Shown here: positions 1 to 64,000 of the stretch, one piece after another
How positions within the stretch are numbered: position 1 is the first letter of the stretch
How the letters are laid out: every line of letters begins with the position of its first letter
The notes under the pieces: generated by a model
What the model was told of the DNA's origin: nothing
What the model saw: the letters and a program-made list of their open reading frames with translations, nothing else
Database searches by the model: none
IMG/VR virus record: IMGVR_UViG_3300043024_000042
Length of the DNA: 64,000 nucleotides
Direction: 5' to 3' (one strand)
DNA from: a virus
Lineage: Duplodnaviria > Heunggongvirae > Uroviricota > Caudoviricetes
Made by a program: the position numbers and the translations under genes

Positions 1-1
1 T

Positions 2-215
2 CAATCCTTAGGGGATGCTACGCGCGAGACTTGGATTGTTGAGAGACCCGGTAGAGAGGAAATGTTTAAAGCTGGAGTTGAATGGGCGGACGCTCATCCG
101 CATTGGATAAGTGTAGATGAGCAGAAGTCTCCAGTCGATGAGCCACTTTTGCTCGCAGTTAACGGCTTTGGCAATGCGCAGTTTGGTCAGTACTATCGTG
201 ACGGAATTTTTTAGG
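2..215 (+). CDS. 3'-terminal fragment of an upstream gene, product unknown
   Basis: Frame 2 is open from the window edge to a stop at 213-215 with a protein-like translation (..WISVDEQKSPVDEPLLLAVNGFGNAQFGQYYRDGIF). There is no start codon inside the window. Confidence 0.3.
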
Positions 216-288
216 AACTTAGAGACCTATGAATATGCCAATAAGGTCACGCATTGGATGTTGTTCCCTGAATTACCGAAAGGAGGTA

Positions 289-759
289 ATGATGAGTGTT
301 AATTGCCCGTACCTTTATATGTACGAATGGTGTACGTATGAAACGAATGGATTTCTCGAGGTAAGAAAGCGTTTTCATGGCCGCGATTGCGTGGGCGTGT
401 TCCCTGAACTTCCTAAATGTGATAATTGCGTGCATATCGAGATTCAGCAAAAGAGGAAAGACTTCGTTTCGAGGTTTAAGAAATACGCTTTAAATCTGTG
501 CCGCTTTCATTCTACGGCTCTTCAACTCGTGGAAATATACGAAAAAGGGCTTGACGATGCTCGCTACTATCTTGTAGAGAATCGTGCTGATGCGTCGGCA
601 GACTACTTGGTGTCCGAATTTAAAATGAGTATGAAGTATTACGATAGTGATTTACGGAATGAACGTACCATAGATGCGTACAAGCAAGGGCTTGATGATG
701 GACGTTTCTATGTTTATTGTAAGAAAGGAGGTAGTAATGGGAAAGAAACAGAATCCTGA
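289..759 (+). CDS. hypothetical protein with a duplicated Y-x-x-G-L-D-D-x-R-x-Y motif, paralog of 20273..20641
   Basis: ATGATG at 289 is preceded by GGAGG (282-286). The ORF-track start at 229 is probably an upstream over-extension. Motifs EIYEKGLDDARYY and DAYKQGLDDGRFY recur in the 20273..20641 product (YEEGLDDAKQY). Confidence 0.5.
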   Translation: MMSVNCPYLYMYEWCTYETNGFLEVRKRFHGRDCVGVFPELPKCDNCVHIEIQQKRKDFVSRFKKYALNLCRFHSTALQLVEIYEKGLDDARYYLVENRADASADYLVSEFKMSMKYYDSDLRNERTIDAYKQGLDDGRFYVYCKKGGSNGKETES

Positions 760-913
760 ATTAAGACGAGACTTATATCGGGATGGAAGCGATGATGTTT
801 ACGTGCTCGAATGTCTACCCGACATACCTTTCCCTGCAAAGGTGCCGAAAATTACAAGACCGAATGAATACGGTCAGATGTTGTTGAATAAAAGAAAGAG
901 AGGCAAGCGATGA
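737..913 (+). CDS. small basic hypothetical protein
   Basis: ATG at 737 preceded by GGAGG (727-731). Translation MGKKQNPELRRDLYRDGSDDVYVLE... Confidence 0.4.
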   Translation: MGKKQNPELRRDLYRDGSDDVYVLECLPDIPFPAKVPKITRPNEYGQMLLNKRKRGKR

Positions 914-1185
914 ACGTAATCGTATTTGACGAACTGACTACCATAGGAAATGCCAGTGGTGTTAAGATAGAGCCAAGAAAGCCTATCATAGGCGGTAATT
1001 GCCCCTCTCTTGCGCCCACAATGTCTGCCAAGTGCAGCCGTTCCCTATTGCGTACCCTATGCGGTGGCAGGATTGTGAATAGAATGAGATATATGAAGTT
1101 GTATTTCAGTGCGACCTCACTCCGCAAGAGAAAGAAATATGGGAAAATATTAGGGATTAGAATGTGTAAATTAAAAATAAAATGA
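910..1185 (+). CDS. hypothetical protein, 91 aa
   Basis: ORF with ATGA overlap to the preceding gene. No recognisable motif. Confidence 0.3.
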   Translation: MNVIVFDELTTIGNASGVKIEPRKPIIGGNCPSLAPTMSAKCSRSLLRTLCGGRIVNRMRYMKLYFSATSLRKRKKYGKILGIRMCKLKIK

Positions 1186-1220
1186 TAGAATGGATATTAA
1201 GTTTACGTTAGAAGAGGCAC

Positions 1221-2331
1221 TTGCCAAATGTCCCCCCCCTACGCGAAAAATTATTACATAGCGTAGACCTTCTTAGAAAGGCGGAGAAATTGGCGTTGAT
1301 GTATGACAGCGAGAATGGCTTTTGGACTGGCTTTAGTGGAGGTAAGGATAGTCAGGCTTTGTTTCACGTCACGCAACTCGCGGGTGTGAAGTTCAAGGGA
1401 TATTTCTCGCCTACAAGTGTAGACCCTCCCGAAGTGATTCGGTTTATACGGCACAACTATCCCGAAGTGGAGTTTTCTCCCATCAAGGAGTCCATCTACC
1501 GAAAATTTGTGGAGTTCAAATGCCTGCCGAGCATGAAAATCCGCTGGTGCTGTGCAGAGTTTAAGGAAAAGGGAGGTGAAGGTAAGGTGGTTCTTGTCGG
1601 AATACGTAATGAAGAAAGTCTGAAACGCTCCAAACGAAGGGAGGTTGAAGTATCAGGCAAGAAATACAAAGGCGATTTGGACGGCTTCAAGACATGGAGC
1701 CAAAAGCGCAGGGAGAAACTGACCAAGGATAAGAACTTTGACCAATTCTCCGAACATAAGGAGCAGATGGTAACTTGCATAAACGGCCATGACAAAATCA
1801 TCGTTTCGCCCATTATCCATTGGACGCAGCGTGATGTTTGGGAGTTTCTGAACAACGTGGTTGAGGTACCGCATTGCAGTCTGTATGATGAAGGGTATCA
1901 CAGAATTGGCTGTATTTGCTGCCCGATGGCGAGCATAAAGAACACGCTGCGCGACATCAAGCGTTACCCGCACGTCAAGGAGAACTGGATAAAGGCCATT
2001 ATGGAAGTTAGGAAAGAGGGATTGGGTGAAAATACCCCCCCCGAAAACCGAATATATACCAACTGCCGAAGCGATGGATGCCGATTCCTACCGCCATTGG
2101 ACGGACGGAAATGGGGGGGGGGAGATACCTCCCTCCGACCGAACAAGACAACTTACCGGAATGTGGGCAGGGTTTTCGGACAGCACTAACGAAGGTTGCG
2201 CGAGCGTTAGTGCGGAGAATATTGAGCGCGAGATTGCGGAGAACATCTTTGATTGGTGGATATCCAAGAAGTCGTACAAGAAATGGTACGCGGAGAAGTT
2301 TCTGCAACAACATATAGATTTTAAAGAATAA
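1221..2331 (+). CDS. PAPS-reductase-like PP-loop ATPase (DndC/DUF3440-like), frame broken at the C8 tract 2035-2042
   Basis: PP-loop motif FSGGKDSQ plus a C-terminal Cys cluster (HRIGCICCP). Frame 0 (1221..2189) degenerates after the C tract into low-complexity sequence. Frame +1 (2026..2331) continues protein-like (KTEYIPTAEAMDADSYRHWTDG..WWISKKSYKKWYAEKF). Seven C instead of eight would fuse the two frames. The start codon is uncertain: the ORF track uses TTG at 1221, and a C8 tract lies at 1232-1239. Confidence 0.65.
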
Positions 2332-2334
2332 ATT

Positions 2335-2637
2335 ATGACAGAGGATGAATATAATAAGGGGTTGTGCGCGATAAAAGACGAATACCAGCAGAAGAGAGAG
2401 GATTTGTCTAACAGATTTATCCAGCAAAACCATCGTTTTGAAATAGAAGATATTATCGAAGATAAATTTTCTCATCTGCGTATAAAAATCGAAAGTATAT
2501 ACGTAGAGCACCACCCTTTCAGTGGCTGGGTAGATATTAAATACTACGGATATGCGGTATCCAATGATAACGAGGTTGATGTAGGTAAGTGGGGCAATAT
2601 TTTTCAGAAAGATGCAGAACTTATAAAAAGAGGATGA
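2335..2637 (+). CDS. hypothetical protein, 100 aa
   Basis: ORF ending 21 nt before CRISPR leader copy 1. Confidence 0.4.
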   Translation: MTEDEYNKGLCAIKDEYQQKREDLSNRFIQQNHRFEIEDIIEDKFSHLRIKIESIYVEHHPFSGWVDIKYYGYAVSNDNEVDVGKWGNIFQKDAELIKRG

Positions 2638-2658
2638 TTATTAGGTGAAGAACAAAAT

Positions 2659-2762
2659 TGATAAAACGATATTCGGGCTGGCTGTACAGCCTTAGCGAGA
2701 GGGATTTTTCCACTCTTGAAATCATCTTTATATATTGATACATAACATATAACGTAAGACGT
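2659..2762 (+). promoter_or_regulatory. CRISPR leader, copy 1 (104 nt, 100% identical to 5599..5702)
   Basis: TGATAAAACGATATTCGGGCTGGCTGTACAGCC...TATATATTGATACATAACATATAACGTAAGACGT lies immediately upstream of the first repeat. It has an AT-rich 3' half and is exactly duplicated at array 2. Confidence 0.6.
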
Positions 2763-3123
2763 GTTGTATGTTATCTGATTTTTCAGACGATATACAGCTA
2801 AAGATAGCTGCGAGAAATACCCATGTAGTTGTATGTTATCTGACTTTTCAGACGATATACAGCCATTTAGATGTTTGGCAAAGATTTATTTGGTTGTATG
2901 TTATCTGACTTTTCAGACGATATACAGCGTGTGGTACACAGAAATCCTCTTTTTTGGTTGTATGTTATCTGATTTTTCAGACGATATACAGCATGAATAA
3001 GATTATGGTTGAATTAGATAAGGTTGTATGTTATCTGATTTCTCGGATGATATACAGCGTCGCCCATTCGCTATCTTTAATCTGAAAGTTGTATGTTATT
3101 TGATTTCTTGGATGATATGCAGC
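2763..3123 (+). CRISPR. CRISPR array 1: 6 repeats of 36 bp (GTTGTATGTTATCTGATTTTTCAGACGATATACAGC), 5 unique spacers of 28-30 bp, repeats degenerate toward the 3' end
   Basis: Repeats at 2763, 2828, 2893, 2957, 3023 (2 mismatches) and 3088 (4 mismatches). Spacers at 2799-2827, 2864-2892, 2929-2956, 2993-3022 and 3059-3087. A further decayed unit ends near 3170. The repeat is an almost full-length hairpin with a TTTT loop. Confidence 0.85.
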
Positions 3124-3247
3124 GAATACTGCATCATAATGATACTATTCATTTTTAGATGATATACATCCGAAGTATCTCTACATAAATGTTAATAATT
3201 TAGTTACAAGATTTAGAATATGTGGAATATTAAAAGGAATTGGTTAG

Positions 3248-3616
3248 ATGATCGTTATACAGAAACAACCTTGGCATGATTTCACCCGTGTAATCATCAT
3301 GCAGGTTCACGAGAGCAAACCCGTAGCCGTTGCATCCGTTCAGATTGACCTTTACGAGAAAGAGCAGTGCTGGGGCGGTACGGCTTACATCTATGGCTTG
3401 TGGGTGGACAAGGATATTCGCAGAAGGGGCATCGCAAAAACGCTGCTTATGCTTGTCGAGAAATACGCAAAGCAAAACGGACACAAGTCAGTGATATTGG
3501 AATGGAACTTGAACGATACCCCGGTTGAAGTCCTGCATTGGTATATAAGGTGCGGATATGAGGGTATCGAGTTTAAGGATAATAGCAAACGGATTAAATT
3601 GGAAAAGAAATTTTAG
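3248..3616 (+). CDS. GNAT-family N-acetyltransferase
   Basis: Acetyl-CoA motif A, GLWVDKDIRRRGIAKTLL (R-x-x-G-x-A). About 120 aa, typical of minimal GNATs. Confidence 0.6.
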   Translation: MIVIQKQPWHDFTRVIIMQVHESKPVAVASVQIDLYEKEQCWGGTAYIYGLWVDKDIRRRGIAKTLLMLVEKYAKQNGHKSVILEWNLNDTPVEVLHWYIRCGYEGIEFKDNSKRIKLEKKF

Positions 3617-3619
3617 CCT

Positions 3620-3811
3620 ATGAAGATTAAAGCGTTTATATACACACTCGGTTTCTGCTCCATCCTGCTTGTTGCTGTATTGACACTCTATAATTTCATT
3701 CAGTTATGCGGAGCGGTGGACGGAATCATCTTGTTTGCGCTTATACTGCTGTTCATTTACAGCACTTACAGACTGATACTATATTATATAAGCCATGAAC
3801 AAGGAAAATAA
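3620..3811 (+). CDS. small membrane protein, two predicted TM helices
   Basis: Hydrophobic translation FCSILLVAVLTLYNF...IILFALILLFIYSTY. Confidence 0.4.
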   Translation: MKIKAFIYTLGFCSILLVAVLTLYNFIQLCGAVDGIILFALILLFIYSTYRLILYYISHEQGK

Positions 3812-3942
3812 AATGGGGCACATCCAATTTGGCATACTCCAAGAGTTTGACGGTATGGATATTGGTACCGTAATAAAGGTGCTTGCCAGCGTGTATGCGG
3901 AGATAGAGATATGCAGCGCGGAACACGGAGGGATAGAGGAAT

Positions 3943-4485
3943 ATGACCTATTCTCTTACTTCGTGGATTGCGTGGAGGATTACAAACAAATTAAAAAACA
4001 GTGCGAAAATGGTGATTAAGAGTGACAAAAGTCCTGGAGACAGATATTATCAATTTAGAGGATGGGAACAGTGCTGGGGCATGAGAGAAAGCCGCGGATG
4101 GGTATATGGGAGCCTTATCAATTATGATGGAGGAATTGCCATACGCGAATGTGCCGAAATTAACTACGACACTTCCATCGTTGAGGGTACAGCCTGCCAA
4201 TGGGTCAATGATTTTGACAGTAATAACCGATGGCTTTACGAGGGTGATTACGTGAAGTTCAGTTATCATTACCAAACCTACATAGGCATGGTGATGTTTG
4301 ACGACAAGACCAAGAGTTACGCTATCCAGTTTGATGATGGCTATCCCAAGAAGAGGCACATCAAATCCCTGCTTCCCCTGCATATTTTCAGCAGGGAGGA
4401 ATTGACGGTGGTGGGCGACTTTAAGACCACACCTAACCTGTTGCTTTGTGATGATGAACTTGACGGACGGGAGAGAGAATTATGA
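3943..4485 (+). CDS. hypothetical protein, 180 aa, Trp/Tyr-rich
   Basis: ORF overlaps the shorter 3795..4019 ORF, which is in another frame. No recognisable motif. Confidence 0.4.
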   Translation: MTYSLTSWIAWRITNKLKNSAKMVIKSDKSPGDRYYQFRGWEQCWGMRESRGWVYGSLINYDGGIAIRECAEINYDTSIVEGTACQWVNDFDSNNRWLYEGDYVKFSYHYQTYIGMVMFDDKTKSYAIQFDDGYPKKRHIKSLLPLHIFSREELTVVGDFKTTPNLLLCDDELDGREREL

Positions 4486-4751
4486 ACGGGGAATTACATC
4501 TGACGGTACAGAACAAAACATGGAATGAAGTTGTTAATGGTAGACAGAAATTCATCTATCGGGACACAACGAAGTATTTCCGTGACCGAATACAGAAACA
4601 GATACCCTACAAGGTGACGTTTCGCAAGGAGTACACCAACATTAGAATAAGTTACGAGGTGTTGGGTGTCACTGTCGGATATGGAGACCCGAAATACGGA
4701 AGTGACGAAAAGAAGAAGTATTATATTATTCAAATAGGTAAAAGAGTATAA
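4482..4751 (+). CDS. hypothetical protein, 89 aa
   Basis: ATGA overlap with the previous gene. Confidence 0.4.
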   Translation: MNGELHLTVQNKTWNEVVNGRQKFIYRDTTKYFRDRIQKQIPYKVTFRKEYTNIRISYEVLGVTVGYGDPKYGSDEKKKYYIIQIGKRV

Positions 4752-4752
4752 A

Positions 4753-5031
4753 ATGAAAACTATATATAAGTATTTGATTGGGAAACCCGGTGTACCGGTT
4801 GTGCTGCCGATGCCCAAGGGTGCGCAGTTCTGCGATGTGCAGATGCAGGGCGATAGCTTTGCGATGTGGTTCCTCGTTGATCCCGATATGGAGAAAGAGG
4901 ATAGAGTGTTTGAGTTGGTGGGTACCGGCTATAAAGTATACCCCAACATGGAATACAGAGGCACCGTTCAGATAATGGATGGTCGTGTTGTACTTCATTT
5001 GTTTGAACGTCTTAGACAGATTCCGGTATGA
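4753..5031 (+). CDS. hypothetical protein, 92 aa
   Basis: Tightly packed ORF. Confidence 0.4.
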   Translation: MKTIYKYLIGKPGVPVVLPMPKGAQFCDVQMQGDSFAMWFLVDPDMEKEDRVFELVGTGYKVYPNMEYRGTVQIMDGRVVLHLFERLRQIPV

Positions 5032-5291
5032 CAGAAAAGAGCATTAAGGTAATTGTGCTAATACTCTTTTCGGTCTTTTTCTGCCATACCTTATACGTCA
5101 AACACCTTCTGTATGAGGGTTATGAACGGCAGATGAGATTGATAGATAAGTATGAGCAGGCATTGTTTGAGTGTGACAGCCTTTTAAGGGATAAAATGAT
5201 GGAGACAATTTACCGTCAACAAAACATAAGTTATGAAGAGCAAGAAGATACGGAAAATATACCACAGACTGATAGCGGCGGTGCCTTATAA
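5028..5291 (+). CDS. hypothetical protein with an N-terminal TM helix
   Basis: ATGA overlap. Translation VIVLILFSVFFCHTLY. Confidence 0.35.
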   Translation: MTEKSIKVIVLILFSVFFCHTLYVKHLLYEGYERQMRLIDKYEQALFECDSLLRDKMMETIYRQQNISYEEQEDTENIPQTDSGGAL

Positions 5292-5601
5292 TATATACAC
5301 TGCCTTTCAGGAACAATATCCCGAACTGTTGGGCGAGCTAAAAAGTGAGAAAGACCTTTATATGGTTTGGTGTATCGAGACCCGGCAAATCGGTGTATCT
5401 TATCGGATACGTGAGGATTTCCCATCCAAAATAATGCACGAGGCTTCTTGCGATCGTCTTGACGATGGTCGTTGGTTCAGAAGCGAGTATCTGATAGACG
5501 AGCATACCAACACTTATAATGTATATGTCTATTTCCCTGAAAACATTTGGACCATTATGAACATTGTAAAAATGTGGAATAAGAAAAGAATTTATGACTG
5601 A
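5233..5601 (+). CDS. hypothetical protein; stop codon abuts leader copy 2
   Basis: ORF runs to a TGA at 5599-5601. The 5' end overlaps the previous gene, so the true start is probably internal. Confidence 0.35.
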   Translation: MKSKKIRKIYHRLIAAVPYNIYTAFQEQYPELLGELKSEKDLYMVWCIETRQIGVSYRIREDFPSKIMHEASCDRLDDGRWFRSEYLIDEHTNTYNVYVYFPENIWTIMNIVKMWNKKRIYD

Positions 5602-5702
5602 TAAAACGATATTCGGGCTGGCTGTACAGCCTTAGCGAGAGGGATTTTTCCACTCTTGAAATCATCTTTATATATTGATACATAACATATAACGTAAGAC
5701 GT
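5599..5702 (+). promoter_or_regulatory. CRISPR leader, copy 2 (identical to 2659..2762)
   Basis: Exact 104-nt duplicate of the array-1 leader, starting at the stop codon of the upstream gene. Confidence 0.6.
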
Positions 5703-6181
5703 GTTGTATGTTATCTGATTTTTCAGACGATATACAGCTCTAAGTCATAGTGATAGTTTATAGTAATGTTGTATGTTATCTGATTTTTCAGACGATATAC
5801 AGCCAGAAATTAGTAAGTATTCAAATTGGCTTGTTGTATGTTATCTGATTTTTCAGACGATATACAGCGAGGTACTCTTTTTATGGATTCCTTTCCTGTT
5901 GTATGTTATCTGATTTTTCAGACGATATACAGCAAGAGGAAAATCAGTGCATCACTGGTGCCTGTTGTATGGTATCTGATTTTTCAGATGATATACAGCG
6001 AAATAGATAAGAGTTCGCATAGGTTGTATGTTATCTGATTTTTAGATGATATACAGCCAAAGATAATAAAATCTATGACAGAGCGAGTTGTATGTTATTT
6101 GATTTCTCGGATGATATACAGCGCCAACGACGTTGGACTTTTAGAGTTGTATGCAGTTTGTAAAGCCGAATGATATACAGC
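5703..6181 (+). CRISPR. CRISPR array 2: 8 repeats with the same 36-bp consensus, 7 unique spacers of 23-30 bp, 3' repeats progressively degenerate
   Basis: Repeats at 5703, 5768, 5833, 5898, 5964 (2 mismatches), 6023 (35 bp), 6087 and 6146 (heavily decayed). Spacers at 5739-5767, 5804-5832, 5869-5897, 5934-5963, 6000-6022, 6058-6086 and 6123-6145. Confidence 0.85.
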
Positions 6182-6218
6182 GAACTGCCATTAGCATTAT
6201 TAACCAAAGCGATAATTT

Positions 6219-7319
6219 ATGATAATAACAAGAAAGATTCAGGTCTATGTCTCGGACGAGGATAAAGACCAAAGAAAGGAAATGGTTCACACCGTTTACA
6301 CATGGCGAGACCTTGTTAGGCGCACGGCAAACATGATTGTGGCGCACAAGTTCGTTCAGCAACAAGTCCGTGATTTCGTCTACTTGAAGGACGAGATTCA
6401 GGAGAAGTTCTACGTCAAGGATATCTTGAAGGAGGGCAAGGGTATGAGCGAGCAGAACACCACCTACCGCATCGCAGCGGATATGTTGAAGGGCAAAGTT
6501 CCTGCCGACATCTATTCCTGCCTTAATCAGGCGGTGGCGAACACCTTCAAAGAGACCATCAAGGATGTGAACACGGGTAAGGCGAGCGTGAGAAGTTACA
6601 AGAACAACATTCCCATGCCGTTCAGTGCGAAAGCCCTTTCCAATATCCATTGGTCGGAAGAGGATAACCGTTTCTACTTCACTCTGTTCGGTATTCCCTT
6701 TGCAACATCCCTCGGTCGTGACAGAAGTAACAACAAGGTGATCATCGAAAGAACCATCAGCAAGGAGTACAAACTTTGCTCGAGTTCCTTGCAGATTGAT
6801 GATAAGAAAAAGAAGATGTTTCTCTTGCTCTGCGTGGATATACCCAAGAAGGAGGTCGAGTTGGAGAAAGGCAAGCAACTGCTCGCCACCCTCGATGTAA
6901 TGGCACCCATTGTCGCTGTTATCGGCAGCAAGCGGTATGAGATAGGAACCAAGGAAGAGTTTACCTACCGCAGGGTGCAACTGCAAGAGGCGGTAAGACG
7001 CTGCCAGATTGAGAATAGATACAATAATGGCGGGAAGGGTCGCAAGCGCAAGACGCAGGCGATAGAGCGGTTTCATGAGAAGGAGAATAACTACGTAGAT
7101 ACGAAACTGCACACCTACTCCCGTATGCTGGTCGATTTGGCGGTCAAGAACAAATGCTCCGAGATTGTCCTGCTTGACCAAAAGCGCAGGGAGGACGAGG
7201 CGAAGGAGGATAATCAGAACGGAGAGCCTTTCGTTTTGCGTAACTGGTCTTACTTCGGGTTGGAGAGTAAGATTGATTACAAGGCCAAGACGGTTGGGAT
7301 TGCGTTAATTAAAAAATAA
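6219..7319 (+). CDS. Cas12f/TnpB-like RuvC-fold protein, C-terminally truncated (no Zn finger or RuvC-III), RuvC-II Glu replaced; TldR-like dead mini-Cas12 architecture
   Basis: Recalled from memory, not by search: similarity to Un1Cas12f1/TnpB. TnpB-type N-terminus RKIQVYVSDEDKDQRKEMVHTVYTWRDLVRRTANMIV. WED/RuvC-I block MFLLLCVDIPKKE..LLATLDVMAPIVAVIG, cf LNLSIDVPKID..IIGGIDVGVKSPLVCAI. Block GGKGRKRKTQAIERFHEKENNYVDTKLHTYSRMLVDLAVKNKCSEIVLLDQKRRED, cf HGAKNKLKPITILTEKSERFRKKLIERWACEIADFFIKNKVGTVQMENLESMKRKED. C-terminus NWSYFGLESKIDYKAKTVGIALIKK, cf FWPYAEMQNKIEFKLKQYGIEIRKV. The ORF stops where the Cas12f Zn finger would begin. The start is preceded by the variant element GCATTATTAACCAAAGCGATAATTTATG. 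Confidence 0.6.
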   Translation: MIITRKIQVYVSDEDKDQRKEMVHTVYTWRDLVRRTANMIVAHKFVQQQVRDFVYLKDEIQEKFYVKDILKEGKGMSEQNTTYRIAADMLKGKVPADIYSCLNQAVANTFKETIKDVNTGKASVRSYKNNIPMPFSAKALSNIHWSEEDNRFYFTLFGIPFATSLGRDRSNNKVIIERTISKEYKLCSSSLQIDDKKKKMFLLLCVDIPKKEVELEKGKQLLATLDVMAPIVAVIGSKRYEIGTKEEFTYRRVQLQEAVRRCQIENRYNNGGKGRKRKTQAIERFHEKENNYVDTKLHTYSRMLVDLAVKNKCSEIVLLDQKRREDEAKEDNQNGEPFVLRNWSYFGLESKIDYKAKTVGIALIKK

Positions 7320-7330
7320 TTCAGATAAAG

Positions 7331-7909
7331 ATGGGAGAAGAAGAGAAGATACTGGATGTGGACGGGAAGCCCGTAGGATTTGGTAAATGCAACCTTGAAG
7401 GAATACAAGGTTTGGGAGAGGATTTTAATGCGTTGGCCGACGATATGGCCAATGATGTTAAGCAAATATTAGGTCACTACCTTGTGCAGAAATGTATAGA
7501 TGAATTTGTCAATATCGAAGAGAAGGAGCCTGATCATACCGAACCCGAAAAAGAATCCCTTACTTATGGTAAAGCGCAGATTAATTATGAAACTGGCGAA
7601 CTTGTAAAGACGAGTATAGGCTCGTATATTTGTTCCAGTGCAACGCTCCCCGTGTCCGCCCCATTTTATAGCCGCTCTATATGGGAATATTGGGTGTATT
7701 TCTGTTTGAGAGGCCAAGTCCCAGCTGATCCTGACTTTAAGGACTACGCTTACTCCAATTTCTGGCGCATCGTCAAAGAGATGATATACCACAAGAAGAG
7801 AATGGGGCTTGCAAAGTCGGAAGGATTCAGGAGACACCACGAGAAACGATTGAAGAGTTTGGAAAATACTTATAAATTTAGTTTGACTTGGAATGGAAAC
7901 GGAAATTAA
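7331..7909 (+). CDS. hypothetical protein; N-terminus (GKCNLEGIQGLGEDFNALADD) may be a decayed RuvC-III remnant in a different frame from 6219..7319
   Basis: KCN...EDFNALADD loosely resembles Cas12f KCNFKENADYNAALNI. Only one Cys, so no Zn finger. About 150 further residues are unlike Cas12f. Confidence 0.3.
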   Translation: MGEEEKILDVDGKPVGFGKCNLEGIQGLGEDFNALADDMANDVKQILGHYLVQKCIDEFVNIEEKEPDHTEPEKESLTYGKAQINYETGELVKTSIGSYICSSATLPVSAPFYSRSIWEYWVYFCLRGQVPADPDFKDYAYSNFWRIVKEMIYHKKRMGLAKSEGFRRHHEKRLKSLENTYKFSLTWNGNGN

Positions 7910-8534
7910 AATGAATGACCATGTAATCCTCAAACCAAGCTACTCGCATTGGCAGGTCAAGAACGTGGATTACAACTATGACACGGATGGGAAATATTTC
8001 ATCTGTAACGGATTTGGTTTAACCAGGTGGGTTAAGCCCAGTGAGATTGAGGTTAAGAATCCAAAATTTTCATTTGGCGAGGAAGTTATTTTTCGAGAGC
8101 AGCGCGATGGTGATGATTTTGCGATGGTCTGTGTATTCGTTTTGGGCTTTCATTGGAATATTAATGAAAGATGTTATATGTACTTTATGTCTAATAACAA
8201 GTGGTATTCGGAGGATAAAATACTGGACGTCTGTTCTTTCGGCGAGTGCCAAAAGGATAAGGAACCCAATCTCGCCTCCAATCCCGACAAGTCCGACAAA
8301 CTTGCTGGTGAGTTGGATAAGATAAATGCTCCTATGACCATGCTGTTCCGTCTCTTGTTTACCGACTTGCAGCACGTCCTTTCAAAATACAACGCTCGCA
8401 TTGAGGTCGGAAAGGATTGCAAGCTGCGGCTCCGCATCCGTGTCAATGACTATGACCGGTGCTTTAAGGGACCGAAGGCCATCAGGGATGTTACGGATTA
8501 TACTTCTTTCAGAGAGGATTTGCCGTTTGAATAA
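7893..8534 (+). CDS. hypothetical protein, 213 aa
   Basis: ORF only. No recognisable motif. Confidence 0.4.
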   Translation: METEIKMNDHVILKPSYSHWQVKNVDYNYDTDGKYFICNGFGLTRWVKPSEIEVKNPKFSFGEEVIFREQRDGDDFAMVCVFVLGFHWNINERCYMYFMSNNKWYSEDKILDVCSFGECQKDKEPNLASNPDKSDKLAGELDKINAPMTMLFRLLFTDLQHVLSKYNARIEVGKDCKLRLRIRVNDYDRCFKGPKAIRDVTDYTSFREDLPFE

Positions 8535-8543
8535 AAATAGGAA

Positions 8544-8795
8544 ATGGAACAAGAACAAAACAAGACCTTTCAGGAGGCGGTATTCGTTATCCTTTGCGTT
8601 ATCGCCTCCCCTATTCTGGTATTGTGCATTATCATCGACACGATACGCTCCTTTGTTAGCCTCGGTTCGAGGTTATCCTTCTATGAAGCCACGGAAACGA
8701 CACTTGACTTCGTTTTCTTTCTTGCAACCGAAATCGACGATTTAAGAAAAGTGATATGGAAAGCATTGAAAAATATAGTGCGGAGCGAGCCTTGA
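8544..8795 (+). CDS. small membrane protein
   Basis: Hydrophobic core AVFVILCVIASPILVLCIIIDTI. Confidence 0.4.
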   Translation: MEQEQNKTFQEAVFVILCVIASPILVLCIIIDTIRSFVSLGSRLSFYEATETTLDFVFFLATEIDDLRKVIWKALKNIVRSEP

Positions 8796-9136
8796 TACAG
8801 ACCGCATCGCCCGACAAGTTGAAGTCACTCTACGAGATGTGCTGCGAGACGTATGCGCAGCGTTTCTGCGAGATGTATGACTTTGATAGATTCTACTGCT
8901 ATTGGGTAAGTGATGAGCCTGGCGGTGTATTCATCATCAATGATGTGGAATATTCGCTGGGCATGGAGGAAATCAAACTCTGCGTGGACCGGTCAGTACC
9001 CTTTGAAGAGTTCAAGGCATGGTGGGACCGCGAAATGGATAACCTGGATGATAATACCCTGGAGTTTAAGGATGAGAAAATCAACCTGCGCTCGTGGCTT
9101 AACGGCTATCATGGAAAGGAGGCGGCAAATGCCTAA
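8756..9136 (+). CDS. hypothetical acidic protein, 126 aa
   Basis: ORF. Translation YCYWVSDEPGGVFIINDVEYSLGMEEIK. Confidence 0.4.
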   Translation: MESIEKYSAERALIQTASPDKLKSLYEMCCETYAQRFCEMYDFDRFYCYWVSDEPGGVFIINDVEYSLGMEEIKLCVDRSVPFEEFKAWWDREMDNLDDNTLEFKDEKINLRSWLNGYHGKEAANA

Positions 9137-9467
9137 CGTGATTGTATGTCTTATCGCTTGCATCGCCTCTTTCCTTGCCGGGAAAATGACTGCGGAGAAG
9201 AGGCAGGACACCGTGGAGGGTGTGCTTTATAATGTCCTTCTGAATTTCAAGTATTTTGTCCTACATCATATCGAGACGTGCAAGGATTGCATCGGCAATG
9301 CCAAGGACGAGAAACAGAAGGACTATCTGAATGAAAGCATCGGCAAGAGCCATGATATTGTCGGTGCGGTGGAACGATTGATTAAAGAGTTGGAAGATGA
9401 TGGAACTGACGATGGAACCGAGCCGCCCGCAGAGACGGAGGATGGAAGATGGTCGCTTGGTCTTTAA
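9131..9467 (+). CDS. hypothetical protein with an N-terminal TM anchor and an acidic C-terminus
   Basis: ATG at 9131 (MPNVIVCLIACIASFLAG...). The ORF-track 8910 start lies inside the previous gene. Confidence 0.35.
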
Positions 9468-9798
9468 TAAGGGCTATACCCCTTGGAATAAGGGAAAGAC
9501 ATACAAGGAACTATTTACCCCGGAGAGGATAAAGTCCATCCACGACAAGATGGATCCCATCAGGCGAAGGACGAAACATGGAGGTCCTAACCCCAAGAAG
9601 TCCAAGCCTATTGTGGCCATCAGCGACGGGAAGCTTATCGCCCGTTTCAGAACTGCGAGGGAGGCGGCTGCGAAGGTCGGCTCCAACAAGACGAGCATAA
9701 ACAGGTATTGTACCAAGAAGTACAATGATAGGAAGAGGGGCTGGCAATGGTTCTTCGAGAGCGAAATCGAGAAGTGGGCCTGCCTCGTAAATTGTTAA
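9397..9798 (+). CDS. NUMOD-type DNA-binding protein; homing-endonuclease-like DNA-binding module with no recognisable nuclease domain
   Basis: GYTPWNKGK (NUMOD3-like) and IVAISDGKLIARFRTAREAAAKVGSNKTSINRYCTKKY (NUMOD1/HTH-like). Confidence 0.4.
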   Translation: MMELTMEPSRPQRRRMEDGRLVFNKGYTPWNKGKTYKELFTPERIKSIHDKMDPIRRRTKHGGPNPKKSKPIVAISDGKLIARFRTAREAAAKVGSNKTSINRYCTKKYNDRKRGWQWFFESEIEKWACLVNC

Positions 9799-9820
9799 TC
9801 GAATCAAAAACCTTAGAGAT

Positions 9821-10312
9821 ATGAAAGTAAAAATCAAGAAACTGAACGCGAAGGCCATCCTGCCCAAACGTGGGTCGATGGACGCGGCTGGCTATGACAT
9901 CTATGTGGCCGAGGATACCGTGGTACATAATGGCAGGCAGGTGATACCTACCTACCTTTCCGTGGAACTTCCGAAATGGCATTATGCAGGCATCGAGCCG
10001 CGTAGCGGTAACGAGAGCAAGGGTATCGAAGGCATCCCCTACCATATATGGGCCTGCCGTGAGTTGGGTATCGAGAAGCAGCGTTTTGACTGCGATGTGC
10101 TGCGCGGTATCGTAGACGCGGATTACAGAGGTCCCATCGGTGTTATCGTGAACAACCATGGCTGCGAGTTTGTCCTGCCGAGGGGCAGCAAGATTGCGCA
10201 GATGGTGCTGCACGAGTTCAAGACAATGGATTTTGAGGTGGTCGATGAGCTGTCTGACACCGAGCGTGCAGGCGGCGGTTTCGGGAGTACGGATCATGCG
10301 AAAGAAGGTTGA
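9821..10312 (+). CDS. dut: dUTP diphosphatase (dUTPase)
   Basis: All five dUTPase motifs are present: AAGYDIY, PRSGNESKG, GIVDADYRGPIG, SKIAQMVL and RAGGGFGSTD. Confidence 0.85.
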   Translation: MKVKIKKLNAKAILPKRGSMDAAGYDIYVAEDTVVHNGRQVIPTYLSVELPKWHYAGIEPRSGNESKGIEGIPYHIWACRELGIEKQRFDCDVLRGIVDADYRGPIGVIVNNHGCEFVLPRGSKIAQMVLHEFKTMDFEVVDELSDTERAGGGFGSTDHAKEG

Positions 10313-10622
10313 TACATCCGTCAATGGAGAGGTGCTACCCGAGCAGAAGCGGGAGCAGCGTTATCCTCTCCGTCTCAATTCCAACACCGTCATTATGGTC
10401 AGGAAGGAGAATCTGAATGAGGAATATGCCGAGAAGAAGCGTATCCAGTTAGGACTTATAGCCGTTGAGAAGCCCAAGATGAAGGGCAACCAACGTGTTA
10501 CCATTACGGAGAATGAGTTGCGCAGACTGCGTGAAGAGGGTGTGACCGTCAAGGATATCGCCCACGAGTACAACTGCGGACCGAGAACGATAGCAAGACG
10601 AATTAAAGAGTTTGGATTATGA
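10296..10622 (+). CDS. small HTH DNA-binding protein
   Basis: C-terminal helix-turn-helix TVKDIAHEYNCGPRTIARRIKEFG. ATG at 10296 overlaps the dut 3' end. The ORF-track start at 10158 is an over-extension. Confidence 0.45.
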   Translation: MRKKVDTSVNGEVLPEQKREQRYPLRLNSNTVIMVRKENLNEEYAEKKRIQLGLIAVEKPKMKGNQRVTITENELRRLREEGVTVKDIAHEYNCGPRTIARRIKEFGL

Positions 10623-11590
10623 CATTAAGAGTATTCGAGGCTTTTGCAGGATATGGCTCGCAAGCCATTGCATTAAAGCGACTTGCAAGATTTTACCCCC
10701 CCCTAAAATTGGAATTTGTAGGGATTTCGGAAATTGATAAAAACGCTATCATTGCTTATAAAGCCATACATGGAGACATCCGTAACTATGGCGATATATC
10801 GGCTATTGATTGGAGTGAAGTTCCTGATTTCGACCTGTTTACTTACTCTTTTCCCTGCCAGGATATTTCCAACGCTGGCTTGCAGAAAGGCTTTACAGAG
10901 GGCAGCGGGACGCGCAGCTCGTTGCTTTGGGAGTGTAAGAAAGCGATAGAGGTCAAACATCCAAAATACCTGCTGATGGAGAATGTGAAGGCACTTACCC
11001 AAAAGAAGTTCATGCCATATTTCAAGATGTGGGTGGATTGTTTGGAGGGTTATGGATACAAGAACTTTTGGAAAGTGCTTAACAGCAAGCACTACGGGGC
11101 TCCGCAAAACAGAGAGCGGGTGTTCATGGTATCCATCCGTGATGATGGCGACAATCCATCATACACTTTTCCCGAACCGTTCCCCTTGCAGAAACGTCTC
11201 AAAGACATTCTCGAGAAGGAAGTGGATGAGAGTTTCTATCTGCGCCAGGAGCAAGTGCAGCGCATCGTGGCACATTGCGAGAGAAAGGTTGCGGAGGGCT
11301 GCGGGTTCAAGACGAACTTCACTGATGGCAGCAGCGTGAGCGGAGCTATCAAGACCAAGGAGGGTAATCGCGAGTACGATACCTACGTGAAGGAACCTGC
11401 GCCAAAATACGGGAATAGCAGATTGAACAAGATGATCAAGGATGGGAAGATTGATCCGGACAAAACAGAGTGGGTGGATGCTTACAACCAACCCACCAAC
11501 GATGAGATATCCGGCACCATCCTTACCCGAGTGGATGCGAGCAATCATTACTTAATCAACGAGGGGGGTAAAATGCGTGAACCAATATGA
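10619..11590 (+). CDS. C5-cytosine DNA methyltransferase, N-terminal catalytic part (motifs I-VIII)
   Basis: FAGYGSQ (motif I), ISEIDKNAIIAY (motif II), FPCQDIS (motif IV PCQ), LMENV (motif VI), QNRERVF (motif VIII). Contains a C8 tract at 10696-10703. Ends just after a G6 tract at 11563-11568. Confidence 0.85.
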   Translation: MTLRVFEAFAGYGSQAIALKRLARFYPPLKLEFVGISEIDKNAIIAYKAIHGDIRNYGDISAIDWSEVPDFDLFTYSFPCQDISNAGLQKGFTEGSGTRSSLLWECKKAIEVKHPKYLLMENVKALTQKKFMPYFKMWVDCLEGYGYKNFWKVLNSKHYGAPQNRERVFMVSIRDDGDNPSYTFPEPFPLQKRLKDILEKEVDESFYLRQEQVQRIVAHCERKVAEGCGFKTNFTDGSSVSGAIKTKEGNREYDTYVKEPAPKYGNSRLNKMIKDGKIDPDKTEWVDAYNQPTNDEISGTILTRVDASNHYLINEGGKMREPI

Positions 11591-12431
11591 TGAGAATGGT
11601 GTGCAGCGGCATTTGCAGGATAGAATCTTTGATTCAGAAGGCGTGAGTACCGCTGTGACTGTATCCTTCCATCCAAACATAATTGATTATGGAGACAGAA
11701 CAGATGATTCTAAAACCAGTCAGGACGGAGATAGCAAAACAACTCCGCAAGATGGGAATTGAAAAGTTCGGCAATCGGCAACTGATACCTTCCAAAGATG
11801 GAGTGAGTAACACGATTACCACCGTCCTTAAAGACAATCTTTTGCTGGAGCCAATCACTTGCGCATCCCGTAAGCGTGGTAGTGTTCACAAGATTGAATT
11901 GGGGGGGTAATTGCGAACGCTATTACCACTATCAATACAGACAGCATGATTGCAGAACCTATAAAGCAAGTTGAGAGTGAAATTAAAGATTAAGCAGGCA
12001 ACGAAGCAGGGATGGATAGAGGTTCCAGAGGGGGGTATTTGACATTGCCTACCCCAACAGCAAGAACCGAAGGGGTCGCGTTCAGGATGGCGGCATGGTC
12101 TGCCCTGCATTAACCTGCGAGCCGATAATCTGCGTGTATGAAGGATGTGATAATCAAGGCGAGCGTTCACCCGCTCAGCCACAAACTTGAATTTAAGGGA
12201 TGGGGAAGTTTTGGTGACGTTTGTCCTGCTTTAAGGGCGACTGACTATAAAGCCCCCGTTGTGATGATTATGGAACAAGAACCTATTAATACGGATAGCG
12301 AGGGTAACGCTTACACCATTACAGCAAGGTACCCTATACTCAACGCTGCGAATGTCATGGGAGGTAATCACTTCCCTAAGACGGTGGTTAGCGAGCATGA
12401 CGAGAATTACCCCCCCTACCCGATAATTTAG
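11553..12431 (+). other. fragmented target-recognition-domain (TRD) region of a multispecific C5-methyltransferase: at least 4 TRD-like cores spread over three frames, separated by G/C homopolymer tracts
   Basis: TL-type TRD cores appear in different frames: EGVSTAVTVS (frame 0, ~11640), DGVSNTITTV (frame 1, ~11800), NAITTINTDS (frame 0, ~11920) and EGNAYTITARY (frame 0, ~12310). Tracts: G6 at 11563-11568, G7 at 11901-11907, G6 at 12030-12035, C7 at 12410-12416. Confidence 0.5.
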
Positions 12432-12442
12432 ATTTAAGAAAG

Positions 12443-12895
12443 ATGGCGAAGAAAGAAGTTAAGCGTGCCGCGGACGAACTGAAAAAGATTGCCCAAGCGT
12501 CACGGAGTTGTGATGTCGGTGTGACTATCAATCCCGACAATTCGCTCAGACCCTTCAATAAGGGCAGTAAGGCGAAGGATGGAATTAGTGAGTATTGTAC
12601 CGACTACGAGTGCGGTATCGGTTCCACGACCATCGCCGCACGGCCCAACAAGGTCTACGGTGATTCAACCCGTTATCGAATCCGCAAGCTGACCCCGGTT
12701 GAGACGGGTCGCTTGATGGGTATGGATGATGAGGATATACAGAAGATGAAGGATGCGGGATTGAGCAAGTCCGCCATGTACAAGCTGCATGGTAACTCCA
12801 TCGTGGTGGATGTGCTGTTCTATATCTTCCGCAATCTCTTCATTGATGAGTTCAAGAACCCGCAACCGAAAGGGCAGTTGACATTGGATTTTTAA
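12443..12895 (+). CDS. C5-cytosine methyltransferase, C-terminal part (a fifth TRD core plus motifs IX-X)
   Basis: GSTTIAARPNK (TRD core), RKLTPVETGRLMGMDD (motif IX) and KLHGNSIVVDVLFYIF (motif X). One extra C in the 12410-12416 tract would fuse it to the upstream frame-0 TRD. Confidence 0.75.
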   Translation: MAKKEVKRAADELKKIAQASRSCDVGVTINPDNSLRPFNKGSKAKDGISEYCTDYECGIGSTTIAARPNKVYGDSTRYRIRKLTPVETGRLMGMDDEDIQKMKDAGLSKSAMYKLHGNSIVVDVLFYIFRNLFIDEFKNPQPKGQLTLDF

Positions 12896-12904
12896 TTGTA
12901 GTGT

Positions 12905-13264
12905 ATGGATAGATTAGCGTATTACGGAACAAGCAGCGGCCAAAGAGGACATTACTTCACGGCTATCAGGGGCAAGTTCCCCGACGCGGAGAAGGCTCAT
13001 CTTATAGAAGTCGTTGATGATTGCTGGCTGGAGAGCCATCTATACCAGCATAGCGATGGCAAGCCCACATTGGTCTACATCCCCGTGAGCGGTAAATATT
13101 ATGCCGTTTATGCGGTCAATCGCAGCAAGAATGACAATCGCGGTGGGAGTATAACCGCTTTGATAGCGGATTATGTTCCGGAGAAATCCCGAGAGGCTTG
13201 CATTGAGGAATTTAAGAGTGAGATAGCAAATAACGCATTTCTTAAAAATCAGTTCGATATATGA
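12905..13264 (+). CDS. hypothetical protein, 119 aa
   Basis: ORF. No recognisable motif. Confidence 0.4.
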   Translation: MDRLAYYGTSSGQRGHYFTAIRGKFPDAEKAHLIEVVDDCWLESHLYQHSDGKPTLVYIPVSGKYYAVYAVNRSKNDNRGGSITALIADYVPEKSREACIEEFKSEIANNAFLKNQFDI

Positions 13265-14176
13265 AAATAGGATTGGTAGACCTTGATGCAAGGGTTGGAG
13301 GCGGATTCCCCAATCTCGCTCTGATGAAAATATCCGCTTGGCACAAGGCAAGGGGTGACGATGTGGATTGGTTCACTCCGCTCTGGGGGGGGGTACGACA
13401 AGGTATATATAAGCAAGATATTCACCTTCACTCCCGACACGGACGATTACTTTGGCTGCGAGGTAGTCAAAGGTGGTACCGGCTACGACATTGAAGGGAA
13501 ACTTCCCGATGAGATAGAGGCGGTGCAGCAGCCTGACTACTCCATCTACCCCAACGTAAACTTCTCCGTGCAGTTCTACTCGAGAGGTTGTATACGCGCC
13601 TGCCCTTTCTGTTTGGTAAGAAGGAAGGAGGGTTACATCCATCCGGTCGAGCCGTTAGGCTTGAATCCGAAAGGTGATTGGATAGAGGTGCTTGACAATA
13701 ACTTCTTTGCCAATCCCGAATGGAAGTCCGCTATCAATCATCTTATCAGTTGCAAACAGAAGGTGAACCTGCATGGTGTGGATATCCGTATAATGAACGA
13801 GGAACAAGCGTACTGGCTCAACAAGGTCCATTTAAAGAAGAATATCCATATTGCGTGGGATATGCCGCAGATAGACCTCACGGATAAGTTAAGGGAGATG
13901 ATAAAATATATCAAGCCCTACAAACTGACCTGCTACGTGCTTGTCGGTTTCAACTCCACCATTGAGCAGGATTTGTACAGACTGCGCAGGTTAAAGGAAC
14001 TTGGCATTACCCCTTTCGTCATGCCGTTCCGTGACTACGAGAATAAGCATAAGCCCTCCGCTTATGAGCGTGACCTTGCTCGCTGGGCCAACAAGATGTG
14101 GCTGTTCAAGTCCATGGACTTCCCTGACTTTGAGCCGAGGAAAGGATTCAAATGTTCAAATTACTTAAATAAGTAA
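13261..14176 (+). CDS. radical SAM enzyme, frame broken at the G9 tract 13385-13393
   Basis: CxxxCxxC cluster SRGCIRACPFC. The N-terminal segment (MKIGLVDLDARVGGGFPNLALMKISAWHKARGDDVDWFTPLWGG) is in frame 1, and the body is in frame 2 from the tract onward. Eight G would fuse them. Confidence 0.6.
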
Positions 14177-14179
14177 AAG

Positions 14180-14341
14180 ATGAAAACAATAAAACTTCTT
14201 TTAGTGATTATTTTAATTGTTGTTTTGTTCTCATGCGCTCTTAGGTTATTGAGCGCGTCCTCTACTTATGCCAATATTTTAGGCTTTTCGATTATGGTTT
14301 TGGAACTTGGTGGTATTTTTGAGTATTTAACTGGAGAATGA
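14180..14341 (+). CDS. small membrane protein or lipoprotein, 53 aa, not in the ORF track
   Basis: MKTIKLLLVIILIVVLFSCALRL... is hydrophobic with an LFSC lipobox-like motif. Ends with an ATGA overlap to the next gene. Confidence 0.35.
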   Translation: MKTIKLLLVIILIVVLFSCALRLLSASSTYANILGFSIMVLELGGIFEYLTGE

Positions 14342-15129
14342 AAAAGTTAAGTTTCTTAAAGGTGCTTTTTATAGCACTTATTTCAATGATGATGTTCTCA
14401 TCTTGTGCAGAGCGCATTGATGCAGGACATGAAGGAATTCTCGTAAACCTCTATGGTGATGAGAAAGGTGTGGGTGACGTGTCAATGTGTACCGGCATGG
14501 TGTGGTACAACCCTATCACGACCGCGGTATACGAATATCCTACATTCGTGCAGACTGTGGACTACGAACCGTTCACCATCAATGCAAAGGATGGATCCGA
14601 GTTTACTGTGGACCCGACAATCTCCTTGAAGATTATTGACGGGAAATCTCCCGAAGTGTTTAAGAAGTACAGAAAGGAGTTGAAGGATGTAATCAATACT
14701 ACGCTCTACAATTACGTAAAGAACGCTTTCCGTATTCAGCTGAATAACTTCACTACGGATTATATTGTAAGCAATCGTGATAGTATTGAAAACGCGATTG
14801 AAAAGTATCTTTCATCAGACTTAAAGAAAGAGAATTTTCAACTGGAGCAACTTACTTCCGGCTTGAAGTATCCCGAGATTATCGTGAAGTCTGTTAACGA
14901 GAAGAACAAGGCGATACAAGACGCACAACGAGCGGAAAACGAAGTGAAGGTAGCCGAAGCCAACGCAAAGAAGGTGTTGGTGGCAGCGCAAGCGGAAGCG
15001 GAAGCAAACCGATTGAAGCAGCAGGCCCTCACTCCGCAGATTCTCGAAAAGATGTGGATTGACAAGTGGAACGGAGTTTTGCCGGTATACGGACAAGTGC
15101 CTACACTCTTTAAGGATATCAGCAAATGA
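14338..15129 (+). CDS. SPFH/band-7 (prohibitin-like) family lipoprotein
   Basis: Signal peptide with lipobox (MMMFSSCAE). SPFH-type body with a C-terminal Ala/Glu-rich coiled coil (KVAEANAKKVLVAAQAEAEANRLKQQAL). Confidence 0.6.
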   Translation: MKKLSFLKVLFIALISMMMFSSCAERIDAGHEGILVNLYGDEKGVGDVSMCTGMVWYNPITTAVYEYPTFVQTVDYEPFTINAKDGSEFTVDPTISLKIIDGKSPEVFKKYRKELKDVINTTLYNYVKNAFRIQLNNFTTDYIVSNRDSIENAIEKYLSSDLKKENFQLEQLTSGLKYPEIIVKSVNEKNKAIQDAQRAENEVKVAEANAKKVLVAAQAEAEANRLKQQALTPQILEKMWIDKWNGVLPVYGQVPTLFKDISK

Positions 15130-15383
15130 CAGCGTATTATTATGTGATAGTCTTGCTGCTCGACCTTTGGATTTGGAGGTTGAGACGCAAAGCCACAGAC
15201 TTGAAGGCCCCACGATGGATATTGCTGTTTTTCTTTCTTATCTCCTTAATACCTATTGTCGGGATGGGTCTTGAATTGGCTTTGATATACATTCTGCAAC
15301 GATGCCTTTGGGAACAAGGTGTAAGGACGAGGGGGATGATTTTATTGTTTAAGGTATATCAGTATTTCACAAAGGAGGTTTGA
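15126..15383 (+). CDS. small membrane protein, 2 TM helices
   Basis: YYYVIVLLLDLWIW...ILLFFFLISLIPIVGMGL. ATGA overlap with the SPFH gene. Confidence 0.4.
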   Translation: MTAYYYVIVLLLDLWIWRLRRKATDLKAPRWILLFFFLISLIPIVGMGLELALIYILQRCLWEQGVRTRGMILLFKVYQYFTKEV

Positions 15384-15384
15384 T

Positions 15385-15672
15385 ATGGGCTTGTACGAAA
15401 TACTCTATATTGTAGTGTCAGTTATCTCTTTAGGCTCGTTTTTAATCCTTCATTATCTCTATGAGGTAAGTAAAAATAACGTGGCGAAGATAGTATTCCC
15501 GCTTTGGCTGTACCTTATCTATCTGCTTGCTATGCTTATACCCTTCCTCAATTTGGCATTGTCGATAGTCGTTTTCTTTGCGTTGCTAATGTGTGCATCG
15601 GATGATGATGTGGAGTGGCGACCGAGGGGTGTAATTAAGATAATAGCGGATATTCTCTCGAAAGAGTTTTAA
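15385..15672 (+). CDS. small membrane protein, 3 TM helices
   Basis: Very hydrophobic ORF directly downstream. Confidence 0.4.
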   Translation: MGLYEILYIVVSVISLGSFLILHYLYEVSKNNVAKIVFPLWLYLIYLLAMLIPFLNLALSIVVFFALLMCASDDDVEWRPRGVIKIIADILSKEF

Positions 15673-15716
15673 TTGGGATGGGCGGCATTGCCGCTCTCCC
15701 TTAAATTGGAAAACAC

Positions 15717-16034
15717 ATGATATTCAAAGTCTATAATGCCGCAGGCCCGCTTCACGACGCGGACCAATGCGAGGTGAACCCATACGAATCCATCCTGCGA
15801 CCGAGTGATGATCCGCTCATCCTTGGCACGGTTGAGATTCGTTCCCTTGAAGAGTTGCGCGACTTCCAACTCAAATGCGCGGAACTGTCACGCAGCGATG
15901 ATTTGTTAAATAGATGTGGTGAGGATATGTGGATGAGAGGGTTTGTCCCTTGCGCTTTTGTCAGAGTGACTTTCCACCGGGAAAGCGGGGAGAAAAACTA
16001 TGACGGGAGTATCTGCATCCAGGACCACTATTAA
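15717..16034 (+). CDS. hypothetical protein, 105 aa
   Basis: ORF only. Confidence 0.35.
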   Translation: MIFKVYNAAGPLHDADQCEVNPYESILRPSDDPLILGTVEIRSLEELRDFQLKCAELSRSDDLLNRCGEDMWMRGFVPCAFVRVTFHRESGEKNYDGSICIQDHY

Positions 16035-16054
16035 TCTCTAATGCTGGATAAACG

Positions 16055-16426
16055 ATGATGAACGACAAACAACTTAGGCAGACGATTGACTACTCATGGT
16101 CCAATGGCCGTGAGGATGAGAGCGAGACCCCTGCGGAGTACACGCAGGGATTTATTGCAGGTATGCAGTTCGCCGAGCGTGGCGAACCGGTACCCTATGA
16201 TAGGGTGCGGCTATCTCTCGAATGGGAGTTCTCTTTGAGTGACTTGAAGGATTACTACAAGTCTATGGGTATGTCCCTTGTTGGGGTGGAAGAAAAGTTT
16301 GACGAGATTCGCGGACGGATGTACGACGTGCCTTTCTCTATTCTCGGAGAGCCGAGATTGACGAAGTTGCAGCTCATTGGTTATACCCTCCGCAAATTGG
16401 AAGAATTGGTGGAAAAGGATGGGTAG
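16055..16426 (+). CDS. hypothetical protein, 123 aa
   Basis: ORF only. Confidence 0.4.
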   Translation: MMNDKQLRQTIDYSWSNGREDESETPAEYTQGFIAGMQFAERGEPVPYDRVRLSLEWEFSLSDLKDYYKSMGMSLVGVEEKFDEIRGRMYDVPFSILGEPRLTKLQLIGYTLRKLEELVEKDG

Positions 16427-16727
16427 ATTTATTGCACGACAGCCGAACGGACGCATCTGCGTGTTCTCGACTGTACTGGACGATTTAATTGCTTATAACC
16501 TTACGGATAGGCAGTATGTGGCATGGTGTGTCAAGGATGCCATTCGTGAGGCGAATAGGCAGGCCAATGAGGATATCAACCATTTCATGCACGATTTCTC
16601 GGATGTGAAGAATGAGTTCTCTCCTGGAAATGAAGCGGACCTCGCTACATTCAAAAAGAGATTGAAGCAGATGGGTGATAAGGAATGGAAAGATTTTATT
16701 TGTGATATTAATGATGGAAAGGAATGA
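16377..16727 (+). CDS. hypothetical protein, 116 aa
   Basis: ORF. The start probably lies near the stop of the previous gene. Confidence 0.35.
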   Translation: MVIPSANWKNWWKRMGRFIARQPNGRICVFSTVLDDLIAYNLTDRQYVAWCVKDAIREANRQANEDINHFMHDFSDVKNEFSPGNEADLATFKKRLKQMGDKEWKDFICDINDGKE

Positions 16728-17059
16728 AGAAGAAAATAGCAAGATGGCTTTATAATGTGGCGGTGAAACTTAATCCGTCATTGTTTAAGTGTGTGACAAT
16801 CCGTGAACTTGATACGAGGGTGCAGACCGTTTCAGCGGAGGTTTGCTTTGACCCTGAATATCTTTGTGCCATTTATGACAATAACGAGCAAATTCAGAAT
16901 ATGATGCAGGAGGAAGCCGCACATAGACTGACAAAGGATTTGGGTAGTTTTTGCACGTTCGAGAAGAGAGTGGATGATGTTGGCCGTGTTTATATGCGTG
17001 CCTATATCTTAGTTGGCAAACCTGATATTATTCGATATGGGAAAGGATTGGAAGGGTGA
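16724..17059 (+). CDS. hypothetical protein, 111 aa
   Basis: ATGA overlap. Confidence 0.4.
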   Translation: MKKKIARWLYNVAVKLNPSLFKCVTIRELDTRVQTVSAEVCFDPEYLCAIYDNNEQIQNMMQEEAAHRLTKDLGSFCTFEKRVDDVGRVYMRAYILVGKPDIIRYGKGLEG

Positions 17060-17638
17060 TGCCAACGGGGTGTTCAAAACACTCGGGGCATCGAATCATA
17101 ACAAGGACGGAGAGAGGGAGAGTAATGACTACTATGCCACCGACCCGATAGCGATAGACAAACTAAGAAAGGAGATAGATCTTCCCGAAGTGATTTACGA
17201 GCCTGCTTGTGGTAGCGGACATCTTGCCCTGCGGCTTATCGAGTACGGGCATGAGGTTATATCATCGGACTTGGTGGATAGAGGGCATGGAAAGGGTGGT
17301 GTGGATTTCCTGAAAACGGAATCATTGCCGGACGATCGGATAACCTGCATCCTGACGAATCCACCCTACAAGTACGCGACAGAGTTTGTCGTTCATGCCC
17401 TTAAACTGCTCCCCGAAGGAGGGCTGTGTTGTATGTTTCTCAGGACGCTGTTTTTAGAGGGCAAGACGCGGTTTGAACGTATCTTTAGTATTACCCCCCC
17501 TATTGCGTTTTGCAGTCGTCAGAGCGCATCAGATGCGCCAAAAACGGGGAGTTTGACGGGTCGGCTGGCTGTCAGTCTTATGCCTGGTTTGTGTGGAGGA
17601 AAGGTTGGTACGGGGAACCTACTATCAGGTGGATATAA
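17013..17638 (+). CDS. N6-adenine DNA methyltransferase, frame broken at the C7 tract 17494-17500
   Basis: EPACGSGHL (motif I) and TNPPY (motif IV). After the C tract the -1 frame reads YCVLQSSERIRCAKNGEFDGSAGCQSYAWFVWRKGWYGEPTIRWI*, a typical MTase C-terminus ending at 17638. Eight C would restore a single ORF. The current frame runs to 17684 as low-complexity sequence. Confidence 0.7.
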
Positions 17639-17769
17639 TAAAAGGGCGACGCTTCGCCCTCTGTCCTTAATAAACCATTATTAAAACAAATCATACTATG
17701 AAGAAACATGCGTAATTAACGTGAGACAAATATACGAAAGTCTTTCTTATCTCCAAAATTTAGGGAATA

Positions 17770-17800
17770 AAAAGTGGGACGATTTCTCGTCCCACTCTTA
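17770..17800. terminator. bidirectional rho-independent terminator candidate
   Basis: AAAAAGTGGGACGATTTCTCGTCCCACTCTT: a 9-bp perfect stem flanked by an A-run and T-rich sequence. Confidence 0.5.
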
Positions 17801-18033
17801 AACTACCACGAATTGAGAGACTTTTCATCAATTCATGCGCAAAGTTACGCAAAGTTTTGTAAACCACAAACTTTTTGACGGATTTTGTGTATAGTGCGCG
17901 GGAAATCCGCTTTTCTTTAATTCTTTAATTCGCTAACAGAAGTTAAAGTCTATTAAAGAAGTATTCAAGTAGTATCATTATTCGGGATTAATTCATATAT
18001 TTGCTCCCGAAATTTAATCAAACTACTACGAAT

Positions 18034-18405
18034 ATGGAAAGAAAGTCAAAAGAAATGAGCTTCACGCGCTCTGAAAACGTGCAGCAGCCGTTGTTTGACA
18101 ATGGCATCACTCTCGCTGGAACAGACGAGAAAGACCCCATGAAAGCCCAACTGGTTGCGGAAGGGTACAAAATTGTATCGGAAAACAGCTTTGGAGTAAC
18201 GGCCACAAGGATGGGAACAAAGCCCATGTTCCTTGCCAAGACCAAGGATGGCTATATGCCCAGCGACACGAAGGTATCCCTTATGATTCCCGAATCCCTT
18301 TATTCACAGATGCGCATTGTTTGCGTCAAGGAGAAGGCAAGCCTTACGCAGGGCCTTGTGCAGGCAATAATGGAGTATTTGACCAAAAGAGGAATTGAGT
18401 ATTAA
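18034..18405 (+). CDS. small protein upstream of parA, possible partition or DNA-binding partner
   Basis: ATG at 18034. C-terminus VSLMIPESLYSQMRIVCVKEKASLTQGLVQAIMEYL is ribbon-helix-helix-like. Its position next to parA suggests a partner role, but function is not established. Confidence 0.3.
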   Translation: MERKSKEMSFTRSENVQQPLFDNGITLAGTDEKDPMKAQLVAEGYKIVSENSFGVTATRMGTKPMFLAKTKDGYMPSDTKVSLMIPESLYSQMRIVCVKEKASLTQGLVQAIMEYLTKRGIEY

Positions 18406-19204
18406 AAGAGTTATGCTTATGGTTATTTCCATTATTAACAACAAGGGAGGTGTAGGCAAGACTATGACTGCCCAAAACCTCGGTGCTGCGCTTGCCCTTT
18501 GTGGCAAGCAGGTTTGTCTTATCGACCTCGACAGCCAGCACAATCTGACCACTCGATACGAAAACACGGGAAGGGAAGAGGTTAAAGACGGTGAACTGTA
18601 TTCCAATCAGACCATTGAGGATTACATTGACAATCCACGGCTACCCATTCGCCCGTTGAAGGTGAAGGACAATCTCTATATCATCCCATCGACCACAAGG
18701 CTCGCAAGGGTGAGCGCTGCCATGTACAATCTTAGCAAGGGACAGCAACCAAGCTACAAACTTTCCAATATATGCAATGCTATGCGCCAGGGCTTCGACT
18801 ATATTATAGTGGACTGCGCACCGAGCATGAGCGCTTTGATGGTGAACGCTGCGGTAGCCGCAGACATGATCATCATCCCCGTGAGTTGTCAGGATGCCCT
18901 GATGGGAGCAGGTGAGGGTGTATTTGAGTTGATGGACAACAACAAACTCGACACTCCTTATTACTTCCTCCAGACTATCTATGAGGACCGTTTGAAGTCC
19001 AACCGCGACCGCAAGCGTCAGTTACTATCCAAGGCTTTTGACCATACTTTGCACACGGAGATAAAGAGGAATGAGTATCTGAACCTCTCTGCGGAGTGCG
19101 GTCAGGATGTGTACGAGTATGCTCCCAAAAGCAGGGGAGCGGAGGATTACATGACTTTGGCATTAGAAGTAATCGGTATTACCAGCAAAAGAAGAAAGGA
19201 GTAA
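18395..19204 (+). CDS. parA: ParA/Soj-family partition ATPase
   Basis: Deviant Walker A ISIINNKGGVGKTMTAQNLG and Walker B IIVDCAPS. 269 aa. Confidence 0.85.
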   Translation: MSIKRVMLMVISIINNKGGVGKTMTAQNLGAALALCGKQVCLIDLDSQHNLTTRYENTGREEVKDGELYSNQTIEDYIDNPRLPIRPLKVKDNLYIIPSTTRLARVSAAMYNLSKGQQPSYKLSNICNAMRQGFDYIIVDCAPSMSALMVNAAVAADMIIIPVSCQDALMGAGEGVFELMDNNKLDTPYYFLQTIYEDRLKSNRDRKRQLLSKAFDHTLHTEIKRNEYLNLSAECGQDVYEYAPKSRGAEDYMTLALEVIGITSKRRKE

Positions 19205-19206
19205 TT

Positions 19207-19608
19207 ATGGAATTGACGAGTGAGAATGTCTGTAAGGTGTTCAATGATTGCAAGTCCGTTAATATCCCTACCGATGAAACGGATAATGAGAGCGCTATCG
19301 TTGAAGGTGTGCTGCTGATAGCCCGATTCGACAAGAAAGCGCTCGAGCGGCATCGTGACAATATAAGGTCGATGGTAAGACGGCTTCCCATCCCTTTCCG
19401 TCCTACCAAATTCGGTGGTGGCGGTGGATGGAGTTTCCTGAATATGTGCGATGATGAGAAGGGCTGTCAATGGACCGGATTTCATGTGGTCATGGACCAG
19501 CTGCTTTGCCTCGGACTTGCTACCGGACTGATGGGCTACAATATCAGGCAAAGGGATACATGGGATGTTTTCTATGGCGGTATGCCCTATGTGAAAGTAA
19601 ATGTATGA
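19207..19608 (+). CDS. hypothetical protein, 134 aa
   Basis: ATG at 19207 directly after the parA stop. The ORF-track start at 19096 is an over-extension. Confidence 0.4.
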   Translation: MELTSENVCKVFNDCKSVNIPTDETDNESAIVEGVLLIARFDKKALERHRDNIRSMVRRLPIPFRPTKFGGGGGWSFLNMCDDEKGCQWTGFHVVMDQLLCLGLATGLMGYNIRQRDTWDVFYGGMPYVKVNV

Positions 19609-20167
19609 GAGTATGAAAGCGAAAGAAGATAAATACGAGAGCATCTGTGCGAAACTTCACAAGTTGAAGGCTCTTGCCGACCAAGGATATGAGGGTGAAG
19701 CGGAAAACGCTCGTCGTCTTATCCAATCCATCTGCACGAAATACGGCATCATCCAAGATGATTTGTTTAACGCAGATAAGCGAAGGTACTACGTGATCAA
19801 CACGGGCGCGAGCAAGGATATGAAATCCTTGTATTTCCGCTGCCTTGCAAGCGTTACAGATATCTCAAAGATGGAGTATATCAATTACAGAGGGAAGATA
19901 AAGCTGTATCTGACCACCCTGGAGTACGTGGAGAGTGTCGCAATGTTTGACTGGCATAAAGCGAATTACAAGAAGGAATTAAAGCGTGTTATGGATGATT
20001 TTAACTCCGCTTACCTCTTGAAGCACGATCTTCTTTTACCCAAGGAAAGGTCTGGCGAAGAAAAGCCCGAGAAAAATTTCACCCCGGACGATTACCAGCG
20101 GTTGATGCGTATCTGCTCCATGAAAGACGGTATGGAGGATACGCACTACCATAAGAGAATAGAATGA
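19601..20167 (+). CDS. hypothetical protein, 188 aa
   Basis: ORF. Translation KLHKLKALADQGYEGEAENARRLIQ. Confidence 0.4.
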   Translation: MYESMKAKEDKYESICAKLHKLKALADQGYEGEAENARRLIQSICTKYGIIQDDLFNADKRRYYVINTGASKDMKSLYFRCLASVTDISKMEYINYRGKIKLYLTTLEYVESVAMFDWHKANYKKELKRVMDDFNSAYLLKHDLLLPKERSGEEKPEKNFTPDDYQRLMRICSMKDGMEDTHYHKRIE

Positions 20168-20239
20168 TTGTATTAACTGATAAATAGTGGGGTAGGGTAG
20201 TTTCCGCTACCCATCCCCTTGTCTTTTGGGATTGAAAGA

Positions 20240-20267
20240 GCGGTCGCAGTGATGCGACCCTTTTTTA
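20240..20267. terminator. rho-independent terminator between convergent gene blocks
   Basis: GGTCGCA-GTGA-TGCGACC stem-loop followed by TTTTTT. Confidence 0.6.
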
Positions 20268-20272
20268 TTGTG

Positions 20273-20641
20273 CTAACGGGAATGTGGAATGAAGAAGTCT
20301 GTGACAATCTTATCCAATTCCTTTTGCGTGAACGATAGGCAATAGACCTTGCTCTTGCCATCCACCAGGCCCGTTGTATACGATTCAATGAGCAATTCCC
20401 TCGTTTGATGGTCGAACAGATGTGATGGAAGTCTGTCCCGATGCTGCTTGACCAAAATGGCGAGTGGCTGCGGATTATCACCGGTCAGATACTGTTTCGC
20501 GTCGTCAAGTCCTTCCTCGTACTCAATCAGCATCTTCTCCGCAATCTGCTTTGATTCGACATCCTCATGCGCCTTGTTCCTGAAATCGTTGATGAGAGCC
20601 TTTCTTCTCTCTGCTACAACATCCGTTGTCATATCATTCAA
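20273..20641 (-). CDS. hypothetical protein with Y-x-x-G-L-D-D motifs, paralog of 289..759
   Basis: YEEGLDDAKQY and YTTGLVDGKSKVY. Confidence 0.4.
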   Translation of the reverse strand: MNDMTTDVVAERRKALINDFRNKAHEDVESKQIAEKMLIEYEEGLDDAKQYLTGDNPQPLAILVKQHRDRLPSHLFDHQTRELLIESYTTGLVDGKSKVYCLSFTQKELDKIVTDFFIPHSR

Positions 20642-20921
20642 ACTTGATGTTGTGTTCGACTGCGCAGCAGCCCAGCACCCAAGCCTGCTTCTCTGAAATG
20701 AAAGCGACCTGTCTGTGGTTGTTCGGGTCCATGTGGTCGAGAATGGTGTCTGCTACCTGCGCGGCGAATGTCTTGGTCTTTTTTATGGCATCCAAGAAGT
20801 CACCTACATAATAAAATGCAAACTCGAAGTAATCTTCGTTGTTCTCTCTTGTGGCAGTTGAATAACCTTTCAGTCTGTCTGCCACCTTTCTCACGTCATT
20901 GTAGTTCTCTCTTTCAATCAT
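20634..20921 (-). CDS. hypothetical protein, 95 aa
   Basis: ORF overlapping the next gene by 8 nt. Confidence 0.4.
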   Translation of the reverse strand: MIERENYNDVRKVADRLKGYSTATRENNEDYFEFAFYYVGDFLDAIKKTKTFAAQVADTILDHMDPNNHRQVAFISEKQAWVLGCCAVEHNIKFE

Positions 20922-21172
20922 AATCGTTGTTGTTTGGTTTGTTAAATTAATATGCTTCTATGTGTATAGGCCGGTGCAAAACTTGCTTATCCTTTCTATT
21001 TTTGTTTTGTCTCGTACAAAATAGTAAGTTTGTAAGCTTTCATAGAGTGCCGCGTTTCTCTCACTTCATATCGCAGGACATTAAAGCCCTGCGATTTCAA
21101 CCCGTCCACATAATCGGATAGCGTTTTGAAGGAGTTGGCGGTAAGAACCTTGTAGTGTATCATGCCAATTTA

Positions 21173-21466
21173 TTAGAATACGTTTTCGATAGTCTGTTTT
21201 GATACTTCCATCATCAATTCATTCTCGCAATCGTCACCGGTACACAAGTAGTAGAACTCGTATTGATTAGGAAACCCGTCTATCGGTTTCTTTTCATTGC
21301 TAAGCTTTTGCTCAGCTTGGATGAAACCTATCATTTTCTTAACGCTTTCTTCTTTATAGAAAGCAAACGCTCTCTTCGCTGCACGGACATTATCGTACAG
21401 CTTAGATACATACTGAATTTGTCCTCCGTTAATTCTGCGGCAAAGCAACATGTTGTAAACTTCCAT
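21173..21466 (-). CDS. hypothetical protein, 97 aa
   Basis: ORF only. Confidence 0.4.
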   Translation of the reverse strand: MEVYNMLLCRRINGGQIQYVSKLYDNVRAAKRAFAFYKEESVKKMIGFIQAEQKLSNEKKPIDGFPNQYEFYYLCTGDDCENELMMEVSKQTIENVF

Positions 21467-21584
21467 AATCTATAAATTTGGTTTTGCAAAAATACTACAT
21501 CCCAATTGAATACGCAAATATTTTGGACTCAATCTTCGGTAGGTTTGTTCCCGAGTGCCGTTTCACGGGCACAAGGGAAATTTT

Positions 21585-21881
21585 TCAGGAGAAAATGGTG
21601 AATATACTCGCCGCATCGGATAGCCATCCCCAAAAAAAGTCTATCGTATCATCCCATCCGAGCGTCACCCAAAAGAAAGCGAAAGTCAAGATGAAGAACG
21701 GTATCATGGCAGCGGCAAGCCCCTTCCGCCCTTTCTTTGTCCGCAAATCCTCACCTTCTCCCACTATGTAGCAAGTGGCAAGAGGTATGGTTTGCAGCAA
21801 GAGGTATACGATGAATCCCCAAAAGCCAGTCTGCAAGTAGAACAGAATGACGCACAACAATCCAAATAAAATGAACGGCAT
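21585..21881 (-). CDS. small membrane protein, about 3 TM helices
   Basis: Hydrophobic translation directly downstream of the integrase gene. Confidence 0.35.
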   Translation of the reverse strand: MPFILFGLLCVILFYLQTGFWGFIVYLLLQTIPLATCYIVGEGEDLRTKKGRKGLAAAMIPFFILTFAFFWVTLGWDDTIDFFWGWLSDAASIFTIFS

Positions 21882-21882
21882 A

Positions 21883-22860
21883 TCAATAGAAATAATTAAG
21901 GGTTAATGAATTGAATTTCTCTTTCTCTGTGACGAGATACGTCTGCGTGATGGATGTGGACGAGTGACCCATAAACTTGCTTATGGTCAGGATATCCACA
22001 CCGTGCAGATAGAGGTTGCAAGCAAATGAACGTCTTGCAGTGTGCGAACCAATGTATTTGTATTTCTCCCCGATCATGCGTTTCCCGGCGAGGAATACAG
22101 ATACCTTTTGTGTGATGCCAGCCTTCTTGCAAATCTCCCGAACGTAATGGATGAAGGTTGCGAGGGAAACTTCGCGCTCTTTCGCCTGGTTGAAGTAAGT
22201 CAGGAAGTTGCGGTGCAGCGGCACTGCAATGACCGACTTGGACTTCTGCGATACGTAACGGATAATCCTGCTGTCTTCGTCAATCATCTCCTTCTCGATA
22301 AGCATAAGGTCTGACCTTCGTCCGCCAAGATAGAACTCACAGAGCCATTGCGCCTTGCAGATTCTCTCCATTTTGTTCTCCGGCTCATACGCTTCGAGTA
22401 ATGCTATGTCCGCTTCCGAGAGATACACATTCTCTGATGGCTCATCCTTAACGGATAGCACTTCCTTGTAGGATGTGGTCGGAAGTTCAACGTCGTCTCT
22501 CCATAAGTTAAGCACGGCTTTGAGGATCTTCGTGTACGTCCTTACGGTTTTCGCGCAATTCTTATCCTTCATCAGTCGGACGGTTTTAGCCAGATTCTGC
22601 TTTGTGAGGTCCTTCCATTGCGGAAACTTCTTTCCGGTACCTTCTATTACATAAGGGACGATGTTCGTACCATTATTGGGATGCTTTAATAGCAATGCAC
22701 CAACGAATGACTGCGACCACTTCTCAATGTCCTGACCTTTCTTGTAGTAACCAAGGTAGGCAATCCTTCGAGGAATTTTCGGGTCTCCAACACCGTGAAA
22801 AGCGTGTTCGTAGAGATATTTGCCAGCCTCGATTACTGGCACTGAATAACGTACTCCCAT
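21883..22860 (-). CDS. int: tyrosine site-specific recombinase/integrase
   Basis: C-terminal catalytic region HTARRSFACNLYLHGVDILTISKFMGHSSTSITQTYL (R..H..R..Y). The early-gene element and a GC hairpin (GAGCCGC...GCGGCTC) lie upstream at 22861-22920. Confidence 0.85.
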   Translation of the reverse strand: MGVRYSVPVIEAGKYLYEHAFHGVGDPKIPRRIAYLGYYKKGQDIEKWSQSFVGALLLKHPNNGTNIVPYVIEGTGKKFPQWKDLTKQNLAKTVRLMKDKNCAKTVRTYTKILKAVLNLWRDDVELPTTSYKEVLSVKDEPSENVYLSEADIALLEAYEPENKMERICKAQWLCEFYLGGRRSDLMLIEKEMIDEDSRIIRYVSQKSKSVIAVPLHRNFLTYFNQAKEREVSLATFIHYVREICKKAGITQKVSVFLAGKRMIGEKYKYIGSHTARRSFACNLYLHGVDILTISKFMGHSSTSITQTYLVTEKEKFNSLTLNYFY

Positions 22861-23088
22861 ATCGTTTGTTTTTAAGGGTTAATATTAAAGTTAATTGAGA
22901 GCCGCCTGCTTGTCATGGCACTGCGGCTCGACCCCTAAAATGCTGTGTTTTTCTCAACCTCACTTTCTTCCTCACGATTGCAAAGGTAAACAAAATTATT
23001 GATAAACATTTAAATAACAGATAATTATAACAAACTTTATGGTTCCTTGCAATCCTTTTACAGACCGCAAGGATTAAGTTAAAGAGTG

Positions 23089-23328
23089 TTAACCATTATA
23101 ATTCTTTCCGATGTAGTCCAGCAATACCTGCATATAGGAATCCTCCATCTCATAAAACATAGACATGGTGGCATAATCAGGGTGGTTGAAGTTCTCATGC
23201 CTGCTGCACCACTTATTATAGAAGTGCTGGCCCATCACCTTCCCGAAAATCTTCTCGGCTGTTTCATTACTCCATTCATTTGACATGAAGAGAATCACCT
23301 TTCTAAAGTCTTTTGCTTTCATAATCAT
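23089..23328 (-). CDS. small hypothetical protein, about 80 aa
   Basis: First ATG directly downstream of the conserved element is at 23328 (MIMKAKDF..). The ORF-track extension to 23433 runs through the upstream element. Confidence 0.45.
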   Translation of the reverse strand: MIMKAKDFRKVILFMSNEWSNETAEKIFGKVMGQHFYNKWCSRHENFNHPDYATMSMFYEMEDSYMQVLLDYIGKNYNG

Positions 23329-23384
23329 TTGTTTTAAAGGGTTAGTATTCGCAGCAAGCGGGATTGTCACATCCCGCCAGCCAA

Positions 23385-23729
23385 TCATAATTGGTTGAAT
23401 CCGATAATCGTTTCTTCCAGCCGGTCCTTCCAATCATCGTAATCGTCAAGAGCCTTTCGGATTGTGAAACATTCTCGAAATTTCGGGTCATTCCACTGGC
23501 TCATCAGTTCCTCATCGGCATCGAAATCGTTGTAGTATTCTTCAAGATTCTCGATGGTAAATGGGGTAAGCGAGATGATCATGTCAATGTCATGCTCTGT
23601 CCACGATTCAACCTCTGCGCAGATTCCCTCTTTCTGTCGGAACAAATGTACGTTGTAGTCATTGTCACACAGATAATCGTAGAGTCTTTTCTGCTCTTTG
23701 TCTAACATTTCATACGTTACTTCTTCCAT
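23385..23729 (-). CDS. highly acidic small protein, candidate DNA mimic or anti-defense factor
   Basis: Very Asp/Glu/Tyr/Trp-rich (YYNDFDADEELMSQWNDPKF..DDYDDWKD). Conserved upstream element at 23733-23752. Confidence 0.45.
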   Translation of the reverse strand: MEEVTYEMLDKEQKRLYDYLCDNDYNVHLFRQKEGICAEVESWTEHDIDMIISLTPFTIENLEEYYNDFDADEELMSQWNDPKFRECFTIRKALDDYDDWKDRLEETIIGFNQL

Positions 23730-23795
23730 ATTGCTTGTTTTAAAGGGTTAATAATCGCTGGAGGGTAGCGTACTACCGCAAGCCCTCCATAATAC

Positions 23796-24353
23796 CTACT
23801 CACCTTTGTAGACATAATTCCCGTCTACTAACTCATAATCACTCTTGCACTCTTCCCAAAGTTGGAACACGATATCCCAAGCCTCACGAGCATTTGGATC
23901 AGGATGATTACTGTCAGTTTCCTCTCCGTTTTGTATGACAAGGAATCCGCAGTTATATGTGAAATCCTCGTCAACGTATGTCAGTTCAAAGGCAACATCG
24001 GGGAACTTCTTGGAGAGCGCAAGTATGGCGGGCTTCGGCGTGTCCCACGGAGTTGTAAAGAAACACAAATGCCTTTCACGATTAATGAATACTTCGTCGG
24101 TGTTCCATTTGCATCCCCACTTATCCCATCTCCAATCATGCCAGTCAGCATAGCCGTATTTTCTCTTGTTGGATTCTCTACGGTTCTCGCGCTCCTTCTG
24201 ATTTAGACCGGTGATATCCAATCCCTTGGGCATCGGTACAATTTTGTTGAGGTCAAAGTCACTCTCATCGCTACGCACGAAGTCAAACACTGCGTTTACA
24301 GCCTCCATGTCGTCACTTACAATTACCAAACCGTTACGTACTTCATTTGCCAT
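23796..24353 (-). CDS. hypothetical protein, 185 aa, Trp-rich
   Basis: Upstream element at 24357-24372 plus hairpin GGCGG..CCGCC. Confidence 0.45.
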   Translation of the reverse strand: MANEVRNGLVIVSDDMEAVNAVFDFVRSDESDFDLNKIVPMPKGLDITGLNQKERENRRESNKRKYGYADWHDWRWDKWGCKWNTDEVFINRERHLCFFTTPWDTPKPAILALSKKFPDVAFELTYVDEDFTYNCGFLVIQNGEETDSNHPDPNAREAWDIVFQLWEECKSDYELVDGNYVYKGE

Positions 24354-24413
24354 AATCTAATTATTTTAGGGTTAATAATCGCGAGGCGGGCGGCTATCAA
24401 ACCGCCATCCTCT

Positions 24414-24650
24414 TTAGTACCGCTCTATCAGTCTTGACTTTCTCGGCTTACTGTGCAGATAATCTCGCTCTATTGTGGCGAACGTGCCATTATGGAGGAT
24501 GCCGTATCGCCAAAGTTTCACAAACAGCGGTTTCTCACCATACTGCTCGATGTACATCTTGGTACCGGAGTTGCTGGTGAATTCCTCGTAATGATAGATG
24601 CGTGTCATATCACCACATGATTTCAAGGTCGCCACTTCCATCAAACTCAC
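24414..24650 (-). CDS. hypothetical protein, 78 aa
   Basis: Overlaps the upstream gene by about 40 nt. Probably translationally coupled. Confidence 0.35.
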   Translation of the reverse strand: MSLMEVATLKSCGDMTRIYHYEEFTSNSGTKMYIEQYGEKPLFVKLWRYGILHNGTFATIERDYLHSKPRKSRLIERY

Positions 24651-24963
24651 GCTCCAAGACCGACATCATCCAGTCGTATGCCTGGCCGTAAAGTATGGTG
24701 GATGGTTTACGGTCCTCGAAATTCACTTCATCAGGGTAGGATACTTTCAGATATCCCACATGGCCATCAGGCGAAGTTGCAACAAATTCGCTTTTGGCAA
24801 GCCGCACATACAGCCTGACCATACCGAAGATTTTAACCTTGCACAGCTCAAAGGAAATGCTTGTACCGTCACCATTCTTAGTGATGAACACTTTCGCAGT
24901 TACACCATACGGTGTTCTGTTCTGAATCTTAACGAAGTCAGAACGCAGATCATTTTTCTTCAT
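24610..24963 (-). CDS. hypothetical protein, 117 aa
   Basis: Variant of the upstream element at 24967-24985. Confidence 0.4.
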   Translation of the reverse strand: MKKNDLRSDFVKIQNRTPYGVTAKVFITKNGDGTSISFELCKVKIFGMVRLYVRLAKSEFVATSPDGHVGYLKVSYPDEVNFEDRKPSTILYGQAYDWMMSVLEREFDGSGDLEIMW

Positions 24964-25025
24964 ATCTCTAAAATTTATTGGTTACACATCGTATGCACCG
25001 GGCCTGCCAAAGCCCGGCACACAAT

Positions 25026-25409
25026 TCAGGATTCACTAATCTCGTCATTATCATCGGTGCAGACGAACTCCATATCGGGGTATACTTTCCGCATCATGCC
25101 CAGCAGCCTCTCCATATTACCATGAGGTGTGATGTCATGGAACTCCACGGACAGCCTGCGGTCGGGCAGTGTACTCACACCTATGTAGTCAATCACGTGC
25201 CAGCTGAGGTCGTCGAGCAGTGCGCTTGTTGCAAGCTCCTTGATGGAGCCATGCACCTTGTCAATATCGAACTCCTTCACCAAATCATCAGAATCTTCCT
25301 GCGACTTGGTAATGGAGTGGAACCACGCGAAGAATGACTTCGCCATCTTGTCTGTGCCCATGCACTCTACGTACTTTTTGATGTTGTTTGCCATAATCTT
25401 ACCCTTCAT
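25026..25409 (-). CDS. hypothetical acidic protein
   Basis: ATG at 25409, or alternatively 25394. Overlaps or abuts the stop of the upstream gene. Confidence 0.4.
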   Translation of the reverse strand: MKGKIMANNIKKYVECMGTDKMAKSFFAWFHSITKSQEDSDDLVKEFDIDKVHGSIKELATSALLDDLSWHVIDYIGVSTLPDRRLSVEFHDITPHGNMERLLGMMRKVYPDMEFVCTDDNDEISES

Positions 25410-25830
25410 GTAATTCACTGAGATTCGCTTCCACCTCGCTTGTACCATCGGTAAGGAGGATAATCATATCCTCATACCAATAACCCTCGTTCGAGCGGAT
25501 TTTGGATACCTTGTAGTATCCTGACGTTCCTTTCGGGTCGGGGTCATTCCAATACACTTCGTTGCCGACGCGGACGAAAGGATAACGCTCTCTCAATCTC
25601 TCGTTCTCCTTCTTTTCGTTGTCGTACCAAGTATTGATAATCTCGTCGAAACTTTGCAGTTTGTCGTACAGACCTTTCTCTTTGAGAAGTGGGCGAATCT
25701 TGTACATGGCTTCCGCGATAATCTCATTGCACTCAACCTCTATATCCGAATCCTCGAAGTAGGAGGTGTAGATGTGAGCGTTTTGCAGGCTCTGCATCAT
25801 GTTGTACGCAGCATAATCATTTCCTTTCAT
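25399..25830 (-). CDS. acidic protein with an RLRxxYPFxxVG domain shared with 28661..29425
   Basis: ATG at 25830 downstream of the element at 25838-25855. C-terminal ERLRERYPFVRVGNEVYW..YYKV.. is paralogous to RRLRAEYPFLKVGAYVRV..IYKV.. in 28661..29425. Confidence 0.45.
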   Translation of the reverse strand: MKGNDYAAYNMMQSLQNAHIYTSYFEDSDIEVECNEIIAEAMYKIRPLLKEKGLYDKLQSFDEIINTWYDNEKKENERLRERYPFVRVGNEVYWNDPDPKGTSGYYKVSKIRSNEGYWYEDMIILLTDGTSEVEANLSELHEG

Positions 25831-25898
25831 ATCAATTCTTCTTTTAGGGTTAATGAATAATTGCGGAATAGCGGACTTGTTCAGCCCGCTAAACCATG

Positions 25899-26267
25899 TC
25901 ACTTGCTCATCTCCTTAATGGCTTTTCGCAACATCTCAATATCGCCAATGCACGGATCACCATCCTCGAGCGGCCAGTAGTACGCTCCATTCGGGATGTA
26001 GATGCGGTCAGAGAACTCGGTCTTATCAACATCCGTAATGAAGAGGAACTTTACCTTGTCCTTGATATACCAGAACCAATATTCAGTCCATTCCCAATCT
26101 TCTATCTGATGGTGGCTTATCTCACAGAACTTGTGGACGTTCTTGATGTCGTCGCCACAAAGTTTGAATAACTTGTCGATGCCTTCCCAGGCCTTGGCGA
26201 TGTTCTTAGCCTTTTCTACGGTCATGCGTTCACGCTTTGCATCTTGCAATGAATCTTCTCTTGTCAT
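25899..26267 (-). CDS. hypothetical acidic protein, 122 aa
   Basis: Upstream element at 26272-26290. Confidence 0.4.
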   Translation of the reverse strand: MTREDSLQDAKRERMTVEKAKNIAKAWEGIDKLFKLCGDDIKNVHKFCEISHHQIEDWEWTEYWFWYIKDKVKFLFITDVDKTEFSDRIYIPNGAYYWPLEDGDPCIGDIEMLRKAIKEMSK

Positions 26268-26332
26268 AATCTAATAATTTAAATGGTTAAACAATAGCCA
26301 GCCGGTATGATGCCACTCATACCGACCCTTCC

Positions 26333-26545
26333 TTAATGCAGAAGTTTCTCAATCTCGAATCGCAACAAGTTTTTAGTGAGAGCCTTGCCTCCACATAACA
26401 CACCATTCAGAATACATGAGAACTCATAACCGGGGATTGGAGCCATGTGGCTTGTAAACGCAATGGCAATGCTGCGCTTATACTTTCCAACCTGCTCATC
26501 GTTGAGGATAATCCTTCCGTCATGTGATAATGTCAAATGATTCAT
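26333..26545 (-). CDS. small hypothetical protein, 71 aa
   Basis: ATG at 26545 (MNHLTLSHDG) downstream of the element at 26553-26570. Confidence 0.4.
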   Translation of the reverse strand: MNHLTLSHDGRIILNDEQVGKYKRSIAIAFTSHMAPIPGYEFSCILNGVLCGGKALTKNLLRFEIEKLLH

Positions 26546-26609
26546 AATACAATGTTTAAATGGGTTAATATCGCAGCCGATGCGGTTACTGCACCGCAAG
26601 GGCTTTCAA

Positions 26610-27005
26610 TCAACATCCGTACTCGCTGATTGCCGTGAGAATCAGGCTGCCGATTTGATTGTACTCTGCTTTAAAGGCTATCTGCTTTAACGAGCCGAAC
26701 GAGCCAAGCAACTTCAAGCAGTAGTCCTTCAAGAACTCGTACTCTTCCACGTACTGAGTCTTATCGCTTACGGAGTGGAGAATCTGCAAGTCGATTACGT
26801 TATCCAACTCGCTTTCAAAGAATCGGTCAAACGTGATGTAGTCATTCAGGTAAACCAAGTAGAGGTTGGTACACCAATTCCCATCGCAATAACTGCGCTC
26901 ACTGCCGTACCTTTCCTGATTTTCCTTGCTGAACTTCTCGCTGCATTGCTTTATGAACTCTGCAACCAGCTGCCCTCTTCTTTTCTTCTTGATGATGAAT
27001 TGCAT
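26610..27005 (-). CDS. hypothetical protein, 132 aa
   Basis: ATG at 27005 (MQFIIKKKRRGQ). Confidence 0.4.
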   Translation of the reverse strand: MQFIIKKKRRGQLVAEFIKQCSEKFSKENQERYGSERSYCDGNWCTNLYLVYLNDYITFDRFFESELDNVIDLQILHSVSDKTQYVEEYEFLKDYCLKLLGSFGSLKQIAFKAEYNQIGSLILTAISEYGC

Positions 27006-27064
27006 ATCTATTAATTTTGGTGAAACATCGTACCCGTCCGCAGTGTCACCCACGGACGGACTTT

Positions 27065-27388
27065 CTACAACTTCGATAGGTTCACTTCATCGAATCTTTT
27101 AAAGAGGGCCTTGATGATGTCGTAGAGGGCAAGTATAGCACCCAGCGTGCATTTCTCATCCTCCGCACTGAACCAAGGTTTCTTTCTCGCGTAACCGTAG
27201 AAACTTTTCAGACATCGCTGCCCAATCTCCGAATCGGCTACCTCCTTCATGGTTATCACATTACCTCCGCTCGTCAGGTACACCCTTAACGCTTTCTCCC
27301 GCAAGTCAAGATGGAGGTTTCCTTTGAACCAAGCGTCCTTGATGAAGTACAAGTACGCTGCCTTTCTTGTTTTTCGTGAGTATATCAT
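27065..27388 (-). CDS. hypothetical protein, 108 aa
   Basis: ATG at 27388 (MIYSRKTRK). Confidence 0.4.
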   Translation of the reverse strand: MIYSRKTRKAAYLYFIKDAWFKGNLHLDLREKALRVYLTSGGNVITMKEVADSEIGQRCLKSFYGYARKKPWFSAEDEKCTLGAILALYDIIKALFKRFDEVNLSKL

Positions 27389-27543
27389 GTCTTTCACTAA
27401 TAATGGTTTACTAATCTTGTAGCCGGGATAGGTATTACCCACATCCCGACCGATGGGATTTATAATCCCGAATCATGCGACAAATGTAGGCGATTAAATT
27501 TGAATCACCAAACAATTAACGCACTTTTAACACGCTTTTATAA

Positions 27544-28212
27544 TTAAGCGACAAAATCATACGGATCACCATTCTCTCGAAATTCAAGATCGCGCTCCTT
27601 TAGTTCTTCCTCCACAAACTCGTCGGTGCTACCGTATTCAATATCACGATTCCATGCTTTAATAAACCCGGAAACCGCCTTTTTAACTAAACTCTCATAG
27701 GTAGTTGTATTATCCGGATGTTTCATCCATTCGACGAACGGTTGTACAAGAGGGTAATCGCAATACAAACCAGTTAACCCACATTCATCATCTTCGTAGT
27801 ATGTGATTCGGCTTGTACGTGTCTTAGTCCTCCCGTCTTTGGCCTGATGCGGCCATAAATAATATTCCTTCATCCCAGATAGCGGGAAGATATTATTCTG
27901 CAAATACCTCCACAGTAACTTGCCATGAAGTTCTCGCAGATATATCGGGGTGTCCGTTCTCTCATCGAAAGAGAATATAAACTCATCGGCATACAGACCA
28001 CTCCACAAGATATTAAAACCGTCATACTCGTCGATTTCCACTCTGTAAAGTCCGAATATTTTTTCAAACTCTTTAAGTGATTCTCTGTAATCGCATCCAA
28101 CAGAGTCGTTGTTAAGTTCAGAAATCTGCTCACGGCTCTTCTTGATGGCTACTTTCTTTGATTTCTCACTCAATTCATTGAAATGGTACACGTTAAATTC
28201 AATCTTTCTCAT
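27544..28212 (-). CDS. hypothetical protein, 222 aa, Tyr/Trp-rich and acidic
   Basis: Upstream element at 28222-28240 plus hairpin. Confidence 0.45.
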   Translation of the reverse strand: MRKIEFNVYHFNELSEKSKKVAIKKSREQISELNNDSVGCDYRESLKEFEKIFGLYRVEIDEYDGFNILWSGLYADEFIFSFDERTDTPIYLRELHGKLLWRYLQNNIFPLSGMKEYYLWPHQAKDGRTKTRTSRITYYEDDECGLTGLYCDYPLVQPFVEWMKHPDNTTTYESLVKKAVSGFIKAWNRDIEYGSTDEFVEEELKERDLEFRENGDPYDFVA

Positions 28213-28286
28213 ATCAATAATTTTTAGGGGTTAAACATTGTCGTGCAGTCAGATTTTATTCTGGCCGCACATTAGGATGCAATCTA

Positions 28287-28598
28287 TCAGTGGCTGAAAT
28301 TAGGGTTATCCTTAATAAACACTAAGGCTACCCAAACATTTTCGGGCTGTACCTTGTTATTTAAGGAAACTACCAATCCATCAAGTTCCATTATGCCTAA
28401 GTTGTGCCCTCTGTTAATATATTCGGCTTCCACTTTGAAAGACTTTTTAAGCCGATTATATAAGTCACTCAAATTGTCGAAACGCTTATCAAAGAACGCA
28501 TCGTCAAAACCTTGCCTGTCGATATCCGCTTGCCCGATTCGCATAGGACATTCAAAGAAATACGGTCTGTAACCGTCTTTTGTCAATAATGTACTCAT
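28287..28598 (-). CDS. hypothetical protein, 103 aa
   Basis: Variant upstream element at 28608-28625. Confidence 0.4.
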   Translation of the reverse strand: MSTLLTKDGYRPYFFECPMRIGQADIDRQGFDDAFFDKRFDNLSDLYNRLKKSFKVEAEYINRGHNLGIMELDGLVVSLNNKVQPENVWVALVFIKDNPNFSH

Positions 28599-28660
28599 GA
28601 TCTAAATGCTTAATTGGTTAATATTGTTACCCGACACGCTGCCACACGTGCCGGATAATG

Positions 28661-29425
28661 TTAGGCTGCGATGCTCATGTACTCATAAGCCGCGTCATAC
28701 ACCTCTTTACACTCTTTCTCTCCGTACTCACTGACAAACCCATCATTCTCTTTAATCCATCCCCAATAGTAGCCGTAGTTTAAGTCGTCGCAGCAATTAG
28801 CGAAGAAGTCGCGCTGCCAAGAATTGCGCTCGTACTTATTGATTAACTCATCCATACGCTCCATACGCTTGACCTCTTCATTATCGCCTGCACGAAGTTC
28901 CTCTATATCCTCGATGAATACGGTGGCATCCTTGCAGTTGTCGTTCTTGACGTGTACCAGGGTAAGATTTTCCCATAACTCATCCTCGATTCCGATTACT
29001 TTGTAGATTCCGTCATAAACATCCTCGGCACCAAATACTCGGACGTAAGCACCAACTTTCAAGAACGGATATTCCGCTCTCAGTCGTCTGTCCTCTTTTA
29101 CCTCTTCGGGGTCGTCCTTGACAAACGGATCCTCGTCGATGTAGTTCCACCAGTAGTCAATCAGGTGGCTATCGTCGTCGTAGTCGTACCAATCTGCCCT
29201 TGCAAAGTCCCCGTCATTCTTGTGGGTATCGTTATACTCATCCGCAATCTTTTGCAGGTAGTCGGTGTACCCTTCAAAGAAGTCAAGAACCGATTCAGTT
29301 GTAAGTTGCAGATTGTTGCGGTAGTCACTGTAATCCATACTGCCAATGCGGACCTGCTTTCTCAACTCAATCAAACCTTTGTCAGTTAAGCAACCATTCT
29401 CGTCAAAATACTCTTTCTTTTCCAT
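28661..29425 (-). CDS. large acidic Trp/Tyr-rich protein, paralogous C-terminal domain to 25399..25830
   Basis: Net charge strongly negative (YDDDSHLIDYWWNYIDEDPF). Upstream element at 29438-29455. Confidence 0.45.
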   Translation of the reverse strand: MEKKEYFDENGCLTDKGLIELRKQVRIGSMDYSDYRNNLQLTTESVLDFFEGYTDYLQKIADEYNDTHKNDGDFARADWYDYDDDSHLIDYWWNYIDEDPFVKDDPEEVKEDRRLRAEYPFLKVGAYVRVFGAEDVYDGIYKVIGIEDELWENLTLVHVKNDNCKDATVFIEDIEELRAGDNEEVKRMERMDELINKYERNSWQRDFFANCCDDLNYGYYWGWIKENDGFVSEYGEKECKEVYDAAYEYMSIAA

Positions 29426-29496
29426 GTCTATAATGTTTTAGGGGTTAATAATCGCTGAGCGGACACTTATTAGAGCAATCCGCCCAAAATTGTAGT

Positions 29497-29850
29497 TTAA
29501 GCTGAGTGATACCTTTTAACATTATTCCATACTAAGTTGGCCCATGTGCTATTCCAGGTAGAGTTTGCATCCTGCTCGGTGAGGAAATTGAAGATGCCCT
29601 CGGCACCATCTATTCCTCGCACGAATGTTTTTCTAACCTGAATCGTAAACTCACGTTTCTCGTCCACTTTTACATCATACGTCCTTGTCTCTCCGTCCTT
29701 GGTGATGGACAGTAGGTTGGGATTTCCGTTGTAGATGGAGATTTGCCAATTCACGTCATGGTAGCCGATGCACTTATGTTGTACTTGGCCATTCTCCATG
29801 GGAATCACTTCAAACTCGTGTTTACGCTCTACAAAATTCATACTTGCCAT
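29497..29850 (-). CDS. hypothetical protein, 118 aa
   Basis: ATG at 29850 (MASMNFVERKH). Upstream element at 29862-29880. Confidence 0.4.
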   Translation of the reverse strand: MASMNFVERKHEFEVIPMENGQVQHKCIGYHDVNWQISIYNGNPNLLSITKDGETRTYDVKVDEKREFTIQVRKTFVRGIDGAEGIFNFLTEQDANSTWNSTWANLVWNNVKRYHSA

Positions 29851-29913
29851 AACTAAATGTATTAGGGTTAATAATTGCTGAGCGCCCACCCGCCAAGGTA
29901 GCCGCCCATAAGT

Positions 29914-30201
29914 TCAGCGTGTTGCCAAGTCAATATTCAACCACGACCTTCTAACATCCGCTTGAATATCCACGTTCCCGTCCAGTGTTCTAAGGTAGAA
30001 GTGCTTTGTGTCCTTGTTAAACCATGTGTCGAATGTGCCACCATTATTCTTCAAACAATGATGAAAAAACTCGTACCGGTTATTCAGGCACTCCATCGCT
30101 TGCTGTTCGTTGTCGAATGTTGTCACTTCGGGTTTGTTAGTCACTCCAAGATAGGTGGAGATAATGACTACACTGAATAATGCTTTTGGATTCATATTCA
30201 T
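29914..30201 (-). CDS. small secreted protein with an N-terminal signal peptide
   Basis: MNMNPKALFSVVIISTYLGVTNKPEV. Upstream element at 30206-30224. Confidence 0.4.
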   Translation of the reverse strand: MNMNPKALFSVVIISTYLGVTNKPEVTTFDNEQQAMECLNNRYEFFHHCLKNNGGTFDTWFNKDTKHFYLRTLDGNVDIQADVRRSWLNIDLATR

Positions 30202-30259
30202 TTTAATTAGGGGTTAATAATCGCAGGCGGAACGTCTGCTAAAACGAACCGCCCATCCA

Positions 30260-30871
30260 TCATTCTTCTTGCCTGCTCTTTGCGATGCACATAGCACAGA
30301 AGTCACGTCCGACCCAGTTCTCGCTCTGATAGTCATAACCGCCCTGAAACTTGATTACGTTGCCAAGGAGGAACGTGTAATACACAACCTTTGGCGATTT
30401 CACGACTTTCATGCGCTCCTCATCGACTTTAAGGGGTTTCTCGCTTTCACGATACGTCTGCGTGAAGAACTGGGCGAAATCGCCATCATCCATGAATTCA
30501 TCAATTCGCAACACCACGTTCACTTCGTACCAACCGCTGTTCCATCTCATTTTCAACTCGCTGTAATCAACAAACTCATGGCGGTGTGCGGTCATAACGT
30601 AGTCTACGGTCTGCAAGACACCTCTCGCACTGCTTATGTCACTCTGCTCTGTCATTGGAAAGGCTTGCATGATTATGCCCAACTTCTTCGGTGTGAGTAT
30701 GTCCGTATCACTTTCACCACCGTAGAACTTAACATAGTACCTGCCGTCCTTAACCATGAAGATTGATGCGCGTACACCTTTCGGCTCGAGGTCGCGATTC
30801 AACTCATTTTCGAGTTTGGCGATTTTCAACTTTCGCTCGAACTCCGCTTTCATTTTCTCAATATCATTCAT
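30260..30871 (-). CDS. hypothetical protein, 203 aa
   Basis: Upstream element at 30880-30897. Confidence 0.45.
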   Translation of the reverse strand: MNDIEKMKAEFERKLKIAKLENELNRDLEPKGVRASIFMVKDGRYYVKFYGGESDTDILTPKKLGIIMQAFPMTEQSDISSARGVLQTVDYVMTAHRHEFVDYSELKMRWNSGWYEVNVVLRIDEFMDDGDFAQFFTQTYRESEKPLKVDEERMKVVKSPKVVYYTFLLGNVIKFQGGYDYQSENWVGRDFCAMCIAKSRQEE

Positions 30872-30935
30872 ACGTTCAATATTAAAGGGTTAAACAATGC
30901 AGGCGACCCGCTTATCAAAGCAAGTCGCCATTCTT

Positions 30936-31277
30936 TTACGAGAATTGGTGAATGTGCTGGCGCAACCATTTTGTTTCATCGGGCCAACTTTGCCCTGCAC
31001 AATAGGTTGCTCTACCATCTAAATCAATCCACAATCGCTCGCATAGTCCACACGATCTATACAAAGTGTATAAGTCGTCTTTCTTTCGCAAATCAATAGT
31101 CTTAGCGAAGAGATTAACAATTTGCGTGCGCGCCTCGTCGGATAGTTGGAAACGCACCCATTTACGCTTTTTTGTGTAAATTGCACCAGCAATAAAGTTA
31201 TGCAGCGTAAGTCTGCCATCTCTCGTTTGTGCGATTAAGCCTTTCAATGTCTTGTAATTCCTTGTAATCATACTCAT
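30936..31277 (-). CDS. hypothetical basic protein, 113 aa
   Basis: Variant upstream element at 31295-31310. Confidence 0.4.
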   Translation of the reverse strand: MSMITRNYKTLKGLIAQTRDGRLTLHNFIAGAIYTKKRKWVRFQLSDEARTQIVNLFAKTIDLRKKDDLYTLYRSCGLCERLWIDLDGRATYCAGQSWPDETKWLRQHIHQFS

Positions 31278-31355
31278 TTGAATTTAGTGAAACATAGGGT
31301 TAATATAGTAGCCGTGCAGATAGTTAAACCTGCATGGCCTAAGTCTGAATACAAA

Positions 31356-31784
31356 TTAGAGGTAATCCGGAATAAATTCAAGAAGTTCCTTGATAGACGT
31401 GGAATCATCGTTTAAATCATGTTCCAAATCCTCTCTGTACTTATTAATTTCGGAAGGTTGGAGGTTGCGTAAAATATCCCAAAGGAATTTGCGCTTTTCC
31501 TTTCGTTCGGTCGGCATCAGGTCGTTCTCCCACATATCGGGATTGCAATCCATGCCCCAATCTTCAAAAAGTCTGCGTTTCGCTCCAAAGCTTAAAAGTC
31601 GCGCGGAGTGTACCTTGCAGTACAAACTTACGATTTTAAAGACTTTATTTAAGCGCCCGTTCTCATTTTGTGTCCGAAAATTGAGACACCCGTAATCACG
31701 CAGTGCCAAATCATAATGTAATTCCTTAATGCGCTTTTCCTGCTCCAGCAGTTCGCGCGGAGTTCTTTTCCTTATCATACTCAT
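31356..31784 (-). CDS. hypothetical protein, 142 aa
   Basis: Upstream element at 31790-31808. Confidence 0.4.
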   Translation of the reverse strand: MSMIRKRTPRELLEQEKRIKELHYDLALRDYGCLNFRTQNENGRLNKVFKIVSLYCKVHSARLLSFGAKRRLFEDWGMDCNPDMWENDLMPTERKEKRKFLWDILRNLQPSEINKYREDLEHDLNDDSTSIKELLEFIPDYL

Positions 31785-31842
31785 TCATTTTAGGGTTAAT
31801 AATGCAGGCCCGCGGGTTGTCACACCACGTCGGGCCGTTCGC

Positions 31843-32103
31843 TCATCGAACGTGAAGGTTAACTTCCTGGATCGTATACAAGTTCTCGATACCATCCTTG
31901 AACTTAAAGGTGGCGCACCACGTTTCTTTATCGTAGTGGCCTACACCGTCGTTAAAGTCGTGACCGAGTTGCTCCAGCAAGTTCCGGATATACTCTTCGG
32001 CAAGTTCCAATTCACCAAAGCGTTCGCGCCAACATTCATCCCATGTACGGGAATCGGGGTCGTAGGTTTCCTCTATCACCTCGTAGATTTTCTTAATAGT
32101 CAT
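31843..32103 (-). CDS. small acidic protein, 87 aa
   Basis: ATG at 32103 (MTIKKIYEVIEETYDPD). Upstream element at 32112-32130. Confidence 0.4.
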   Translation of the reverse strand: MTIKKIYEVIEETYDPDSRTWDECWRERFGELELAEEYIRNLLEQLGHDFNDGVGHYDKETWCATFKFKDGIENLYTIQEVNLHVR

Positions 32104-32167
32104 AATGTTTGCTTTTAAAGGGTTAATAGTCGATGCCGCCCACCAAAGGGCAGGCACCGGAGGTCGT

Positions 32168-32497
32168 TCAGGCGAAATAAATCTGGCACATATTGTTCGC
32201 ATTACGGAAATAGTGCAGTGAATCACGGAACGGATCCATGATTCGTTTCACCCGCTCGCTGTCCTGCTTGCAGATTTTCACGATGATATTGCTCAGGGAA
32301 CGCACCCTGAATTCGAGAATGGCGGAACGCTTGTGCAGTTGACGGTAGTCGTTCAGCGTTTTCTTACACACGCTCGCTCTGCGCAAATTGTTCAGTGAAT
32401 TGGTCACGCTCTCAATCTCATCATACATTCTGTCCATCACAGCCAGGGCACGGCGCTCGTTGAACGTCATACCCGATTCGTCAATCTTTCTATTCAT
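32168..32497 (-). CDS. hypothetical protein, 109 aa
   Basis: Variant upstream element at 32505-32525. Confidence 0.4.
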   Translation of the reverse strand: MNRKIDESGMTFNERRALAVMDRMYDEIESVTNSLNNLRRASVCKKTLNDYRQLHKRSAILEFRVRSLSNIIVKICKQDSERVKRIMDPFRDSLHYFRNANNMCQIYFA

Positions 32498-32664
32498 ATC
32501 TATAAATTTTATTGGTTAATTATCGTACTCCGTGATTGTTTTACCAATAACACGGAGCTGGGGTTAATCAGAGGTCGAAAATCGGACTCCACTCAAAACT
32601 ATCTTCCAGTTCGGGAAGGTACACCAAATTACCGTTCATTACCATTTCCGCGTTCATAATCCGT

Positions 32665-32817
32665 TCACTTTAAAGATTCCACATAACACATTACACTCAC
32701 ACTGCCAAAGAAACACAGCAGGAATACGGCCGCGCTTACATAGGAATTACCGAATAAGGGTGTTGCGAGAATACCCAGGGCGAGCAGATAACGCACGCAG
32801 TTCATAAACTTCTTCAT
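32665..32817 (-). CDS. small membrane protein, 50 aa, not in the ORF track
   Basis: ATG at 32817 six nt downstream of the element at 32823-32842. MKKFMNCVRYLLALGILATPLFGNSYVSAAVFLLCFFGSV. Confidence 0.4.
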   Translation of the reverse strand: MKKFMNCVRYLLALGILATPLFGNSYVSAAVFLLCFFGSVSVMCYVESLK

Positions 32818-32881
32818 ATCATTTGTTTTTAGGGGTTAATAATCGCACCGCGGGGAATTGTCGTACTCACCCGCGGCCATC

Positions 32882-33160
32882 TTAGCAAGGGCGCCAGCCG
32901 TTTCTCGTCTGCCAGTAGGCCGATTCAATCAAATATTCAGCCAGATTGTTCGCCGCCTCTTTCATCTCGCCCTCATCGGGTCGCTCATCGCACATGGGCA
33001 CGGCATCTGCAATCATCTGGCGAACTTTCAACATTCGCGCCACGGCTCGTTTTACCGGATTCTCGCCTCTTACAATCTGTTTTGCCAAGAGGAATATCAC
33101 ACGGTCCATCCGGGCCTCAAACTTACGGTCGTTCGTGACCACTACACTCAGTACTTCCAT
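32882..33160 (-). CDS. hypothetical protein, 92 aa
   Basis: Upstream element at 33168-33188. Confidence 0.4.
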   Translation of the reverse strand: MEVLSVVVTNDRKFEARMDRVIFLLAKQIVRGENPVKRAVARMLKVRQMIADAVPMCDERPDEGEMKEAANNLAEYLIESAYWQTRNGWRPC

Positions 33161-33226
33161 ATCATTTAATTTTAGGGGTTAATAATGTATCCGTGTGAAT
33201 TATCGTACTCACACGGAATTCTCGTA

Positions 33227-33448
33227 CTACGGAGGCAGGCCTATCAAGTCGGTTTCCCTGAACTTGTAGGCCGCAAGCAATTCCCGTACATCTTTACTCA
33301 GTTCAACCCGTGGAATCATAATGAATTCGTTCGGCTGAACACGCAGCTCAACCACCTTAATAAGGTAGTGCAGGACAAAAGCCAGATCACTCGTGGAAAT
33401 CTGACTTGCTTTTACTCTGTACGCTTTTCTCGTACTCATTCGTATCAC
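33227..33448 (-). CDS. hypothetical protein, about 71 aa
   Basis: GTG at 33448, or ATG at 33439. Variant upstream element at 33455-33475. Confidence 0.35.
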   Translation of the reverse strand: MIRMSTRKAYRVKASQISTSDLAFVLHYLIKVVELRVQPNEFIMIPRVELSKDVRELLAAYKFRETDLIGLPP

Positions 33449-33533
33449 ATCTATTTTAAGGGTATTTTAAGGCCCGCCAGTGAGTTTTCACACTCAAAGG
33501 CGGTAAAGTGTACGCGCGGGGAATAAAACGCGC

Positions 33534-33830
33534 TTAAATCGCAGTTTTCAGCCGTGCGTAATTACGTTTCGCCTCGTTCAGGCCGTTTGCCAGTTCGCAG
33601 ATTCTTCTTGCAAGGTTCTTGCAAGCGTTCTCCACCTCGTAGGGCGCAACCTGTTCGGGTATCCGTTCGATGAAATCATCTACAATCGCATGAAGTTGGT
33701 TGAATCGTGAAACGGTGCGCGCGTTCATTACGCTGCCGCCCTCTTCGATTTTGATCGCTACGTACTCAATGATTCTCATAATGCGGCCCATGTAGTTACC
33801 GCTCTTCCAGATTCTTTCTTCGATTTTCAT
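33534..33830 (-). CDS. hypothetical protein, 98 aa
   Basis: Upstream element at 33838-33858. Confidence 0.4.
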   Translation of the reverse strand: MKIEERIWKSGNYMGRIMRIIEYVAIKIEEGGSVMNARTVSRFNQLHAIVDDFIERIPEQVAPYEVENACKNLARRICELANGLNEAKRNYARLKTAI

Positions 33831-33899
33831 ATCATTTAATTTTAGGGGTTAATAGTGCAGCCCTGCCGGTTGTCACACCATGCAGGGCCGAAGAAAGAT

Positions 33900-34025
33900 T
33901 TACGCTATCTTTGCAACCGTCCAGTTCAAAGATTCTGCATACTCACTCAACACGTTTTTATCCGTGTCAATCATTCTCACTTGATTCTGTTCGTCCAGGA
34001 GTCCGAATAATTCATTTTGTTTCAT
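33900..34025 (-). CDS. small protein, 41 aa, not in the ORF track
   Basis: ATG at 34025 directly downstream of the element at 34030-34048. MKQNELFGLLDEQNQVRMIDTDKNVLSEYAESLNWTVAKIA. Confidence 0.35.
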   Translation of the reverse strand: MKQNELFGLLDEQNQVRMIDTDKNVLSEYAESLNWTVAKIA

Positions 34026-34093
34026 ATCACAAATTTTTAGGGGTTAAACAATAAGTAAGCGAACCACCGGTAAGAGTGATTCGCTTTAATCGT

Positions 34094-34405
34094 TCAGGCG
34101 ATTTTTACTTTGATTCCATGCGCCTGGAGTTGTTCGGCTGTAAAACCGTATCGAATGATTTTCTTTTTAAGTGATTCGATAAAACACTTCTTTTGATAGT
34201 CAAACTCTTCTTGATCCAGTTGCCCGTTCAAAAATCGTTCGCGCGCACCTTTCAGCGTATCGTAGTCAATAACCGCTGAAAGCAGATTAATTTCAGGCGA
34301 GCCGAATTCAAGGTGTTTTCGTTCGCCCCGCTCGTTCGGCTCGTTTGCGGCACGGCGCAAATTCATCTTTGCTTTTCGCTCGTACCAGTCCATCATTCCT
34401 AACAT
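34094..34405 (-). CDS. hypothetical protein, 103 aa; first gene of the minus-strand block next to the candidate origin
   Basis: Upstream element at 34412-34432. Confidence 0.4.
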   Translation of the reverse strand: MLGMMDWYERKAKMNLRRAANEPNERGERKHLEFGSPEINLLSAVIDYDTLKGARERFLNGQLDQEEFDYQKKCFIESLKKKIIRYGFTAEQLQAHGIKVKIA

Positions 34406-34435
34406 ATCATTTAATTTTAGGGGTTAATACTAAAT

Positions 34436-35456
34436 CGTTCGGCCGGATCGTTCATTTAACAAAACCGTTCATCAACCGTTCGGCCACAATGAACCCGCCG
34501 CCGGTGCAAACCAGTAGCGGGCAAACCTATTTCATTTTCACAAAATCGTAGGGGCAAAATGTTTGATAGCGCCGTTAACCCTACGGCAAAACACCTTGCA
34601 GGGCGCCCCTGTTTTCGCAAATTAGAGCGCCTAATTAGATATGATATATACCGCGGTGTAGCCTGAGCCACACCACGGCGGGGATTATACGGGCCACGGG
34701 CGCGCGTGCCCAAATAAAAAGTTATCATAATAAAATGCACATATATCAACCGCACATATATCAACCACACGGGCACGAACTACCCGGCCGTATATTTCAG
34801 CCCCCCGCTCCGCTACATAATAACCCGGTACCGATACACCACGTTTCCACCTTTCGATCATCCAGCACATTCACCACCGCACCCCCATCTAAATCGACTT
34901 GTATACGGCCGCACGTTGTGCGCGCCCTTGTATATAGTATCTCTTTATCCGGTGCCCACCACCACCGAAGTGGCGGAGGGTTAAGCAAATAGCGCTTATC
35001 CCGTCACCTTGTCAGTACGTGGGGCACGCTATTTGTCAAGTGTTTAAGTGGGTAGCACCTGGGGCAGCACGGACTCCCCGGGGACTTTTAGTTATTATTA
35101 CACTTTGTTTTTCAGGCCGACCCCATCAAGTGGGGCCCCTTTGATGTCAGTCCGACGGGCAAACCACGGCGCCCAACTCGTGGGCAGTTGTGGGCTACTT
35201 AGCAACCAGCAACCAGCTCCGGGCACGTCTAAGCGGGTAGCTAGGCCGCCCCACGTTGTGGGCGCGGCACCCCGCAAGGAAGTACCAGGACATGAGCAAC
35301 CCCGCACGTTGTGCGGCAGTATGCAACCGGAGGCGGTGACCTTTGGCCATCCGTCAGTAATAGAGCGCTTTTTTTTTGATAGTTGGCGGGCGGGGAGTCG
35401 GACCCCGCAGAAGAGCACCGGCACCGCCAGAGCCGCACGAGGCGGCAGGGCCTATA
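34436..35456. promoter_or_regulatory. repeat-rich non-coding region: candidate replication origin or regulatory hub
   Basis: CGTTC repeated 4 times at roughly 11-bp spacing (34440-34495). A 13-bp tandem repeat GCACATATATCAACC occurs twice (34737-34764) beside an AT-rich stretch. CACGTTGTG occurs 3 times (34912, 35246, 35306). GGGCACG occurs 3 times. Several GC hairpins and a T9 run at 35369-35377. The only ORFs here are overlapping ones typical of GC-rich non-coding DNA. Confidence 0.35.
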
Positions 35457-36380
35457 TTAGGCCACGAGTTTAGCGGCGAGCACGGCCGCAAGCTCAGGCT
35501 CTACACCGCCATCGACGAGCACGGCCGCAGCGTCAGCCAGAGCGCGGGCACGCTTTTCGGCGGCTTCCTTTTCGGCGGCCTCCTTGTTAGCCATGTCAGA
35601 GGTTGCAGCCCGATAGTCCCTGTTAACCTTTTCGGCCGCGCGGATACCACGTTTTTCGGCACGCTCTAGACGCTTTTCTGCTGCGACCTTAGCGCGGATA
35701 GAGGCGAGCACGCCACGGACGCCGTAGACGGCCACACCGCGAGCGTCAACCACGCGCCCGTAATAGTCTAGCAGGCAGTCAGACAGTACCAGCTTATTAT
35801 AAGGCACGAGGCGCAGCACGTCGAGCACGTGTTTTTCATCATCCGTCAGATCCTGGCAGGCTGCAACCTTAGCGCGGGCGGTCTTAGCAATCTTGTTAAC
35901 CAAGTTGATAGATTTGGCCGGGCTTAGTTGATCCGCATCCACCACGGCCGCGCGACGCTCAGCGCACTTTGCTAAGTAGGACGAGTAAGCCGCATCCGAC
36001 AGAGCCGCGAGGCGGGAGGACTGCAGGGTGATAGCGTCAGCGGCAGCAGCATCCGCCAGAGCCGCGGGCACCTCATCCGCCATACAGTCAGTAACCGCGA
36101 TATATTCGCGGACAGCGGCGGCGGCCGAAGTATCGGCAGCGACGGCGTCAGCGTCAGCCAGAGCGAGGGCACGCAGAGCGTAGAGGCGCGGGGATACTTG
36201 CAGCGACGCGGGTACGGAGTCGGCCGCACGTTTGACGACGAGCTCCGGAGATTGTGACGAGATAGCCACGTATACACGAGCATTAGAGGACGCAGACGCG
36301 GGAGCTACAGACTCAGAGGTCGCAGGGGCAGCGACTCCTAATACATTCACTGATTGATTGTTTCTTTCTTCAGTTTTCAT
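35457..36380 (-). CDS. alanine-rich (about 30% Ala) coiled-coil protein, function unknown
   Basis: Gene-strand upstream sequence ATTATTAACATTTAAATACAAAAGATTATG is a variant of the early-gene element. Very GC-rich coding sequence, so the ORF could be partly an artefact of GC richness. Confidence 0.4.
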   Translation of the reverse strand: MKTEERNNQSVNVLGVAAPATSESVAPASASSNARVYVAISSQSPELVVKRAADSVPASLQVSPRLYALRALALADADAVAADTSAAAAVREYIAVTDCMADEVPAALADAAAADAITLQSSRLAALSDAAYSSYLAKCAERRAAVVDADQLSPAKSINLVNKIAKTARAKVAACQDLTDDEKHVLDVLRLVPYNKLVLSDCLLDYYGRVVDARGVAVYGVRGVLASIRAKVAAEKRLERAEKRGIRAAEKVNRDYRAATSDMANKEAAEKEAAEKRARALADAAAVLVDGGVEPELAAVLAAKLVA

Positions 36381-36971
36381 AATCTTTTGTATTTAAATGT
36401 TAATAATAAATTGACTTCTATTACAAATTTACCACTTTATTTTAATACCTCAATCATATACGCAAAGAATTTGGGGAGTATTTTAGTTAAAATCCGAAAA
36501 AAGTTATAAAACGCTGAAAATAAGGTAGTTATAATAGTCGATATGCTACACTTGTAATATTTAAAAATAGCCGGTACCCCCCCCAATTATAGATATAAAA
36601 AATTTGACCCTTGACCTCCAAAATATTTTTCCCATCTTAAATTTTCCCCAATCCAATTTTTTCCATTTCCCCAAATATCCATTTCCCCAGCTCTAAATTC
36701 CCGCTCAAAGATTTTTTCTCAAATCTTGACACGTTTACATTCCTTAACACTATTTTAACATTACGAAGGTATGTTTAAATATTGCTAATATGTTTGCGAT
36801 ATTGTATGACATTGCTATCTTTGGCACATCGTAACATGGTTGCGTAACCATTTGGGTTATATGGAAATTACGCAGATTACGTATTTATACCCTATCCCCC
36901 TTATCTCCCGCGTTTGTGGATTTGTATATGGGCCAGAATAGAAGTATTAATTTTATATAGCCCGAAAAATT

Positions 36972-38498
36972 TTGACAAAATTGTTTTTCGACATGGCATA
37001 CAAGGCAAAGACGAACTTCAACTACACTCCCAAGTGCGCGGAGATGACAGAACTGGCGGTAGGCAACCTGCGGGATGTCTACTCGCGTGACGTATTCCGC
37101 ATGGTGGAAGGGGTAAGGGGTTACTCCGAGCAGGCCAATGCCCTGTGCAAGTTTATCAAGGGTGCTTTCCGTGCGGCTGCTTTCGGGGTCTACAAGGGTC
37201 AGATACATTTCTTCACGGGTAAGATCTACGAACCGGTGCCTGCCTTTGTGATGAGGGACATCGTGAGCCAGTTCCTTGACGGGCTAGGTATCTCCCCGCG
37301 TCTGTTGTTGAAGTACGGGGACAACAAGTTCTTCTGGGAGGCGCAGCGCGCCTGCTACTACAATCCCTTGCAGCCCTCGTTCCATCTCATGTCGTTCAGG
37401 AACTGTGTGGTGGATATGTCCACCGTGACGCAGTACCCGCATGACCCGAGATACCACTGCGTGTACCTGCATGACTATGACTTTGACATGACCGCGGAGT
37501 GTCCCACGTGGAAGGCTTTCCTAAAGAGGATGCTTCCCGACAAGGCATCCCGCCAGATATTGCAGATGTACCTCTCGCTGGCCCTCGTCGACAGAAGTTC
37601 CATGACGATGAAGGTGGAGAGCTGCCTCTGCTGCTACGGCTCCGGCTCCAACGGCAAGTCCGTTGTGTTCGAGACCGTGTGCGGGCTGTTCGGGCGGGAG
37701 AACATAGGCATGTCGGGTGTCGAGGCCATCATCTGCGGACGGGGCGACGAGCAGCTCCGGGCCGCCGCCGCCATCGACGGGATGAGATTGCTGTACTGCT
37801 CCGAGGTGAACAAGAAACTGGCGGTGGGGGACTCATCCTCGCTTTTCAAGAAATTCGTGTCGGGCGAGCCGATACAGGGCAGACTGATAGGGCAGGACGA
37901 GTATACCATATACAACATACCCTATCTCGTGATGAACCTGAACGACAGGATAGACACCGGGGACAACTCGTATGCGATAACCAGGCGGTTCATAGAGCTT
38001 GACTTCCCGGTGAGGATCACGGAGGAAGAGAAGGACATGGGACTGGCTGGGAAGATAGCGAAGGAATACACGGGGGTGATGGCATGGCTCGTCCGCGGGA
38101 TGAGGAATTTCAAGGCCAACGGGTACCGGTTCCCGCAGTCGCAGGCTACCGAGATGGCCAAGTTCAAGAACCTGGCATACTCCGACCCGTTCTACGCATG
38201 GACCACCCTCTCGCTCATGCGCGACAAGCCGCTGAAACGGAACGAGGAAGCGCAGAAATACGCGGTGGCCGACCTCTTCGCCAGCTACGTCGCCTTCTGC
38301 GAGCTGAACGGGCTTGACTACGTGAACCTGCTGATGTTCGGACGCAAGATGGTCAAGGCGGGGTTCACCTCGCGGAGGGAGAACAAGACCACCAACTATA
38401 TCATCTACGGTGACTTCGACATACAGAGGGTGCCGGAGCTGGCCGACAAGGAGGTTTACGACATACCCGCCGTGGAGGAAGAGGAAGAGTTGTACTAA
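36972..38498 (+). CDS. phage/plasmid primase-helicase (P4/D5-type SF3 NTPase)
   Basis: Walker A YGSGSNGKSV, a Walker B-like LLYCSEVNK and an acidic C-terminal tail. 508 aa at about 60% GC. Confidence 0.7.
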   Translation: MTKLFFDMAYKAKTNFNYTPKCAEMTELAVGNLRDVYSRDVFRMVEGVRGYSEQANALCKFIKGAFRAAAFGVYKGQIHFFTGKIYEPVPAFVMRDIVSQFLDGLGISPRLLLKYGDNKFFWEAQRACYYNPLQPSFHLMSFRNCVVDMSTVTQYPHDPRYHCVYLHDYDFDMTAECPTWKAFLKRMLPDKASRQILQMYLSLALVDRSSMTMKVESCLCCYGSGSNGKSVVFETVCGLFGRENIGMSGVEAIICGRGDEQLRAAAAIDGMRLLYCSEVNKKLAVGDSSSLFKKFVSGEPIQGRLIGQDEYTIYNIPYLVMNLNDRIDTGDNSYAITRRFIELDFPVRITEEEKDMGLAGKIAKEYTGVMAWLVRGMRNFKANGYRFPQSQATEMAKFKNLAYSDPFYAWTTLSLMRDKPLKRNEEAQKYAVADLFASYVAFCELNGLDYVNLLMFGRKMVKAGFTSRRENKTTNYIIYGDFDIQRVPELADKEVYDIPAVEEEEELY

Positions 38499-38514
38499 TT
38501 AAAGACATAATGAT

Positions 38515-38874
38515 ATGGCACTGAAAGAATGGAAGAATGAGAGAAGCTTCACCTCCTGCGAGGATTGCGGGAGCTGGGGCGAGAACGGATGCAGGATGGG
38601 CCTGCAACCCGTGCGCGCGGGGTTCAACGCTGCGGGCGATTTCTATGACTGCAAGAACTTCCACCTCGCCCCCAAGAAGGAGGTGAAGGTTAGAGAAGAG
38701 ACACCCGCACCCGCTGTCGCACCTGCCGCCATAAAGAAGGAGGCGGAAGTATCTGCACCCGTACCCGCGGAGAGCGAGCCGGAGGCTGCTACTGTGGAAG
38801 GACCTGCTGCGGAGAAAGAGACCCCCAAGAAGGAGGTGAAGGCTAAGGCAAAGAAAACATCTAAAAAGAAATAG
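38515..38874 (+). CDS. zinc-ribbon protein with a Lys/Ala/Pro-rich histone-H1-like tail
   Basis: CEDCGSWGENGC..C and a C-terminal KKEVKAKAKKTSKKK. Confidence 0.45.
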   Translation: MALKEWKNERSFTSCEDCGSWGENGCRMGLQPVRAGFNAAGDFYDCKNFHLAPKKEVKVREETPAPAVAPAAIKKEAEVSAPVPAESEPEAATVEGPAAEKETPKKEVKAKAKKTSKKK

Positions 38875-38875
38875 G

Positions 38876-39403
38876 ATGGACGAGAAAGGAATTGTATGGG
38901 AGAAGAGAGTGGGGAACCTCATTCTCCGCAATATAGAGGGCCAGACATTCAACGTCACTGTGACGCGGCCTGACGGAAGCAAGGAGGATAAGGGTGAGGC
39001 AACCTTGCATTACATCACCCTTACGAATGTCGATAACAGCTTCTCCGTGGCATGGAGGGAGGATACCCTCGTATACCAGCTGCTGGAGAAATGCCACGAG
39101 CAGCCTGACGAGAATACCGACCTCATCACGGAGATCATCGCCCTCACCACGTTCTGCGTGGGCAGTTCCGCAGACGTGTGCCGCCCCTTCAAGAAAAAGG
39201 ACGGAGGGGATGTAGTGGACGGGCTGCGCCTGTCCGTGCAGCGGGCCGTATCCGACTACTTCAAGAGAGTGGGCGAGTACGCTGCCGAGGACGGGGATGA
39301 GCCGGAGGAAAAGATAATCGAGGATATGAAGGCCTATACGGAAGCCCAGTCCGCGCTTGACGGGATGAAGGCAGACGAGGCCGAAGGGAATGACCAGCGA
39401 TAG
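38876..39403 (+). CDS. hypothetical acidic protein, 175 aa
   Basis: ATGG overlap with the previous gene. Confidence 0.4.
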   Translation: MDEKGIVWEKRVGNLILRNIEGQTFNVTVTRPDGSKEDKGEATLHYITLTNVDNSFSVAWREDTLVYQLLEKCHEQPDENTDLITEIIALTTFCVGSSADVCRPFKKKDGGDVVDGLRLSVQRAVSDYFKRVGEYAAEDGDEPEEKIIEDMKAYTEAQSALDGMKADEAEGNDQR

Positions 39404-39479
39404 CAGCATGTTTTTTTCATAGTATGATGTCCCACAGCGGTGGGTAGTGTGTTTTTCATAGTAGATTGATTTAAGTTAA

Positions 39480-39995
39480 ACATTCCCCTCCTTGTCTGTG
39501 AAGATAGGGAGGTTTTGATAGGCAGTTCACATTATTACTATATACTATCTGCGCAAGTCGGATGCCGAAGCCCGGTGAGTGCATAGCTGTTACTTAAGTC
39601 TTATTTTTGTTTTGTCTAATTTTACCGCCGGACCCCGTGAGGGCAATGGCGGTTTTTGACAGAGAATTACGTACACCACATATTATTTCTATTGGATATT
39701 TCATATTGTTTCCCGTCCCGTCCGTGAGGATAGGGCGGTTTTGGAGAAGTCAAGGATATTTGGTCCTTTTAGGACCCCTGAGCCTTAACTGAGTGGTACT
39801 CATTATCTGATTAAAGTTAGTTGTTTATTTTCCCTTCCGGTCCGCGAGGATAGGGAGGCTTTTTGACGATCACTTTTTCCATATATATTATCAACCCTCT
39901 TACTACGGGAGGTTTTTTCTTTTCATAATTTGTAATTTGGTTAAATGTTAGTGTTAGGTGCGTCTGTCCGCGAGGATGGGCGCATTTTGCATAAA
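39480..39995 (+). repeat. tandem array of 5-6 conserved 40-nt hairpin-U elements (consensus CCGTCCGYGAGGATAGGGMGGTTTTTGA) spaced about 90-130 nt apart
   Basis: Copies at about 39484-39525, 39624-39662, 39707-39745, 39830-39870, 39899-39925 (partial) and 39957-39995. Each has a short GC stem, a GAGGATAGGG loop/3' arm, then a T run. Confidence 0.5.
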
Positions 39996-40211
39996 AGAAG
40001 GGCACACCCAAAACAGGATGTGCCCCGCTCCTTGCCATGGAGACCTCAGTCGCTGTCCGACTCATGGTCAACGGTGCGCCTCGGCTTATTGCAGAGATTA
40101 TGGATGGCACGGTACCATTCCACGTCCGCAGAGAGCCTGCGCACCCGCTCGCGGTGCCGGAGTTGGATATCCTTCCACTCCTTCCCGCTCATTACCACTA
40201 AACCAAATACC

Positions 40212-40754
40212 CTAATCATCGTTTGAAGAATTATTGTCTTGCTCTTTTTCTTGTTTGATGTAAAGGCTGCAATCGCGGCAGGTCAGGGGAAGGTAAAAAT
40301 GCACAAGATGTTCCTCGTCCTTCACCTCGTCCTTCTTCATCTGGAGAAGGTCCGCGTACTTCATCATCACCTCCGCTCTCTCCTTGGAACCCGGCTTCAT
40401 GGACTTGGCCGTTTTCAGCAGTTCGCGCGCCACATCGTCCTTCGTCAGCAGTCCATCCGTGGTCTGCATATCATCCTGCTCTTCCTGCTCCTGCCTGTTG
40501 CGCTTGGTGATTTTCTTATACTGCTTCTCCAGTTCGTTGACGAGATAGCAGTACGCATTGTCCGAGAGGATGCGCCTGAGCTGCCCCATGTCGTAATCCT
40601 CCGTGCTCTGCGAGTTCTTGTTGATAACCGAGTAGTAGGCATCCCTTTCCGACATGCCCACGGCCACGAGGGTGGCCATGACATACACGTCCCACTCCAC
40701 CCCGTTCTTCTTGGCCAGCTTTTGCAATTTGTCCGATACTCCTTTCATAATCAT
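40212..40754 (-). CDS. hypothetical protein, 180 aa; small-terminase candidate by position only
   Basis: Last gene of the minus-strand morphogenesis operon, next to the tandem repeat elements. Has a Cys-rich C-terminus. Confidence 0.25.
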   Translation of the reverse strand: MIMKGVSDKLQKLAKKNGVEWDVYVMATLVAVGMSERDAYYSVINKNSQSTEDYDMGQLRRILSDNAYCYLVNELEKQYKKITKRNRQEQEEQDDMQTTDGLLTKDDVARELLKTAKSMKPGSKERAEVMMKYADLLQMKKDEVKDEEHLVHFYLPLTCRDCSLYIKQEKEQDNNSSNDD

Positions 40755-41560
40755 TCCTCCAATTCATAAGCCGGTACACGATAACACTTGCAGTGCGAGT
40801 GGGGATAGCCGTTGTCCGCATCCTCCATAGGATGGAACCCGGCCTCCATGTCGCACAGCTCGCAGGGATAGTTACTGCCTCTTAACTGGTAGTAGCCTAT
40901 CGCGCCCTTCTCCTTCATATCCCATATTCCCAACTGCCACCATGCAAGGTCCAGCGACCCCACCGTGATGCGGTCTATCTGTGTCGCGCTCACATTGCTA
41001 CGACCAGTGCCGAACGTAGCACCGCGCGAGCGCAGGCGGTCCGCCCTCGGGAACGGCATGGCAAACGCTTTGGTGATGAGCGCGTCGGTCCATGGCGACT
41101 TCATGTTGGCGAGATAGTCATTGGCCGTGCGCAGGTAGTTATAGCCAGCGAGAAGCCCCGCGGCTATAAAAGCCTCCATCTCTCCCTTGTAGTTCGAGAG
41201 ATAGTTTCCTATCTGCGCGTACACGTCCTGACCGTTACCGAGGGAGGCGAGATAGGTAAGGATGCTGTCGCGTGTTTCCTCATCATTTGTCAGATTGCTT
41301 ACCGCATCCTCCAGGAGCGCGTAAATCTCCTCCAGGAGCTGCGCAATAAGCGCGTCCACCTCCCTTTGCAACTCATCGTTGTTAGAGAAGGCGAAGTCGG
41401 ATGGAGCGGTGCGGTACTTGTACCCGAGCTGGATAATCTTCACGGCATAGGCATAGAGCAGGGAATGGATACCCGAGAGCAACCCATTCTCCAGCTTTAT
41501 GCGCAGCGCGAGGAAATCCTTCGCGTCCTGCAAATCGTCCTGTGTGTATCCGGCACTCAT
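40751..41560 (-). CDS. putative head morphogenesis/minor capsid protein (Mu F / SPP1 gp7-like), Cys/His-rich C-terminus
   Basis: Position directly downstream of the portal gene. C-terminal CELCD..HSHCKC cluster. Confidence 0.35.
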   Translation of the reverse strand: MSAGYTQDDLQDAKDFLALRIKLENGLLSGIHSLLYAYAVKIIQLGYKYRTAPSDFAFSNNDELQREVDALIAQLLEEIYALLEDAVSNLTNDEETRDSILTYLASLGNGQDVYAQIGNYLSNYKGEMEAFIAAGLLAGYNYLRTANDYLANMKSPWTDALITKAFAMPFPRADRLRSRGATFGTGRSNVSATQIDRITVGSLDLAWWQLGIWDMKEKGAIGYYQLRGSNYPCELCDMEAGFHPMEDADNGYPHSHCKCYRVPAYELEE

Positions 41561-43318
41561 TTATTGTCGCTTTTTATCAAAATCATCCCAGTTATTCTCT
41601 CCTAAGAAATTGCCGTTCTTGTCCCACGTCTTTCCGCTCTTGTTGGGTCTGCCAGGCCTGCGTCCGCGACCGCCCGTATTGACATTACCCTGGTATCCCT
41701 GCGTCTTTCTCTGCGGGGTGTCATTGGCCTTTGTTGGGTCGATATCGTTCTGTAACTGGGCCATAGTGGTCTGCACCTGACCGGTGGTGTTCACATCCCC
41801 GTTGAGGATCTGCGCGCCCATTGTCTGCTGGAGGTTGGCCAGCACATCCTGCTGCTGCTCTTCCTCGATCTCCGACTTGATGCGCTCAATCTCGTCATTG
41901 GTGGTGTATACACCCGCGCGCATGGATGCCGTGCGCTTCGACATGAACTTGTTCTGCACACCGAGCGCGAGGTTCTGCATGAGTTCGGCCACATTCTGCG
42001 GAACATAAGGCTCGATCCACACATTCATCTTCAACGCTGCGAAGTCAAGGGTATGTTCCGTCTCCACTCCGTATCCATATCTGAATATCTCAACAACCCC
42101 GTCGATGAACTGCGCGAAGTCGTTGCTGTCTACCGTAGCCTGCTCGATGGCCACATGGAAGAGCAGACGGATGGATGATGAGGGTGTATCACCTGATTTC
42201 AACTCCACGTTCTTCACGCACTTGCTCTGCTGGTAGATGGCATCCTCGAGCATATCCAGCTCGGACTTGTAGGACGAGGATGCGTCCTGACGCTGCAAGA
42301 AGCCCGCCTCGCCGTCCTCGGGGATAGTCACCACCTTTACCGCGTTGTTCATGTCTCCCACAACATCGACACCCTCCCCTTTGAGATACATGATAGGTGT
42401 GCCGAAGGCATGGTTGCTCTGCGCGAGCCGTGAGAAGGCAATCTCGTAATTGTCGATGCTGTCCTGCGACTGCGACCAGCACGCACCCATATCGTTTCGG
42501 TGGTACACTACCGGGATGCGGGGGAACATGTGCTTCTTTCTCTCCACAATCTCATATCCGCTCTGTCCGTAGATGCTCTTGATGGAGTTGAGTAAGCGGT
42601 CTATCCTTGTCGCCTCTCCGCGTTTTAGACGGTAGTAATACTCATTATCCCACACCTCTATCCACGAGGTCACTGTGATGCCATCCTTATCCACATCTGT
42701 ATACTCGCGCGCGAGGCAGTTCAGGTCTCCCGTCTCCGGGTCAAAGTGGGGATAAATCTTGTCACCCTTCTCGTAGGAGAAAACGCGCCAGCCGAACTTG
42801 CCGTTCTTAAGATAGCCGACAAAGGCGGTATCTCCGGTCGCCTTGACAGCTCGAGCAGCCTCGTACCATGCCACCTCCATGCCTTTGTTGAGCCACCCGA
42901 GTCGGAAGGTTTGGAACATCTGCTCCTGATTCTCATTCTCTTTCGTGGATAGCAGCTCGAACTGAACATCATTCGCGCAGAGGTGTGTGAGTTGCTTGGT
43001 GAGGATGTCGTACTGGAAGCCGAAGGCATAGCGCGGCACTTCCTCCACGAACCACTTCCCACTCTCCGGGTCCTGCCGCCAAATGTCGGGATAGTACTGC
43101 TTGTTCCAAATCATGTGGCCGTTCTTGTCAAGCTCGCGCAGGAAGTCGGCCTGCGTCACGATGTCGAACAGCGGCTGGTCGCCCTGATAGGTGTTCAGGC
43201 TCTTTTCCCGGTCCCTCGTGAAGCCACCGCTATGATACCCTTCCGGACGGATGCGCACGAAGGGCGGCTTCAACAGCAGGTCTTGTATGCCCTGCTTAGT
43301 CAAACTTAAATTCTCCAT
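41561..43318 (-). CDS. putative portal protein
   Basis: 585 aa, immediately downstream of the terminase large subunit. Gly/Arg-rich basic C-terminal tail. Confidence 0.5.
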   Translation of the reverse strand: MENLSLTKQGIQDLLLKPPFVRIRPEGYHSGGFTRDREKSLNTYQGDQPLFDIVTQADFLRELDKNGHMIWNKQYYPDIWRQDPESGKWFVEEVPRYAFGFQYDILTKQLTHLCANDVQFELLSTKENENQEQMFQTFRLGWLNKGMEVAWYEAARAVKATGDTAFVGYLKNGKFGWRVFSYEKGDKIYPHFDPETGDLNCLAREYTDVDKDGITVTSWIEVWDNEYYYRLKRGEATRIDRLLNSIKSIYGQSGYEIVERKKHMFPRIPVVYHRNDMGACWSQSQDSIDNYEIAFSRLAQSNHAFGTPIMYLKGEGVDVVGDMNNAVKVVTIPEDGEAGFLQRQDASSSYKSELDMLEDAIYQQSKCVKNVELKSGDTPSSSIRLLFHVAIEQATVDSNDFAQFIDGVVEIFRYGYGVETEHTLDFAALKMNVWIEPYVPQNVAELMQNLALGVQNKFMSKRTASMRAGVYTTNDEIERIKSEIEEEQQQDVLANLQQTMGAQILNGDVNTTGQVQTTMAQLQNDIDPTKANDTPQRKTQGYQGNVNTGGRGRRPGRPNKSGKTWDKNGNFLGENNWDDFDKKRQ

Positions 43319-46011
43319 ATTCCTTTTGGTTTAGTGATTTTCTTTGCTTTAACGTCGAATATCATACGCATGATAAGAGCCTCGAAGAAGTCCGGCGAGT
43401 GTCCCACGAACTTTTTCATCTTATCCTTGCCGATGATGTAGAATCCCTTATCCACCTTGGACTCATCCTTGCGGACGCATTTTCGCTCCTTCATCAGGAC
43501 TTGTCTTAGCGGCATCTTCTCAAAACCCTTGCCCGAGAATTTCAGGTCGAGCAGCCTTGGGTTGATGGATATCTCCCTCTCGTAAATCTTCTTGGTAAAG
43601 AGATACGCGCACTGCGATTTTAGGTTGCCGTACAAGTTCTTCTCTTTCTCGTCGACAGCCTCTTGGTTGTTGAAGGGCACGGCTTTCTGAAACCATCCTT
43701 TAAGCGTCTGCCCCACACCCTGCAAGTCGTATGTGAAATGCTCGTCAGTGACACCCCACTCGGTGAGCTGCGCGCGTACCGCATTAACCGTATTCTTCGG
43801 GTCGAGTTTGAACACAGCGATGTCGGTTATATGCCAGCCGGTCCACAGCCACATGACGAGTGAGTCGCCTCCGTCGAAGGCTACGTCACACGACACCCGT
43901 TTTATCCCGTCGCCTATCATCTGCGCTTGTTCATACATCGCCTCGAGGTCGGTCATTTTAATCATATCGTCTCCAATGGCCTTGTAGTTCCAGTTACCCT
44001 CGAGGTCTCGCGCGCGCTGTTCCTCTCCCTGCTGGGCAAGGTTGGCCACATAGGACGGGTCGGAGGTAATGAGTTTTATATTCTCTTCCACGTTACCCTT
44101 GATGAACGTAGCGGACTTGATGAACATCTTCAACTTGTCAAAGCCGAGTTCACCATACGCAGGCTTCCAAAGTCTGTCGATGGTGTCCTTGCATTGCAGG
44201 TAAACCTCTTCCCGTGTGTTGCCCCAATAAATGCCGGATGGCGAATCTCCGTCCATGAAGCAATAGCGCACCACACCGCTCCGCTCTGGGATAGGCAGTC
44301 CGTCCTCTCCGATCCACCATGCGATGAAGCCTCTGACCCATGAGTCGGGGTCTGGGTTGCAGGTCCCGTATATTCTGTTACGGATGCCGTAAGCATTTCG
44401 GGAGTCCGTGATGATGTACTTGAACTTGTTATAGGGCATGTGTGTAATCTCGTCAATGCCGATATAGGGGTATTGCTTGCCCTGGAATCGCTTTTTGAAA
44501 TCCTCGTAGTCACCTTCATAGAACGTAAAGCGCAGGGAACCTCCTTTATAGAAGTTCCACGTCATATCATTCAGTGACTTGTTGTATGTGCCGAACTGCG
44601 AGTAAAGCAGGGGAGCATCTTTTGTCAGACTCTCCAAGTCACCCTTCTCGTTACGGAGGATGATAGCGTTGAAACGGGGATTGTAGATGTCTTTAAGCGT
44701 TTCCATGAGTAAGGAGAAGGAGTTATGCGTCACAATGAAATCATCAGTAATGTAAAGTGCATTAGGGTTGCTGACCGCTATACAACGACACTTCTCGTAA
44801 CCGACAAATTCATATCCAACAATTCTACGGCAAGGTATTGAAACATCACCGTTATACTCCTTGCATAGTTCCCTTTTCCGGCTCAGCCTGAACAGACGTT
44901 CTTTATTAGCAATTTTAATACATAGAGTATAGGCATCTTGACAGCGAATATATTCACCGTCCTTTTTATATCCAGCCTCATGCTTTATGATTGTTACAGA
45001 ACTTCCAATAGATTCAAGCATATATCGCATGTCATAAGCGAGCGTTTCGCTTACTGTCGTATATGTCAATCTTCCTTTAGATGAGCAACAACCATCCGTA
45101 TCCATCATACCTTGAATAAGAGCAATTCTTTCATCCAATGGAGCTGTTTTATAGTATGATGGGATAAATTTTGAATTGGAAACACATCCAATCAGTCCCA
45201 TTTCATATAGCTGATTATAAAGATCAGCACATTTAATGCGATAATCTTTTGCTTCACTTGCCTGCTTCTTATAAGACGAGTCCATAGATATCCCTGCTGA
45301 TACAAATTGGTTTACTATTTCTTCGTCAGCGGACGTGAATATGATTACACCATGTTCAGTAGCAATTTCAGAAACGCATCCATCACCTATTATAGCCCCA
45401 ATGACGTAAGGATTGATGGTTGGCGCCCATCCATTTACAGCGCGTGTAAACTTGATTGGCTCAGAAAGAGGAATGAGTAGATGTGAGTCATACTGCGACT
45501 TTTTTGCGTTTCCCTGATTGTCAAGAAAATCTTTAATCATTGAAAACGTCCAAGTTCGCCAATCCATTTCTTGGCCACCTCCATTATTCTTTCTCTTTTT
45601 CGTAATCAAATTGGTTCTTTTGATATTCCACAAGTGGTCCTCTGTGCAGTCTGTGAACGTGCCATCGGAGAATTTGAGCCGATAAATCGGCTTAACACCC
45701 CATTCGGTAATACAGATTACATTTTGAATACTACCCATTGTGTCGTTTATCATATCTCCGACACGCAAATCACCAATAGGCTTAAACCCGAAAGGTGTGC
45801 AGACCTTTGAGTAATAAGGTTGTGCTTTCGAGCAGCCCCGGGATCCGCCTACGATTACGATATCTGCGGACGACGACAAGAAAATTTCCTGACAGCCCCT
45901 TTGAGCGTAGTAAGCCGAAGGGGTTGCCTTGTTCATGTCCGCTTGGCGCATCTTATCCATGCACTCATAGGAAATCACTTTGTTTCCGTCTTTGTCTCTA
46001 ATGTCTATCAT
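43306..46011 (-). CDS. terL: terminase large subunit interrupted by an intein with a LAGLIDADG homing endonuclease
   Basis: Walker-A-like VIVGGSRG before the insert. After the insert: Walker B IGIDEITH and nuclease Asp motifs (CDVAFDGGDSLVMWLW). Insert carries GAIIGDGCV and IQGMMDTDGC (2x LAGLIDADG) and ends ..FIVTHN|S. Confidence 0.8.
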   Translation of the reverse strand: MIDIRDKDGNKVISYECMDKMRQADMNKATPSAYYAQRGCQEIFLSSSADIVIVGGSRGCSKAQPYYSKVCTPFGFKPIGDLRVGDMINDTMGSIQNVICITEWGVKPIYRLKFSDGTFTDCTEDHLWNIKRTNLITKKRKNNGGGQEMDWRTWTFSMIKDFLDNQGNAKKSQYDSHLLIPLSEPIKFTRAVNGWAPTINPYVIGAIIGDGCVSEIATEHGVIIFTSADEEIVNQFVSAGISMDSSYKKQASEAKDYRIKCADLYNQLYEMGLIGCVSNSKFIPSYYKTAPLDERIALIQGMMDTDGCCSSKGRLTYTTVSETLAYDMRYMLESIGSSVTIIKHEAGYKKDGEYIRCQDAYTLCIKIANKERLFRLSRKRELCKEYNGDVSIPCRRIVGYEFVGYEKCRCIAVSNPNALYITDDFIVTHNSFSLLMETLKDIYNPRFNAIILRNEKGDLESLTKDAPLLYSQFGTYNKSLNDMTWNFYKGGSLRFTFYEGDYEDFKKRFQGKQYPYIGIDEITHMPYNKFKYIITDSRNAYGIRNRIYGTCNPDPDSWVRGFIAWWIGEDGLPIPERSGVVRYCFMDGDSPSGIYWGNTREEVYLQCKDTIDRLWKPAYGELGFDKLKMFIKSATFIKGNVEENIKLITSDPSYVANLAQQGEEQRARDLEGNWNYKAIGDDMIKMTDLEAMYEQAQMIGDGIKRVSCDVAFDGGDSLVMWLWTGWHITDIAVFKLDPKNTVNAVRAQLTEWGVTDEHFTYDLQGVGQTLKGWFQKAVPFNNQEAVDEKEKNLYGNLKSQCAYLFTKKIYEREISINPRLLDLKFSGKGFEKMPLRQVLMKERKCVRKDESKVDKGFYIIGKDKMKKFVGHSPDFFEALIMRMIFDVKAKKITKPKGIWRI
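44722..45834 (-). mobile_element. intein, about 360-370 aa, with a LAGLIDADG homing-endonuclease domain
   Basis: N-terminal Cys (aa 60 or 71 of TerL), two LAGLIDADG motifs about 95 aa apart, C-terminal His-Asn followed by Ser. Exact N-junction uncertain. Confidence 0.55.
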
Positions 46012-46209
46012 AACAAACAGAGGCCCGCCTGCAAGCCATATACGACCTGCACGCGAGCCTCTTGGACTTCTTGATGATTAATGTACCCTGCAAATATAGC
46101 AATGTCTTAGTATTTAGCGAATAAAAATCAAATTATATCGAAATTTTTTCCGAAAATATTTGCCAATGTGCCATGACATTTATATGTTTGCCCTCGTAAT
46201 AATAACCTT

Positions 46210-46458
46210 ATGGCATACAGAGTAAAAGAAACCTTAACTACTCCTGAGTATATCAGGAAATACGGCCGGGAGCCGAAAACAGTACGATGCCCCTATTGCA
46301 GCCACAAACTCTTGGAGTTTGAGGAACCGATAAGGGGTATTGTGAGATTGAAGTGCAGACGATGCAGCCGTTCCTTGGAACTGACGTTTTACAACCCGCC
46401 TGCCTCATTCAATCCTCCCAAGGCCGTTGAGGATATCGGTCTTTCAACATCGGTATGA
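46210..46458 (+). CDS. small zinc-ribbon protein
   Basis: CPYCSH..(17)..CRRCSR: four Cys in two CxxC pairs. Confidence 0.4.
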   Translation: MAYRVKETLTTPEYIRKYGREPKTVRCPYCSHKLLEFEEPIRGIVRLKCRRCSRSLELTFYNPPASFNPPKAVEDIGLSTSV

Positions 46459-46526
46459 TGATATATTAAATCCAATTCGAGGAACTTCGCAGGAAGAGTG
46501 ACTGGGACGATTCAATCCTGCAACAT

Positions 46527-46599
46527 CGCGGAGTGGAGCAAATGGTAGCTCGTCGGTCTCATAAACCGAAGGTTATAGGTCCGAGTCCTATCCCCGCAA
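46527..46599 (+). tRNA. tRNA-Met (anticodon CAU), initiator-like with a C1-A72 mismatch; no encoded CCA
   Basis: Manual cloverleaf: U8; D arm GAGC/GCUC; anticodon stem UCGGU/ACCGA with loop CUCAUAA; 5-nt variable loop; T arm AUAGG-UCCGAGU-CCUAU. Acceptor stem has 5 of 7 pairs, with C1-A72 unpaired as in bacterial tRNA-fMet. Confidence 0.55.
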
Positions 46600-46695
46600 C
46601 TATATGGTGAAATTTTGAGACATCGAGAGGTCCGACAAGGTGAAACCCACCTTTGCCGGACTTCTCCTTTTTTGTTTAATCTAAACCCCTTTTCA

Positions 46696-47460
46696 ATGGA
46701 AAAAGAAACCCTTATTTCCGAATTAAAGACAAGACTGGGAGAAACCCCCTTGTCAGAGCGCACGATTACCGAGTATGCGGGTGCGATTTTAACGACGGTA
46801 CCCGATGGGGATGTCCCTGACACGTTTTGGGACATGCACAAGACGATTCTCGCCTCGATGGGAGGCCAGCTTAGAGCCGATAACAAGGCTGGAATCGACA
46901 GATTCAAGGCGGATTGGGACAAGAATCATCCTGCTCCCACTCCTACGGAACCCCCTACACCGCCCGCACCAACAACCCCTCCAACCCTCCCGAAGGGCGA
47001 TAATCTTGACGAGATCCGCAAGATGCTGGAGGAACAGAGTAAGGCGCACGCGAAACAGATGGAAGAGCTTCGCAAGCTCTATGACGACGGTCAGACCAAG
47101 TTCAACGACCTGCAAAAGCGTTACAACGAAGAGAAGCTTGCAGCGCAGCAGGCTGCCACCAAAAAAGCCATTACCGAGGCATTGCAGAAGAATGGCGAGG
47201 TGAACAACAGAGTGCTTGAACTTGCGCTCTCGCAGGTTGAACTGAAAGATGGAGAGACCATTGAGAAACTGACCGAAGCCACCAAAGCCATCTACGAAAA
47301 GGAGTTCAAGGCTTTCTACGGCGAAGGCGCGACTCCATTCAACGGACAAGGCGGCAGCGACCCCGATAACAGTGAAACGAAGAAGTACCTCGAAGCACTG
47401 AAAAAGAGGAATGAGGAAGAAGCCGCCAAGCGTGAAGCCCAAAGAAAGGCATTAAAGTAA
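46696..47460 (+). CDS. putative scaffolding protein
   Basis: ATG at 46696 (MEKETLISELK). Coiled-coil, Pro-rich linker, acidic and Lys-rich C-terminus. Located upstream of the capsid genes. Confidence 0.4.
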   Translation: MEKETLISELKTRLGETPLSERTITEYAGAILTTVPDGDVPDTFWDMHKTILASMGGQLRADNKAGIDRFKADWDKNHPAPTPTEPPTPPAPTTPPTLPKGDNLDEIRKMLEEQSKAHAKQMEELRKLYDDGQTKFNDLQKRYNEEKLAAQQAATKKAITEALQKNGEVNNRVLELALSQVELKDGETIEKLTEATKAIYEKEFKAFYGEGATPFNGQGGSDPDNSETKKYLEALKKRNEEEAAKREAQRKALK

Positions 47461-47490
47461 AAAGATTGTTTAATTCTAAAACTGACGCAA

Positions 47491-48141
47491 ATGTTAGCAT
47501 CTATGAATCAGAATACTTCCAGCGAGGCTAAGTTCGGTGGTAGTATCAAGGTGTTTGAGGGTCATACCAATGTCCTGACCGGCGGTTTTGAGTTCATCCT
47601 CGATGAACTGCCGGACAAGGGTAATGTACTGCCCATCGCCACCCCCGTTTATGCTGACGAGGAAACGCGCGTCATTCGTCCCACTTACACCTTCGCACTC
47701 GCAGAAGCAGCCGAAGAGACTGCTGTCGAGTACAAGATTAAGAAGGGTCCGGAAGGCTCGCGCATCAAGGTCGGTACTATCCTGATGGTAGCACCTGCAA
47801 GCGTGTCCGACAAGGGCACGGGTGTCAAGGTGTCTGCTGTGGATACGACCAACGCAGCATACGATGTGATTACTGTATCTGCCACTCTCGGTGTCAAGGA
47901 GGTTGGCGCAGTGTTAATTGAGGCCGATCAGGAAGGTGCGGAGGCAACTGTCAAGGTTGTCCCCAACGCTCTGTTGGATCGTGACGTTCGCAAGTTGCCC
48001 GATGCAACCCAGGTGAACGCTACCGCAGTGTTCTTCTCTGATATGCCCGTTTTGGAAAGACGCATCCCACCCATCCCCGACTGCTTGAAGAAGGCTTTGT
48101 TGGAGAGCGGCTGTTACCTGCGTTTCTCGAAGCGTAAATAA
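47491..48141 (+). CDS. structural protein, possibly capsid-associated or decoration
   Basis: Position between scaffold and major capsid. Gly/Val/Ala/Thr-rich beta-type composition. Confidence 0.35.
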   Translation: MLASMNQNTSSEAKFGGSIKVFEGHTNVLTGGFEFILDELPDKGNVLPIATPVYADEETRVIRPTYTFALAEAAEETAVEYKIKKGPEGSRIKVGTILMVAPASVSDKGTGVKVSAVDTTNAAYDVITVSATLGVKEVGAVLIEADQEGAEATVKVVPNALLDRDVRKLPDATQVNATAVFFSDMPVLERRIPPIPDCLKKALLESGCYLRFSKRK

Positions 48142-48158
48142 AGTAGGAGGACAGAATC

Positions 48159-49286
48159 ATGTTAAGAGATAAGTCTTTGTATTCGGACCTTGACCTCCGC
48201 AAGTATATTGATGCCGAACAGCTCGGTATCATTTCGGAGACAGCCAACGCGAAGTACAACAACACTGGTTGGCAAAACTACGCTGCATGGGGCGCACCGA
48301 GTAATTCGACCACATGGGCGCAGATTGTGAAGAATGAGGAAATCCTGGTTACAGCATCCTTGCTGGCCGTAGGCGCAAACAAGCCGCAGCGCTCTGCTTC
48401 GGGCTGGAGCACCTACACTGGCTCAATCCCCAAGATTGGTCACGGTATGTCACTGGAGGAAGCTGGCTTGATGGATATCCGTCAGGTGCAGGCCCTTACC
48501 GGTCAGCCCTACACCCAGCTGTTCCTCGAATCGTTGAACACCACGGTTGGCAACCTGCTCGGTGGTGTACACAACAAGTTGAACCGTTTCACTTACCAGG
48601 CACTCTCCACCGGTATCATCGACGAGACCGATAACGACGGTGTATCGTTCAAGATTGACTACCGCGTAAAGAACCATCAGGGTGTGCAGGAGAAGTGGTT
48701 TAACGAGGATGGCACTCCCAACGAGAAGGCCACTCCCGTTCAGGACCTGCTGGATTTTCAGCGGTGGGCCAAGAAAGCGCGTAACGCTATCTTTGACCAC
48801 TGGGAGGCCAGCGAGGAAGCGTATGATGCGTTCCTTACCCACCCCGATGTCATTGCCAAGACCGCTGTAAGAGTTAACGCTTACACTCCGGGCAACTACG
48901 TAATGACAGAGGCTGAGAAGCTGACAGCCCTGCACGAAATGGGTATCCTGCCCATCCGTGTGGTTGATGAGAAGTCCGCTCACGAAGAGGACGGTGTACC
49001 TGTTATTGATGAACCGTCGTTCAACAAGAACAACTGGGTACTGAGTTCACTGGGTAACATCTTCGAGATGAAGTGTGCCAACTCTCTGTATAAGGACCGT
49101 ATCGCCTACGGCTCTACCGGAGAGAACAACATCTACTCATTCGTTGATGGCCGCATCGCGGTACTCTCCACTTGGCAGGAGCGTCCTATCAAGAATATCA
49201 TTGACGTGGAACTTTGGGCATTGCCGGTTCTTAAGAACCCGAACAATATCTCAATCCTCCACACCAACACTTCGGAGATAGGATAG
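48159..49286 (+). CDS. putative major capsid protein (HK97-like)
   Basis: 375 aa, preceded by an AGGAGG site. Position and composition are typical of an MCP. No search was done. Confidence 0.5.
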   Translation: MLRDKSLYSDLDLRKYIDAEQLGIISETANAKYNNTGWQNYAAWGAPSNSTTWAQIVKNEEILVTASLLAVGANKPQRSASGWSTYTGSIPKIGHGMSLEEAGLMDIRQVQALTGQPYTQLFLESLNTTVGNLLGGVHNKLNRFTYQALSTGIIDETDNDGVSFKIDYRVKNHQGVQEKWFNEDGTPNEKATPVQDLLDFQRWAKKARNAIFDHWEASEEAYDAFLTHPDVIAKTAVRVNAYTPGNYVMTEAEKLTALHEMGILPIRVVDEKSAHEEDGVPVIDEPSFNKNNWVLSSLGNIFEMKCANSLYKDRIAYGSTGENNIYSFVDGRIAVLSTWQERPIKNIIDVELWALPVLKNPNNISILHTNTSEIG

Positions 49287-49292
49287 TAAGTC

Positions 49293-49700
49293 ATGGAAGC
49301 AACTGAGAAAGATACAAGCGAGGTACGCACGGCAGCTGATTACTGCCGTAGCGTAACCGCTGTGGAGGTCAAGGATGAAGCCATTCTCGATATCCTGCAT
49401 AATCGCGGTGTGGAGAAGGATGCGGACGCTACCGAACTGGATAAGAAAACGCGCGATTTGCTAAAGGCTGACGTATTCGTTTGGTGTCTGACCCTGCCGA
49501 CAACTTCTGCGCAGGTGAAGGATTCGGACGGAAACTGGAGCCATAGCGAGGGCGCGGTACACTTCTCCACGGAGGATAAAAAGATGCTCCGCAAGCTTGC
49601 CAACGAGATATATGCAATGTATGGAGAGAGCAAGGCTGCGACAAGCACCTTCCGTATCTACTCAGGCGGCTTCGGTAACATCAAACGACCACTGCGATGA
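49293..49700 (+). CDS. head-tail connector or completion protein, putative
   Basis: Gene order only. Confidence 0.35.
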   Translation: MEATEKDTSEVRTAADYCRSVTAVEVKDEAILDILHNRGVEKDADATELDKKTRDLLKADVFVWCLTLPTTSAQVKDSDGNWSHSEGAVHFSTEDKKMLRKLANEIYAMYGESKAATSTFRIYSGGFGNIKRPLR

Positions 49701-50062
49701 AGAACCCGAGATTTCCACATTGGATAGTGATCACCCGTGGGGTGGGAGACGAAGAGAATCCCAATCCCTTTGGCGGTGAACCCGAGAGAGAGACGATATA
49801 CGATGGCCCAGGCCGTTGTTATACCCGCAGCAATCTCGGCTCTGCCGGAGCGGTGCTTTCCAATGAGCAGGTGGTAGCCCTGCCGGTCCGATTGCAGGAC
49901 TGGACGGAGAAAGAGGTTGAGGATGGCGAGGCCAGACTGATACCTATCACGGGCGACTTGATTGAAGCAACTATGGGTGCGATGAAGGTGAGCGGTAGCC
50001 TGACCGATGTCAGACCGAACAATTTGGGAACTGATTTGATTTTCGATTATGTCCGAAACTGA
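49697..50062 (+). CDS. head-tail joining protein, putative
   Basis: Gene order only. Confidence 0.35.
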   Translation: MKNPRFPHWIVITRGVGDEENPNPFGGEPERETIYDGPGRCYTRSNLGSAGAVLSNEQVVALPVRLQDWTEKEVEDGEARLIPITGDLIEATMGAMKVSGSLTDVRPNNLGTDLIFDYVRN

Positions 50063-50663
50063 TATCAGAAGGGCCAATGAAGAGACATTGAAGCGTGCAT
50101 CGAGGCTTATCCAGCAGAAGTTGGATAATGCGATGTGCAAGTCAATACTCCCTAAAGCCGCAGAGTTCTTTGTACAAGGTTTTGCTTCCCTATGGGAAGA
50201 AAATGGCAATCCGTCATTGACGGGTAGCACCTTTACAAGTTTCTGTGTTGGCCTTTACCGCGACAGCACCCTTATCGGGTTTTATGGGATTTTGGATTTG
50301 GCTGGTGTAAACGAGCCGACCAACAATCCGGTAGATGTCGGAGAATATGGATTCTTTGATTATGATACCGGTGAGTTTATCGGTGATGAAGATGATCCTT
50401 CTGTTATGGATTACAACGCATCGGGGTTTGAATGGCAGAATCATAGTTACGAGAAGGGCCGAAACCAATCTCGTGCTTTCCTTAGTCAGTACAAGCCAAC
50501 CACGAAAGGTTATTCCTTGGTAGCGTGCGTGGGTACTGACTACTCCGCATGGCTTGAAAAGGTAAGAGGACTTGATATCCTGACAAGCGTCAGAACCTAT
50601 GCCGCGTCCAACGTCACTACCGCAGTGGTACAATATAAGAATCTGAACAATGGCAAGCTTTAA
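50049..50663 (+). CDS. structural protein, putative
   Basis: Gene order only. Confidence 0.35.
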   Translation: MSETDIRRANEETLKRASRLIQQKLDNAMCKSILPKAAEFFVQGFASLWEENGNPSLTGSTFTSFCVGLYRDSTLIGFYGILDLAGVNEPTNNPVDVGEYGFFDYDTGEFIGDEDDPSVMDYNASGFEWQNHSYEKGRNQSRAFLSQYKPTTKGYSLVACVGTDYSAWLEKVRGLDILTSVRTYAASNVTTAVVQYKNLNNGKL

Positions 50664-51045
50664 CATCCAAAAACCGTTGGAGTTCTTGTACAATCAGGCG
50701 AAAGCCATCAGCAAGAACGTGTTCGTGACAAACCGACCATCGAGCGTAAGCACTTCGATGAACGAGTTTGTAGTAGTATCCGTTCCGACGAGGATTCAGG
50801 AGCGTACCATCGGTTACGATGATTACGCACAGCAAACCACCGGGAGGATAATGATATTCGTGAGGGATTTGTCTAACAGCACGCAGAACGTCGCCAAGAC
50901 GCAGGAACTGCTTAATGCCGCCAAGACATTGTTCCCGATGAGTAACGAGGAAGTGAAATGTTACCGACCCACCGTTATCAACACGGGCAGTGATGATAAT
51001 GGGTTCCATACAATCACATTGCAATTCGATATTTTAATTGTCTGA
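50650..51045 (+). CDS. tail-completion or neck protein, putative
   Basis: Gene order only. Confidence 0.35.
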   Translation: MASFNIQKPLEFLYNQAKAISKNVFVTNRPSSVSTSMNEFVVVSVPTRIQERTIGYDDYAQQTTGRIMIFVRDLSNSTQNVAKTQELLNAAKTLFPMSNEEVKCYRPTVINTGSDDNGFHTITLQFDILIV

Positions 51046-51063
51046 TTTTAAATTCATACGACT

Positions 51064-51645
51064 ATGGCATTTTTGAAAAAGACAGACTTGAAGGACGTAT
51101 TCAACGGCCTCTCGTCTATTTACTTGAAGAAGGGTCCGTTAACCGATTTCAGCTCGGTATCTTTTGACATGGACCTGCCGGTCACAGTGGATACCTTGCA
51201 GATTTCTGCGTCTGACCCGACCTTGAACCGCACCAAAGTTCACGGTTTGTCCGCAGACTGGACTGTATCGTCCACCCCTGGCGAAATCACCTTCGCTGCC
51301 ACCATTCCTTCGGTCAGCAAGGAAATCGTATCGTATTTCCTTGGCGAGGCCAACGAGGTGTCGGCAAGTGTCACTGCCGATGGCGCTGCACAGACCTACA
51401 AGGGTGTCGCAGCCACTCTGAACAACGTCAAGCTGACTATCGGCTTGGGTCTGCTGTCAGAGGATAAGGAAAAGTTGATCCTCGTGAAGAAGTTGGTAGC
51501 CTACGCTTCTCCGCAGTACGAGAATGGTTCGACCACTCCGTTTGCGTTCAAGCTGACCGGTACCATCGAGGCAAGCGATGGCGACAGTACTGCTGACGAC
51601 GATATCGCTTTCCTGACCAAATCCACTGGCGAGGATAACGCATAA
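51064..51645 (+). CDS. putative major tail (tube) protein
   Basis: 193 aa, Ser/Thr/Ala-rich. Immediately upstream of the chaperone pair and tape-measure gene. Confidence 0.45.
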   Translation: MAFLKKTDLKDVFNGLSSIYLKKGPLTDFSSVSFDMDLPVTVDTLQISASDPTLNRTKVHGLSADWTVSSTPGEITFAATIPSVSKEIVSYFLGEANEVSASVTADGAAQTYKGVAATLNNVKLTIGLGLLSEDKEKLILVKKLVAYASPQYENGSTTPFAFKLTGTIEASDGDSTADDDIAFLTKSTGEDNA

Positions 51646-51727
51646 GCGATAAGGTAAGAACGATTGTTTTCTCTTTAGGGGCGGTGGTTTCGATAGGGCC
51701 GCTGCCCCTTCTTCTTTAATAAATTCT

Positions 51728-52198
51728 ATGGCAAAAGTAAAGAAACTCGAGCAACCTGACAATGATGCGCAGAAGTTGCTCAATGATATCGTGGAGGATA
51801 GTGTGGACGAGGTGATTATCCCCGGCACGAAGAAATCCTACTATATCTCGTGGCTAAAGCGTGGCACTATCCGCAAGATTACGGATATTACAAGCAAAGA
51901 CACCACGGGTGAGGATGATAAGATATCCTGCAAGGTGTCCGCAGCCATCATCCTTAACGGATATTGGCGGTTGAAGATGTGGTACTGGCTGCTTTGGCGA
52001 TGGCTGTATTACATCAAGCAGTACAACGATGAGCAGCTTGCTCCGCTCATTGAGACGGGTAAAAAAAAAGTTCCTGTGGACGCATTTTATCTGACTACCA
52101 TATCAGTGATAGGGATGAGGGACACGATGATGGCAATGACGAAAGCGGAAGTAGAGCGTATCCTTCAAGAACATCATACGGAGCAGCCCACGCGCTAA
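51728..52198 (+). CDS. tail assembly chaperone (G-like)
   Basis: Position between the major tail and tape-measure genes. Contains the A9 slippery run at 52061-52069. Confidence 0.5.
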   Translation: MAKVKKLEQPDNDAQKLLNDIVEDSVDEVIIPGTKKSYYISWLKRGTIRKITDITSKDTTGEDDKISCKVSAAIILNGYWRLKMWYWLLWRWLYYIKQYNDEQLAPLIETGKKKVPVDAFYLTTISVIGMRDTMMAMTKAEVERILQEHHTEQPTR

Positions 52199-52491
52199 GT
52201 AAGGAACACCCTTATTTAACAAGCCCTCTAATCCTTTTTTGCGGACTCCTTCAAATACCCATGTATGCCTATTACTGGGTTTATACAGCGGCTCAGATAG
52301 ACCTTATTTCCTGCGATGTGCCCTGCGTGGTTTACGACAAGGATAAGGCCGACAAGAAGCATACGAAGCGCGAGATGGACGATTTGACGAAGCGGTGGAA
52401 GGAGAAGAAGGAGCAGGAAAAGAAAGAGGGCAAGGAGATTGATTTTTCAAAGTTTGTCAACGCACCCGCAGGTGCTTTTCAAAATAGTTAA
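52058..52491 (+). other. candidate -1 programmed frameshift site (GGGTAAAAAAAAAG) and GT-like C-terminal extension, joining 51728.. to the 52261..52491 frame
   Basis: The -1 frame is open without any stop from 52069 to 52491 (64 codons before the annotated 52261 ATG). A classic A-AAA-AAG slippery heptamer. Confidence 0.45.
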
Positions 52492-52493
52492 AA

Positions 52494-55400
52494 ATGGAAG
52501 GAACAAGTTTGGGTAATCTTTATTTCGAGCTGGGGATAAAGGATACCGCCACGCAGAACATTGACGGGGTTATCAAATCCCTGCAAGAGAAGCTGAAAGT
52601 CCTGGAGGTAGGAGGCTTGAAGTTCAAGGAAGGCTCTGTGAATGGACTAAAGAAGATGATTGAAGGAGGTCTGTACGGCCTCGAAGTTGCCGTTTCGCAG
52701 GACAGCATCGTATCAAGCATCAATAAGGCCATCAAGACAGGAGCGTTTTCATCCATCAACCTTAGAGCGTTCATCGCCGAGGATGAGTTCAATAAAATCA
52801 GCTCGCAAATCGAGGCTTTGAAAACAAAGGCTCAGGGTGTCGTTATCTCCGTCAAGAATGTGGGTGGTGGTGACGTAAACCTCAATCCTATCATCAACAG
52901 CGGAAAGCCGATAGAGTTGAAGGGTACGGCAAGTATTGTCGCTAACCTTGACGTAGAGGCCACCCGCGCGTCTCTGCAAGCGCAGCTCGCTAAAATAACC
53001 GGGTTGAAGGTTGATGTACAAGTCAATCCTATCACCCCTGCTGGTACTACTCCTTCCGCACCGGCTCGTCAGCGCACGCGCACCGCCGACAGTAATCAAC
53101 TCAATTTAAACTTCTCGGAGAAGGTAGTCACTTCATCTAAGAAGGCCGAACAAGCTTTCAGGCAGGAAGGTTCTGCCATAGAAATGCTTATCAGTGAGTA
53201 CGAACGATTGGAGGCGAGAAGAAAAGACCTCGACTCCTTATCGGAGGGGACCATCGAACCAAAGATGGATGAGACGGCTGCGAGGATTGAAGCCATCCGC
53301 AAGAAGATAAACGAGAATGTCAACGCTATCGGTCATGCGAACCAGCAAACCAAGAAGAGTCTCAAACCAAGCGTAAATATATCCGACCTAAAGAAGCAAA
53401 TTGAGCTTGACCGGGTTGAACTTGGAAAGGCTGAAATGGAGGCTGGCAAACTTGATAGACAGAATACTGACATCGAGCGGCAATTTAAGGTGATTGGGGA
53501 TCGAATAGCACAAATCCGCAAGATACTATATCCCGATGAAACGCTAAATTGGAACGCTAAATCAGCTGGCAATAGAGTTGCAAGTCTTGAAAAGAGTATA
53601 ATAACAGAAACTACGCTTTTGGATAAGGTGACAAAGGATATAGCCGAGTCACAGTCCAAACTTGACGCTCTGAAACAGAAAGGCTCGGGTAGCCGGGCAG
53701 AAGAAGCCAAACTCGAAGCTCTAATCAAGAAATCAGAGCGATACAAACAACAGCTCGAAAGGTACAAACTGTCGCTCGAAGAAGCGAAGCGCAAGAAAGC
53801 GGAAGCAGACAGCGCACTCGCGGACTTCGAGTACACCCGTTATGCTCCTACATCAGCAACCCCCTCTACTCCTACGCAAACCGCTCAGGTCTCCACCACC
53901 GTAGCGCAAAAGGAGAAGGAGGCAGCGAATGTTCAGAAAGAGGCTGCTCAGGCGAAAAAGGAAGCCGCGCAAAAGGAGAAGGAGGCGACATCTGAAAGCA
54001 CGAAGTCCGCTAAGGCAAAGTCTGATGCAGAGAAGGCGAACGAAGCAGCCATTAAATCCCGCATTGCCACCATCAAGAAGTATGATTCCACAATGGATAC
54101 CATGCGTCTGTCTATCGCACGCAAGGGTAAGAAACTCAATGACGAGTTGCGAGACTTTGCACGCGAGCGCTCGCGTATCTATCAGGAAACACTCAAACTC
54201 AATGGCGGGCGCGAGGCGATCAACGATTACTTGGTCGGCAGAAAGGAATCCATCGGGCTTGTTACATTGAAATCAAAATACGCTTACGATGCGAAAACCG
54301 CGGATGTGAGCGAGAAGTCCGCTGCAAAGGAGGAAGCGGCAGCAAGCAGACTTTCCGCCAAACTTATCGAGATAAAGGGCCGGATGTATGACCGTATGGC
54401 CAAGCTGGACGAAGCGGCAGCGGCAAAGACAGTAGCCATTCAGACCAGCCTTTTCATGCGTGCCGAGCGTATGCAGTGGCAGCAGTCAAACAAGTCGAGC
54501 GATATATCCGCTCGTGGCGGAAAGGTGTCTGTCTACGAGAGGAATGTGGCCCTGCTGGAAGAATTTCAAAAGAAATTGCTTGCCATCGAGTCTCTTGAAG
54601 ATGCGATGGCCGCAAAGAACACGTTTGCGCAGCTCTCGTCCAACATCCAGTCTACCACGAGCAATGCGGATAAGTTGAATCAGTCGTATATCCGCAACAA
54701 GGAGGCCATCGAAAAACTCGCTGTTGCTGCCCAATCCAGTTATGCGATAGCCGATGCAAGTGGCAAAACCGGTCTGAGCGCAGGCATAACGGCGGCATAC
54801 GAAGAGTTGAAGAAATTCAATGACAAGCTTGCAGACCCCTCCAAGTGGACCTCGATAGATACTCTCGGAAAGGAGTTTAACGATATTAAGCTGAAGATTG
54901 TCGCTGCGGAAGCCGAGTACGCCAAATTCAACAAGGGATTTATCTCCACCGACAAGGCTGTCGAGAAGGTGGATTCCGCACTTGTCAAACTTGCTAACAA
55001 GAAACGCGAGCTGGATAATTATAAAGGTACTCGTGGCGCGGAGTGGCAGAACGCGCTCAATGCCCTTAATGCTTATATCGCCAAACTTCAATCGTTGAGA
55101 TCGAGCGGAGATATTAACAGCAAGAGTATTGTCGGAAAAGCTACCGGTGTAGAATTACAGCAGGCCATCCTGAGAGTTAACCAATATCTTGATGCTCAGA
55201 AGCGCGCGGATACTGCCACGAGAGCATCTGCAAGTTCTCACGGAGTAGCGGAGAAGGCCATTAGAAAACATGCGGATGCAAATGCGAAGCTTAGCGCGAG
55301 CCTTAGCAAATCAGGTGGATTGTTACACCTTAACATCAATCTCATGCAGCAACTCGGCTCTATGATTGGTATGTACTTCTCTATATACACCTTGCAGCGT

Positions 55401-58400
55401 TTTGTTTCCGGCATCGCCCAAATCTATGGTGAGTTTGAGAAAACGAAGATTGCGTTAGGCTCCATCCTCAATGATACGGCAAGAGCAAATGAACTTTTCA
55501 ACGAACTAAAATCACTGGCGGTCCAGTCTCCCTATCAGTTTAAGGATTTGACCGGATTCGTTAAGCAGTTGTCGGCTTTCTCGTTCCCCGTGGATGAACT
55601 TTACGACACCACAAAGCGCCTCGCAGATATTTCTGCGGGTCTCGGTGTGGATATGGGCCGAGTCATTTTGGCCGTAGGCCAGGTCCGCAGCGCCGCGTAC
55701 CTCAGGGGTCAGGAATTGAGGCAATTTACAGAAGCTGGCATCCCAATGTTGGACGAACTTGCCAAAAAACTGACCGAGGTTAAAGGCCGTGTAGTAGAGA
55801 CCGGAGAAGTGTTTGATATGATTTCCAAGCGTCAGGTTCCCTACGAAATGGTGAAGGAAGTTGTTGACGACCTTACCAACGAGGGCGGTAAGTTCTACAA
55901 GATGCAGGAAGTATTGGCTGATTCTCTTGCCGGTAAAATCTCGAACCTTACCGATGCCTATAATATCATGCAGAATGAGATTGGCGAGATGGGCGCAGGC
56001 GGTTTCATGGGCAAGGGAGTGGATGCGTTGAAGCAAGTCATGCAGAATTGGAAAATGCTTGGCAATATCCTCTCGTCCGTCCTTGTCGGATATACTGCGA
56101 TTAAGATTGCTCAAATGTCCTACCACAAGAGTGCTGCCAGCGGTCTTGCCGAAGAGATAACCGCGAGAAATAAGATAATCCGTCTTGGAAATCTCGAGAA
56201 ACTTAATGTTTTAGGCCTTAAAGGAATTCATGGTGAGCGAGTTGTATTGCAACGCCAGGCTGTCAATGAAAAACTGAAAGAACTGATAAGTCAGGATAAG
56301 CTAACGGTCGGGGACCTTACGAGACTGCGCATCCAAAAGTTAATTACCAAAGAGCAGTACGAGCAAAACTTAGTTCTTCTTGGAGTGGGCAAGAGTTTAG
56401 CCAATCAAACCGCTGCTCTTTCCACAATGAAGTTGCGGTGGAGATTGATTGGCGCAAGCGTTGTGAATGGGTTTAAGAGCATGGTTAGCGGATTCGTGTC
56501 TTTATTCTCGTCTCCTGCGTTGTGGATTGGCGCAGGAATAACGCTTATTACCTCGTTATTGGAAAAATATGAGGCAATACAGCAAAAGAAAGAGCAACTT
56601 GTCAGTGACGCACGCGACATGGGTTCCGAAGCCATCAAGGATACTCGCAATGTGTTGGCGAGATCATTGACCGAAAAGGGCGGTGGAATTGAGTATGATG
56701 ATATTGTGAAGATTGACGAGAAGCAACTTAGCACCGAGATGAAAGGCAAAATCCTCAAAGCAGTTCAAGACCTCGAGGAAACCATCAAGAAACACTCCCC
56801 GATTGCAGCACAGCAGATATTCGATATCGAATCCATCGACAATGTAATCGAGCGTCTTGAAAAGGCGAAGGGTGTTGTAGAGGAAATCCAAAACCAAGCA
56901 AGATACTCGGAATATTATGGTGCAATCATAGCCGACCATTATAAGTTGGATGATAAGTTTAAGTCTGCTGCCGACTCGCGTACGGCCTTCCAAAAGGCCG
57001 CATTGAGTGTATCCGAGCAGGAAGTTGACAGATTCGTTAAGGCACTGAATGAGAAATTTGGCTCCTACGACAAGCGTGCGAAAGACGTCAGCGAAATTTG
57101 GAGTAATGGCGGCTCCATCCAGGACATCATTAAATATATCGCGGAAAACAGACAGCGTATCCCAAGCAGCCTGATGAGCGGTAATATGTTTTATGCAAGC
57201 AACATCTATGCGAGCATGGAGGCTATGCAGAAAGCGGCTCAAAAAGAATGGGGAAAGCTTTCTGACACCGCAATCCTGGCTGCGAACCGCGAGGGTCTTA
57301 CTGACGATGAGCGCAGGATGTGGCTGGAGAATTTCAAGAAGGCAGCGTTCACTGCGTTCCCGAATGTCGCACGTGACCCCGAGTTCGAGCGGCAACTTAC
57401 TTCTGTGTTCCAACAGAAGGCATTTGGTGTGTCCGATTCTTACATCAGCGATATTGCGACCGAGTATCTTAGTACTCTCACAACCACCGAGCAGCAAGTT
57501 CTTGATGTTCATAGCGAGCAGTTCAAGAAGCAATTCGCGTCATGGCTGGCAAAGACCAAGGGTATTGTTGTAACATCTGACGGGAAGGCTGTATCCGCCC
57601 CGTATAACTACGGAGAGCAGGCTGCATCCATTCAGTCCTTCTTTGATGGTAATATCCAAGCGATGTTTGACGCTCAGGAAGAAAAGGTTAAAGAGGTGCA
57701 GGATGAGATAAAGCAGGATTCCGCTCAATCACAGCCCGATTCAATCTGGGGGAAGAGCGGTTCTTTCAAGTCGAGCGTTGATGCCATCCTCGATAAAATC
57801 AACGATGGTACGACCGCTGCCGTTGAGGGTAAGACGGAGACAAACGCGCAGGCTGTTGCTGATGAAGTCAAGCGAGAATCTGAAAGTGCCGGTAGGAAGA
57901 ACCCGGATGAGATGCGCAAGGCTATTGCGAAGAGGATTGTAAGCCTTATCAACTCAGGTGATGAATCACTCCGCGTCATGCTTCGCAAATCCGGTATGTA
58001 TGATGATATTATGAGCCTTGGCAAGTCTGATATCGAGAAATTTATGGAAAACCAATGGAGGGAATATGCCGATAACGAGGATTTCTTCTCTTGGATACCT
58101 TTCTCGCAGCGCACCAACAAGCAGGTTGGTAGTGATGCAAAGGAGAAGATTCACACGGAGATAGGTGACTTCATCGAGAATATGTGGAATGATTATGCCG
58201 ATTGGGAGGAATTTTCCGCTTGGATACCTTTTGAGCAGCGTATTGATCCTGACAAGAGACAACCTAAGACCGCTAAAGAGCATATCCAAACTGAAATCGA
58301 GAATTATCTCGACAGCTCTTGGAAGTCCTATGCCAATAATATGGCTATCGGCGCTTGGCTGAAACCGTCTGATAGCGATGCGGCAAATAAGACATCTAAG

Positions 58401-61400
58401 GCCAAGCAGCGTGTAAAGTCTGATATAGAGACCTTCATTGAGAATATGTGGGCGGAATACGAGGATACTGAATACTTCAATAGCTTCCTCCCGTTTAGTC
58501 AGCGATTCTCGAACAATAGCCAGGTACAGAAGTTCAAGGAGAAGATTGCCGACAATGTGTCTAATTTTGTAGAGAATGTATGGGATACGTATGCCAAGGA
58601 TGCCACTGCTGGTGCATGGCTTTCTTACTATACCCCCAAGCCCGAGAAATCTCCCTACGAGACGATGCGTGACAAGGCCATCTCTGAATCCGTTAAGGTG
58701 TACAGGAACGGCAACAAGGATATTCTTGATATCATAAAGGGTGCTGATAATGGTATATACGAGGAAGTACGCAGTCAGGTCGAGGAAAAGGTTACTACCT
58801 ATGCGGAAAATGTTTGGGACGCTTACGCTACCACTCTCGCAAGCGGATGGGAGAGATATGCGGAGCAGGAAGCATCGAAGTCTAAGGCTCCAAAATCCAC
58901 CACCGTAGACAAGGTGAAGGATGAGATTGTTATGCAGGCAGACGAGTTTGTGGAGAATGTTTGGCAGTCGTACACGCAGCAAGCCTTTCAGTCCACTTTT
59001 GAAGTCGAGCCTAAGAAGGAGAAGCAAGTTACGGACCAAGTTGCGGAAACCGCGACAGAAAGTGTTGTTAATATCACCAATGCGGTGGTCGACACACTCG
59101 CCGGTGCAGAGCAGATTGCGGAGGATGTGGCTACCGATGGTCTGAATGAATATCTCCGTGCGATAGACGAAAAGCGTTCAAAGGATGCCTTGAAGGGTTG
59201 GAGGCGCGAGTTCATCGGCAACCTTGATCTGCGCAGCAATGACGATTTGTACGATGTTCTGAAAGCCGAAAATAGCGATATGGAATCAGTTATCAGTGGC
59301 TTGCAAAAGACATACGACAAAGGTAAGGCCACTATGGAGGCAATCAAGCCGGTCCTTGTAAAACTTAATGTGGACGTAGAAGCAAATTGGGGCGCGTACT
59401 CGGATGGCAACGGGCACTTTGACGTGGATAAGTTCATGCAGGATAACATACCCTTGCCAAGTCAGACGGACGATATGCGTGAGGCTATTACGGTTTACGC
59501 TGGTGGTAAGAAAAATGTCGAGCAAGCGCAGAGGGTTGCAAACGAAAACGGCATCACTCTTACAGACAAGGGCAAGTCCGGCTCTACTGCCGACAAGCAG
59601 CTCCAGGCATGGAAGAAACAATTCGATGCCTTGAAGAAAATCTACAACGATTACAAGTCGTGGCAGAAAGACCTTGGCAGACAGAGGGCGACAGAGTTGT
59701 TGCAGCAGAGCGGCATGACGAGCGAGGATATCGGTAATATCGCCACGTTTGACCCGGAGAAGATGCAGCAATACTTTGCCAAGATGAAGGAGCGCATCTT
59801 GAAGAACAAGATGAGTTCAGAGGAAAGAAAGTCCTTCTCCAACTCCCTTAACGAGTACGAGATTCAGTTGAAGGTAGAAGTGGAGCGCAACAGTTTGCAG
59901 GATGCTTTGAGCACCATCCGTATGGAACTTGAAAAATCCAGCAAGGAGTGGGGTATATACAAGACATGGTTCAATGCTACCGGTGACAAGAAGTTAGCCC
60001 AACAGATTGCTTTCGGTGGCTTTGTAGGCAACGACAGTTATGCCGATGCCTTGCGCGAGAAACTGAAATCCGAGTATGACAAGATTCAGAACCCGGAAAT
60101 AGCCTACGACCAACTTCTCACCACCAACGAAAAGACATTGAAGGAGAAGTTCGGTGAGTACACCACCCTGCTTGAAATCATCAAGAAGATTCAGGATGAG
60201 GATAATAAGTTGAAGGAGGAAAATGCCAACACCTTGCTTGAAATCATCAAGAATAACAAGAACTTCGAGCAGCAGCTTGCCGAAATCGAGCGTAATCGCG
60301 ACAAGGATTTGGGTCTGATTCAGAATGATGCGAACCTTACCCCGGGGGTAAAGAAGCAGTACGAGGAAGGTACAAACAAGAAGTATGACGAGCAGAGATC
60401 TAAGGTGCTCTTCGAGCAGTTCAAGGCTACTGAGAACTGGGCGGAGATATTCGACGATCTCGATAGAGTTTCGACATCCACCCTTGATTCCATGTATAAT
60501 AAGATAAAGGCGTTTGCAACTACCCAGGGTCTAACGGTGCAGGAAACCAAGGAACTTGTGTCTGCGATGTCTAAACTCCGTACAGAGGCCACCGACCGCA
60601 ATCCGTTCAAGGGATTTGCCAACGGCCTGCGCGATATCCGTGAATCCAAGGAGAATTTGCAGAGCCTGGATACCATTCTTCGCCAAATGAAGGCTGTGGG
60701 TACTGATAAATGGGTTCTTTCGTCCAATGTCGGAAGATTGAAGGCTGGTAGGACTTATACAAAGAAGGATATAGAACAAGAACAGCAGAACCAGCAGAAT
60801 GGCAATGCAGCAGGCAATGCAGAACTTGATGAAGCGACCACCAAGTTGATTAATAAGTTCCAAGCCCTCGCGGATGTATCCAATCAGCTTGCATCTCTCT
60901 TTGATTCGATGGGATTCGGCAGTGGATTCGGTGATGTGATGAGCGCGGCGGGTTCCGCTTTCAGTGCGGCAGGATCAACGGCAAGTAGTGCAACGGCTAT
61001 ATTCGGCCAAGGCGCGGGCATCTATGGCGCGGCTGCTGGCGCGGCTATCTCCATTGCAAGCACGCTGTTTAGCCTGCACGACAAGGCGCTCGACAAGGCC
61101 ATCAATGCCAGCAAGCAGAGAGTGGAAGAACTTCAATCCGCATACGACAAGCTGGAGGATTCCATCGGCCGTGCGTTTGGCGGTGGCAGCAGCTCTTTCG
61201 AGCGGGCCATCCAGTCCTACACGCAACTGCTCAACCAAACGTCCGCAATGAACGTGGAAATCTCCGACAGCTATAAGCGCGTGTACACGGCTATGACTGA
61301 CGGAGGCAAATCCTATATGGCCGAGCTTGTCAAGAATATCGCGACAAAGAATGGCTGGGAGGTCACTATCAGTCAGGAAGCCCTTAAAGCGTTGAAGTCC

Positions 61401-62300
61401 ATCGGCTCGGGTGAAATCAAGAACAAGGCTGGCGAGGTATACCGCGCAGAGTACGCAAGTCTTGTAGCCCAGCGTGCGGAGCTTGAATCGCAGATGCGCA
61501 ACGAGCAGGCGAAGAAGAAATCGGACAGTTCCGTTATCGAGGATTATGCCGACCAGATTGCCGACCTGAACGACCAGATTACCTACTTCGTCCAGGATCT
61601 TGCCGAAGAACTGTACGGCATCAACTTCGAGGATTGGTCCAGCCAGTTTAGCGACAGCCTTGTAAACGCTTTCCGTAACGGAAAAAACGCAGCGGAAGCC
61701 TTCAAGGAGACCGCCAACGATATCCTTGCAAGCGTGGCCAACGAGATGGTGAAGTTCAATATCATCGAGCCTATGTTTGAGGAACTGGAGGAAACGCTGT
61801 TCGGAACCATCGACGCAAACGGAAACCGCTCGGGCGGTGTGGCTACCATGGAGAATCTGTTTGACGCTCCCGAGAAGGTGGCAAAGGTTATCTCCGATTG
61901 GTTCAACACCAAGGGCACGGCAATGCTTGAAGAGGTTGATTCATTCCTGAATGTCTTTAACGACGCTACGGGCGGTGCGCTTACCGAGACGAGCAAGAGC
62001 GGTCTGTCAGCAAGCATAACGGGCATAACGGAAGATACCGCAGACCTGCTTGCATCTTATGTGAACGCTATCCGCGCCGATGTAAGCGTATTGCGCGCCA
62101 TGGCGACCGACTTCTATTACAAGACGATGCCCGATGTGACATCCTTGCTCGGCTCGCAGCTCGCCAGCCTGAAAGCGATAGAAGCGAACACTCTGCGCAC
62201 GGCAAATGGAGTAGAGGATATATTCGAGGTGATGAAGAGTACGAATGATACAATTCAGAAACTCACGAAGTCAGGAAGTGGAGTAAAACTTAATATCTGA
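52494..62300 (+). CDS. tape measure protein, 3268 aa
   Basis: Extreme length, pervasive coiled-coil (Ala/Glu/Lys-rich). C-terminal Gly/Ala-rich hydrophobic segment (GFGSGFGDVMSAAGSAFSAAGSTASSATAIFGQGAGIYGAAAGAAISIASTLF) typical of a TMP membrane region. Sits between the chaperone pair and distal tail genes. Confidence 0.7.
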   Translation: MEGTSLGNLYFELGIKDTATQNIDGVIKSLQEKLKVLEVGGLKFKEGSVNGLKKMIEGGLYGLEVAVSQDSIVSSINKAIKTGAFSSINLRAFIAEDEFNKISSQIEALKTKAQGVVISVKNVGGGDVNLNPIINSGKPIELKGTASIVANLDVEATRASLQAQLAKITGLKVDVQVNPITPAGTTPSAPARQRTRTADSNQLNLNFSEKVVTSSKKAEQAFRQEGSAIEMLISEYERLEARRKDLDSLSEGTIEPKMDETAARIEAIRKKINENVNAIGHANQQTKKSLKPSVNISDLKKQIELDRVELGKAEMEAGKLDRQNTDIERQFKVIGDRIAQIRKILYPDETLNWNAKSAGNRVASLEKSIITETTLLDKVTKDIAESQSKLDALKQKGSGSRAEEAKLEALIKKSERYKQQLERYKLSLEEAKRKKAEADSALADFEYTRYAPTSATPSTPTQTAQVSTTVAQKEKEAANVQKEAAQAKKEAAQKEKEATSESTKSAKAKSDAEKANEAAIKSRIATIKKYDSTMDTMRLSIARKGKKLNDELRDFARERSRIYQETLKLNGGREAINDYLVGRKESIGLVTLKSKYAYDAKTADVSEKSAAKEEAAASRLSAKLIEIKGRMYDRMAKLDEAAAAKTVAIQTSLFMRAERMQWQQSNKSSDISARGGKVSVYERNVALLEEFQKKLLAIESLEDAMAAKNTFAQLSSNIQSTTSNADKLNQSYIRNKEAIEKLAVAAQSSYAIADASGKTGLSAGITAAYEELKKFNDKLADPSKWTSIDTLGKEFNDIKLKIVAAEAEYAKFNKGFISTDKAVEKVDSALVKLANKKRELDNYKGTRGAEWQNALNALNAYIAKLQSLRSSGDINSKSIVGKATGVELQQAILRVNQYLDAQKRADTATRASASSHGVAEKAIRKHADANAKLSASLSKSGGLLHLNINLMQQLGSMIGMYFSIYTLQRFVSGIAQIYGEFEKTKIALGSILNDTARANELFNELKSLAVQSPYQFKDLTGFVKQLSAFSFPVDELYDTTKRLADISAGLGVDMGRVILAVGQVRSAAYLRGQELRQFTEAGIPMLDELAKKLTEVKGRVVETGEVFDMISKRQVPYEMVKEVVDDLTNEGGKFYKMQEVLADSLAGKISNLTDAYNIMQNEIGEMGAGGFMGKGVDALKQVMQNWKMLGNILSSVLVGYTAIKIAQMSYHKSAASGLAEEITARNKIIRLGNLEKLNVLGLKGIHGERVVLQRQAVNEKLKELISQDKLTVGDLTRLRIQKLITKEQYEQNLVLLGVGKSLANQTAALSTMKLRWRLIGASVVNGFKSMVSGFVSLFSSPALWIGAGITLITSLLEKYEAIQQKKEQLVSDARDMGSEAIKDTRNVLARSLTEKGGGIEYDDIVKIDEKQLSTEMKGKILKAVQDLEETIKKHSPIAAQQIFDIESIDNVIERLEKAKGVVEEIQNQARYSEYYGAIIADHYKLDDKFKSAADSRTAFQKAALSVSEQEVDRFVKALNEKFGSYDKRAKDVSEIWSNGGSIQDIIKYIAENRQRIPSSLMSGNMFYASNIYASMEAMQKAAQKEWGKLSDTAILAANREGLTDDERRMWLENFKKAAFTAFPNVARDPEFERQLTSVFQQKAFGVSDSYISDIATEYLSTLTTTEQQVLDVHSEQFKKQFASWLAKTKGIVVTSDGKAVSAPYNYGEQAASIQSFFDGNIQAMFDAQEEKVKEVQDEIKQDSAQSQPDSIWGKSGSFKSSVDAILDKINDGTTAAVEGKTETNAQAVADEVKRESESAGRKNPDEMRKAIAKRIVSLINSGDESLRVMLRKSGMYDDIMSLGKSDIEKFMENQWREYADNEDFFSWIPFSQRTNKQVGSDAKEKIHTEIGDFIENMWNDYADWEEFSAWIPFEQRIDPDKRQPKTAKEHIQTEIENYLDSSWKSYANNMAIGAWLKPSDSDAANKTSKAKQRVKSDIETFIENMWAEYEDTEYFNSFLPFSQRFSNNSQVQKFKEKIADNVSNFVENVWDTYAKDATAGAWLSYYTPKPEKSPYETMRDKAISESVKVYRNGNKDILDIIKGADNGIYEEVRSQVEEKVTTYAENVWDAYATTLASGWERYAEQEASKSKAPKSTTVDKVKDEIVMQADEFVENVWQSYTQQAFQSTFEVEPKKEKQVTDQVAETATESVVNITNAVVDTLAGAEQIAEDVATDGLNEYLRAIDEKRSKDALKGWRREFIGNLDLRSNDDLYDVLKAENSDMESVISGLQKTYDKGKATMEAIKPVLVKLNVDVEANWGAYSDGNGHFDVDKFMQDNIPLPSQTDDMREAITVYAGGKKNVEQAQRVANENGITLTDKGKSGSTADKQLQAWKKQFDALKKIYNDYKSWQKDLGRQRATELLQQSGMTSEDIGNIATFDPEKMQQYFAKMKERILKNKMSSEERKSFSNSLNEYEIQLKVEVERNSLQDALSTIRMELEKSSKEWGIYKTWFNATGDKKLAQQIAFGGFVGNDSYADALREKLKSEYDKIQNPEIAYDQLLTTNEKTLKEKFGEYTTLLEIIKKIQDEDNKLKEENANTLLEIIKNNKNFEQQLAEIERNRDKDLGLIQNDANLTPGVKKQYEEGTNKKYDEQRSKVLFEQFKATENWAEIFDDLDRVSTSTLDSMYNKIKAFATTQGLTVQETKELVSAMSKLRTEATDRNPFKGFANGLRDIRESKENLQSLDTILRQMKAVGTDKWVLSSNVGRLKAGRTYTKKDIEQEQQNQQNGNAAGNAELDEATTKLINKFQALADVSNQLASLFDSMGFGSGFGDVMSAAGSAFSAAGSTASSATAIFGQGAGIYGAAAGAAISIASTLFSLHDKALDKAINASKQRVEELQSAYDKLEDSIGRAFGGGSSSFERAIQSYTQLLNQTSAMNVEISDSYKRVYTAMTDGGKSYMAELVKNIATKNGWEVTISQEALKALKSIGSGEIKNKAGEVYRAEYASLVAQRAELESQMRNEQAKKKSDSSVIEDYADQIADLNDQITYFVQDLAEELYGINFEDWSSQFSDSLVNAFRNGKNAAEAFKETANDILASVANEMVKFNIIEPMFEELEETLFGTIDANGNRSGGVATMENLFDAPEKVAKVISDWFNTKGTAMLEEVDSFLNVFNDATGGALTETSKSGLSASITGITEDTADLLASYVNAIRADVSVLRAMATDFYYKTMPDVTSLLGSQLASLKAIEANTLRTANGVEDIFEVMKSTNDTIQKLTKSGSGVKLNI
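58040..59000 (+). repeat. about 7 degenerate tandem 45-aa repeats inside the tape-measure protein (F-[IV]-EN-[MV]-W-x-x-Y-A ... W-[IL]-P-F-x-QR)
   Basis: ENQWREYADNEDFFSWIPFSQR / ENMWNDYADWEEFSAWIPFEQR / ENMWAEYEDTEYFNSFLPFSQR / ENVWDTYAKD..GAWLSYY / ENVWDAYATT / ENVWQSYTQQAF. Confidence 0.55.
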
Positions 62301-62304
62301 TAAG

Positions 62305-62787
62305 ATGAATACTTTAAATAAAGAACTAAAGAATAAGGCTGTGTCCCTTGGCTTATGTGCCAAGTGGACCGGCGAATGGAATGAGAAGAACAAGGATGAG
62401 CTGTGTGAGATGTATGTCAGAGGCCTTGACTTCTGCATCGAGCATGACTATCCATCCTGCGAGTATATGCGCGAAAATTTCTCCGGGGTAATGGAGAAAC
62501 ACGGCATCTATGTGGATAAGGACTTTGATGAAGCGTTTGTTAATGGGATTGTGGTGCTTAACGGAAAGTGCAGTGGTGACATTATTGTAAAGGATTACGA
62601 TGTGGCCACCATCCACGTCCGGCACGATTCGTTTGTACGCATCACTGCTGCTGGCCATTCCAAGGTTTTTGTCAAGGTTTATAACGATGCTGTTGTGCAG
62701 GTTACGCAGGAGGGTAAGGCCAAGGCATATCTTTACACCAAGGGAGGTCAGTTCAAGACGGTTGGCGATGTGCTTGTAAGACAATGA
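62305..62787 (+). CDS. hypothetical tail-associated protein, 160 aa
   Basis: Directly downstream of the tape-measure gene. Confidence 0.35.
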   Translation: MNTLNKELKNKAVSLGLCAKWTGEWNEKNKDELCEMYVRGLDFCIEHDYPSCEYMRENFSGVMEKHGIYVDKDFDEAFVNGIVVLNGKCSGDIIVKDYDVATIHVRHDSFVRITAAGHSKVFVKVYNDAVVQVTQEGKAKAYLYTKGGQFKTVGDVLVRQ

Positions 62788-62919
62788 ACAACTCTTTGCC
62801 ATAGAGTTTCTATAAAGTAGAAGGGCGCGGTTCCATAATCGGTTCCGTGCCCTTTGAATATATAGGTACAAGAGTAGCCTAAATGAAAATCGCCTGCCTC
62901 ACGGCAAGCGACTTCCTGC

Positions 62920-62944
62920 TTAACCCTAAATTCAATGATATGAA
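62920..62944 (+). promoter_or_regulatory. plus-strand copy of the early-gene element (TTAACCCTAAATTCAATGATATG), followed only by a 3-codon ORF
   Basis: Matches the consensus TTAACCCCTAAAATTAAATGATATG. The ATG at 62942 reads ATG AAT TTA TAA. Confidence 0.4.
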
Positions 62945-63168
62945 TTTATAATAGTATCCTGACTGGGTGCTGCCCCAGGAAAGGCATACGGGTTAAACAA
63001 CGCTACAAAGGTAAGTAAAGTTTTCGACATATCCAAATTTTTCCGTATGTTGTATAACATAATATTTCCCACAAAAATATCCCATAAGTATGTGTAAGTG
63101 ACAAACTTTTGTTTATCTTTGCCAATGCAATAATACTTTTTCTATACTTATTGGTGAGGCATCAAGAG

Positions 63169-63206
63169 GCCCGTAGACGTGCAGCCACGTTTGCGGGCTT
63201 TTCTTT
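63169..63206 (+). terminator. rho-independent terminator candidate
   Basis: GCCCGTAGACGTGCAGCCACGTTTGCGGGC stem-loop followed by TTTTCTTTTT. Confidence 0.4.
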
Positions 63207-63231
63207 TTGTCCTGCCTAAACCTAAAAAGAG

Positions 63232-63753
63232 ATGCCGTACAAACCTTTTCTTATCCGAAAGCAAGCCGACGGAGCCAAGACATACAACTCTGCGGTACGT
63301 TGGGGAATCTATTGCATTAGCTTCCCATTCCAGACTGTGGGCGAAGCGAAGGACCTGCCTTCCCGCTCATGGTATGACGAGCATGGCGATGATGAGTATA
63401 TTCCTGACACTCTTTACATCAAATCATACGAGCTTGAAGTGGAGTTCGCCGTTAAGGGCACTCCTGCGGAAGCGAAATCCAAGATAGATGATTTCTTCGC
63501 TTACCTGACGGGTCGTGACATGGACCGCACGGATGGCAAGGCGAATACATACGGCTCCCGTCTGCAAATCTACGACACGTTTACTTTGATAGGTCGGCAG
63601 AGCTGTCGGTATGTGAGCTACGATAATAAGGCCCACGAGACACAGAAGGTCTTTGACACCTCGTTGAAAGAGGAAGCGTGTATTACATTTTCAGTCAAGT
63701 TCAAGGTCAATGACCCGAACACGGACATTATTTTGAAGGAGGAAACGACATGA
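63232..63753 (+). CDS. hypothetical tail protein, 173 aa
   Basis: Position in the tail module. Confidence 0.4.
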   Translation: MPYKPFLIRKQADGAKTYNSAVRWGIYCISFPFQTVGEAKDLPSRSWYDEHGDDEYIPDTLYIKSYELEVEFAVKGTPAEAKSKIDDFFAYLTGRDMDRTDGKANTYGSRLQIYDTFTLIGRQSCRYVSYDNKAHETQKVFDTSLKEEACITFSVKFKVNDPNTDIILKEETT

Positions 63754-64000
63754 GCGTGAAGTTATATTCCAAAGATGGCAAGATAGAAAGATGCACCATT
63801 CATCAGTTTGAAATGACAGGTGTGTTTATGGGCGAGAGATACATTACTGCGACTATCTCGTCCGAGATTCCCATCGACTTTTCCATCGGAGATTACCTTA
63901 CATATAGAGGTGAGGATTATGTACTGAACTACGTACCGCCAAAAGAGAAGAAGGCGCGGAAGGGGCAGTACGGGGAATCGTTTGTCTACGACAGTGTGAA
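63750..64000 (+). CDS. 5' part of a tail gene that continues beyond the window
   Basis: ATG at 63750 preceded by GAAGGAGG. ATGA overlap with the previous gene. Open to the window end. Confidence 0.4.
   Translation, partial: MSVKLYSKDGKIERCTIHQFEMTGVFMGERYITATISSEIPIDFSIGDYLTYRGEDYVLNYVPPKEKKARKGQYGESFVYDSV

Follow-up and report, generated by a model that had tools for sequence, protein, structure and literature searches.

To elucidate whether G/C homopolymer tracts in phage DNA-modification genes are scars of broken reading frames or switches, a 64,000-nt stretch of a Caudoviricetes genome (IMG/VR record IMGVR_UViG_3300043024_000042; hereafter, the window) was analysed. As assembled, four of its genes are out of frame at such tracts, i.e. 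those for a PAPS-reductase-like protein, a C5 DNA methyltransferase (C5-MTase), a radical SAM (rSAM) protein and an N6-adenine methyltransferase (N6A-MTase). A preliminary description of the sequence had proposed slipped-strand phase variation or, alternatively, programmed frameshifting. Phase variation is supported by direct comparison between independent assemblies, and the tracts very probably serve a temperate phage of gut Bacteroidales as hypermutable simple-sequence contingency loci, the closest host evidence pointing to Muribaculaceae or Prevotellaceae.

The run-length distribution in the window was found to be bimodal, with 10 C5, one C6, two C7 and four C8 runs, and six G5, two G6 and one each of G7, G9 and G10. 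Nine G/C runs of at least 7 nt were observed against 0.1–3.1 expected from Markov simulations, and six of at least 8 nt against 0–0.6. Eight of the nine lie within the initial 17.5 kb, or 27% of the window length (binomial P=2e-4). All eleven tracts listed previously were confirmed in position and length, and a C6 tract at 34801–34806 was added. The reported TAC(n) context was also borne out, being present at 9 of 12 window tracts (P ~4e-7 versus an 11% background). Among related loci, TA follows the run on the G strand in 48% of 151 distinct runs of at least 7 nt, compared with only 10–12% of runs of 4, 5 or 6 nt, while A or G occurs two bases beyond the first flanking base in 57% of all long tracts. 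The suggested echo of a TAACCCC element was not upheld, the motif being concentrated in another region (28–34 kb, minus strand), and the statement that long A/T runs are common was exaggerated, with only four A/T runs of at least 7 nt present.

The tracts had further been described as sitting exactly at frame breaks. This holds for those at 1232, 2035, 11563, 11901, 12030, 12410, 13385 and 17494, but not for the C8 at 10696 and the G10 at 2113, both of which are read through in frame, nor for the C8 at 36577–36584 (no strand assigned), which lies in a non-coding gap of ~500 nt with divergent ORFs on either side and is possibly promoter-proximal. Similarly, a single 1-nt change is enough to restore only two genes, those for the N6A-MTase (C7 to C8) and the rSAM protein (G9 to G8); the PAPS-reductase-like gene requires two changes, and the C5-MTase requires four tract changes and contains three frame junctions away from tracts. 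The shift required is +1 at 1232, 2035, 11563, 12030 and 13385, and −1 at 11901, 12410 and 17494. All four genes, with the tracts inside them, are on the plus strand.

The PAPS-reductase-like gene (1190–2331; PF01507 and phrog_424 by Pfam and PHROG matches) would encode ~379 aa if in frame, and is distributed over three frames as assembled. Its N-terminus, MDIKFTLEEALAKC, is homologous to that of relatives L001 and L003, and its C-terminal helix, IAENIFDWWISKKSYKKWYAEKFLQQHIDF, is kept in intact homologs of ~280 aa. At the out-of-frame C8 tract at 1232–1239, the in-frame length C7 would join the 14-aa N-terminus to the PAPS domain; C7, C8 and C9 were observed in contigs L332, L334 and L333, respectively. 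The C8 at 2035–2042 opens a 26-aa variable linker. Its frame depends on the A-run that comes next: A4 in the window puts C8 out of frame, whereas with the A3 of a second strain (strain B) C8 is in frame. The G10 at 2113–2122, a tract with alleles G8, G9 and G10, ends the linker and, at the assembled length, shares the frame of the conserved C-terminus. From 2043 to 2112 all three frames are open, and all three are used among protein variants (P0152, P0146 and P0149). Eight length variants of this protein were identified among public assemblies, including ones with a restored C-terminus (P0152), a restored, in-frame N-terminus (P0147) or a double compensating shift (P0146). Tracts occur at the same domain boundary in L001, L002, L003 and L070, with relatives carrying tracts at this conserved boundary being only 55–71% identical.

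The rSAM gene (13261–14176; phrog_9298) would encode 304 aa in frame; as assembled, its N-terminal 44 aa are separated from the remaining 260 aa. The reconstructed protein matches positions 1–304 of the 305 of the PHROG profile, and its N-terminus is kept in >7,900 homologs of ~300 aa. The tract at 13385–13393 is an out-of-frame G9 in the window and in six contigs (L161, L163, L164, L167, L168 and L169), G10 in L162 and L170, and the in-frame G8 in L332, a single sighting in which the gene is cut by the contig end. The N6A-MTase gene (17037–17684; NPPY motif, phrog_799) encodes 215 aa with an out-of-frame tail as assembled, and 200 aa ending at 17638 if in frame. Its tract (17494–17500) is C7 in the window, the in-frame C8 in L167 (protein P0126) and C6 in L168 and L169. 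Upstream of the tract, the residues of P0126 are identical to those of the window. Products of 200 aa in frame (P0125 and P0126), and of 215 and 163 aa out of frame, were found.

The C5-MTase locus (10619–12895), with PF00145 matches on its N- and C-terminal parts, is of the multispecific type with multiple target-recognition domains (TRDs). An N-terminal core with motifs I–VIII is followed by an array of TRD modules in several frames and by a C-terminal ORF (12443–12895) carrying a TRD and motifs IX–X; the modules align with single-ORF relatives of 512–723 aa. The C8 at 10696–10703 is in frame (FYPPLK) and is C8 in all assemblies seen. The G6 at 11563–11568, where G8 or G5 would be in frame, is out of frame; the tract is an in-frame G8 in L168 and L169 and G10 in L332, and P0131 (416 aa) reads through it. 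The out-of-frame G7 at 11901–11907 (in-frame length G8) corresponds to TTA plus G7, in frame, in strain B, and the out-of-frame G6 at 12030–12035 (in-frame length G5 or G8) to an in-frame G5 in that strain. The out-of-frame C7 at 12410–12416 (in-frame length C8) divides a 97-aa TRD ORF from the 150-aa C-terminal ORF; it is C9 in L168 and L169 and C8 in L332, and a fused 265-aa protein (P0140) and the 209-aa P0138 correspond to the C8 allele. Across public assemblies, the N part measures 323, 334, 357 or 416 aa and the C part 150, 165, 166, 209 or 265 aa.

Three fixed +1 frame junctions (J1 to J3) lie away from tracts, with J1 and J2 fixed in both strains. At J1 (11683–11762), an ATG at 11689, inside GATTATGGAG, opens the next TRD ORF and the running frame stops at 11760–11762; dN/dS in the overlap favours the new frame (0.26 versus 0.63). 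J2 (11965–11993) contains 19 nt more than single-ORF relatives. At J3 (12129–12190), an ATG at 12138, inside GTATGAAG, opens an ORF that, with C8 at 12410, continues into motifs IX–X, and this ATG is the start of the JGI gene call P0140 in strain B. Tract switching alone therefore cannot yield a single full-length methyltransferase. The multispecific C5-MTases of Bacillus phages SPR, phi3T, rho11s and H2 likewise use one catalytic core (motifs I–VIII and IX–X) with tandem, short, self-contained TRDs, each enzyme being one polypeptide free of homopolymer tracts. The window locus differs in that its TRD series is spread over small, overlapping ORFs and that a G tract falls on the conserved Gly-Gly of most modules. 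M.AquI and M.EcoHK31I are naturally split C5-MTases made up of a pair of polypeptides, one of which is read from an overlapping frame, and offer a precedent for a working enzyme made of separate N- and C-terminal polypeptides from overlapping ORFs. Such split function is the minimum needed for the 323-aa and 150-aa fragments of the window to be active together. Unlike the window C5-MTase, these enzymes consist of two fixed pieces without phase-variable tracts, and C5-MTases are not known to be assembled from three or more pieces or to receive TRDs in trans.

Tract lengths were compared among independent public assemblies of the same phage (JGI and Logan contigs), in which JGI samples differing only at tracts appear to form one series, so that their populations are not fully independent. 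Contigs of the window strain matched the window at 100% over 10–21 kb, the sole difference being G9 versus G10 at 13385; L170, for example, showed no mismatches and one indel, G10 for G9, over 20,810 nt. Strain B was represented by three related samples, where L332 and L168 differed by no mismatches and five indels over 10,155 nt, all five within G/C runs of at least 8 nt, and L333 and L332 by no mismatches and two indels, each of 2 nt, over 2,865 nt. None of 28 A/T runs of 5–6 nt in the aligned L332 stretch was changed in length. Both in-frame and out-of-frame alleles were present for the rSAM, N6A-MTase and PAPS-reductase-like genes and for parts of the C5-MTase, and the public assemblies contained neither a universal restoring length nor an invariant broken length. 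The all-OFF state of the window recurs in eight public contigs of its strain; since the in-frame rSAM allele was also seen only once, OFF states may be long-lived. The start of L333 and the end of L332 are each exactly 126 nt away from where the sequence of an alternative tract allele would first diverge, and the first base of L169 falls on the C8 tract at 10696. Such ends fit assembly-graph bubbles at k=127 caused by mixed alleles within a sample and, together with the differences between assemblies, suggest heterogeneity within one population.

The genes are under purifying selection. Between the window and strain B, dN/dS in the homology-supported frame was 0.05–0.34 in every informative segment, TRD4, with three differences only, being uninformative; values in other frames were mostly 0.9–4.8 (lowest 0.53) or undefined without a scored synonymous change. 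Among 70 related MTase loci, tract-free genes are nearly all intact single ORFs, and the majority of tract-bearing genes are out of frame. Of the 151 distinct long tracts, at least 99 fall in the four gene types (C5-MTase 74, PAPS-reductase-like 21, rSAM 3 and N6A-MTase 1), in ~20-kb loci that were chosen for these genes, which occupy a small part of each; one methyltransferase carries up to 17. Human-gut contigs display an allelic series TTAATTTC-G(n)-TAAAAATT, with G7 (L176 and L186), the in-frame G8 (L178, L188 and L253) and G9 (L173, L183, L187 and L254), and tract sets G8/G8/C11 and G11/C8 occur in two cultured genomes, those of Paramuribaculum intestinale DSM 100749 and Muribaculaceae Isolate-036, respectively.

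Homopolymer-only differences between assemblies are also expected if tract lengths were miscalled and the genes really intact. This is extremely unlikely, as identical lengths are found again in four to eight independent JGI and Logan contigs, some differences are 2-nt steps (G8/G10 and C7/C9), none of the A/T runs of 5–7 nt differs and no assembly has in-frame lengths as a rule; out-of-frame lengths are moreover kept in diverged strains (88–94% identity), and cultured-isolate genomes and many unrelated studies hold the same design. Decay of the DNA-modification module in a domesticated prophage, with the tracts merely as break points of stable pseudogenes, would agree with four OFF genes in the window and eight same-strain contigs and with the fixed non-tract junctions of the C5-MTase. 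It is nevertheless very unlikely given that all informative segments are under purifying selection in their proper frame, that near-identical genomes hold in-frame alleles of every gene, that tract positions are conserved in distant relatives and that tract indels are abundant where substitutions are absent.

Out-of-frame lengths might instead be functional through ribosomal frameshifting or RNA polymerase slippage, possibly aided by the TA flank. The rSAM G9 is shared by three diverged strains, TA follows 48% of long tracts, and the purine frequency noted above means that TAA or TAG would often come after the run and could pause ribosomes; runs of 9–10 nt are, in addition, long enough for transcriptional slippage. 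However, the required shifts are both +1 and −1, and identical genomes vary in tract length and include in-frame alleles. The TA precedes the run (5′) where C is on the coding strand and follows it (3′) where G is; this context is symmetric at the DNA level and therefore not a downstream translational signal. Programmed frameshifting is not needed, given in-frame alleles and tract lengths that change in either direction, and such recoding is very unlikely to be the primary mechanism; RNA polymerase slippage on G9–G10 could add leaky expression, and recoding may contribute in this way.

Phase variation at homopolymer contingency loci is a kind of system already known from phages, and contingency loci serve bacteria for bet-hedging. 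Hypermutable polyG tracts of Campylobacter phages are linked, in the title of their description, to phenotypic diversity and evasion of bacterial resistance (Sorensen et al. 2021, Cell Rep 35:109214; pmid 34107245, cited in PMC12823448). The likeness lies in polyG tracts within a phage genome, whereas here they occupy DNA-modification genes of a temperate Bacteroidales phage, with up to 17 tracts per gene and a G(n)TA flank signature. The Campylobacter phages are reportedly lytic, with tracts in receptor-binding and structural genes, and their host is itself said to use polyG phase variation. In phage T2, a homopolymer in agt switches DNA modification on and off reversibly, reverting ~1000-fold more often than a point mutant, in a trade-off between two kinds of restriction (Gomez, Barrick and Waters 2025, bioRxiv, PMC12633550). 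The T2 runs are poly-A simple-sequence repeats, 9 nt at agt, and the genome-wide T-even survey counted runs of at least 6 nt, which are common in that AT-rich genome (PMC12633550). A homopolymer inside a phage DNA-modification gene, and the logic of the switch, are the same as proposed here; the G/C runs of 7–10 nt, however, lie far outside the run-length distribution of their genome, are concentrated in few genes and, being several per gene, permit compensating double shifts. In bacteria, simple repeats in methyltransferase genes (ModA, ModM and homopolymer-bearing Helicobacter pylori enzymes) cause random ON/OFF methylation (PMC4417156, PMC6902483, PMC3936762). Those phasevarions involve chromosomal Type III or Type I/II restriction-modification components controlling host regulons, whereas the C5 and N6A enzymes predicted here are phage-borne and apparently orphan, no restriction partner being seen adjoining them. 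The present variant, with up to 17 tracts per methyltransferase and small overlapping reading frames, looks new.

The mechanism is presumably replication slippage, in which nascent and template strands would mispair in a run of 6–10 G:C pairs during DNA replication, so that the run would grow or shrink by one or two base pairs far more often than substitutions arise. The tracts are within coding sequence, where they usually encode Gly-Gly or Pro-Pro at the boundary of a domain or inside a TRD, so that each length change would shift whatever follows into or out of the reading frame. A phage population would then be a mixture of genomes in which the PAPS-reductase-like gene, the rSAM gene, the N6A-MTase and individual C5-MTase parts are independently ON or OFF, the all-OFF window probably being one such variant. 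That the PAPS-reductase-like and rSAM proteins modify DNA is assumed from family names and gene neighbourhood. The likely benefit is bet-hedging of the phage DNA-modification pattern, as hosts with classical restriction would favour modification and those with modification-dependent systems would favour none.

G/C homopolymer runs of at least 6 nt were found at 12 positions in the window, which has a G+C content of 47%. Eleven of these tracts had been listed in the preliminary description, with coordinates and lengths that proved exact throughout, and the twelfth, absent from that list, is a C6 run at 34801. The lengths of G/C runs were shown to be bimodally distributed, with an approximately ten-fold drop per extra base up to length 6 (C4, 87; C5, 10; C6, 1; G4, 96; G5, 6; G6, 2), followed by a renewed rise (two C7 and four C8 runs, and one each of G7, G9 and G10). 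Compared with first- to fourth-order Markov simulations, both runs of at least 7 nt (9 observed versus 0.1–3.1 expected) and runs of at least 8 nt (6 observed versus 0–0.6 expected) were in excess, and the first 17.5 kb contain eight of the nine runs of at least 7 nt (P=2e-4). A/T runs of at least 7 nt number only four in the window. As in contingency loci, the G/C tracts are longer than the genome background, and eight of the nine runs of at least 7 nt lie inside genes.

The C8 tract at 36577–36584 (GGTACCCCCCCCAATT) lies in a ~500-nt non-coding gap between divergent ORFs (35457–36380 on the minus strand and 36972–38498 on the plus strand), where it could affect a promoter. An A9 run at 52061–52069 (GGGTAAAAAAAAAG) is in frame within the ORF at 51728–52198, which is closely followed by the 3268-aa tape-measure gene (52494–62300). 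The run represents a candidate slippery site for a tail-assembly-chaperone frameshift.

Three-frame translation combined with comparison with homologs defined four genes interrupted by tracts. The PAPS-reductase-like gene (1190–2331) is out of frame at C8 1232 and C8 2035; C7 at 1232 would join a conserved 14-aa N-terminus to it, while G10 at 2113 is in frame with its conserved C-terminal helix. The cytosine-5 methyltransferase (C5-MTase) locus (10619–12895) is in frame at C8 10696 and out of frame at G6 11563, G7 11901, G6 12030 and C7 12410. The radical SAM gene (13261–14176) is split at G9 13385 and is restored by G8, yielding a 304-aa protein that matches a PHROG profile of 305 positions from end to end, and the N-terminal 44 residues are kept in all aligned homologs (~300 aa). 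Finally, the adenine-N6 methyltransferase (N6A-MTase) gene (17037–17684) is out of frame at C7 17494, with C8 restoring a 200-aa protein. Collectively, a shift of +1 is needed at five sites and of –1 at three. The preliminary description had tied the frame breaks to the tracts and had proposed that a single length change would repair each of the four genes. Breaks do fall at tracts, although the tracts C8 10696 and G10 2113 are in frame, and one-step repair holds for the radical SAM and N6A-MTase genes but fails for the other two. Nor are all C5-MTase breaks located at tracts, as three extra frame junctions (J1–J3) occur away from them.

Both methyltransferase genes are sited among phage early genes, and ten neighbouring ORFs gave no Pfam match. 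Based on the gene calls and Pfam assignments of neighbours, three of which lack a Pfam match, a restriction gene was not seen beside the C5-MTase (PF00145) or the small NPPY N6A-MTase; neither methyltransferase was thus found within a Type III or Type I restriction-modification system, as it would be in a phasevarion. Early genes are flanked by two arrays of 65-nt tandem repeats (2763–3060 and 5702–6123), each unit of which contains the inverted repeat GTTGTATGTTATCTGA...TCAGACGATATACAGC. These arrays adjoin a transposase-like ORF (6219–7319, phrog_506) and may represent iterons bound by a protein or sites of transposition.

Exact-protein look-ups in public contigs recovered the strain of the window together with two diverged strains; megablast of window positions 1–20000 against a phage collection yielded no match, and an exact 30-mer scan of viral and metagenome contigs returned zero matches. 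Within the same strain, JGI contigs L161 and L165 showed 100% identity to the window across 20 kb and had equal tract lengths, and contigs from two further samples (L162, L166 and L171; L170) were identical over 10.7–20.8 kb except for the tract at 13385 (G10 versus G9). For L170, this corresponds to 20,810 nt with no substitutions and one tract indel. A diverged strain, designated here as strain B, exhibits 88–90% nucleotide identity to the window and derives from three samples of one JGI series. Two of its contigs, L332 and L168, differ over 10,155 nt by no mismatches and five indels, all in G/C runs of at least 8 nt, and a third, L333, differs from L332 over 2,865 nt by no mismatches and two 2-nt tract indels. 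None of the 28 A/T runs of 5–6 nt in the aligned L332 stretch varies. Judged by this comparison of assemblies, the length of the tracts appears to change far more rapidly than the sequence around them.

The alleles identified were C7, C8 or C9 at 1232, C8 or C9 at 2035, G8, G9 or G10 at 2113, G6, G8 or G10 at 11563, G7 or TTA followed by G7 at 11901, G5 or G6 at 12030, C7, C8 or C9 at 12410, G8, G9 or G10 at 13385 and C6, C7 or C8 at 17494, with C8 being the only allele at 10696. Counted from the first base where a different tract allele would diverge, the start of L333 and the end of L332 each lie exactly 126 nt away, and the related contig L169 starts on a tract. Such contig ends fit assembly-graph bubbles at k=127 and, provided that this was the assembler's k, suggest that alleles are mixed within individual samples. 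A further JGI contig (3300043107, Ga0484778_000068; 34,144 nt) matches window positions 2905–25129 at its own positions 2905–25129, indicating that the two assemblies begin at one base, possibly a genome terminus or the edge of a repeat.

Allele states were also read from members of 90%-identity protein clusters. The N6A-MTase was observed in out-of-frame forms of 215 aa (eight contigs) and 163 aa (seven contigs) and in an in-frame form of 200 aa, represented by two sequences, one of which matches the window exactly upstream of the tract. For the PAPS-reductase-like gene, eight length variants were identified: variant P0152 (343 aa) has both C-terminal tracts in frame, P0147 has the N-terminal tract in frame, and P0146 carries two compensating shifts, such that a 26-aa inter-tract stretch is read in another frame while the conserved C-terminus is retained. 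All three frames of this inter-tract stretch are open, and each is used by some variant. The radical SAM tract of L332 is G8 and in frame. For the C5-MTase, the N part was found with lengths of 323, 334, 357 or 416 aa and the C part with 150, 165, 166, 209 or 265 aa. Both frame states, as known from contingency loci, were therefore found in nature for the radical SAM, N6A-MTase, PAPS-reductase-like and C5-MTase parts. When the window and strain B were compared codon by codon, dN/dS was 0.05 in the catalytic core, 0.14 in the C-terminal part and 0.09, 0.25, 0.10, 0.10 and 0.34 in the segments of the target-recognition domains (TRDs), each read in its own (differing) frame; TRD4, with three differences only, is uninformative in this respect. 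In the two other frames, values were mostly 0.9–4.8, with a minimum of 0.53, and were undefined where no synonymous change was scored.

Taken together, these comparisons of sequence make it highly probable that replication slippage at hypermutable G/C runs switches each gene, or part of a gene, ON and OFF, a switch that would be reversible. Slippage at such runs during replication would change tract length and, hence, the reading frame. A homopolymer artefact of sequencing or assembly could also produce frame breaks at tracts, yet it is unlikely, as the same lengths are reproduced in four to eight contigs, some allele differences are 2-nt steps, only G/C runs of at least 8 nt vary while the 28 A/T runs of 5–6 nt are constant, and isolate genomes carry the same design. 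The notion that the split genes are stable pseudogenes is contradicted both by the purifying selection acting on their segments and by the existence of in-frame alleles. A programmed frameshift, which the preliminary description had put forward next to phase variation, or a transcriptional slippage site would be expected to show a conserved arrangement with a fixed direction; instead, tract length is variable, alleles in frame are found and shifts would have to go both ways (+1 and –1). Such a site is not needed to explain the data. In addition to switching by replication slippage, polymerase slippage on G9–G10 may add leaky expression. The benefit of switching would presumably lie in bet-hedging of the phage modification state against hosts with classical or modification-dependent restriction, and for the poly-A tract of T2 agt such a benefit has been demonstrated experimentally (PMC12633550).

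Relatives were gathered from collections of viral, metagenome and genome sequences. In 70 loci that contain both methyltransferase halves, tract-free genes are almost all single intact ORFs (1.1–2.1 kb), and tract-bearing genes are mostly out of frame; one related locus, L002, was shown to carry 17 tracts of 7–10 nt within one 3.9-kb gene. In human-gut assemblies from different studies, one gene was found with TTAATTTC-G(n)-TAAAAATT, where n is 7, 8 (in frame) or 9. The closest genome matches are Bacteroidales (Muribaculaceae, Prevotella and Porphyromonadaceae), and cultured carriers include Paramuribaculum intestinale DSM 100749 (G8, G8 and C11) and Muribaculaceae Isolate-036 (G11 and C8). 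Tracts were absent from more distant relatives (≤46% identity; mostly non-Bacteroidales genomes). Across all loci, 151 distinct long tracts were identified, of which 74 lie within C5-MTase genes, 21 within PAPS-like genes, three within radical SAM genes and one within an N6A-MTase gene, while several of the other 52 lie in TRD arrays missed by the search. In PAPS-like genes, the tracts always mark the point where the PAPS domain gives way to a variable linker, which precedes the conserved C-terminal helix; this holds even at 55–71% protein identity.

Tracts were also observed elsewhere in these relatives. A recurrent AAAATC-G(7–9)-TAAAAACCGC element (L232:1414, L233:2281, L264:858 and L266:6839; also L174:5904 and L244:11093) precedes the start of a conserved ORF (MVTPERL...) by ~40 nt, varies in length between loci and may act as a promoter-proximal switch. 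Variable tracts extend to further prophage genes. A small Cys-rich ORF in three relatives carries C9, C12 and C9 (L229:14154, L261:14158 and L275:14156, respectively). In strain B, an in-frame G8 at L168:3628 is located in a gene with a DGQHR motif, the sole library match of which is a PHROG of unknown function, and which we read as a putative ParB-like gene.

A distinct flank was associated with the tracts, as the dinucleotide TA directly follows the G-strand run in 48% of the 151 long tracts, compared with 10–12% of runs of 4, 5 or 6 nt; in the window, nine of the 12 tracts carry it. With respect to the coding strand, TA is located downstream of G runs and upstream of C runs, and this symmetry at the DNA level indicates that the flank is not simply a downstream stop codon. 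A role for TA as an immediate stop after the tract was accordingly ruled out, since coding-strand C runs carry it on their 5′ side. A link between the tracts and the TAACCCC motif, as suggested in the preliminary description, was likewise rejected: the motif occurs 12 times in the window versus 5.2 expected, and its copies are concentrated elsewhere, at 28–34 kb on the minus strand (nine copies, 28227–34426). TAACCCC is a separate repeated motif.

The architecture of the C5-MTase locus resembles that of multispecific C5-MTases in that PF00145 was detected on both the N and C parts, with tandem TRDs between motifs I–VIII and IX–X, and at least five TRD modules align to single-ORF relatives (512–723 aa), in which the same modules share one frame. 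However, the single polypeptide of such enzymes was not found, as the locus is interrupted by J1 (~11690), J2 (~11970) and J3 (~12130) in addition to the breaks at tracts. Each of these junctions represents a +1 shift conserved in the window and strain B. At J1 and J3, the ATG of the new frame lies within TATGG or TATGA, and the old frame ends 17–24 codons past this ATG; the overlap junctions in the window span 11683–11762 and 12129–12190. Frame changes were placed by hand-checked alignments of the window, L168 and L002, an automatic map of best tblastn segments being too coarse for most relatives. The window also carries, at 11396–11403, CCTGCGCC, the interrupted counterpart of a C8 tract of strain B (L168:7995–8002) that closes an additional 117-nt TRD module there, indicating that tracts arise or vanish by few substitutions and that adjoining whole TRD modules are gained or lost.

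The same type of junction was shown to be abundant in L002, where 16 TATGA motifs occur in 3 kb (12900–15950), compared with ~2 estimated from base composition. At ~13 of these, the running frame stops 7–23 codons later and the embedded ATG opens an ORF of 42–112 aa, comprising the next TRD and one G tract. TATGA encodes a conserved Tyr-Glu in the tail of the preceding module, the joins being overlapping +1 junctions. With three exceptions, none of the inter-tract segments of L002 is open in any frame, and the module at 14920–15108 is a complete in-frame ORF of 62 aa. Junctions with an embedded ATG were also found in four further related loci (L239, L215, L236 and L247); single-ORF relatives had none. 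A protein search with a TRD mini-ORF retrieved its own lineage only and thus provides no gauge of how frequent stand-alone TRD ORFs are.

The possibility that tract changes compensate J1–J3 into one long ORF was rejected, since no frame is open across the segments in the window, L168 or L002. Because these junctions lie away from the tracts, tract switching alone cannot give one long enzyme, which leaves either a multi-polypeptide enzyme, another recoding step or middle modules that are kept on other grounds, such as recombination. Naturally split C5-MTases (M.AquI and M.EcoHK31I) make a two-piece enzyme plausible, and we know of no many-piece C5-MTase. It is conceivable, though on balance improbable, that the TRDs of tract-rich methyltransferases form an operon-like array of mini-cistrons rather than parts of one polypeptide, with G(n)TA marking a dedicated making or keeping of tracts. 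If they do form such an array, each module would start at the ATG within the TATGA encoding Tyr-Glu in the previous tail, stop soon past the next ATG, and carry a single TRD plus, on the Gly-Gly, a G tract of its own. Should the TRD peptides (45–110 aa) then cooperate with a split core of N and C fragments, each specificity would be switched by its own tract, independently of the others, so that up to 2^n methylation patterns would be within reach of a phage population (n being 17 in L002 and ~5–8 in the window).

Phase-variable methyltransferases are classic in bacteria. Among phages, contingency loci are known from Campylobacter phages (pmid 34107245, as cited in PMC12823448) and T-even phages (PMC12633550). 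Full-text literature searches retrieved no description of homopolymer switching in methyltransferases of Bacteroidales phages or prophages, and a large study on methyltransferases in Bacteroides prophages is silent on it. Three features appear to be new: a methyltransferase with many tracts and many ORFs, a frame-neutral linker between two tracts in the PAPS-like gene, and the G(n)TA signature. The multi-tract, multi-ORF layout directly poses the question of whether a C5-MTase can be assembled from separately translated and separately switchable recognition modules, and the G(n)TA signature offers a concrete handle on what makes or maintains long G/C runs. Cultured lysogens are at hand in P. 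intestinale DSM 100749 and the Muribaculaceae isolates. Metagenomic catalogues routinely call such genes fragments or pseudogenes. A contingency strategy that has only lately been described in phages would here be found among temperate phages of the dominant gut group Bacteroidales, with their own predicted DNA-modification genes as its target. Gut phage populations would accordingly be mixtures of epigenetic variants. This would be relevant to host range, to the arms race in which restriction and modification-dependent defence take part, and to how diverse the epigenomes of gut Bacteroidales are.

Follow-up and report, generated by a model that had tools for sequence, protein, structure and literature searches.

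A nuclease-dead Cas12f protein (dCas12f; positions 6219-7319) and two guide-RNA genes probably form a self-contained, phage-borne, RNA-guided DNA-binding module in the 64-kb stretch of DNA analyzed here (the window). Each guide-RNA gene would consist of a tracrRNA-like scaffold, the 104-nt leader, co-transcribed in one piece with a CRISPR array; this explanation, with its parts taken jointly, is held with modest confidence. The module most likely finds DNA and stays on it without cutting, and the best reading of the locus is phage-borne, binding-only RNA-guided silencing. The general kind of system to which the locus belongs was first described between 2023 and 2026, and the window holds a variant of that kind. 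Judged by its genes, which include those for a terminase, portal, major head protein, primase, and integrase, the window is phage sequence, and its source is a Bacteroidales phage.

CRISPR arrays

Both loci are genuine CRISPR arrays, lying on the same (plus) strand and each positioned 3' of an identical leader. Two arrays in a phage genome had been reported in a first-pass annotation, and the report holds: the window contains 10 repeat copies with three or fewer mismatches, compared to none expected by chance, and the totals of six and eight repeats given here include more degenerate copies. Array 1 (2763-3123) has six repeats, starting at 2763, 2828, 2893, 2957, 3023, and 3088, and five spacers; the interval after it (3124-3171) holds a sixth spacer-like stretch and half of a degenerate, truncated repeat, the remnant of a seventh repeat lying at about 3152-3171. 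Array 2 (5703-6181) has eight repeats, starting at 5703, 5768, 5833, 5898, 5964, 6023, 6087, and 6146, and seven spacers, and its last three repeats are degenerate. The repeat length, described earlier as constant, is 36 nt in every copy except the 35-nt copy at 6023. The near full-length palindrome noted in the repeat forms a plus-strand RNA hairpin of 10+5 pairs around one mismatch, with a UUUU loop and an energy of -16.2 kcal/mol. The repeat class is V-F-like; the resemblance of the repeat ends to type VI-B, proposed alongside V-F, is superficial.

The 12 spacers (23-30 nt) are all different, as had been stated, and searches allowing up to six substitutions place none of them elsewhere in the window; the suggested check for a minisatellite, in which spacers would resemble each other or adjacent sequence, found neither. 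Repeats degenerate toward the leader-distal end in both arrays, another feature already recognized, and the leader-proximal repeats are perfect copies. Old-end variants are common to the two arrays (the fifth and sixth repeats of array 1 resemble the seventh of array 2, ...TTTCTCGGATGA...), which indicates that both derive from one ancestral array. The reported lack of adaptation genes was borne out, with no Cas1, Cas2, or Cas4 among the roughly 35 window ORFs scanned.

The leader RNA

Leader 1 (2659-2762) and leader 2 (5599-5702) are identical at 104 of 104 positions, as the first-pass annotation had it, and the identity ends exactly there. Its description of a conserved, AT-rich leader was half right: conservation stands, but only the 3' 40 nt are AT-rich (25% GC), whereas the 5' 58 nt have 47% GC and are structured, resembling a tracrRNA-like scaffold with two anti-repeat elements. 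On the plus strand of leader 1, hairpin 1 pairs 2675-2680 with 2687-2692 around the loop GCUGUA (2681-2686), hairpin 2 lies within 2695-2718, and a 12-nt anti-repeat, ATAACATATAAC (2742-2753), matches the 5' end of the repeat. The corresponding plus-strand elements of leader 2 are at 5615-5632, 5635-5658, and 5682-5693.

A covariance model (R1) has exactly two matches in the window, at 2668-2725 and 5608-5665, each scoring 72.8 bits (E-value 1e-20 at 2668-2725). RNAalifold recovers two hairpins in which 12 of 15 pairs show compensatory changes; 98.3% of the cells in an alignment of 23 sequences are paired, a level reached by 0 of 500 shuffles. In the larger set of 81 distinct copies, pairing is kept in 96.5% of cells, with compensatory changes at 14 of the 15 pairs. 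The model identifies 115 copies across 78 loci; where the dCas12f gene orients a locus, the copies always lie on the strand of that gene, and the two minus-strand matches (L077, L078) are on pattern-fetched contigs that have no oriented gene. The two-hairpin RNA adjoins almost every dCas12f family member lacking sigma-E, on the dCas12f strand, and the same motif lies between gene and array in a full-size viral Cas12f locus (L029).

The leader resembles a cis-encoded tracrRNA or scaffold because its hairpin-1 loop is complementary to, and covaries with, the 3' end of the repeat and because it carries the 12-nt anti-repeat. The repeat ends, directly before the spacer, in the hexamer UACAGC, to which the loop GCUGUA is complementary, and seven hexamer pairs trace the covariation of loop and repeat end. 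Of 29 scaffolds with variant loops, 21 are followed within 330 nt by a perfect reverse complement of that scaffold's loop, and 5 by the canonical hexamer. Palindromy of the repeat could be a partial cause of this covariation. The anti-repeat duplex of leader 1 has an energy of -13.2 kcal/mol, versus -7.1 with non-cognate repeats; across loci, the means are -9.8 (cognate) and -7.2 kcal/mol (non-cognate). In energy terms, the window repeat folds into its own hairpin more readily than it pairs with the leader, and tracr-type pairing is therefore supported by covariation rather than by energy.

The dCas12f protein

The plus-strand gene at 6219-7319 encodes a 366-aa protein that had been described as Cas12f-like. 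The family assignment is correct: the PADLOC Cas12f/Cas12u3 profile matches with an E-value of 1e-55 over profile positions 1-341 of 399, and residues 4-364 align to residues 9-363 of the 365 in PDB 9n9c ("nuclease-deactivated Cas12f"; E 1.9e-80). An AlphaFold model (pLDDT 79) has as its top Foldseek matches 9n9c and 9n9m, both dCas12f-gRNA complexes (TM ~0.7). The description needs amending in that the protein is a nuclease-dead, C-terminally truncated form. In alignment with CnCas12f1 (8hr5) and AsCas12f (7wju), the RuvC-I aspartate is replaced by threonine and the RuvC-II glutamate by leucine, and the protein stops before the Zn finger and RuvC-III, both of which are absent. As judged from these alignments, the window effector is a dCas12f family member in which none of the three RuvC catalytic residues is present. 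The same replacements and missing domains led to rejection of an active Cas12f at this position.

Truncated dCas12f proteins form a family of 1071 matches, about 340-430 aa in length. Among 28 diverse members, all 28 share a common end point and 79 positions are invariant, while the catalytic positions are not conserved. Since the protein beside the arrays is both catalytically dead and truncated, the locus is not a DNA-cutting immune system.

Relatives, spacer turnover, and targets

Related modules are present on 33 viral contigs as well as in genomes of Bacteroidales; they lack the sigma-E partner of the published dCas12f system, and the window dCas12f falls in a clade separate from sigma-E-linked dCas12f. 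Searches with tblastn and a profile HMM (E<=1) found no sigma-E-like ORF in the window, the viral loci, or the Bacteroidales loci; the same threshold recovered every sigma-E of Sphingobacterium, Pedobacter, and Chitinophaga. In some loci, two or three different repeat types flank one dCas12f gene, and scaffold and repeat co-evolve per locus.

The suggestion that the arrays are static is contradicted at the family level. An identical 377-aa dCas12f is encoded on contigs from eight samples with arrays of 1, 1, 2, or 3 spacers, in which new spacers are at the leader end and the trailer spacer is common to most. Near-identical IMG/VR phages likewise differ in spacers. The first spacer of one relative (L011) matches that same contig at 16874-16903 over 30 of 30 positions and also matches two sister phages; a perfect self-targeting spacer is tolerated in this relative. 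A spacer of another (L014) matches an exonuclease-like gene of a sister phage (L006) at 27 of 30 positions. Both matches are to the coding strand. The proposed search for targets of the 12 window spacers yielded no protospacer in the window, 93 related loci, INPHARED phages, or PLSDB plasmids, and none in IMG/VR, where 20-mers of four spacers were used. The biological role is thus deduced from two informative protospacers in other clades. Seed-like weak matches within the window number three (16 nt with two mismatches; 0.55 expected).

A conserved small helical protein of about 75-85 aa, belonging to no known family, is encoded beside dCas12f and in the same orientation in the majority of viral and Bacteroidales loci (23 distinct sequences among 49 ORF matches). 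This partner is missing from the window, and the module there may thus lack a component or operate in another way.

Proposed mechanism and alternatives

The leader, first repeat, and first spacer would together make a natural single guide, and downstream repeat-spacer units would rely on the scaffold either in trans or following processing. As in Cas12f, the spacer would act as the 3' guide; a dCas12f dimer would form an R-loop and then stay in place, preventing the target from being transcribed or replicated, much as in CRISPRi. Host adaptation proteins would install new spacers in trans. The module's most likely role is to silence genes in related or competing phages, and sometimes genes of the phage that carries it. 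Of the three options first offered for the arrays (static, dependent on host Cas proteins, or serving the adjacent Cas12f-like protein), the last is favored.

It is unlikely that the phage dCas12f activates transcription by recruiting host sigma-E/RNAP, or another phage factor, to spacer-matched sites. Fta dCas12f, the closest characterized relative (E 1.9e-80, TM ~0.7), does act with sigma-E (PMC13472631), and the window protein shares its C-terminal truncation, at the site to which the C-terminal domain of sigma-E docks (PMC10691335). The leader covariance model also matches weakly just downstream of sigma-E-linked dcas12f genes (L071, L066), where the published gRNAs lie. However, the window and the viral and Bacteroidales loci yielded no sigma-E-like ORF, the window protein belongs to a clade apart from the sigma-E-linked proteins, and fast-changing spacers suit conflict more than fixed regulation. 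The guides of published sigma-E systems are conserved and single. An equally improbable role is counter-defense, with dead Cas12f and tracr-like RNA serving as a decoy or heterodimer poison of host type V-F, or with the phage arrays loaded into an active host Cas12f to cut rivals. As a precedent, a RuvC-dead Cas9 encoded by a phage has been proposed, along with its tracrRNA mimic, to disrupt host CRISPR (PMC10910872); Cas12f acts as a dimer, adaptation genes are absent from the window, and a viral contig (L029) carries an active Cas12f together with the same scaffold motif. Yet every array has its own cognate scaffold that co-evolves with the repeat within the locus, which argues for a closed effector-guide system. 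The perfect self-targeting spacer would be suicidal if used by an active host nuclease, and a non-exhaustive search found no host array with this repeat.

Recruitment to guide-matched sites for recombination, replication control, or choice of integration or packaging site is less probable still. Such a role would require a partner, for which the small helical protein common beside dCas12f is one candidate, and other dead Cas12 proteins have been exapted as targeting modules (e.g., Cas12k in CAST). Against it, the window lacks the small protein, no other window ORF is conserved beside dCas12f across loci, and there is no functional clue to any such activity. The possibility of a decaying relic or non-CRISPR minisatellite without current function is very slight and largely refuted. 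The effector is truncated and dead, trailer-end repeats are degenerate, and the window spacers lack identified targets, but the truncated form is a large family with a conserved end point and invariant positions, the scaffold evolves by compensatory changes, leader-proximal repeats are perfect, all spacers are unique, and spacers turn over in relatives.

Comparison with known systems

The silencing module preferred here has its closest characterized relative in the dCas12f-sigma-E system of Flagellimonas taeanensis, described as performing promoter-independent RNA-guided transcription (Hoffmann et al., Nature 2026, PMC13472631; structures 9n9c/9n9m), in which dCas12f binds DNA using a 14-16-nt 3' guide. 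The two effectors belong to the same family (366 versus 365 aa, full-length alignment, TM ~0.7 for the window model), have lost the Zn finger and RuvC-III, carry mutated RuvC-I and RuvC-II, and occur in Bacteroidota with the guide at the 3' end of a structured scaffold. In contrast to that system, the window gene adjoins neither sigma-E nor an HTH partner, is phage-carried rather than part of chromosomal regulons, and lies in a separate protein clade. Its guides come from true CRISPR arrays with 36-nt repeats and variable 28-30-nt spacers, whereas the published system uses one invariant chimeric gRNA whose 14-nt guide is conserved. The window module would be expected to repress or occlude its targets rather than activate them.

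The same study proposes repression for a sigma-E-less, CRISPR-adjacent dCas12f cluster (Extended Data Fig. 1a,b), and an evolutionary scenario includes an "inactivated Cas12f with array + tracrRNA" intermediate (Altae-Tran et al., PNAS 2023, PMC10691335). The window locus is probably of this kind, likened by description rather than by sequence: a dead Cas12f beside arrays, a repressor role as the proposed function, and, in the intergenic DNA preceding the array, a putative gRNA with covariation. The passages describing these versions are bioinformatic mentions, with a Chitinophagaceae MAG targeting an efflux promoter as the example, and do not include phage carriage, spacer turnover, self-targeting, or loop/repeat-end covariation.

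Type V-F1 Cas12f systems (Un1Cas12f1/Cas14a, AsCas12f, CnCas12f1) share with the window locus the fold, the dimer-type effector family, the 36-nt repeat, a guide 3' of the repeat, and tracrRNA-repeat pairing at two sites, one beside the guide. Unlike them, the window effector is predicted to be non-cleaving, cas1/cas2/cas4 are absent, and the tracr-like RNA is fused 5' of each array as its leader rather than encoded as a separate gene. TldR, as described by Wiegand et al. (2024), is also a miniature RuvC-dead TnpB-family protein, prophage-encoded in some cases, that is directed to DNA by a 3' guide and represses transcription; in that description, unlike the window locus, it originates directly from TnpB and uses one fixed omega-RNA-like guide against conserved host fliC, with neither a CRISPR array nor spacer turnover.

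The window locus has in common with the systems considered next mobile-element conflict through DNA binding or transcriptional silencing, variable spacers, and no target cleavage. Type V-M Cas12m and plasmid-borne type IV-A carry out binding-only CRISPR interference. Their effector families differ from that of the window, and they are host- or plasmid-encoded. Such interference is also mentioned in the evolutionary study (PMC10691335). Unlike the window dCas12f, Cas12m retains its RuvC site for crRNA processing.

A nuclease-dead Cas12f beside array 2

The gene adjoining array 2, dcas12f (6219-7319, 366 aa), is encoded on the same strand as both arrays and starts 38 bases past the end of array 2, leaving a gap of 37 nt. 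The first-pass annotation had described its product as Cas12f-like, and this assignment is borne out: PADLOC models of Cas12f and Cas12u3 match the protein at E 1e-55 (over only profile positions 1-341 of about 399), and the PDB matches are Cas12f proteins. The closest solved structure is 9n9c (a “nuclease-deactivated Cas12f” of 365 aa), which aligns end to end (E 1.9e-80, residues 4-364 against 9-363), and the next PDB matches are nuclease-active Cas12f proteins of 420-530 aa that reach 60-100 residues past the C-terminus of the window protein. For an AlphaFold model (pLDDT 79), the first two Foldseek ranks are likewise dCas12f-gRNA complexes (9n9c and 9n9m, TM 0.68-0.71), placed above active Cas12f. 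The NCBIfam TnpB model scores 56 bits, below its cutoff of 100; the best matches are to Cas12f and dCas12f.

Alignment to CnCas12f1 (8hr5) and AsCas12f (7wju) places a threonine at the RuvC-I aspartate (LLA-T-LDV) and a leucine at the RuvC-II glutamate (IVL-L-DQ), and the Zn finger and RuvC-III segment are missing from the C-terminus. These catalytic-site replacements and the C-terminal truncation rule out an active Cas12f nuclease. A pseudogene or truncation artefact is also ruled out: a search with the window protein found 1071 homologs, the best 120 of the 1071 are 338-429 aa long, and all 28 aligned members (61-95% identity) end just past the YKAK..GI strand, with catalytic positions unconserved. 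By its sequence, the window protein belongs to the dCas12f family. The next ORF after dcas12f (7331-7909) carries no TnpB, Zn-finger, or sigma signal. A 346-aa ORF (6141-7181, minus strand) runs antisense through almost the entire gene; relatives with a sense identity as low as about 60% keep this frame open over some 280-320 codons, and codon usage may account for it.

Organization of the two arrays

The presence of two CRISPR arrays with identical leaders in a phage genome is confirmed. The 36-nt repeat, GTTGTATGTTATCTGATTTTTCAGACGATATACAGC, occurs in 10 copies at three or fewer mismatches (0 are expected by chance), and more degenerate copies found by reading the sequence bring the total to 14. 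Array 1 (2763-3123) has six repeats followed by a truncated repeat remnant that ends near 3171, and array 2 (5703-6181) has eight, one of which is 35 nt long. The leaders are identical over exactly 104 nt (2659-2762 and 5599-5702), beyond which the flanking sequences are unrelated. Each of the 12 spacers (23-30 nt) is unique, with no second copy in the window even when six substitutions are allowed. Perfect repeats lie near the leader and degenerate repeats at the distal end of both arrays; the constant repeat, unique spacers, and distal decay reported at first reading thus all hold, as does the palindromic repeat, which as RNA forms a hairpin over nearly its full length (-16.2 kcal/mol). Degenerate distal variants (...TTTCTCGGATGA...) are common to the two arrays, so both are duplicates of one ancestral array whose spacer content has since diverged. 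The reported lack of adaptation genes also stands: no Cas1, Cas2, or Cas4 Pfam domain was found in about 35 scanned window ORFs, nor in the annotated neighbours of relatives.

A scan for sigma-70 promoters and terminators, whose coverage does not extend to Bacteroidetes promoters, gave no informative signal. Upstream of the RNA module in the leader, only about 10 nt are common to the two leader copies, which argues that the promoter is not within the duplicated unit; the arrays may be transcribed by read-through from upstream genes. About nine small genes on the same strand lie between array 1 and array 2 (3124-5598, plus strand), including those for a GNAT acetyltransferase (3248-3616, plus strand), a weak YopX match (3943-4485, plus strand), and a DUF7352 protein (4753-5031, plus strand). 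Because the arrays of relatives directly flank dcas12f, a gene cassette here appears to separate a duplicated leader-array unit from the effector.

The leader as a structured RNA and putative guide scaffold

The leader had been taken for a conserved AT-rich CRISPR leader; it is instead a covarying structured RNA. A conserved motif, CGGG..G(C/U)UGUA...CC, precedes each array of the family. RNAalifold analysis of 23 leader and first-repeat sequences yields two hairpins with compensatory changes at 12 of 15 pairs; 98.3% of the alignment cells pair, and none of 500 shuffles and no slid register comes close to this value. With a covariance model built on the 58-nt scaffold module, strong matches in the window number exactly two (2668-2725 and 5608-5665, 72.8 bits), and 115 copies are found in 78 loci, all on the dCas12f strand where the gene orients the locus (the two minus-strand matches, L077 and L078, are pattern-fetched contigs with no oriented gene). 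Among 81 distinct copies, in an alignment that is fitted to the model and so leans towards structure, 96.5% of cells pair and compensatory changes affect 14 of the 15 pairs. An Rfam scan of 2500-7500 matched no known RNA family.

The loop of hairpin 1, GCUGUA, is the exact complement of the last six bases of the repeat, UACAGC, which adjoin the spacer. Variant loops are accompanied by matching repeat ends (GUUGUA/UACAAC, GCUGCA/UGCAGC, GCUGUG/CACAGC, GCUGGG/CCCAGC, GUUGGG/CCCAAC, and GCUACA/UGUAGC), and for 21 of 29 variant-loop scaffolds a sequence complementary to the scaffold's own loop, usually repeated at regular intervals, lies no more than 330 nt downstream; the canonical hexamer is found in 5 of the 29. 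The 3' part of the leader pairs with the 5' half of the cognate repeat at a mean of -9.8 kcal/mol, as against -7.2 kcal/mol for non-cognate repeats, in sequences that are not phylogenetically independent. In the window, the anti-repeat is perfect over 12 nt (2742-2753 and 5682-5693, -13.2 kcal/mol). The minimum-energy fold in the window is the repeat's own hairpin, so the case for tracr-type pairing is made by covariation and not by energy. A tracrRNA with anti-repeats, a feature of type V-F systems, is present as a putative leader-encoded RNA, in which the loop and the 12-nt anti-repeat both covary with the repeat of the same array.

A viral contig with a full-size Cas12f (L029, 534-2700; 431 aa, Zn finger retained) carries the same scaffold motif between the gene and an 11-repeat array ending in ...ATACAAC, and its hairpin 2 has a large insertion. 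From this comparison of sequences, the leader corresponds to the tracrRNA of V-F systems, in this case joined to the array, and the contig itself appears to hold a phage-borne relative of the dead system that is still nuclease-active. Elsewhere the scaffold is multiplied: some loci (L002, L045, L048, and L067) have four to seven copies around one dcas12f (e.g., L002:5355-7209 and L045:3354-5885), which suggests tandem scaffold-guide units and a continuum from “one tracr plus array” to the published omega-RNA-like arrays. When metagenomes were scanned with the leader core, the only matches were three short contigs, none of which has an array. Strong scaffold copies lie on short metagenome contigs at L076:202-259, L078:1139-1196, and L077:1217-1269, with no recognizable 36-nt repeat array or dcas12f within the roughly 1.3-1.6 kb present, and these may be orphan single-guide units.

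Distribution of the locus and its protein partners

An alignment-based scan recovered 33 loci among the IMG/VR viral contigs and another 34 among GTDB genomes. The close homologs looked up (95-69% identity) are all on phage-like contigs with genes for portal, RecT, ERF, SSB, dUTPase, HNH, or methylase proteins, and the nearest genome matches are MAGs of Paludibacter, Bacteroidales, and Prevotellaceae. Nearly all loci that lack sigma-E have one to three mini-arrays of 2-11 repeats each, which share the strand of the gene and directly flank it on the upstream side, the downstream side, or both; the family's repeats are 36 nt long with conserved ends ..TGTA....ATACAGC. The cognate effector gene co-occurs with such arrays in 33 viral loci. 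Together with the covariation of scaffold and repeat, this co-occurrence supports one of the options raised at first reading, that the arrays serve the adjacent Cas12f-like protein. Two other readings fare worse: a type VI-B (Cas13b) affiliation, suggested by the GTTG... repeat ends, is rejected because a Cas12f-family gene adjoins array 2 and accompanies such arrays family-wide, and a solitary mini-array or one that hijacks host Cas proteins is made improbable by the cognate effector 37 nt past array 2 and in the 33 viral loci.

In Sphingobacterium, Pedobacter, and Chitinophaga, tblastn and a profile HMM detect a sigma-E gene upstream of dcas12f at every locus. The same searches (profile HMM at E<=1) found none in the viral loci, the Bacteroidales loci, or the 64-kb window, and Pfam detected no sigma domain in the window ORFs scanned; a sigma-E partner in the phage was thus sought in three ways and not found. 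In a neighbour-joining tree, the window protein falls among sequences from phages and Bacteroidales, and the dCas12f of Flagellimonas taeanensis lies in a separate, sigma-E clade. The covariance model gives weak matches downstream of sigma-E-linked dcas12f genes, where the 5' scaffold module is homologous.

No conserved protein partner was found among the window ORFs across loci. Most viral and Bacteroidales loci without sigma-E encode a conserved helical protein of about 73-85 aa beside dCas12f and on the same strand (e.g., L011:11139-11378, L079:11433-11669, L038:7275-7496, L083:4344-4592, near 9429 in L023, near 9509 in L047, and some 40 more). Its 49 ORF matches comprise 23 distinct sequences with the motif ...YMADLLE.N....IE.ERGKL.V..LKQ[LM]NNR....DA...ELK, and it belongs to no Pfam or PHROG family. 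Neither the 64-kb window nor any of the sigma-E loci encodes this protein, which is also missing from the short contigs of the 95%-identical relatives; it may serve as an accessory partner.

Spacer turnover and targets

One unchanged 377-aa dCas12f is encoded on 15 contigs from different samples, whose upstream arrays hold 1, 1, 2, or 3 spacers and whose downstream arrays hold 1, 1, 2, or 3; the extra spacers lie at the leader end, and the trailer spacer is common to most variants. In a clade of near-identical IMG/VR phages, leader and repeat are common and the spacers differ. The closest relatives of the window (L034-37, 95% protein identity) have a repeat stem altered by compensatory substitutions and unrelated spacers. 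These differences between close relatives show that the arrays of the family are dynamic, though their annotated neighbourhoods have no adaptation genes, and they contradict, for the family, the earlier proposal of static arrays. Leader-end turnover is a feature seen in relatives of the window.

The family has about 100 spacers, and informative matches, both to related phages, were obtained for two of these. The leader-proximal spacer 1 of the viral locus L011 matches 30/30 at L011:16874-16903, 5.4 kb away on the coding strand of the same phage, and the protospacer is also present in two sister phages (L010:9286-9315 and L008:17181-17210). The L011 site falls at the end of a small Xre/HTH-like ORF, apparently broken in two by a frameshift, and shortly precedes the next start codon. 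A spacer of L014 matches 27/30 on the coding strand of an exonuclease-like gene in the sister phage L006. Because both protospacers match the coding strand, the crRNA would pair with the template strand. The 5' flanks of the two protospacers (...CCCTGC and ...GTTTTG) give no TAM consensus.

The comparison of spacers with this genome and related phages that was proposed with the first-pass annotation gave no target for any of the 12 window spacers; none has a protospacer in the window, the 93 related loci, INPHARED, or PLSDB. A search of IMG/VR with 20-mers from four of them found no target, and two spacers of the IMG/VR clade matched only their own arrays when searched elsewhere. Full-length self-targeting in the window was sought for the 12 spacers and not found. 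Seed-length matches (first 16 nt, two mismatches) number three against 0.55 expected, which is not significant: array 1 spacer 2 at 46177 (plus strand), array 2 spacer 1 at 37486 (minus strand), and array 2 spacer 2 at 31453 (minus strand). Such self-matches are too weak to be convincing. The site at 46177 is intergenic, between the terminase gene with tRNA-Met and the structural genes.

Proposed function and alternative explanations

The reading towards which we lean is that the phage-borne dCas12f and its scaffold-arrays form an RNA-guided silencing module that binds DNA without cutting it, is directed at rival phages and sometimes at the phage itself, and gains spacers through host proteins. 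Scaffold, repeat, and spacer would together form the guide, the first unit being a natural single guide and later repeat-spacer units using the scaffold in trans. A dCas12f dimer would form an R-loop, stay bound, and block transcription or replication. The module would probably target related phages or competitors, and in some cases genes of the phage that carries it, and spacer acquisition would be supplied by host proteins.

Several other explanations are less probable. Activation of transcription dependent on a host sigma factor is improbable, given that sigma-E has no match at E<=1 in the window, the viral loci, or the Bacteroidales loci. We also doubt that the locus acts as a decoy for, or hijacks, a host V-F system; the perfect self-match tolerated by L011 fits a non-cutting effector. 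Recruitment of some other activity through an unknown partner is less likely still, as the partner found in relatives is missing from the window and none is conserved among the window ORFs. It is hardly credible that the locus is a relic, since relatives show turnover at the leader end and compensatory changes in the scaffold.

Beyond the silencing module, a bolder generalization is offered tentatively: that Bacteroidales phages carry an adaptive, nuclease-free CRISPR system in which tracrRNA-fused arrays gain spacers without phage Cas1-Cas2, and the dead Cas12f (with the small helical partner in most relatives) is a programmable switch, silencing or even activating, that acts on rival phages as well as on genes of the phage carrying it. 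If true, a virus would own a heritable, updatable system of RNA-guided gene regulation.

Relation to known systems

Hoffmann et al. (Nature 2026, PMC13472631) describe a dCas12f that starts transcription with an adjacent ECF sigma-E and binds DNA via a 14-16-nt 3' guide. Their paper also mentions a separate dCas12f cluster near CRISPR arrays, without rpoE and with a covarying putative gRNA upstream of the array, for which repression is suggested without experiments. Altae-Tran et al. (PNAS 2023, PMC10691335) predicted an intermediate linking Cas12f that has a tracrRNA and an array to sigma-E-linked dCas12f with its fused guide.

In contrast to the dCas12f-sigma-E system, which has a single chimeric gRNA of 85-105 nt downstream and a conserved guide to a host promoter, the window locus has no rpoE next to dcas12f, its multi-spacer arrays lie upstream, and the spacers of the family are variable; lacking rpoE and a fixed single gRNA, it is not that system. 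As in type V-F, the effector adjoins an array, but the RuvC D-E-D triad, the Zn finger, and the adaptation module are missing, and lacking a catalytic triad and an adaptation module, the locus does not qualify as a functional type V-F system. TldR proteins derive from transposon TnpB and use a fixed omega-RNA guide without a CRISPR array, whereas the window protein is Cas12f-like and accompanied by arrays. The locus most resembles the CRISPR-adjacent dCas12f cluster without sigma-E, which the literature mentions only briefly, and it captures the evolutionary intermediate predicted by Altae-Tran et al.

The locus is not categorically new; it is compact and testable, and it carries the recent discovery of dCas12f into phage biology. 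The consulted papers, in the text available, contain no description of phage carriage, leader-end turnover, self-targeting, covariation of loop and repeat end, or the small partner protein. Nuclease-dead Cas12f was characterized only in 2025-2026, as chromosomal sigma-E-dependent activators with fixed guides; the window and at least 33 viral relatives place the same family on phages, without sigma-E and fed by CRISPR arrays with turnover. If the arrays guide binding-only silencing, the result would be a phage CRISPRi with a 366-aa effector and an RNA scaffold of about 140 nt, and its covariation-supported architecture could be used for minimal guide design. Tolerated self-targeting blurs the line between immunity and gene regulation, and the acquisition of spacers without phage cas1 or cas2 is a question that the locus raises.

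Other features of the phage genome

The window encodes a large terminase, portal, major head protein, primase, and integrase, and megablast found no close phage relative in INPHARED. A C5 cytosine DNA methylase appears fragmented across 10619-12895 (plus strand): the N-terminal motifs (FPCQD, ENV, and QNRERVF) are read from the translation of ORF 10619-11590, the C-terminal motif is in ORF 12443-12895 (Pfam DNA_methylase positions 258-322), and short ORFs in other frames lie between the two pieces. The match in the related locus L027 is also in separated pieces. A ParA/MinD-type ATPase (18395-19204, plus strand; AAA_31, E 1e-35) and a tyrosine integrase (21883-22860, minus strand) suggest that the phage is temperate and may be maintained in the manner of a plasmid. 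Downstream of the head genes, 52494-62300 (plus strand) is a single ORF of 3268 aa in which a periodicity scan located short internal repeats near 53900-53990 and 60160-60256; it presumably encodes a giant protein of the tail, tape-measure, or fibre-like type.

Follow-up and report, generated by a model that had tools for sequence, protein, structure and literature searches.

Introduction

Nuclease-dead homologues of Cas12f from Bacteroidota, the dCas12f family, have already been published (Altae-Tran et al. PNAS 2023, PMC10691335; Hoffmann et al. Nature 2026, PMC13472631). The closest characterised relative of the protein analysed here is the dCas12f of Flagellimonas taeanensis (Fta; structures 9n9c etc., 10.1101/2025.06.10.658880), which acts with a sigma-E factor. 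Hoffmann et al. also noted, and left uncharacterised, a 'distinct cluster' of array-associated dCas12f (Extended Data Fig. 1a,b of PMC13472631), which by its description resembles our locus in having a dead, truncated Cas12f beside CRISPR arrays. The stage 'Cas12f that lost activity and RuvC-III' of Altae-Tran et al. (PMC10691335) matches it by description as well. These array-linked forms share with our locus the lack of sigma-E, a conserved structured RNA upstream of the arrays and a proposed role in repression, put forward for array-linked dCas12f by Hoffmann et al. (PMC13472631). Unlike our locus, they were described from bacterial MAGs, one example being a Chitinophagaceae MAG in which an efflux promoter is the target, and phages are unmentioned. 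Here, we describe a further member of the family, encoded on a 64-kb stretch of phage DNA (hereafter the window) together with its own arrays and scaffold RNA genes.

The protein is a member of the dCas12f family

The gene dcas12f (6219..7319, + strand) encodes a predicted nuclease-dead, C-terminally truncated Cas12f homologue of 366 aa, with WED/REC domains and a truncated RuvC that keeps the lid PFVLRNWSYF but lacks the Zn finger and RuvC-III. The preliminary description had assigned this ORF to the Cas12f/TnpB family on the basis of several peptides, every one of which is present, and profile searches bear the assignment out. The PADLOC Cas12f profile PDLC01699 is matched at E 1e-55 (protein residues 1-364, profile positions 1-341 of 399) and the NCBIfam guided_TnpB profile at E 3e-15. 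In a PDB sequence search, the 'nuclease-deactivated Cas12f' of Flagellimonas taeanensis (9n9c) was matched at E 1.9e-80 (residues 4-364 against 9-363), the active Al3Cas12f (9nzo) at E 2.6e-50, Un1Cas12f/Cas14a chains at E 1.9e-7 (about 2e-7) and the best TnpB chain at E 8e-21; no Cas12m or Cas12k chain was returned. The alignment with Fta dCas12f covers the full length at 39% identity (E 5e-94).

The similarity to Cas12f is far above chance level and extends over the WED, REC and RuvC core, as expected of a type V-F protein. Homology to dCas12f is full-length, the C-terminal truncation takes away part of the RuvC site, and, judged from its sequence, the protein belongs to the dCas12f family, itself described only recently (PMC13472631; PMC10691335). 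An architecture of the TldR type or of other inactive mini-Cas12s had been suggested earlier. The dead, truncated Cas12 part of that suggestion stands, but the closest family is dCas12f (1.9e-80) and not TldR, TnpB chains scoring about 1e-20.

The locus is part of a phage genome, as had been supposed: PHROGs matches were obtained for the terminase (1e-56), portal (2e-34), major head protein (4e-16) and primase (6e-45), and a 3268-aa protein of the tape-measure type is encoded on the same contig. The source is a Bacteroidales phage. An early-gene upstream element said to be shared by dcas12f and other phage genes was not recovered, no common motif being visible in 40 upstream regions. Matches to sigma-70-type promoters are uninformative for Bacteroidota.

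Loss of the catalytic residues and of the C-terminus

All three catalytic positions of the RuvC D-E-D triad are lost. The RuvC-I Asp position is occupied by Thr224, HMMER pairing GVDLG of Al3Cas12f with LATLD of the window protein. RuvC-I had been read as present; the Asp then taken as catalytic, D226, lies two residues past the true position and is G, S or D in relatives, and the call of a dead nuclease still stands. Leu319 is found at the RuvC-II Glu position, in agreement with the earlier reading, and the columns of Thr224 and Leu319 are both variable among relatives. The RuvC-III motif is absent. Active relatives run on for 60-90 residues, comprising the Zn finger (target-nucleic-acid-binding domain) and RuvC-III, past the aligned end of the window protein, so the ORF does end where these begin, as first described. 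Neither TnpB nor Cas12 was matched by the ORF that follows (7331-7909). With neither the RuvC-I Asp nor the RuvC-II Glu in place, and with the entire RuvC-III/Zn-finger segment gone, the protein is probably unable to cut DNA and is probably an RNA-guided DNA binder.

Lost catalytic residues, a missing C-terminus, degenerate terminal repeats and the lack of adaptation genes would also be seen in a decaying Cas12f pseudogene with leftover arrays. Conservation effectively refutes such an inactive relic, to which we give almost no credence. All 17 aligned relatives (17/17) share the C-terminal end of the window protein and about 98 invariant columns at 61-95% identity, a pattern that indicates purifying selection and not decay. 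The search returned 1071 homologues, the best 120 of which are 338-429 aa long with a conserved N-terminus. An RNA partner that covaries with the repeats, and spacer content that differs between phages encoding an identical protein (both below), are equally hard to reconcile with decay.

CRISPR arrays and a tracrRNA-like scaffold

Two CRISPR arrays with a common 36-nt repeat, GTTGTATGTTATCTGATTTTTCAGACGATATACAGC, and spacers of about 29 nt were mapped on the + strand. Array 1 (2763..3170) has six full repeats, a 3' half repeat (3151-3170) and five spacers plus a sixth unit; it is without a cas gene of its own, and the next gene downstream encodes a GNAT acetyltransferase. Array 2 (5703..6181) has eight repeats of 36 nt (one of 35 nt) and seven spacers of 23-30 nt. 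It lies directly upstream of dcas12f, its final repeat ending 37 nt before the start codon, and its repeats 5-8 are degenerate, yet pair perfectly with the anti-repeat described below. The upstream array and the total of 12 spacers (5+7) agree with the preliminary description. Leader and first repeat form a 141-nt duplication (2659-2799 is identical to 5599-5739). No member of the Cas1, Cas2 or Cas4 Pfam families was found in the 69 window ORFs, and cas1/cas2/cas4 were not found in the related locus L043 either, despite its array of 30 repeats.

The in-silico search for a tracrRNA that had been proposed was productive: a tracrRNA-like scaffold precedes each array, copy 1 at 2667..2733 (+), inside the duplication and identical to copy 2 at 5607..5673 (+), which our covariance model R1 matches with 77.8 bits (E 4e-21). 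In copy 2, hairpin 1 (5615-5632) carries the loop GCUGUA (5621-5626), complementary to the last 6 nt of the repeat, hairpin 2 (5636-5658) the loop GGAUUUUUCCA, and the anti-repeat ATCATCT follows at 5661-5667. An adjacent array and a tracrRNA-like RNA with an anti-repeat are the features of a type V-F locus, and both arrays, both scaffolds and dcas12f are on the same strand. No Rfam family matches the scaffold or the repeats.

Across relatives, the hairpin was found upstream of repeat 1 in 29/29 arrays, at a distance of 84-90 nt (51-74 nt in three of them), and its loop is complementary to the repeat end in every one (29/29). Loop and repeat change in compensation (GTTGTA/TACAAC, GTTGCA/TGCAAC, GCTGCA/TGCAGC and GTTGTG/CACAAC). 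In a count of pairs, 98.8% of the cells are paired, versus 80.9% in shuffles and 31-56% in slid controls, with double changes at 12 pairs; the anti-repeat likewise covaries with the 3' half of the repeat. The conserved tracrRNA-like element in front of each array, covarying with the repeat, is new here.

R1 was built from phage leaders and gave 95 matches in 52 sources, all on the strand of the gene, most of them within about 1.5 kb of it or at an extra array of the same locus. Array-type, fused-guide and sigma-linked loci are all caught by this one RNA model.

Relatives and the search for a partner

Relatives of the window dCas12f were found at 39 IMG/VR loci and occur commonly among the phages and mobile elements of Bacteroidales. 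The neighbouring genes are those of phage replication and recombination. Two relatives, the closest IMG/VR relative (L010) and a copy on a conjugative element (L005), have fixed fused scaffold-guide units and no arrays. A third, L044 (40% identity), is sigma-linked, with Sigma70_r4_2 plus an extension encoded directly upstream of dcas12f.

This last arrangement recalls the Fta system, and the phage protein might by analogy activate transcription: once bound, it would recruit a sigma-E that bears the special C-terminal domain and comes from the host or from another part of the phage, with a start about 46 bp downstream. Several features fit. The full-length identity to Fta dCas12f is accompanied by the same truncation, a gap that the C-terminal domain of sigma-E fills in Fta; the lid residues that contact sigma-4 in Fta (F337, Y344) are kept in PFVLRNWSYF; and R1 also matches at the gRNA position directly downstream of the dcas12f of L044, so that the guide scaffolds of the window and of the Fta type are related. 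The lid motif is, however, equally conserved in the active nuclease Al3Cas12f and is therefore not diagnostic for sigma recruitment. No operonic rpoE encoding a sigma-E with a C-terminal extension accompanies the window gene, no sigma-70 domain is present in the 69 ORFs of the window, and no sigma ORF was seen beside relatives of at least 45% identity, the sigma-linked L044 itself being without arrays. A sigma gene was not found among the 25 families listed (150 neighbour ORFs, 28 loci), one being possible in the other 57 families, and among 3900 ORF segments the only RpoE-like ORF was that of L044, our positive control. The rapid spacer turnover reported below also suits interference better than the fixed activation of a gene. 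We consider activation unlikely.

Alternatively, binding could be only a first step, with dCas12f the targeting subunit of an effector supplied in trans, such as an integrase or recombinase, a replication factor, or a nuclease that completes the shortened RuvC. In Fta another protein docks on the truncated RuvC surface, and the inactivated clade is linked to integrases, relaxases and MobC (Altae-Tran et al., PMC10691335). An integrase gene directly follows the array in L043 and one is present in the window (21883-22860), but the latter is 14.5 kb away on the opposite strand. The ORF at 7331-7909 and the other flanking genes were considered as partners and set aside, having neither family matches nor homologues beside other dcas12f genes. 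No gene is conserved beside dcas12f across the loci, and the window gene has no conserved linked partner; a trans effector appears quite improbable.

Spacer turnover and targets

In near-identical phages the leader-proximal spacers differ while the trailer spacer is shared; L004, with the same protein as the window, has three extra spacers. The 12 spacers had been proposed for a comparison with host and phage genomes, and no target was found for them in the collections searched. INPHARED (15 window spacers) and PLSDB gave no target, nor did exact scans of IMG/VR (three spacers), JGI metagenomes (two) and GTDB genomes (one). The spacers of relatives gave no target in INPHARED (122 spacers), and three IMG/VR scans matched only arrays.

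Protospacers could be identified for 2 of about 137 spacers of relatives, one of which also matches its own genome. The spacer from L022 has a 30/30 match in a HigA-like gene, both on its own contig and on seven related ones, and that from L025 a 27/30 match in a YqaJ-like exonuclease gene of L017; both spacers are in the sense of the coding strand. Inference of a TAM was abandoned, the flanks of the two protospacers being discordant (..CCTGC and ..TTTTG).

The match of one relative's spacer to a gene of its own genome, the fixed fused units of L010 and L005, the conservation of trailer-end spacers across phages and the AT-rich window spacers (GC 0.35 versus 0.47 for the window) would all be expected if the guides served as a regulatory switch, silencing host or phage promoters during infection or lysogeny, as in autoregulation of the TldR or Cas12 type, and not competitors. 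Against this, turnover at the leader end is typical of acquisition from invaders, and one window trailer spacer has no match in 185,579 species genomes. Within the window, self-targeting was considered and dismissed: the three 14/16 matches in 64 kb (about 0.5 expected) were treated as chance, and a further 10 kb of the phage (74 kb in total) gave no match. AT-richness as a sign of promoter targeting was also discarded, since the mean GC of the 137 spacers, 0.44, equals that of their loci. We hold the regulatory switch to be a minority possibility, though a better one than activation. Leader-end turnover and the two protospacers in genes of related phages instead suggest that the system is most likely aimed at competing mobile elements or phages, with the host as a further possible target.

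Proposed function

We favour, with some confidence, the view that the locus is a self-contained, nuclease-free device derived from type V-F that would bind and silence foreign DNA in a CRISPRi-like manner. The module would comprise dCas12f, the two scaffold genes and the two mini-arrays, probably co-transcribed. If it behaves like its homologues Cas12f and Fta dCas12f, the protein would dimerise on a guide in which the scaffold RNA pairs with the 3' half of the repeat. Repeat positions 23-29 would be bound by the anti-repeat, the last 6 nt of the repeat would form a pseudoknot with the hairpin 1 loop, and the downstream spacer would serve as guide. The complex may then open an R-loop on complementary DNA adjoining a short 5' motif, and its stable binding would block transcription or replication of the target, a natural CRISPRi. 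By analogy with related systems, the window system is expected to bind without cleavage and to repress, and a CRISPRi-like function is plausible; counting against repression, the closest characterised relative, Fta dCas12f, activates transcription.

More generally, and only tentatively, a minimal, adaptive CRISPR module that does not cleave may be widespread in Bacteroidales phages and other mobile elements. It would consist of a tracr-like scaffold, a mini-array that gains its spacers in trans and a dCas12f of about 366-430 aa, and would give its carrier a heritable CRISPRi for use on rival elements and phages or for reprogramming the host. If so, it would be a natural, multiplexable and ultra-compact CRISPRi and a living intermediate between Cas12f immunity and dCas12f-sigmaE activation. 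The three-part system (366-aa protein, scaffold of about 67 nt, 36-nt repeat) gives a handle on what nuclease-free CRISPR does for a virus, and appears, from its sequence features, to be a natural, programmable DNA binder of very small size, guided by ordinary CRISPR arrays.

Comparison with known systems

Active V-F Cas12f proteins (Al3Cas12f from Alistipes, 9NZO; Un1Cas12f/Cas14a) share with the window protein the fold and domain order through the RuvC lid, and their repeats, like those here, are of 36-37 nt ending in ..AUGCAAC or ..AUACAGC. Unlike it, they retain the D-E-D triad together with the Zn finger and RuvC-III, are usually accompanied by cas1/2/4 and cut DNA. The Un1Cas12f tracrRNA resembles the window scaffold in having a stem-loop whose loop pairs with the 3' end of the repeat.

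TldR proteins (Wiegand et al. 2024, PMC10705468) are likewise small, RuvC-dead, RNA-guided DNA binders, often prophage-borne, that repress transcription, which may by analogy hold for the window protein. They descend directly from TnpB, use an omega-RNA-like guide and are linked to fliC or oppF; the window locus shows none of these traits, being derived from Cas12f and provided with CRISPR arrays. Cas12m (V-M) and plasmid-borne type IV-A systems silence mobile elements by binding without cleavage of the target, as the window system may by analogy, and type IV CRISPR is, like it, carried by mobile elements. Their effectors are unrelated or only distantly related to the window protein.

The nearest counterpart, Fta dCas12f, has 365 aa against 366 and the same C-terminal end; both proteins come from Bacteroidota, have lost the RuvC triad and conserve the lid motif, and their guide scaffolds are related. 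Unlike the Fta locus, that of the window is in a phage, without an rpoE or hth partner, and has true repeat-spacer arrays, upstream of the gene, and a separate scaffold gene in place of single chimeric gRNAs downstream and no array. The residues that contact the TAM differ (M85, H110 and Q144 of Fta are Q, Q and K in the window), and the outcome, activation in Fta, is by analogy likely repression or interference here. The dCas12f family thus extends beyond chromosomal sigma-E regulons: an array-linked form is common among the phages and conjugative elements of Bacteroidales of the gut and rumen type, and is accompanied by dedicated scaffold RNA genes and by arrays with a changing leader end. 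The window fills the intermediate of the published path from Cas12f, through a dead Cas12f with an array and then a fused guide, to a sigma-E partner.

Identity and catalytic state of the phage protein

The gene at 6219..7319 (+) encodes the 366-aa protein of the preliminary description, and all the peptides quoted there are present. Its best match among all PDB chains was 9n9c, "nuclease-deactivated Cas12f" (E 1.9e-80), with residues 4-364 aligning to 9-363 of the 365-aa chain. This is the sigma-E-linked dCas12f of Flagellimonas taeanensis (Fta), and pairwise comparison with the Fta sequence taken from the 9n9c alignment gave 39% identity (E 5e-94). The active nuclease Al3Cas12f of Alistipes (9nzo/9nzr) came second (E about 3e-50), followed by other Cas12f and TnpB chains (1e-27 to 1e-13), and Un1Cas12f/Cas14a matched at E about 2e-7. 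The PADLOC Cas12f profile (1e-55, profile positions 1-341 of 399) and NCBIfam guided_TnpB (3e-15) also recognized the protein; Pfam was nearly blind to it (OrfB_IS605 only, E 0.01). The Cas12f/TnpB-like identity first proposed from the sequence is borne out and sharpened by these matches.

Aligned with active enzymes, the protein in each case ends 60-90 residues short of the partner C-terminus, and the region absent is the Zn finger plus RuvC-III, as had been suggested. The proposed loss of the RuvC-II Glu also holds: the Glu of IQMERL aligns, gap-free, with Leu319 of IVLLDQ, a column occupied by L/M/V/R in relatives (Met in Fta). D226, earlier read as a retained RuvC-I Asp, is not at the true position. 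It is Thr224 (LATLD) that aligns with the RuvC-I Asp of Al3Cas12f (GVDLG), and among relatives the column of Thr224 reads T/F/Y/W/R/D/M and that of D226 G/S/D. Seventeen relatives at 61-95% identity, when aligned, all end just past YKAK..GI.L and share about 98 invariant columns. Judging from the aligned Asp and Glu positions, the common truncation and the invariant columns, the protein has lost all three catalytic elements, and what remains of it is clearly constrained.

Relatives numbered 1071 in a large protein database, the best 120 of these having at least 59% identity over the aligned part and lengths of 338-429 aa. Eleven contigs from several samples (one of 93.7 kb) encode the identical protein, and 39 IMG/VR loci carry relatives at 35-68% identity. 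Nearly all 39 have an array beside the gene, with 36-nt repeats, 30-nt spacers and 2-8 repeats; one array has 30 repeats. The neighboring genes serve phage replication, recombination and lysogeny (SSB, RecT, ERF, YqaJ, methylases, S24 repressors), and one relative lies inside a conjugative element with a relaxase and MobC. At the level of sequence, we have shown a conserved, phage-borne and array-linked protein that is Cas12f-derived and has no RuvC catalytic element.

The ORF following dcas12f (7331-7909) matched no TnpB, Cas12 or other family and had no counterpart adjoining dcas12f in other loci. Non-CRISPR tandem repeats, all within ORFs, were seen near dcas12f in three related loci: L007 (12214-12449, period 24/48 nt), L017 (6871-7392, 54 nt) and L008 (8758-8976, about 60 nt).

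CRISPR arrays

Both arrays sit upstream of dcas12f, on its strand. Array 2 (5703-6181) consists of eight repeats, the last of them finishing 37 nt short of the start codon. In array 1 (2763-3170), six full repeats are followed by a 3′ half repeat at the terminus. Repeat length is 36 nt (GTTGTATGTTATCTGATTTTTCAGACGATATACAGC), and the 12 spacers (5+7) measure 23-30 nt, 29 being commonest. A 141-nt block comprising the leader and first repeat is duplicated without change (2659-2799 = 5599-5739). Within each array, repeats become more degenerate in the 3′ direction. Trailer repeats (5964-6181 and 3023-3170) carry ..ATGAT.. and leader-proximal repeats ..ACGAT..; two spacers among the trailer units are short, at 23 nt each.

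Near-identical IMG/VR phages have the trailer spacer in common and differ at the leader-proximal position(s), which, as read from these arrays, is the signature of polarized acquisition. Array 2 of one contig encoding the identical protein has three extra spacers. No cas1/2/4 was seen in the window ORFs or in the related locus L043.

A putative scaffold RNA covarying with the repeat

A conserved sequence lies 84-90 nt 5′ of the first repeat in the window and in distant relatives. In the window it comprises hairpin 1 (5615-5632, 6-nt loop GCUGUA), hairpin 2 (5636-5658, loop GGAUUUUUCCA) and a short anti-repeat, ATCATCT (5661-5667). Both hairpins were recovered by single-sequence folding (z = -3.8), and an Rfam search of the scaffold gave no family match. 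In 29/29 arrays examined, the loop of hairpin 1 complements the final six repeat bases of its own array, and the two change together (GCTGTA/TACAGC, GTTGTA/TACAAC, GTTGCA/TGCAAC, GCTGCA/TGCAGC, GTTGTG/CACAAC); only 0.1% of 2000 partner shuffles reached this complementarity.

In a 23-sequence alignment covering the two stems and the pseudoknot-type loop-repeat pairing, 98.8% of cells were standard pairs, against 80.9% in column shuffles (0/500 as high), and in 12 of the 18 pairs both partners had changed. Pairing fell to 31-56% when the 3′ partners were shifted by 1-3 columns. The anti-repeat, which pairs with repeat positions about 23-29, covaries too (mean longest duplex 6.9, versus 5.5 with shuffled partners; 0/500 as high). 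The degenerate trailer repeats of the window (..AGATGAT..) pair perfectly with ATCATCT, and with the consensus repeats (..AGACGAT..) a single A·C mismatch remains; because of this perfect pairing, the older array units may be the better substrates. The tracrRNA sought since the preliminary description therefore has a candidate, and these alignments show a putative scaffold RNA gene, linked to dcas12f, whose repeat pairing is kept by compensatory change. With its GGGCUG-loop-CAGCC hairpin, then a further stem-loop, then an anti-repeat, the scaffold resembles in layout the Un1Cas12f tracrRNA at its 3′ core, including the pseudoknot with ..AUGCAAC.

R1, a covariance model of the 67-nt scaffold, found copies at 2667-2733 and 5607-5673 of the window (77.8 bits) and 95 copies overall, from 52 sources, each on the strand of dcas12f and mostly within about 1.5 kb of it or beside an additional array of the same locus. 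These include the array-less loci L010, L005 and L044. In L010 (5354-5510, 6668-7300) and L005 (9367-9930, 11179-11300), scaffold, half repeat and a single guide are fused in that order, with tandem units possible. These units look like omega-RNA-type guide arrays, inside the same protein clade. Among IMG/VR relatives L010 is the closest (68% identity); L005 is the conjugative-element copy. Tandem units are about 155 nt apart, and their loops fit their own half repeats (e.g., GCTGCT/AGCAGC, GCTACA/TGTAGC).

In L044 (IMGVR_UViG_2896109856_000001) the R1 match (1930-1995) is directly 3′ of dcas12f, where the published Fta gRNA also lies, and the 5′ neighbor (1-744) is a Sigma70_r4_2 protein with a C-terminal extension. 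By its predicted gene content L044 is an rpoE-dcas12f locus, on a contig classed as viral by IMG/VR. The extension is about 95 aa long, and the dCas12f, which has no array, is 40% identical to that of the window.

Phage genome and host

From its PHROGs matches to a large terminase (43306-46011, E 1e-56), portal (2e-34), major head protein (4e-16), primase (6e-45) and ParA (7e-47), the window is identified as a phage. INPHARED holds no near relative. The presence of ParA and a tyrosine integrase (21883-22860) suggests a temperate or plasmid-like lifestyle. Early-region genes (1299-2189, 3248-3616, 9821-10312, 10619-11590, 12443-12895, 14338-15129, 18413-19204 and 21883-22860) encode a PAPS-reductase-like protein, a GNAT acetyltransferase (placed between the two arrays), a dUTPase, two C5 DNA methylases, an SPFH/Band-7 protein, ParA and the integrase. 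A tape-measure-type protein of 3268 aa (Pfam TMP_3) spans 52494-62300, and a second giant tail-region ORF (2413 aa) lies just past the window (10519-17760 of contig L080).

The Bacteroidetes promoter pattern TTTG-N17-21-TAnnTTTG occurs eight times (17727-63037), versus 1.1 expected, a count that none of 100 shuffles attained. Most occurrences mark the beginnings of divergent gene blocks, and none precedes the arrays or dcas12f. This excess, and the origin of almost all species-genome relatives of the protein in Bacteroidales MAGs, make a Bacteroidales bacterium the most likely host.

Targets and possible function

The preliminary description envisaged spacer hits on host or phage genomes, and none were found in the collections searched: the window spacer set had no target in 74 kb of its own phage genome, in INPHARED or in PLSDB, and exact scans of IMG/VR, JGI metagenomes and GTDB genomes with a subset gave none. 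A further 122 spacers of relatives had no match in INPHARED. Protospacers were identifiable for two spacers of relatives. The first spacer of L022 has a 30/30 match inside a small HigA/XRE-like gene, 5.3 kb away on its own contig and again on seven related phage contigs; one L025 spacer has a 27/30 match inside a YqaJ-like exonuclease gene carried by L017, a related phage. Both spacers read in the coding-strand sense, and the crRNA would accordingly pair with the template. As the 5′ flanks are discordant (..CCTGC and ..TTTTG), no TAM can be called.

The HigA/XRE-like antitoxin gene (L022 12343-12960) is apparently split by an in-frame TAA with an immediate ATG (..REKK* MVQAELPSK..), kept in 8/8 contigs, and lies downstream of a 145-aa putative toxin ORF; one phage has a spacer against this gene yet carries it.

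By analogy with the solved Fta dCas12f and Cas12f complexes, a dCas12f dimer would bind scaffold and crRNA and form an R-loop beside a short 5′ motif, the conserved lid PFVLRNWSYF sensing R-loop completion. Stable binding would then block transcription or replication of the target. Sigma-E-type RNA-guided activation of transcription has its precedent in Fta. No sigma-70-family domain was found in the 69 window ORFs or among the 25 neighbor families listed, an E. coli RpoE search of 3900 ORF segments matched nothing except L044, and we regard activation as unlikely here. Regulation of the phage's own genome or of the host is also rather doubtful. Spacer 2 of array 1 (CATTTAGATGTTTGGC..) matches 14/16 bases at 46177-46192, statistically at chance level, overlapping a Bacteroidetes-type promoter motif (46159-46190) just 5′ of the structural-gene operon (start 46210); the placement is suggestive. 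Since no sigma partner was found, the arrays turn over and both identified protospacers lie in phage genes, the function is probably interference, directed at competing phages or elements or at the host, rather than fixed gene activation.

Relation to known systems

The comparison with TldR-type repressors stands as one of function, but TldR belongs to a different family. The window locus is of a very recently described dCas12f kind. Hoffmann et al. (PMC13472631), who characterized the sigma-E-linked dCas12f, mention without experiments "a distinct cluster" of dCas12f that lies close to CRISPR arrays and possibly represses efflux promoters, along with a covarying RNA 5′ of the arrays; that passage does not mention phages. 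Our literature searches found no paper describing phage-encoded dCas12f arrays, and what is added here is the phage and mobile-element context, an in silico definition of the tracr-like scaffold, and evidence of array turnover. In the path inferred by Altae-Tran et al. (PMC10691335), Cas12f loses activity and RuvC-III, the array is minimized, and a half repeat fuses to the tracrRNA, after which the clade becomes associated with RpoE, MobC, relaxases and integrases. The window is an extant, phage-borne example of the second stage of this path, and R1 also recognizes its fused-guide (L010, L005) and sigma-linked (L044) stages.
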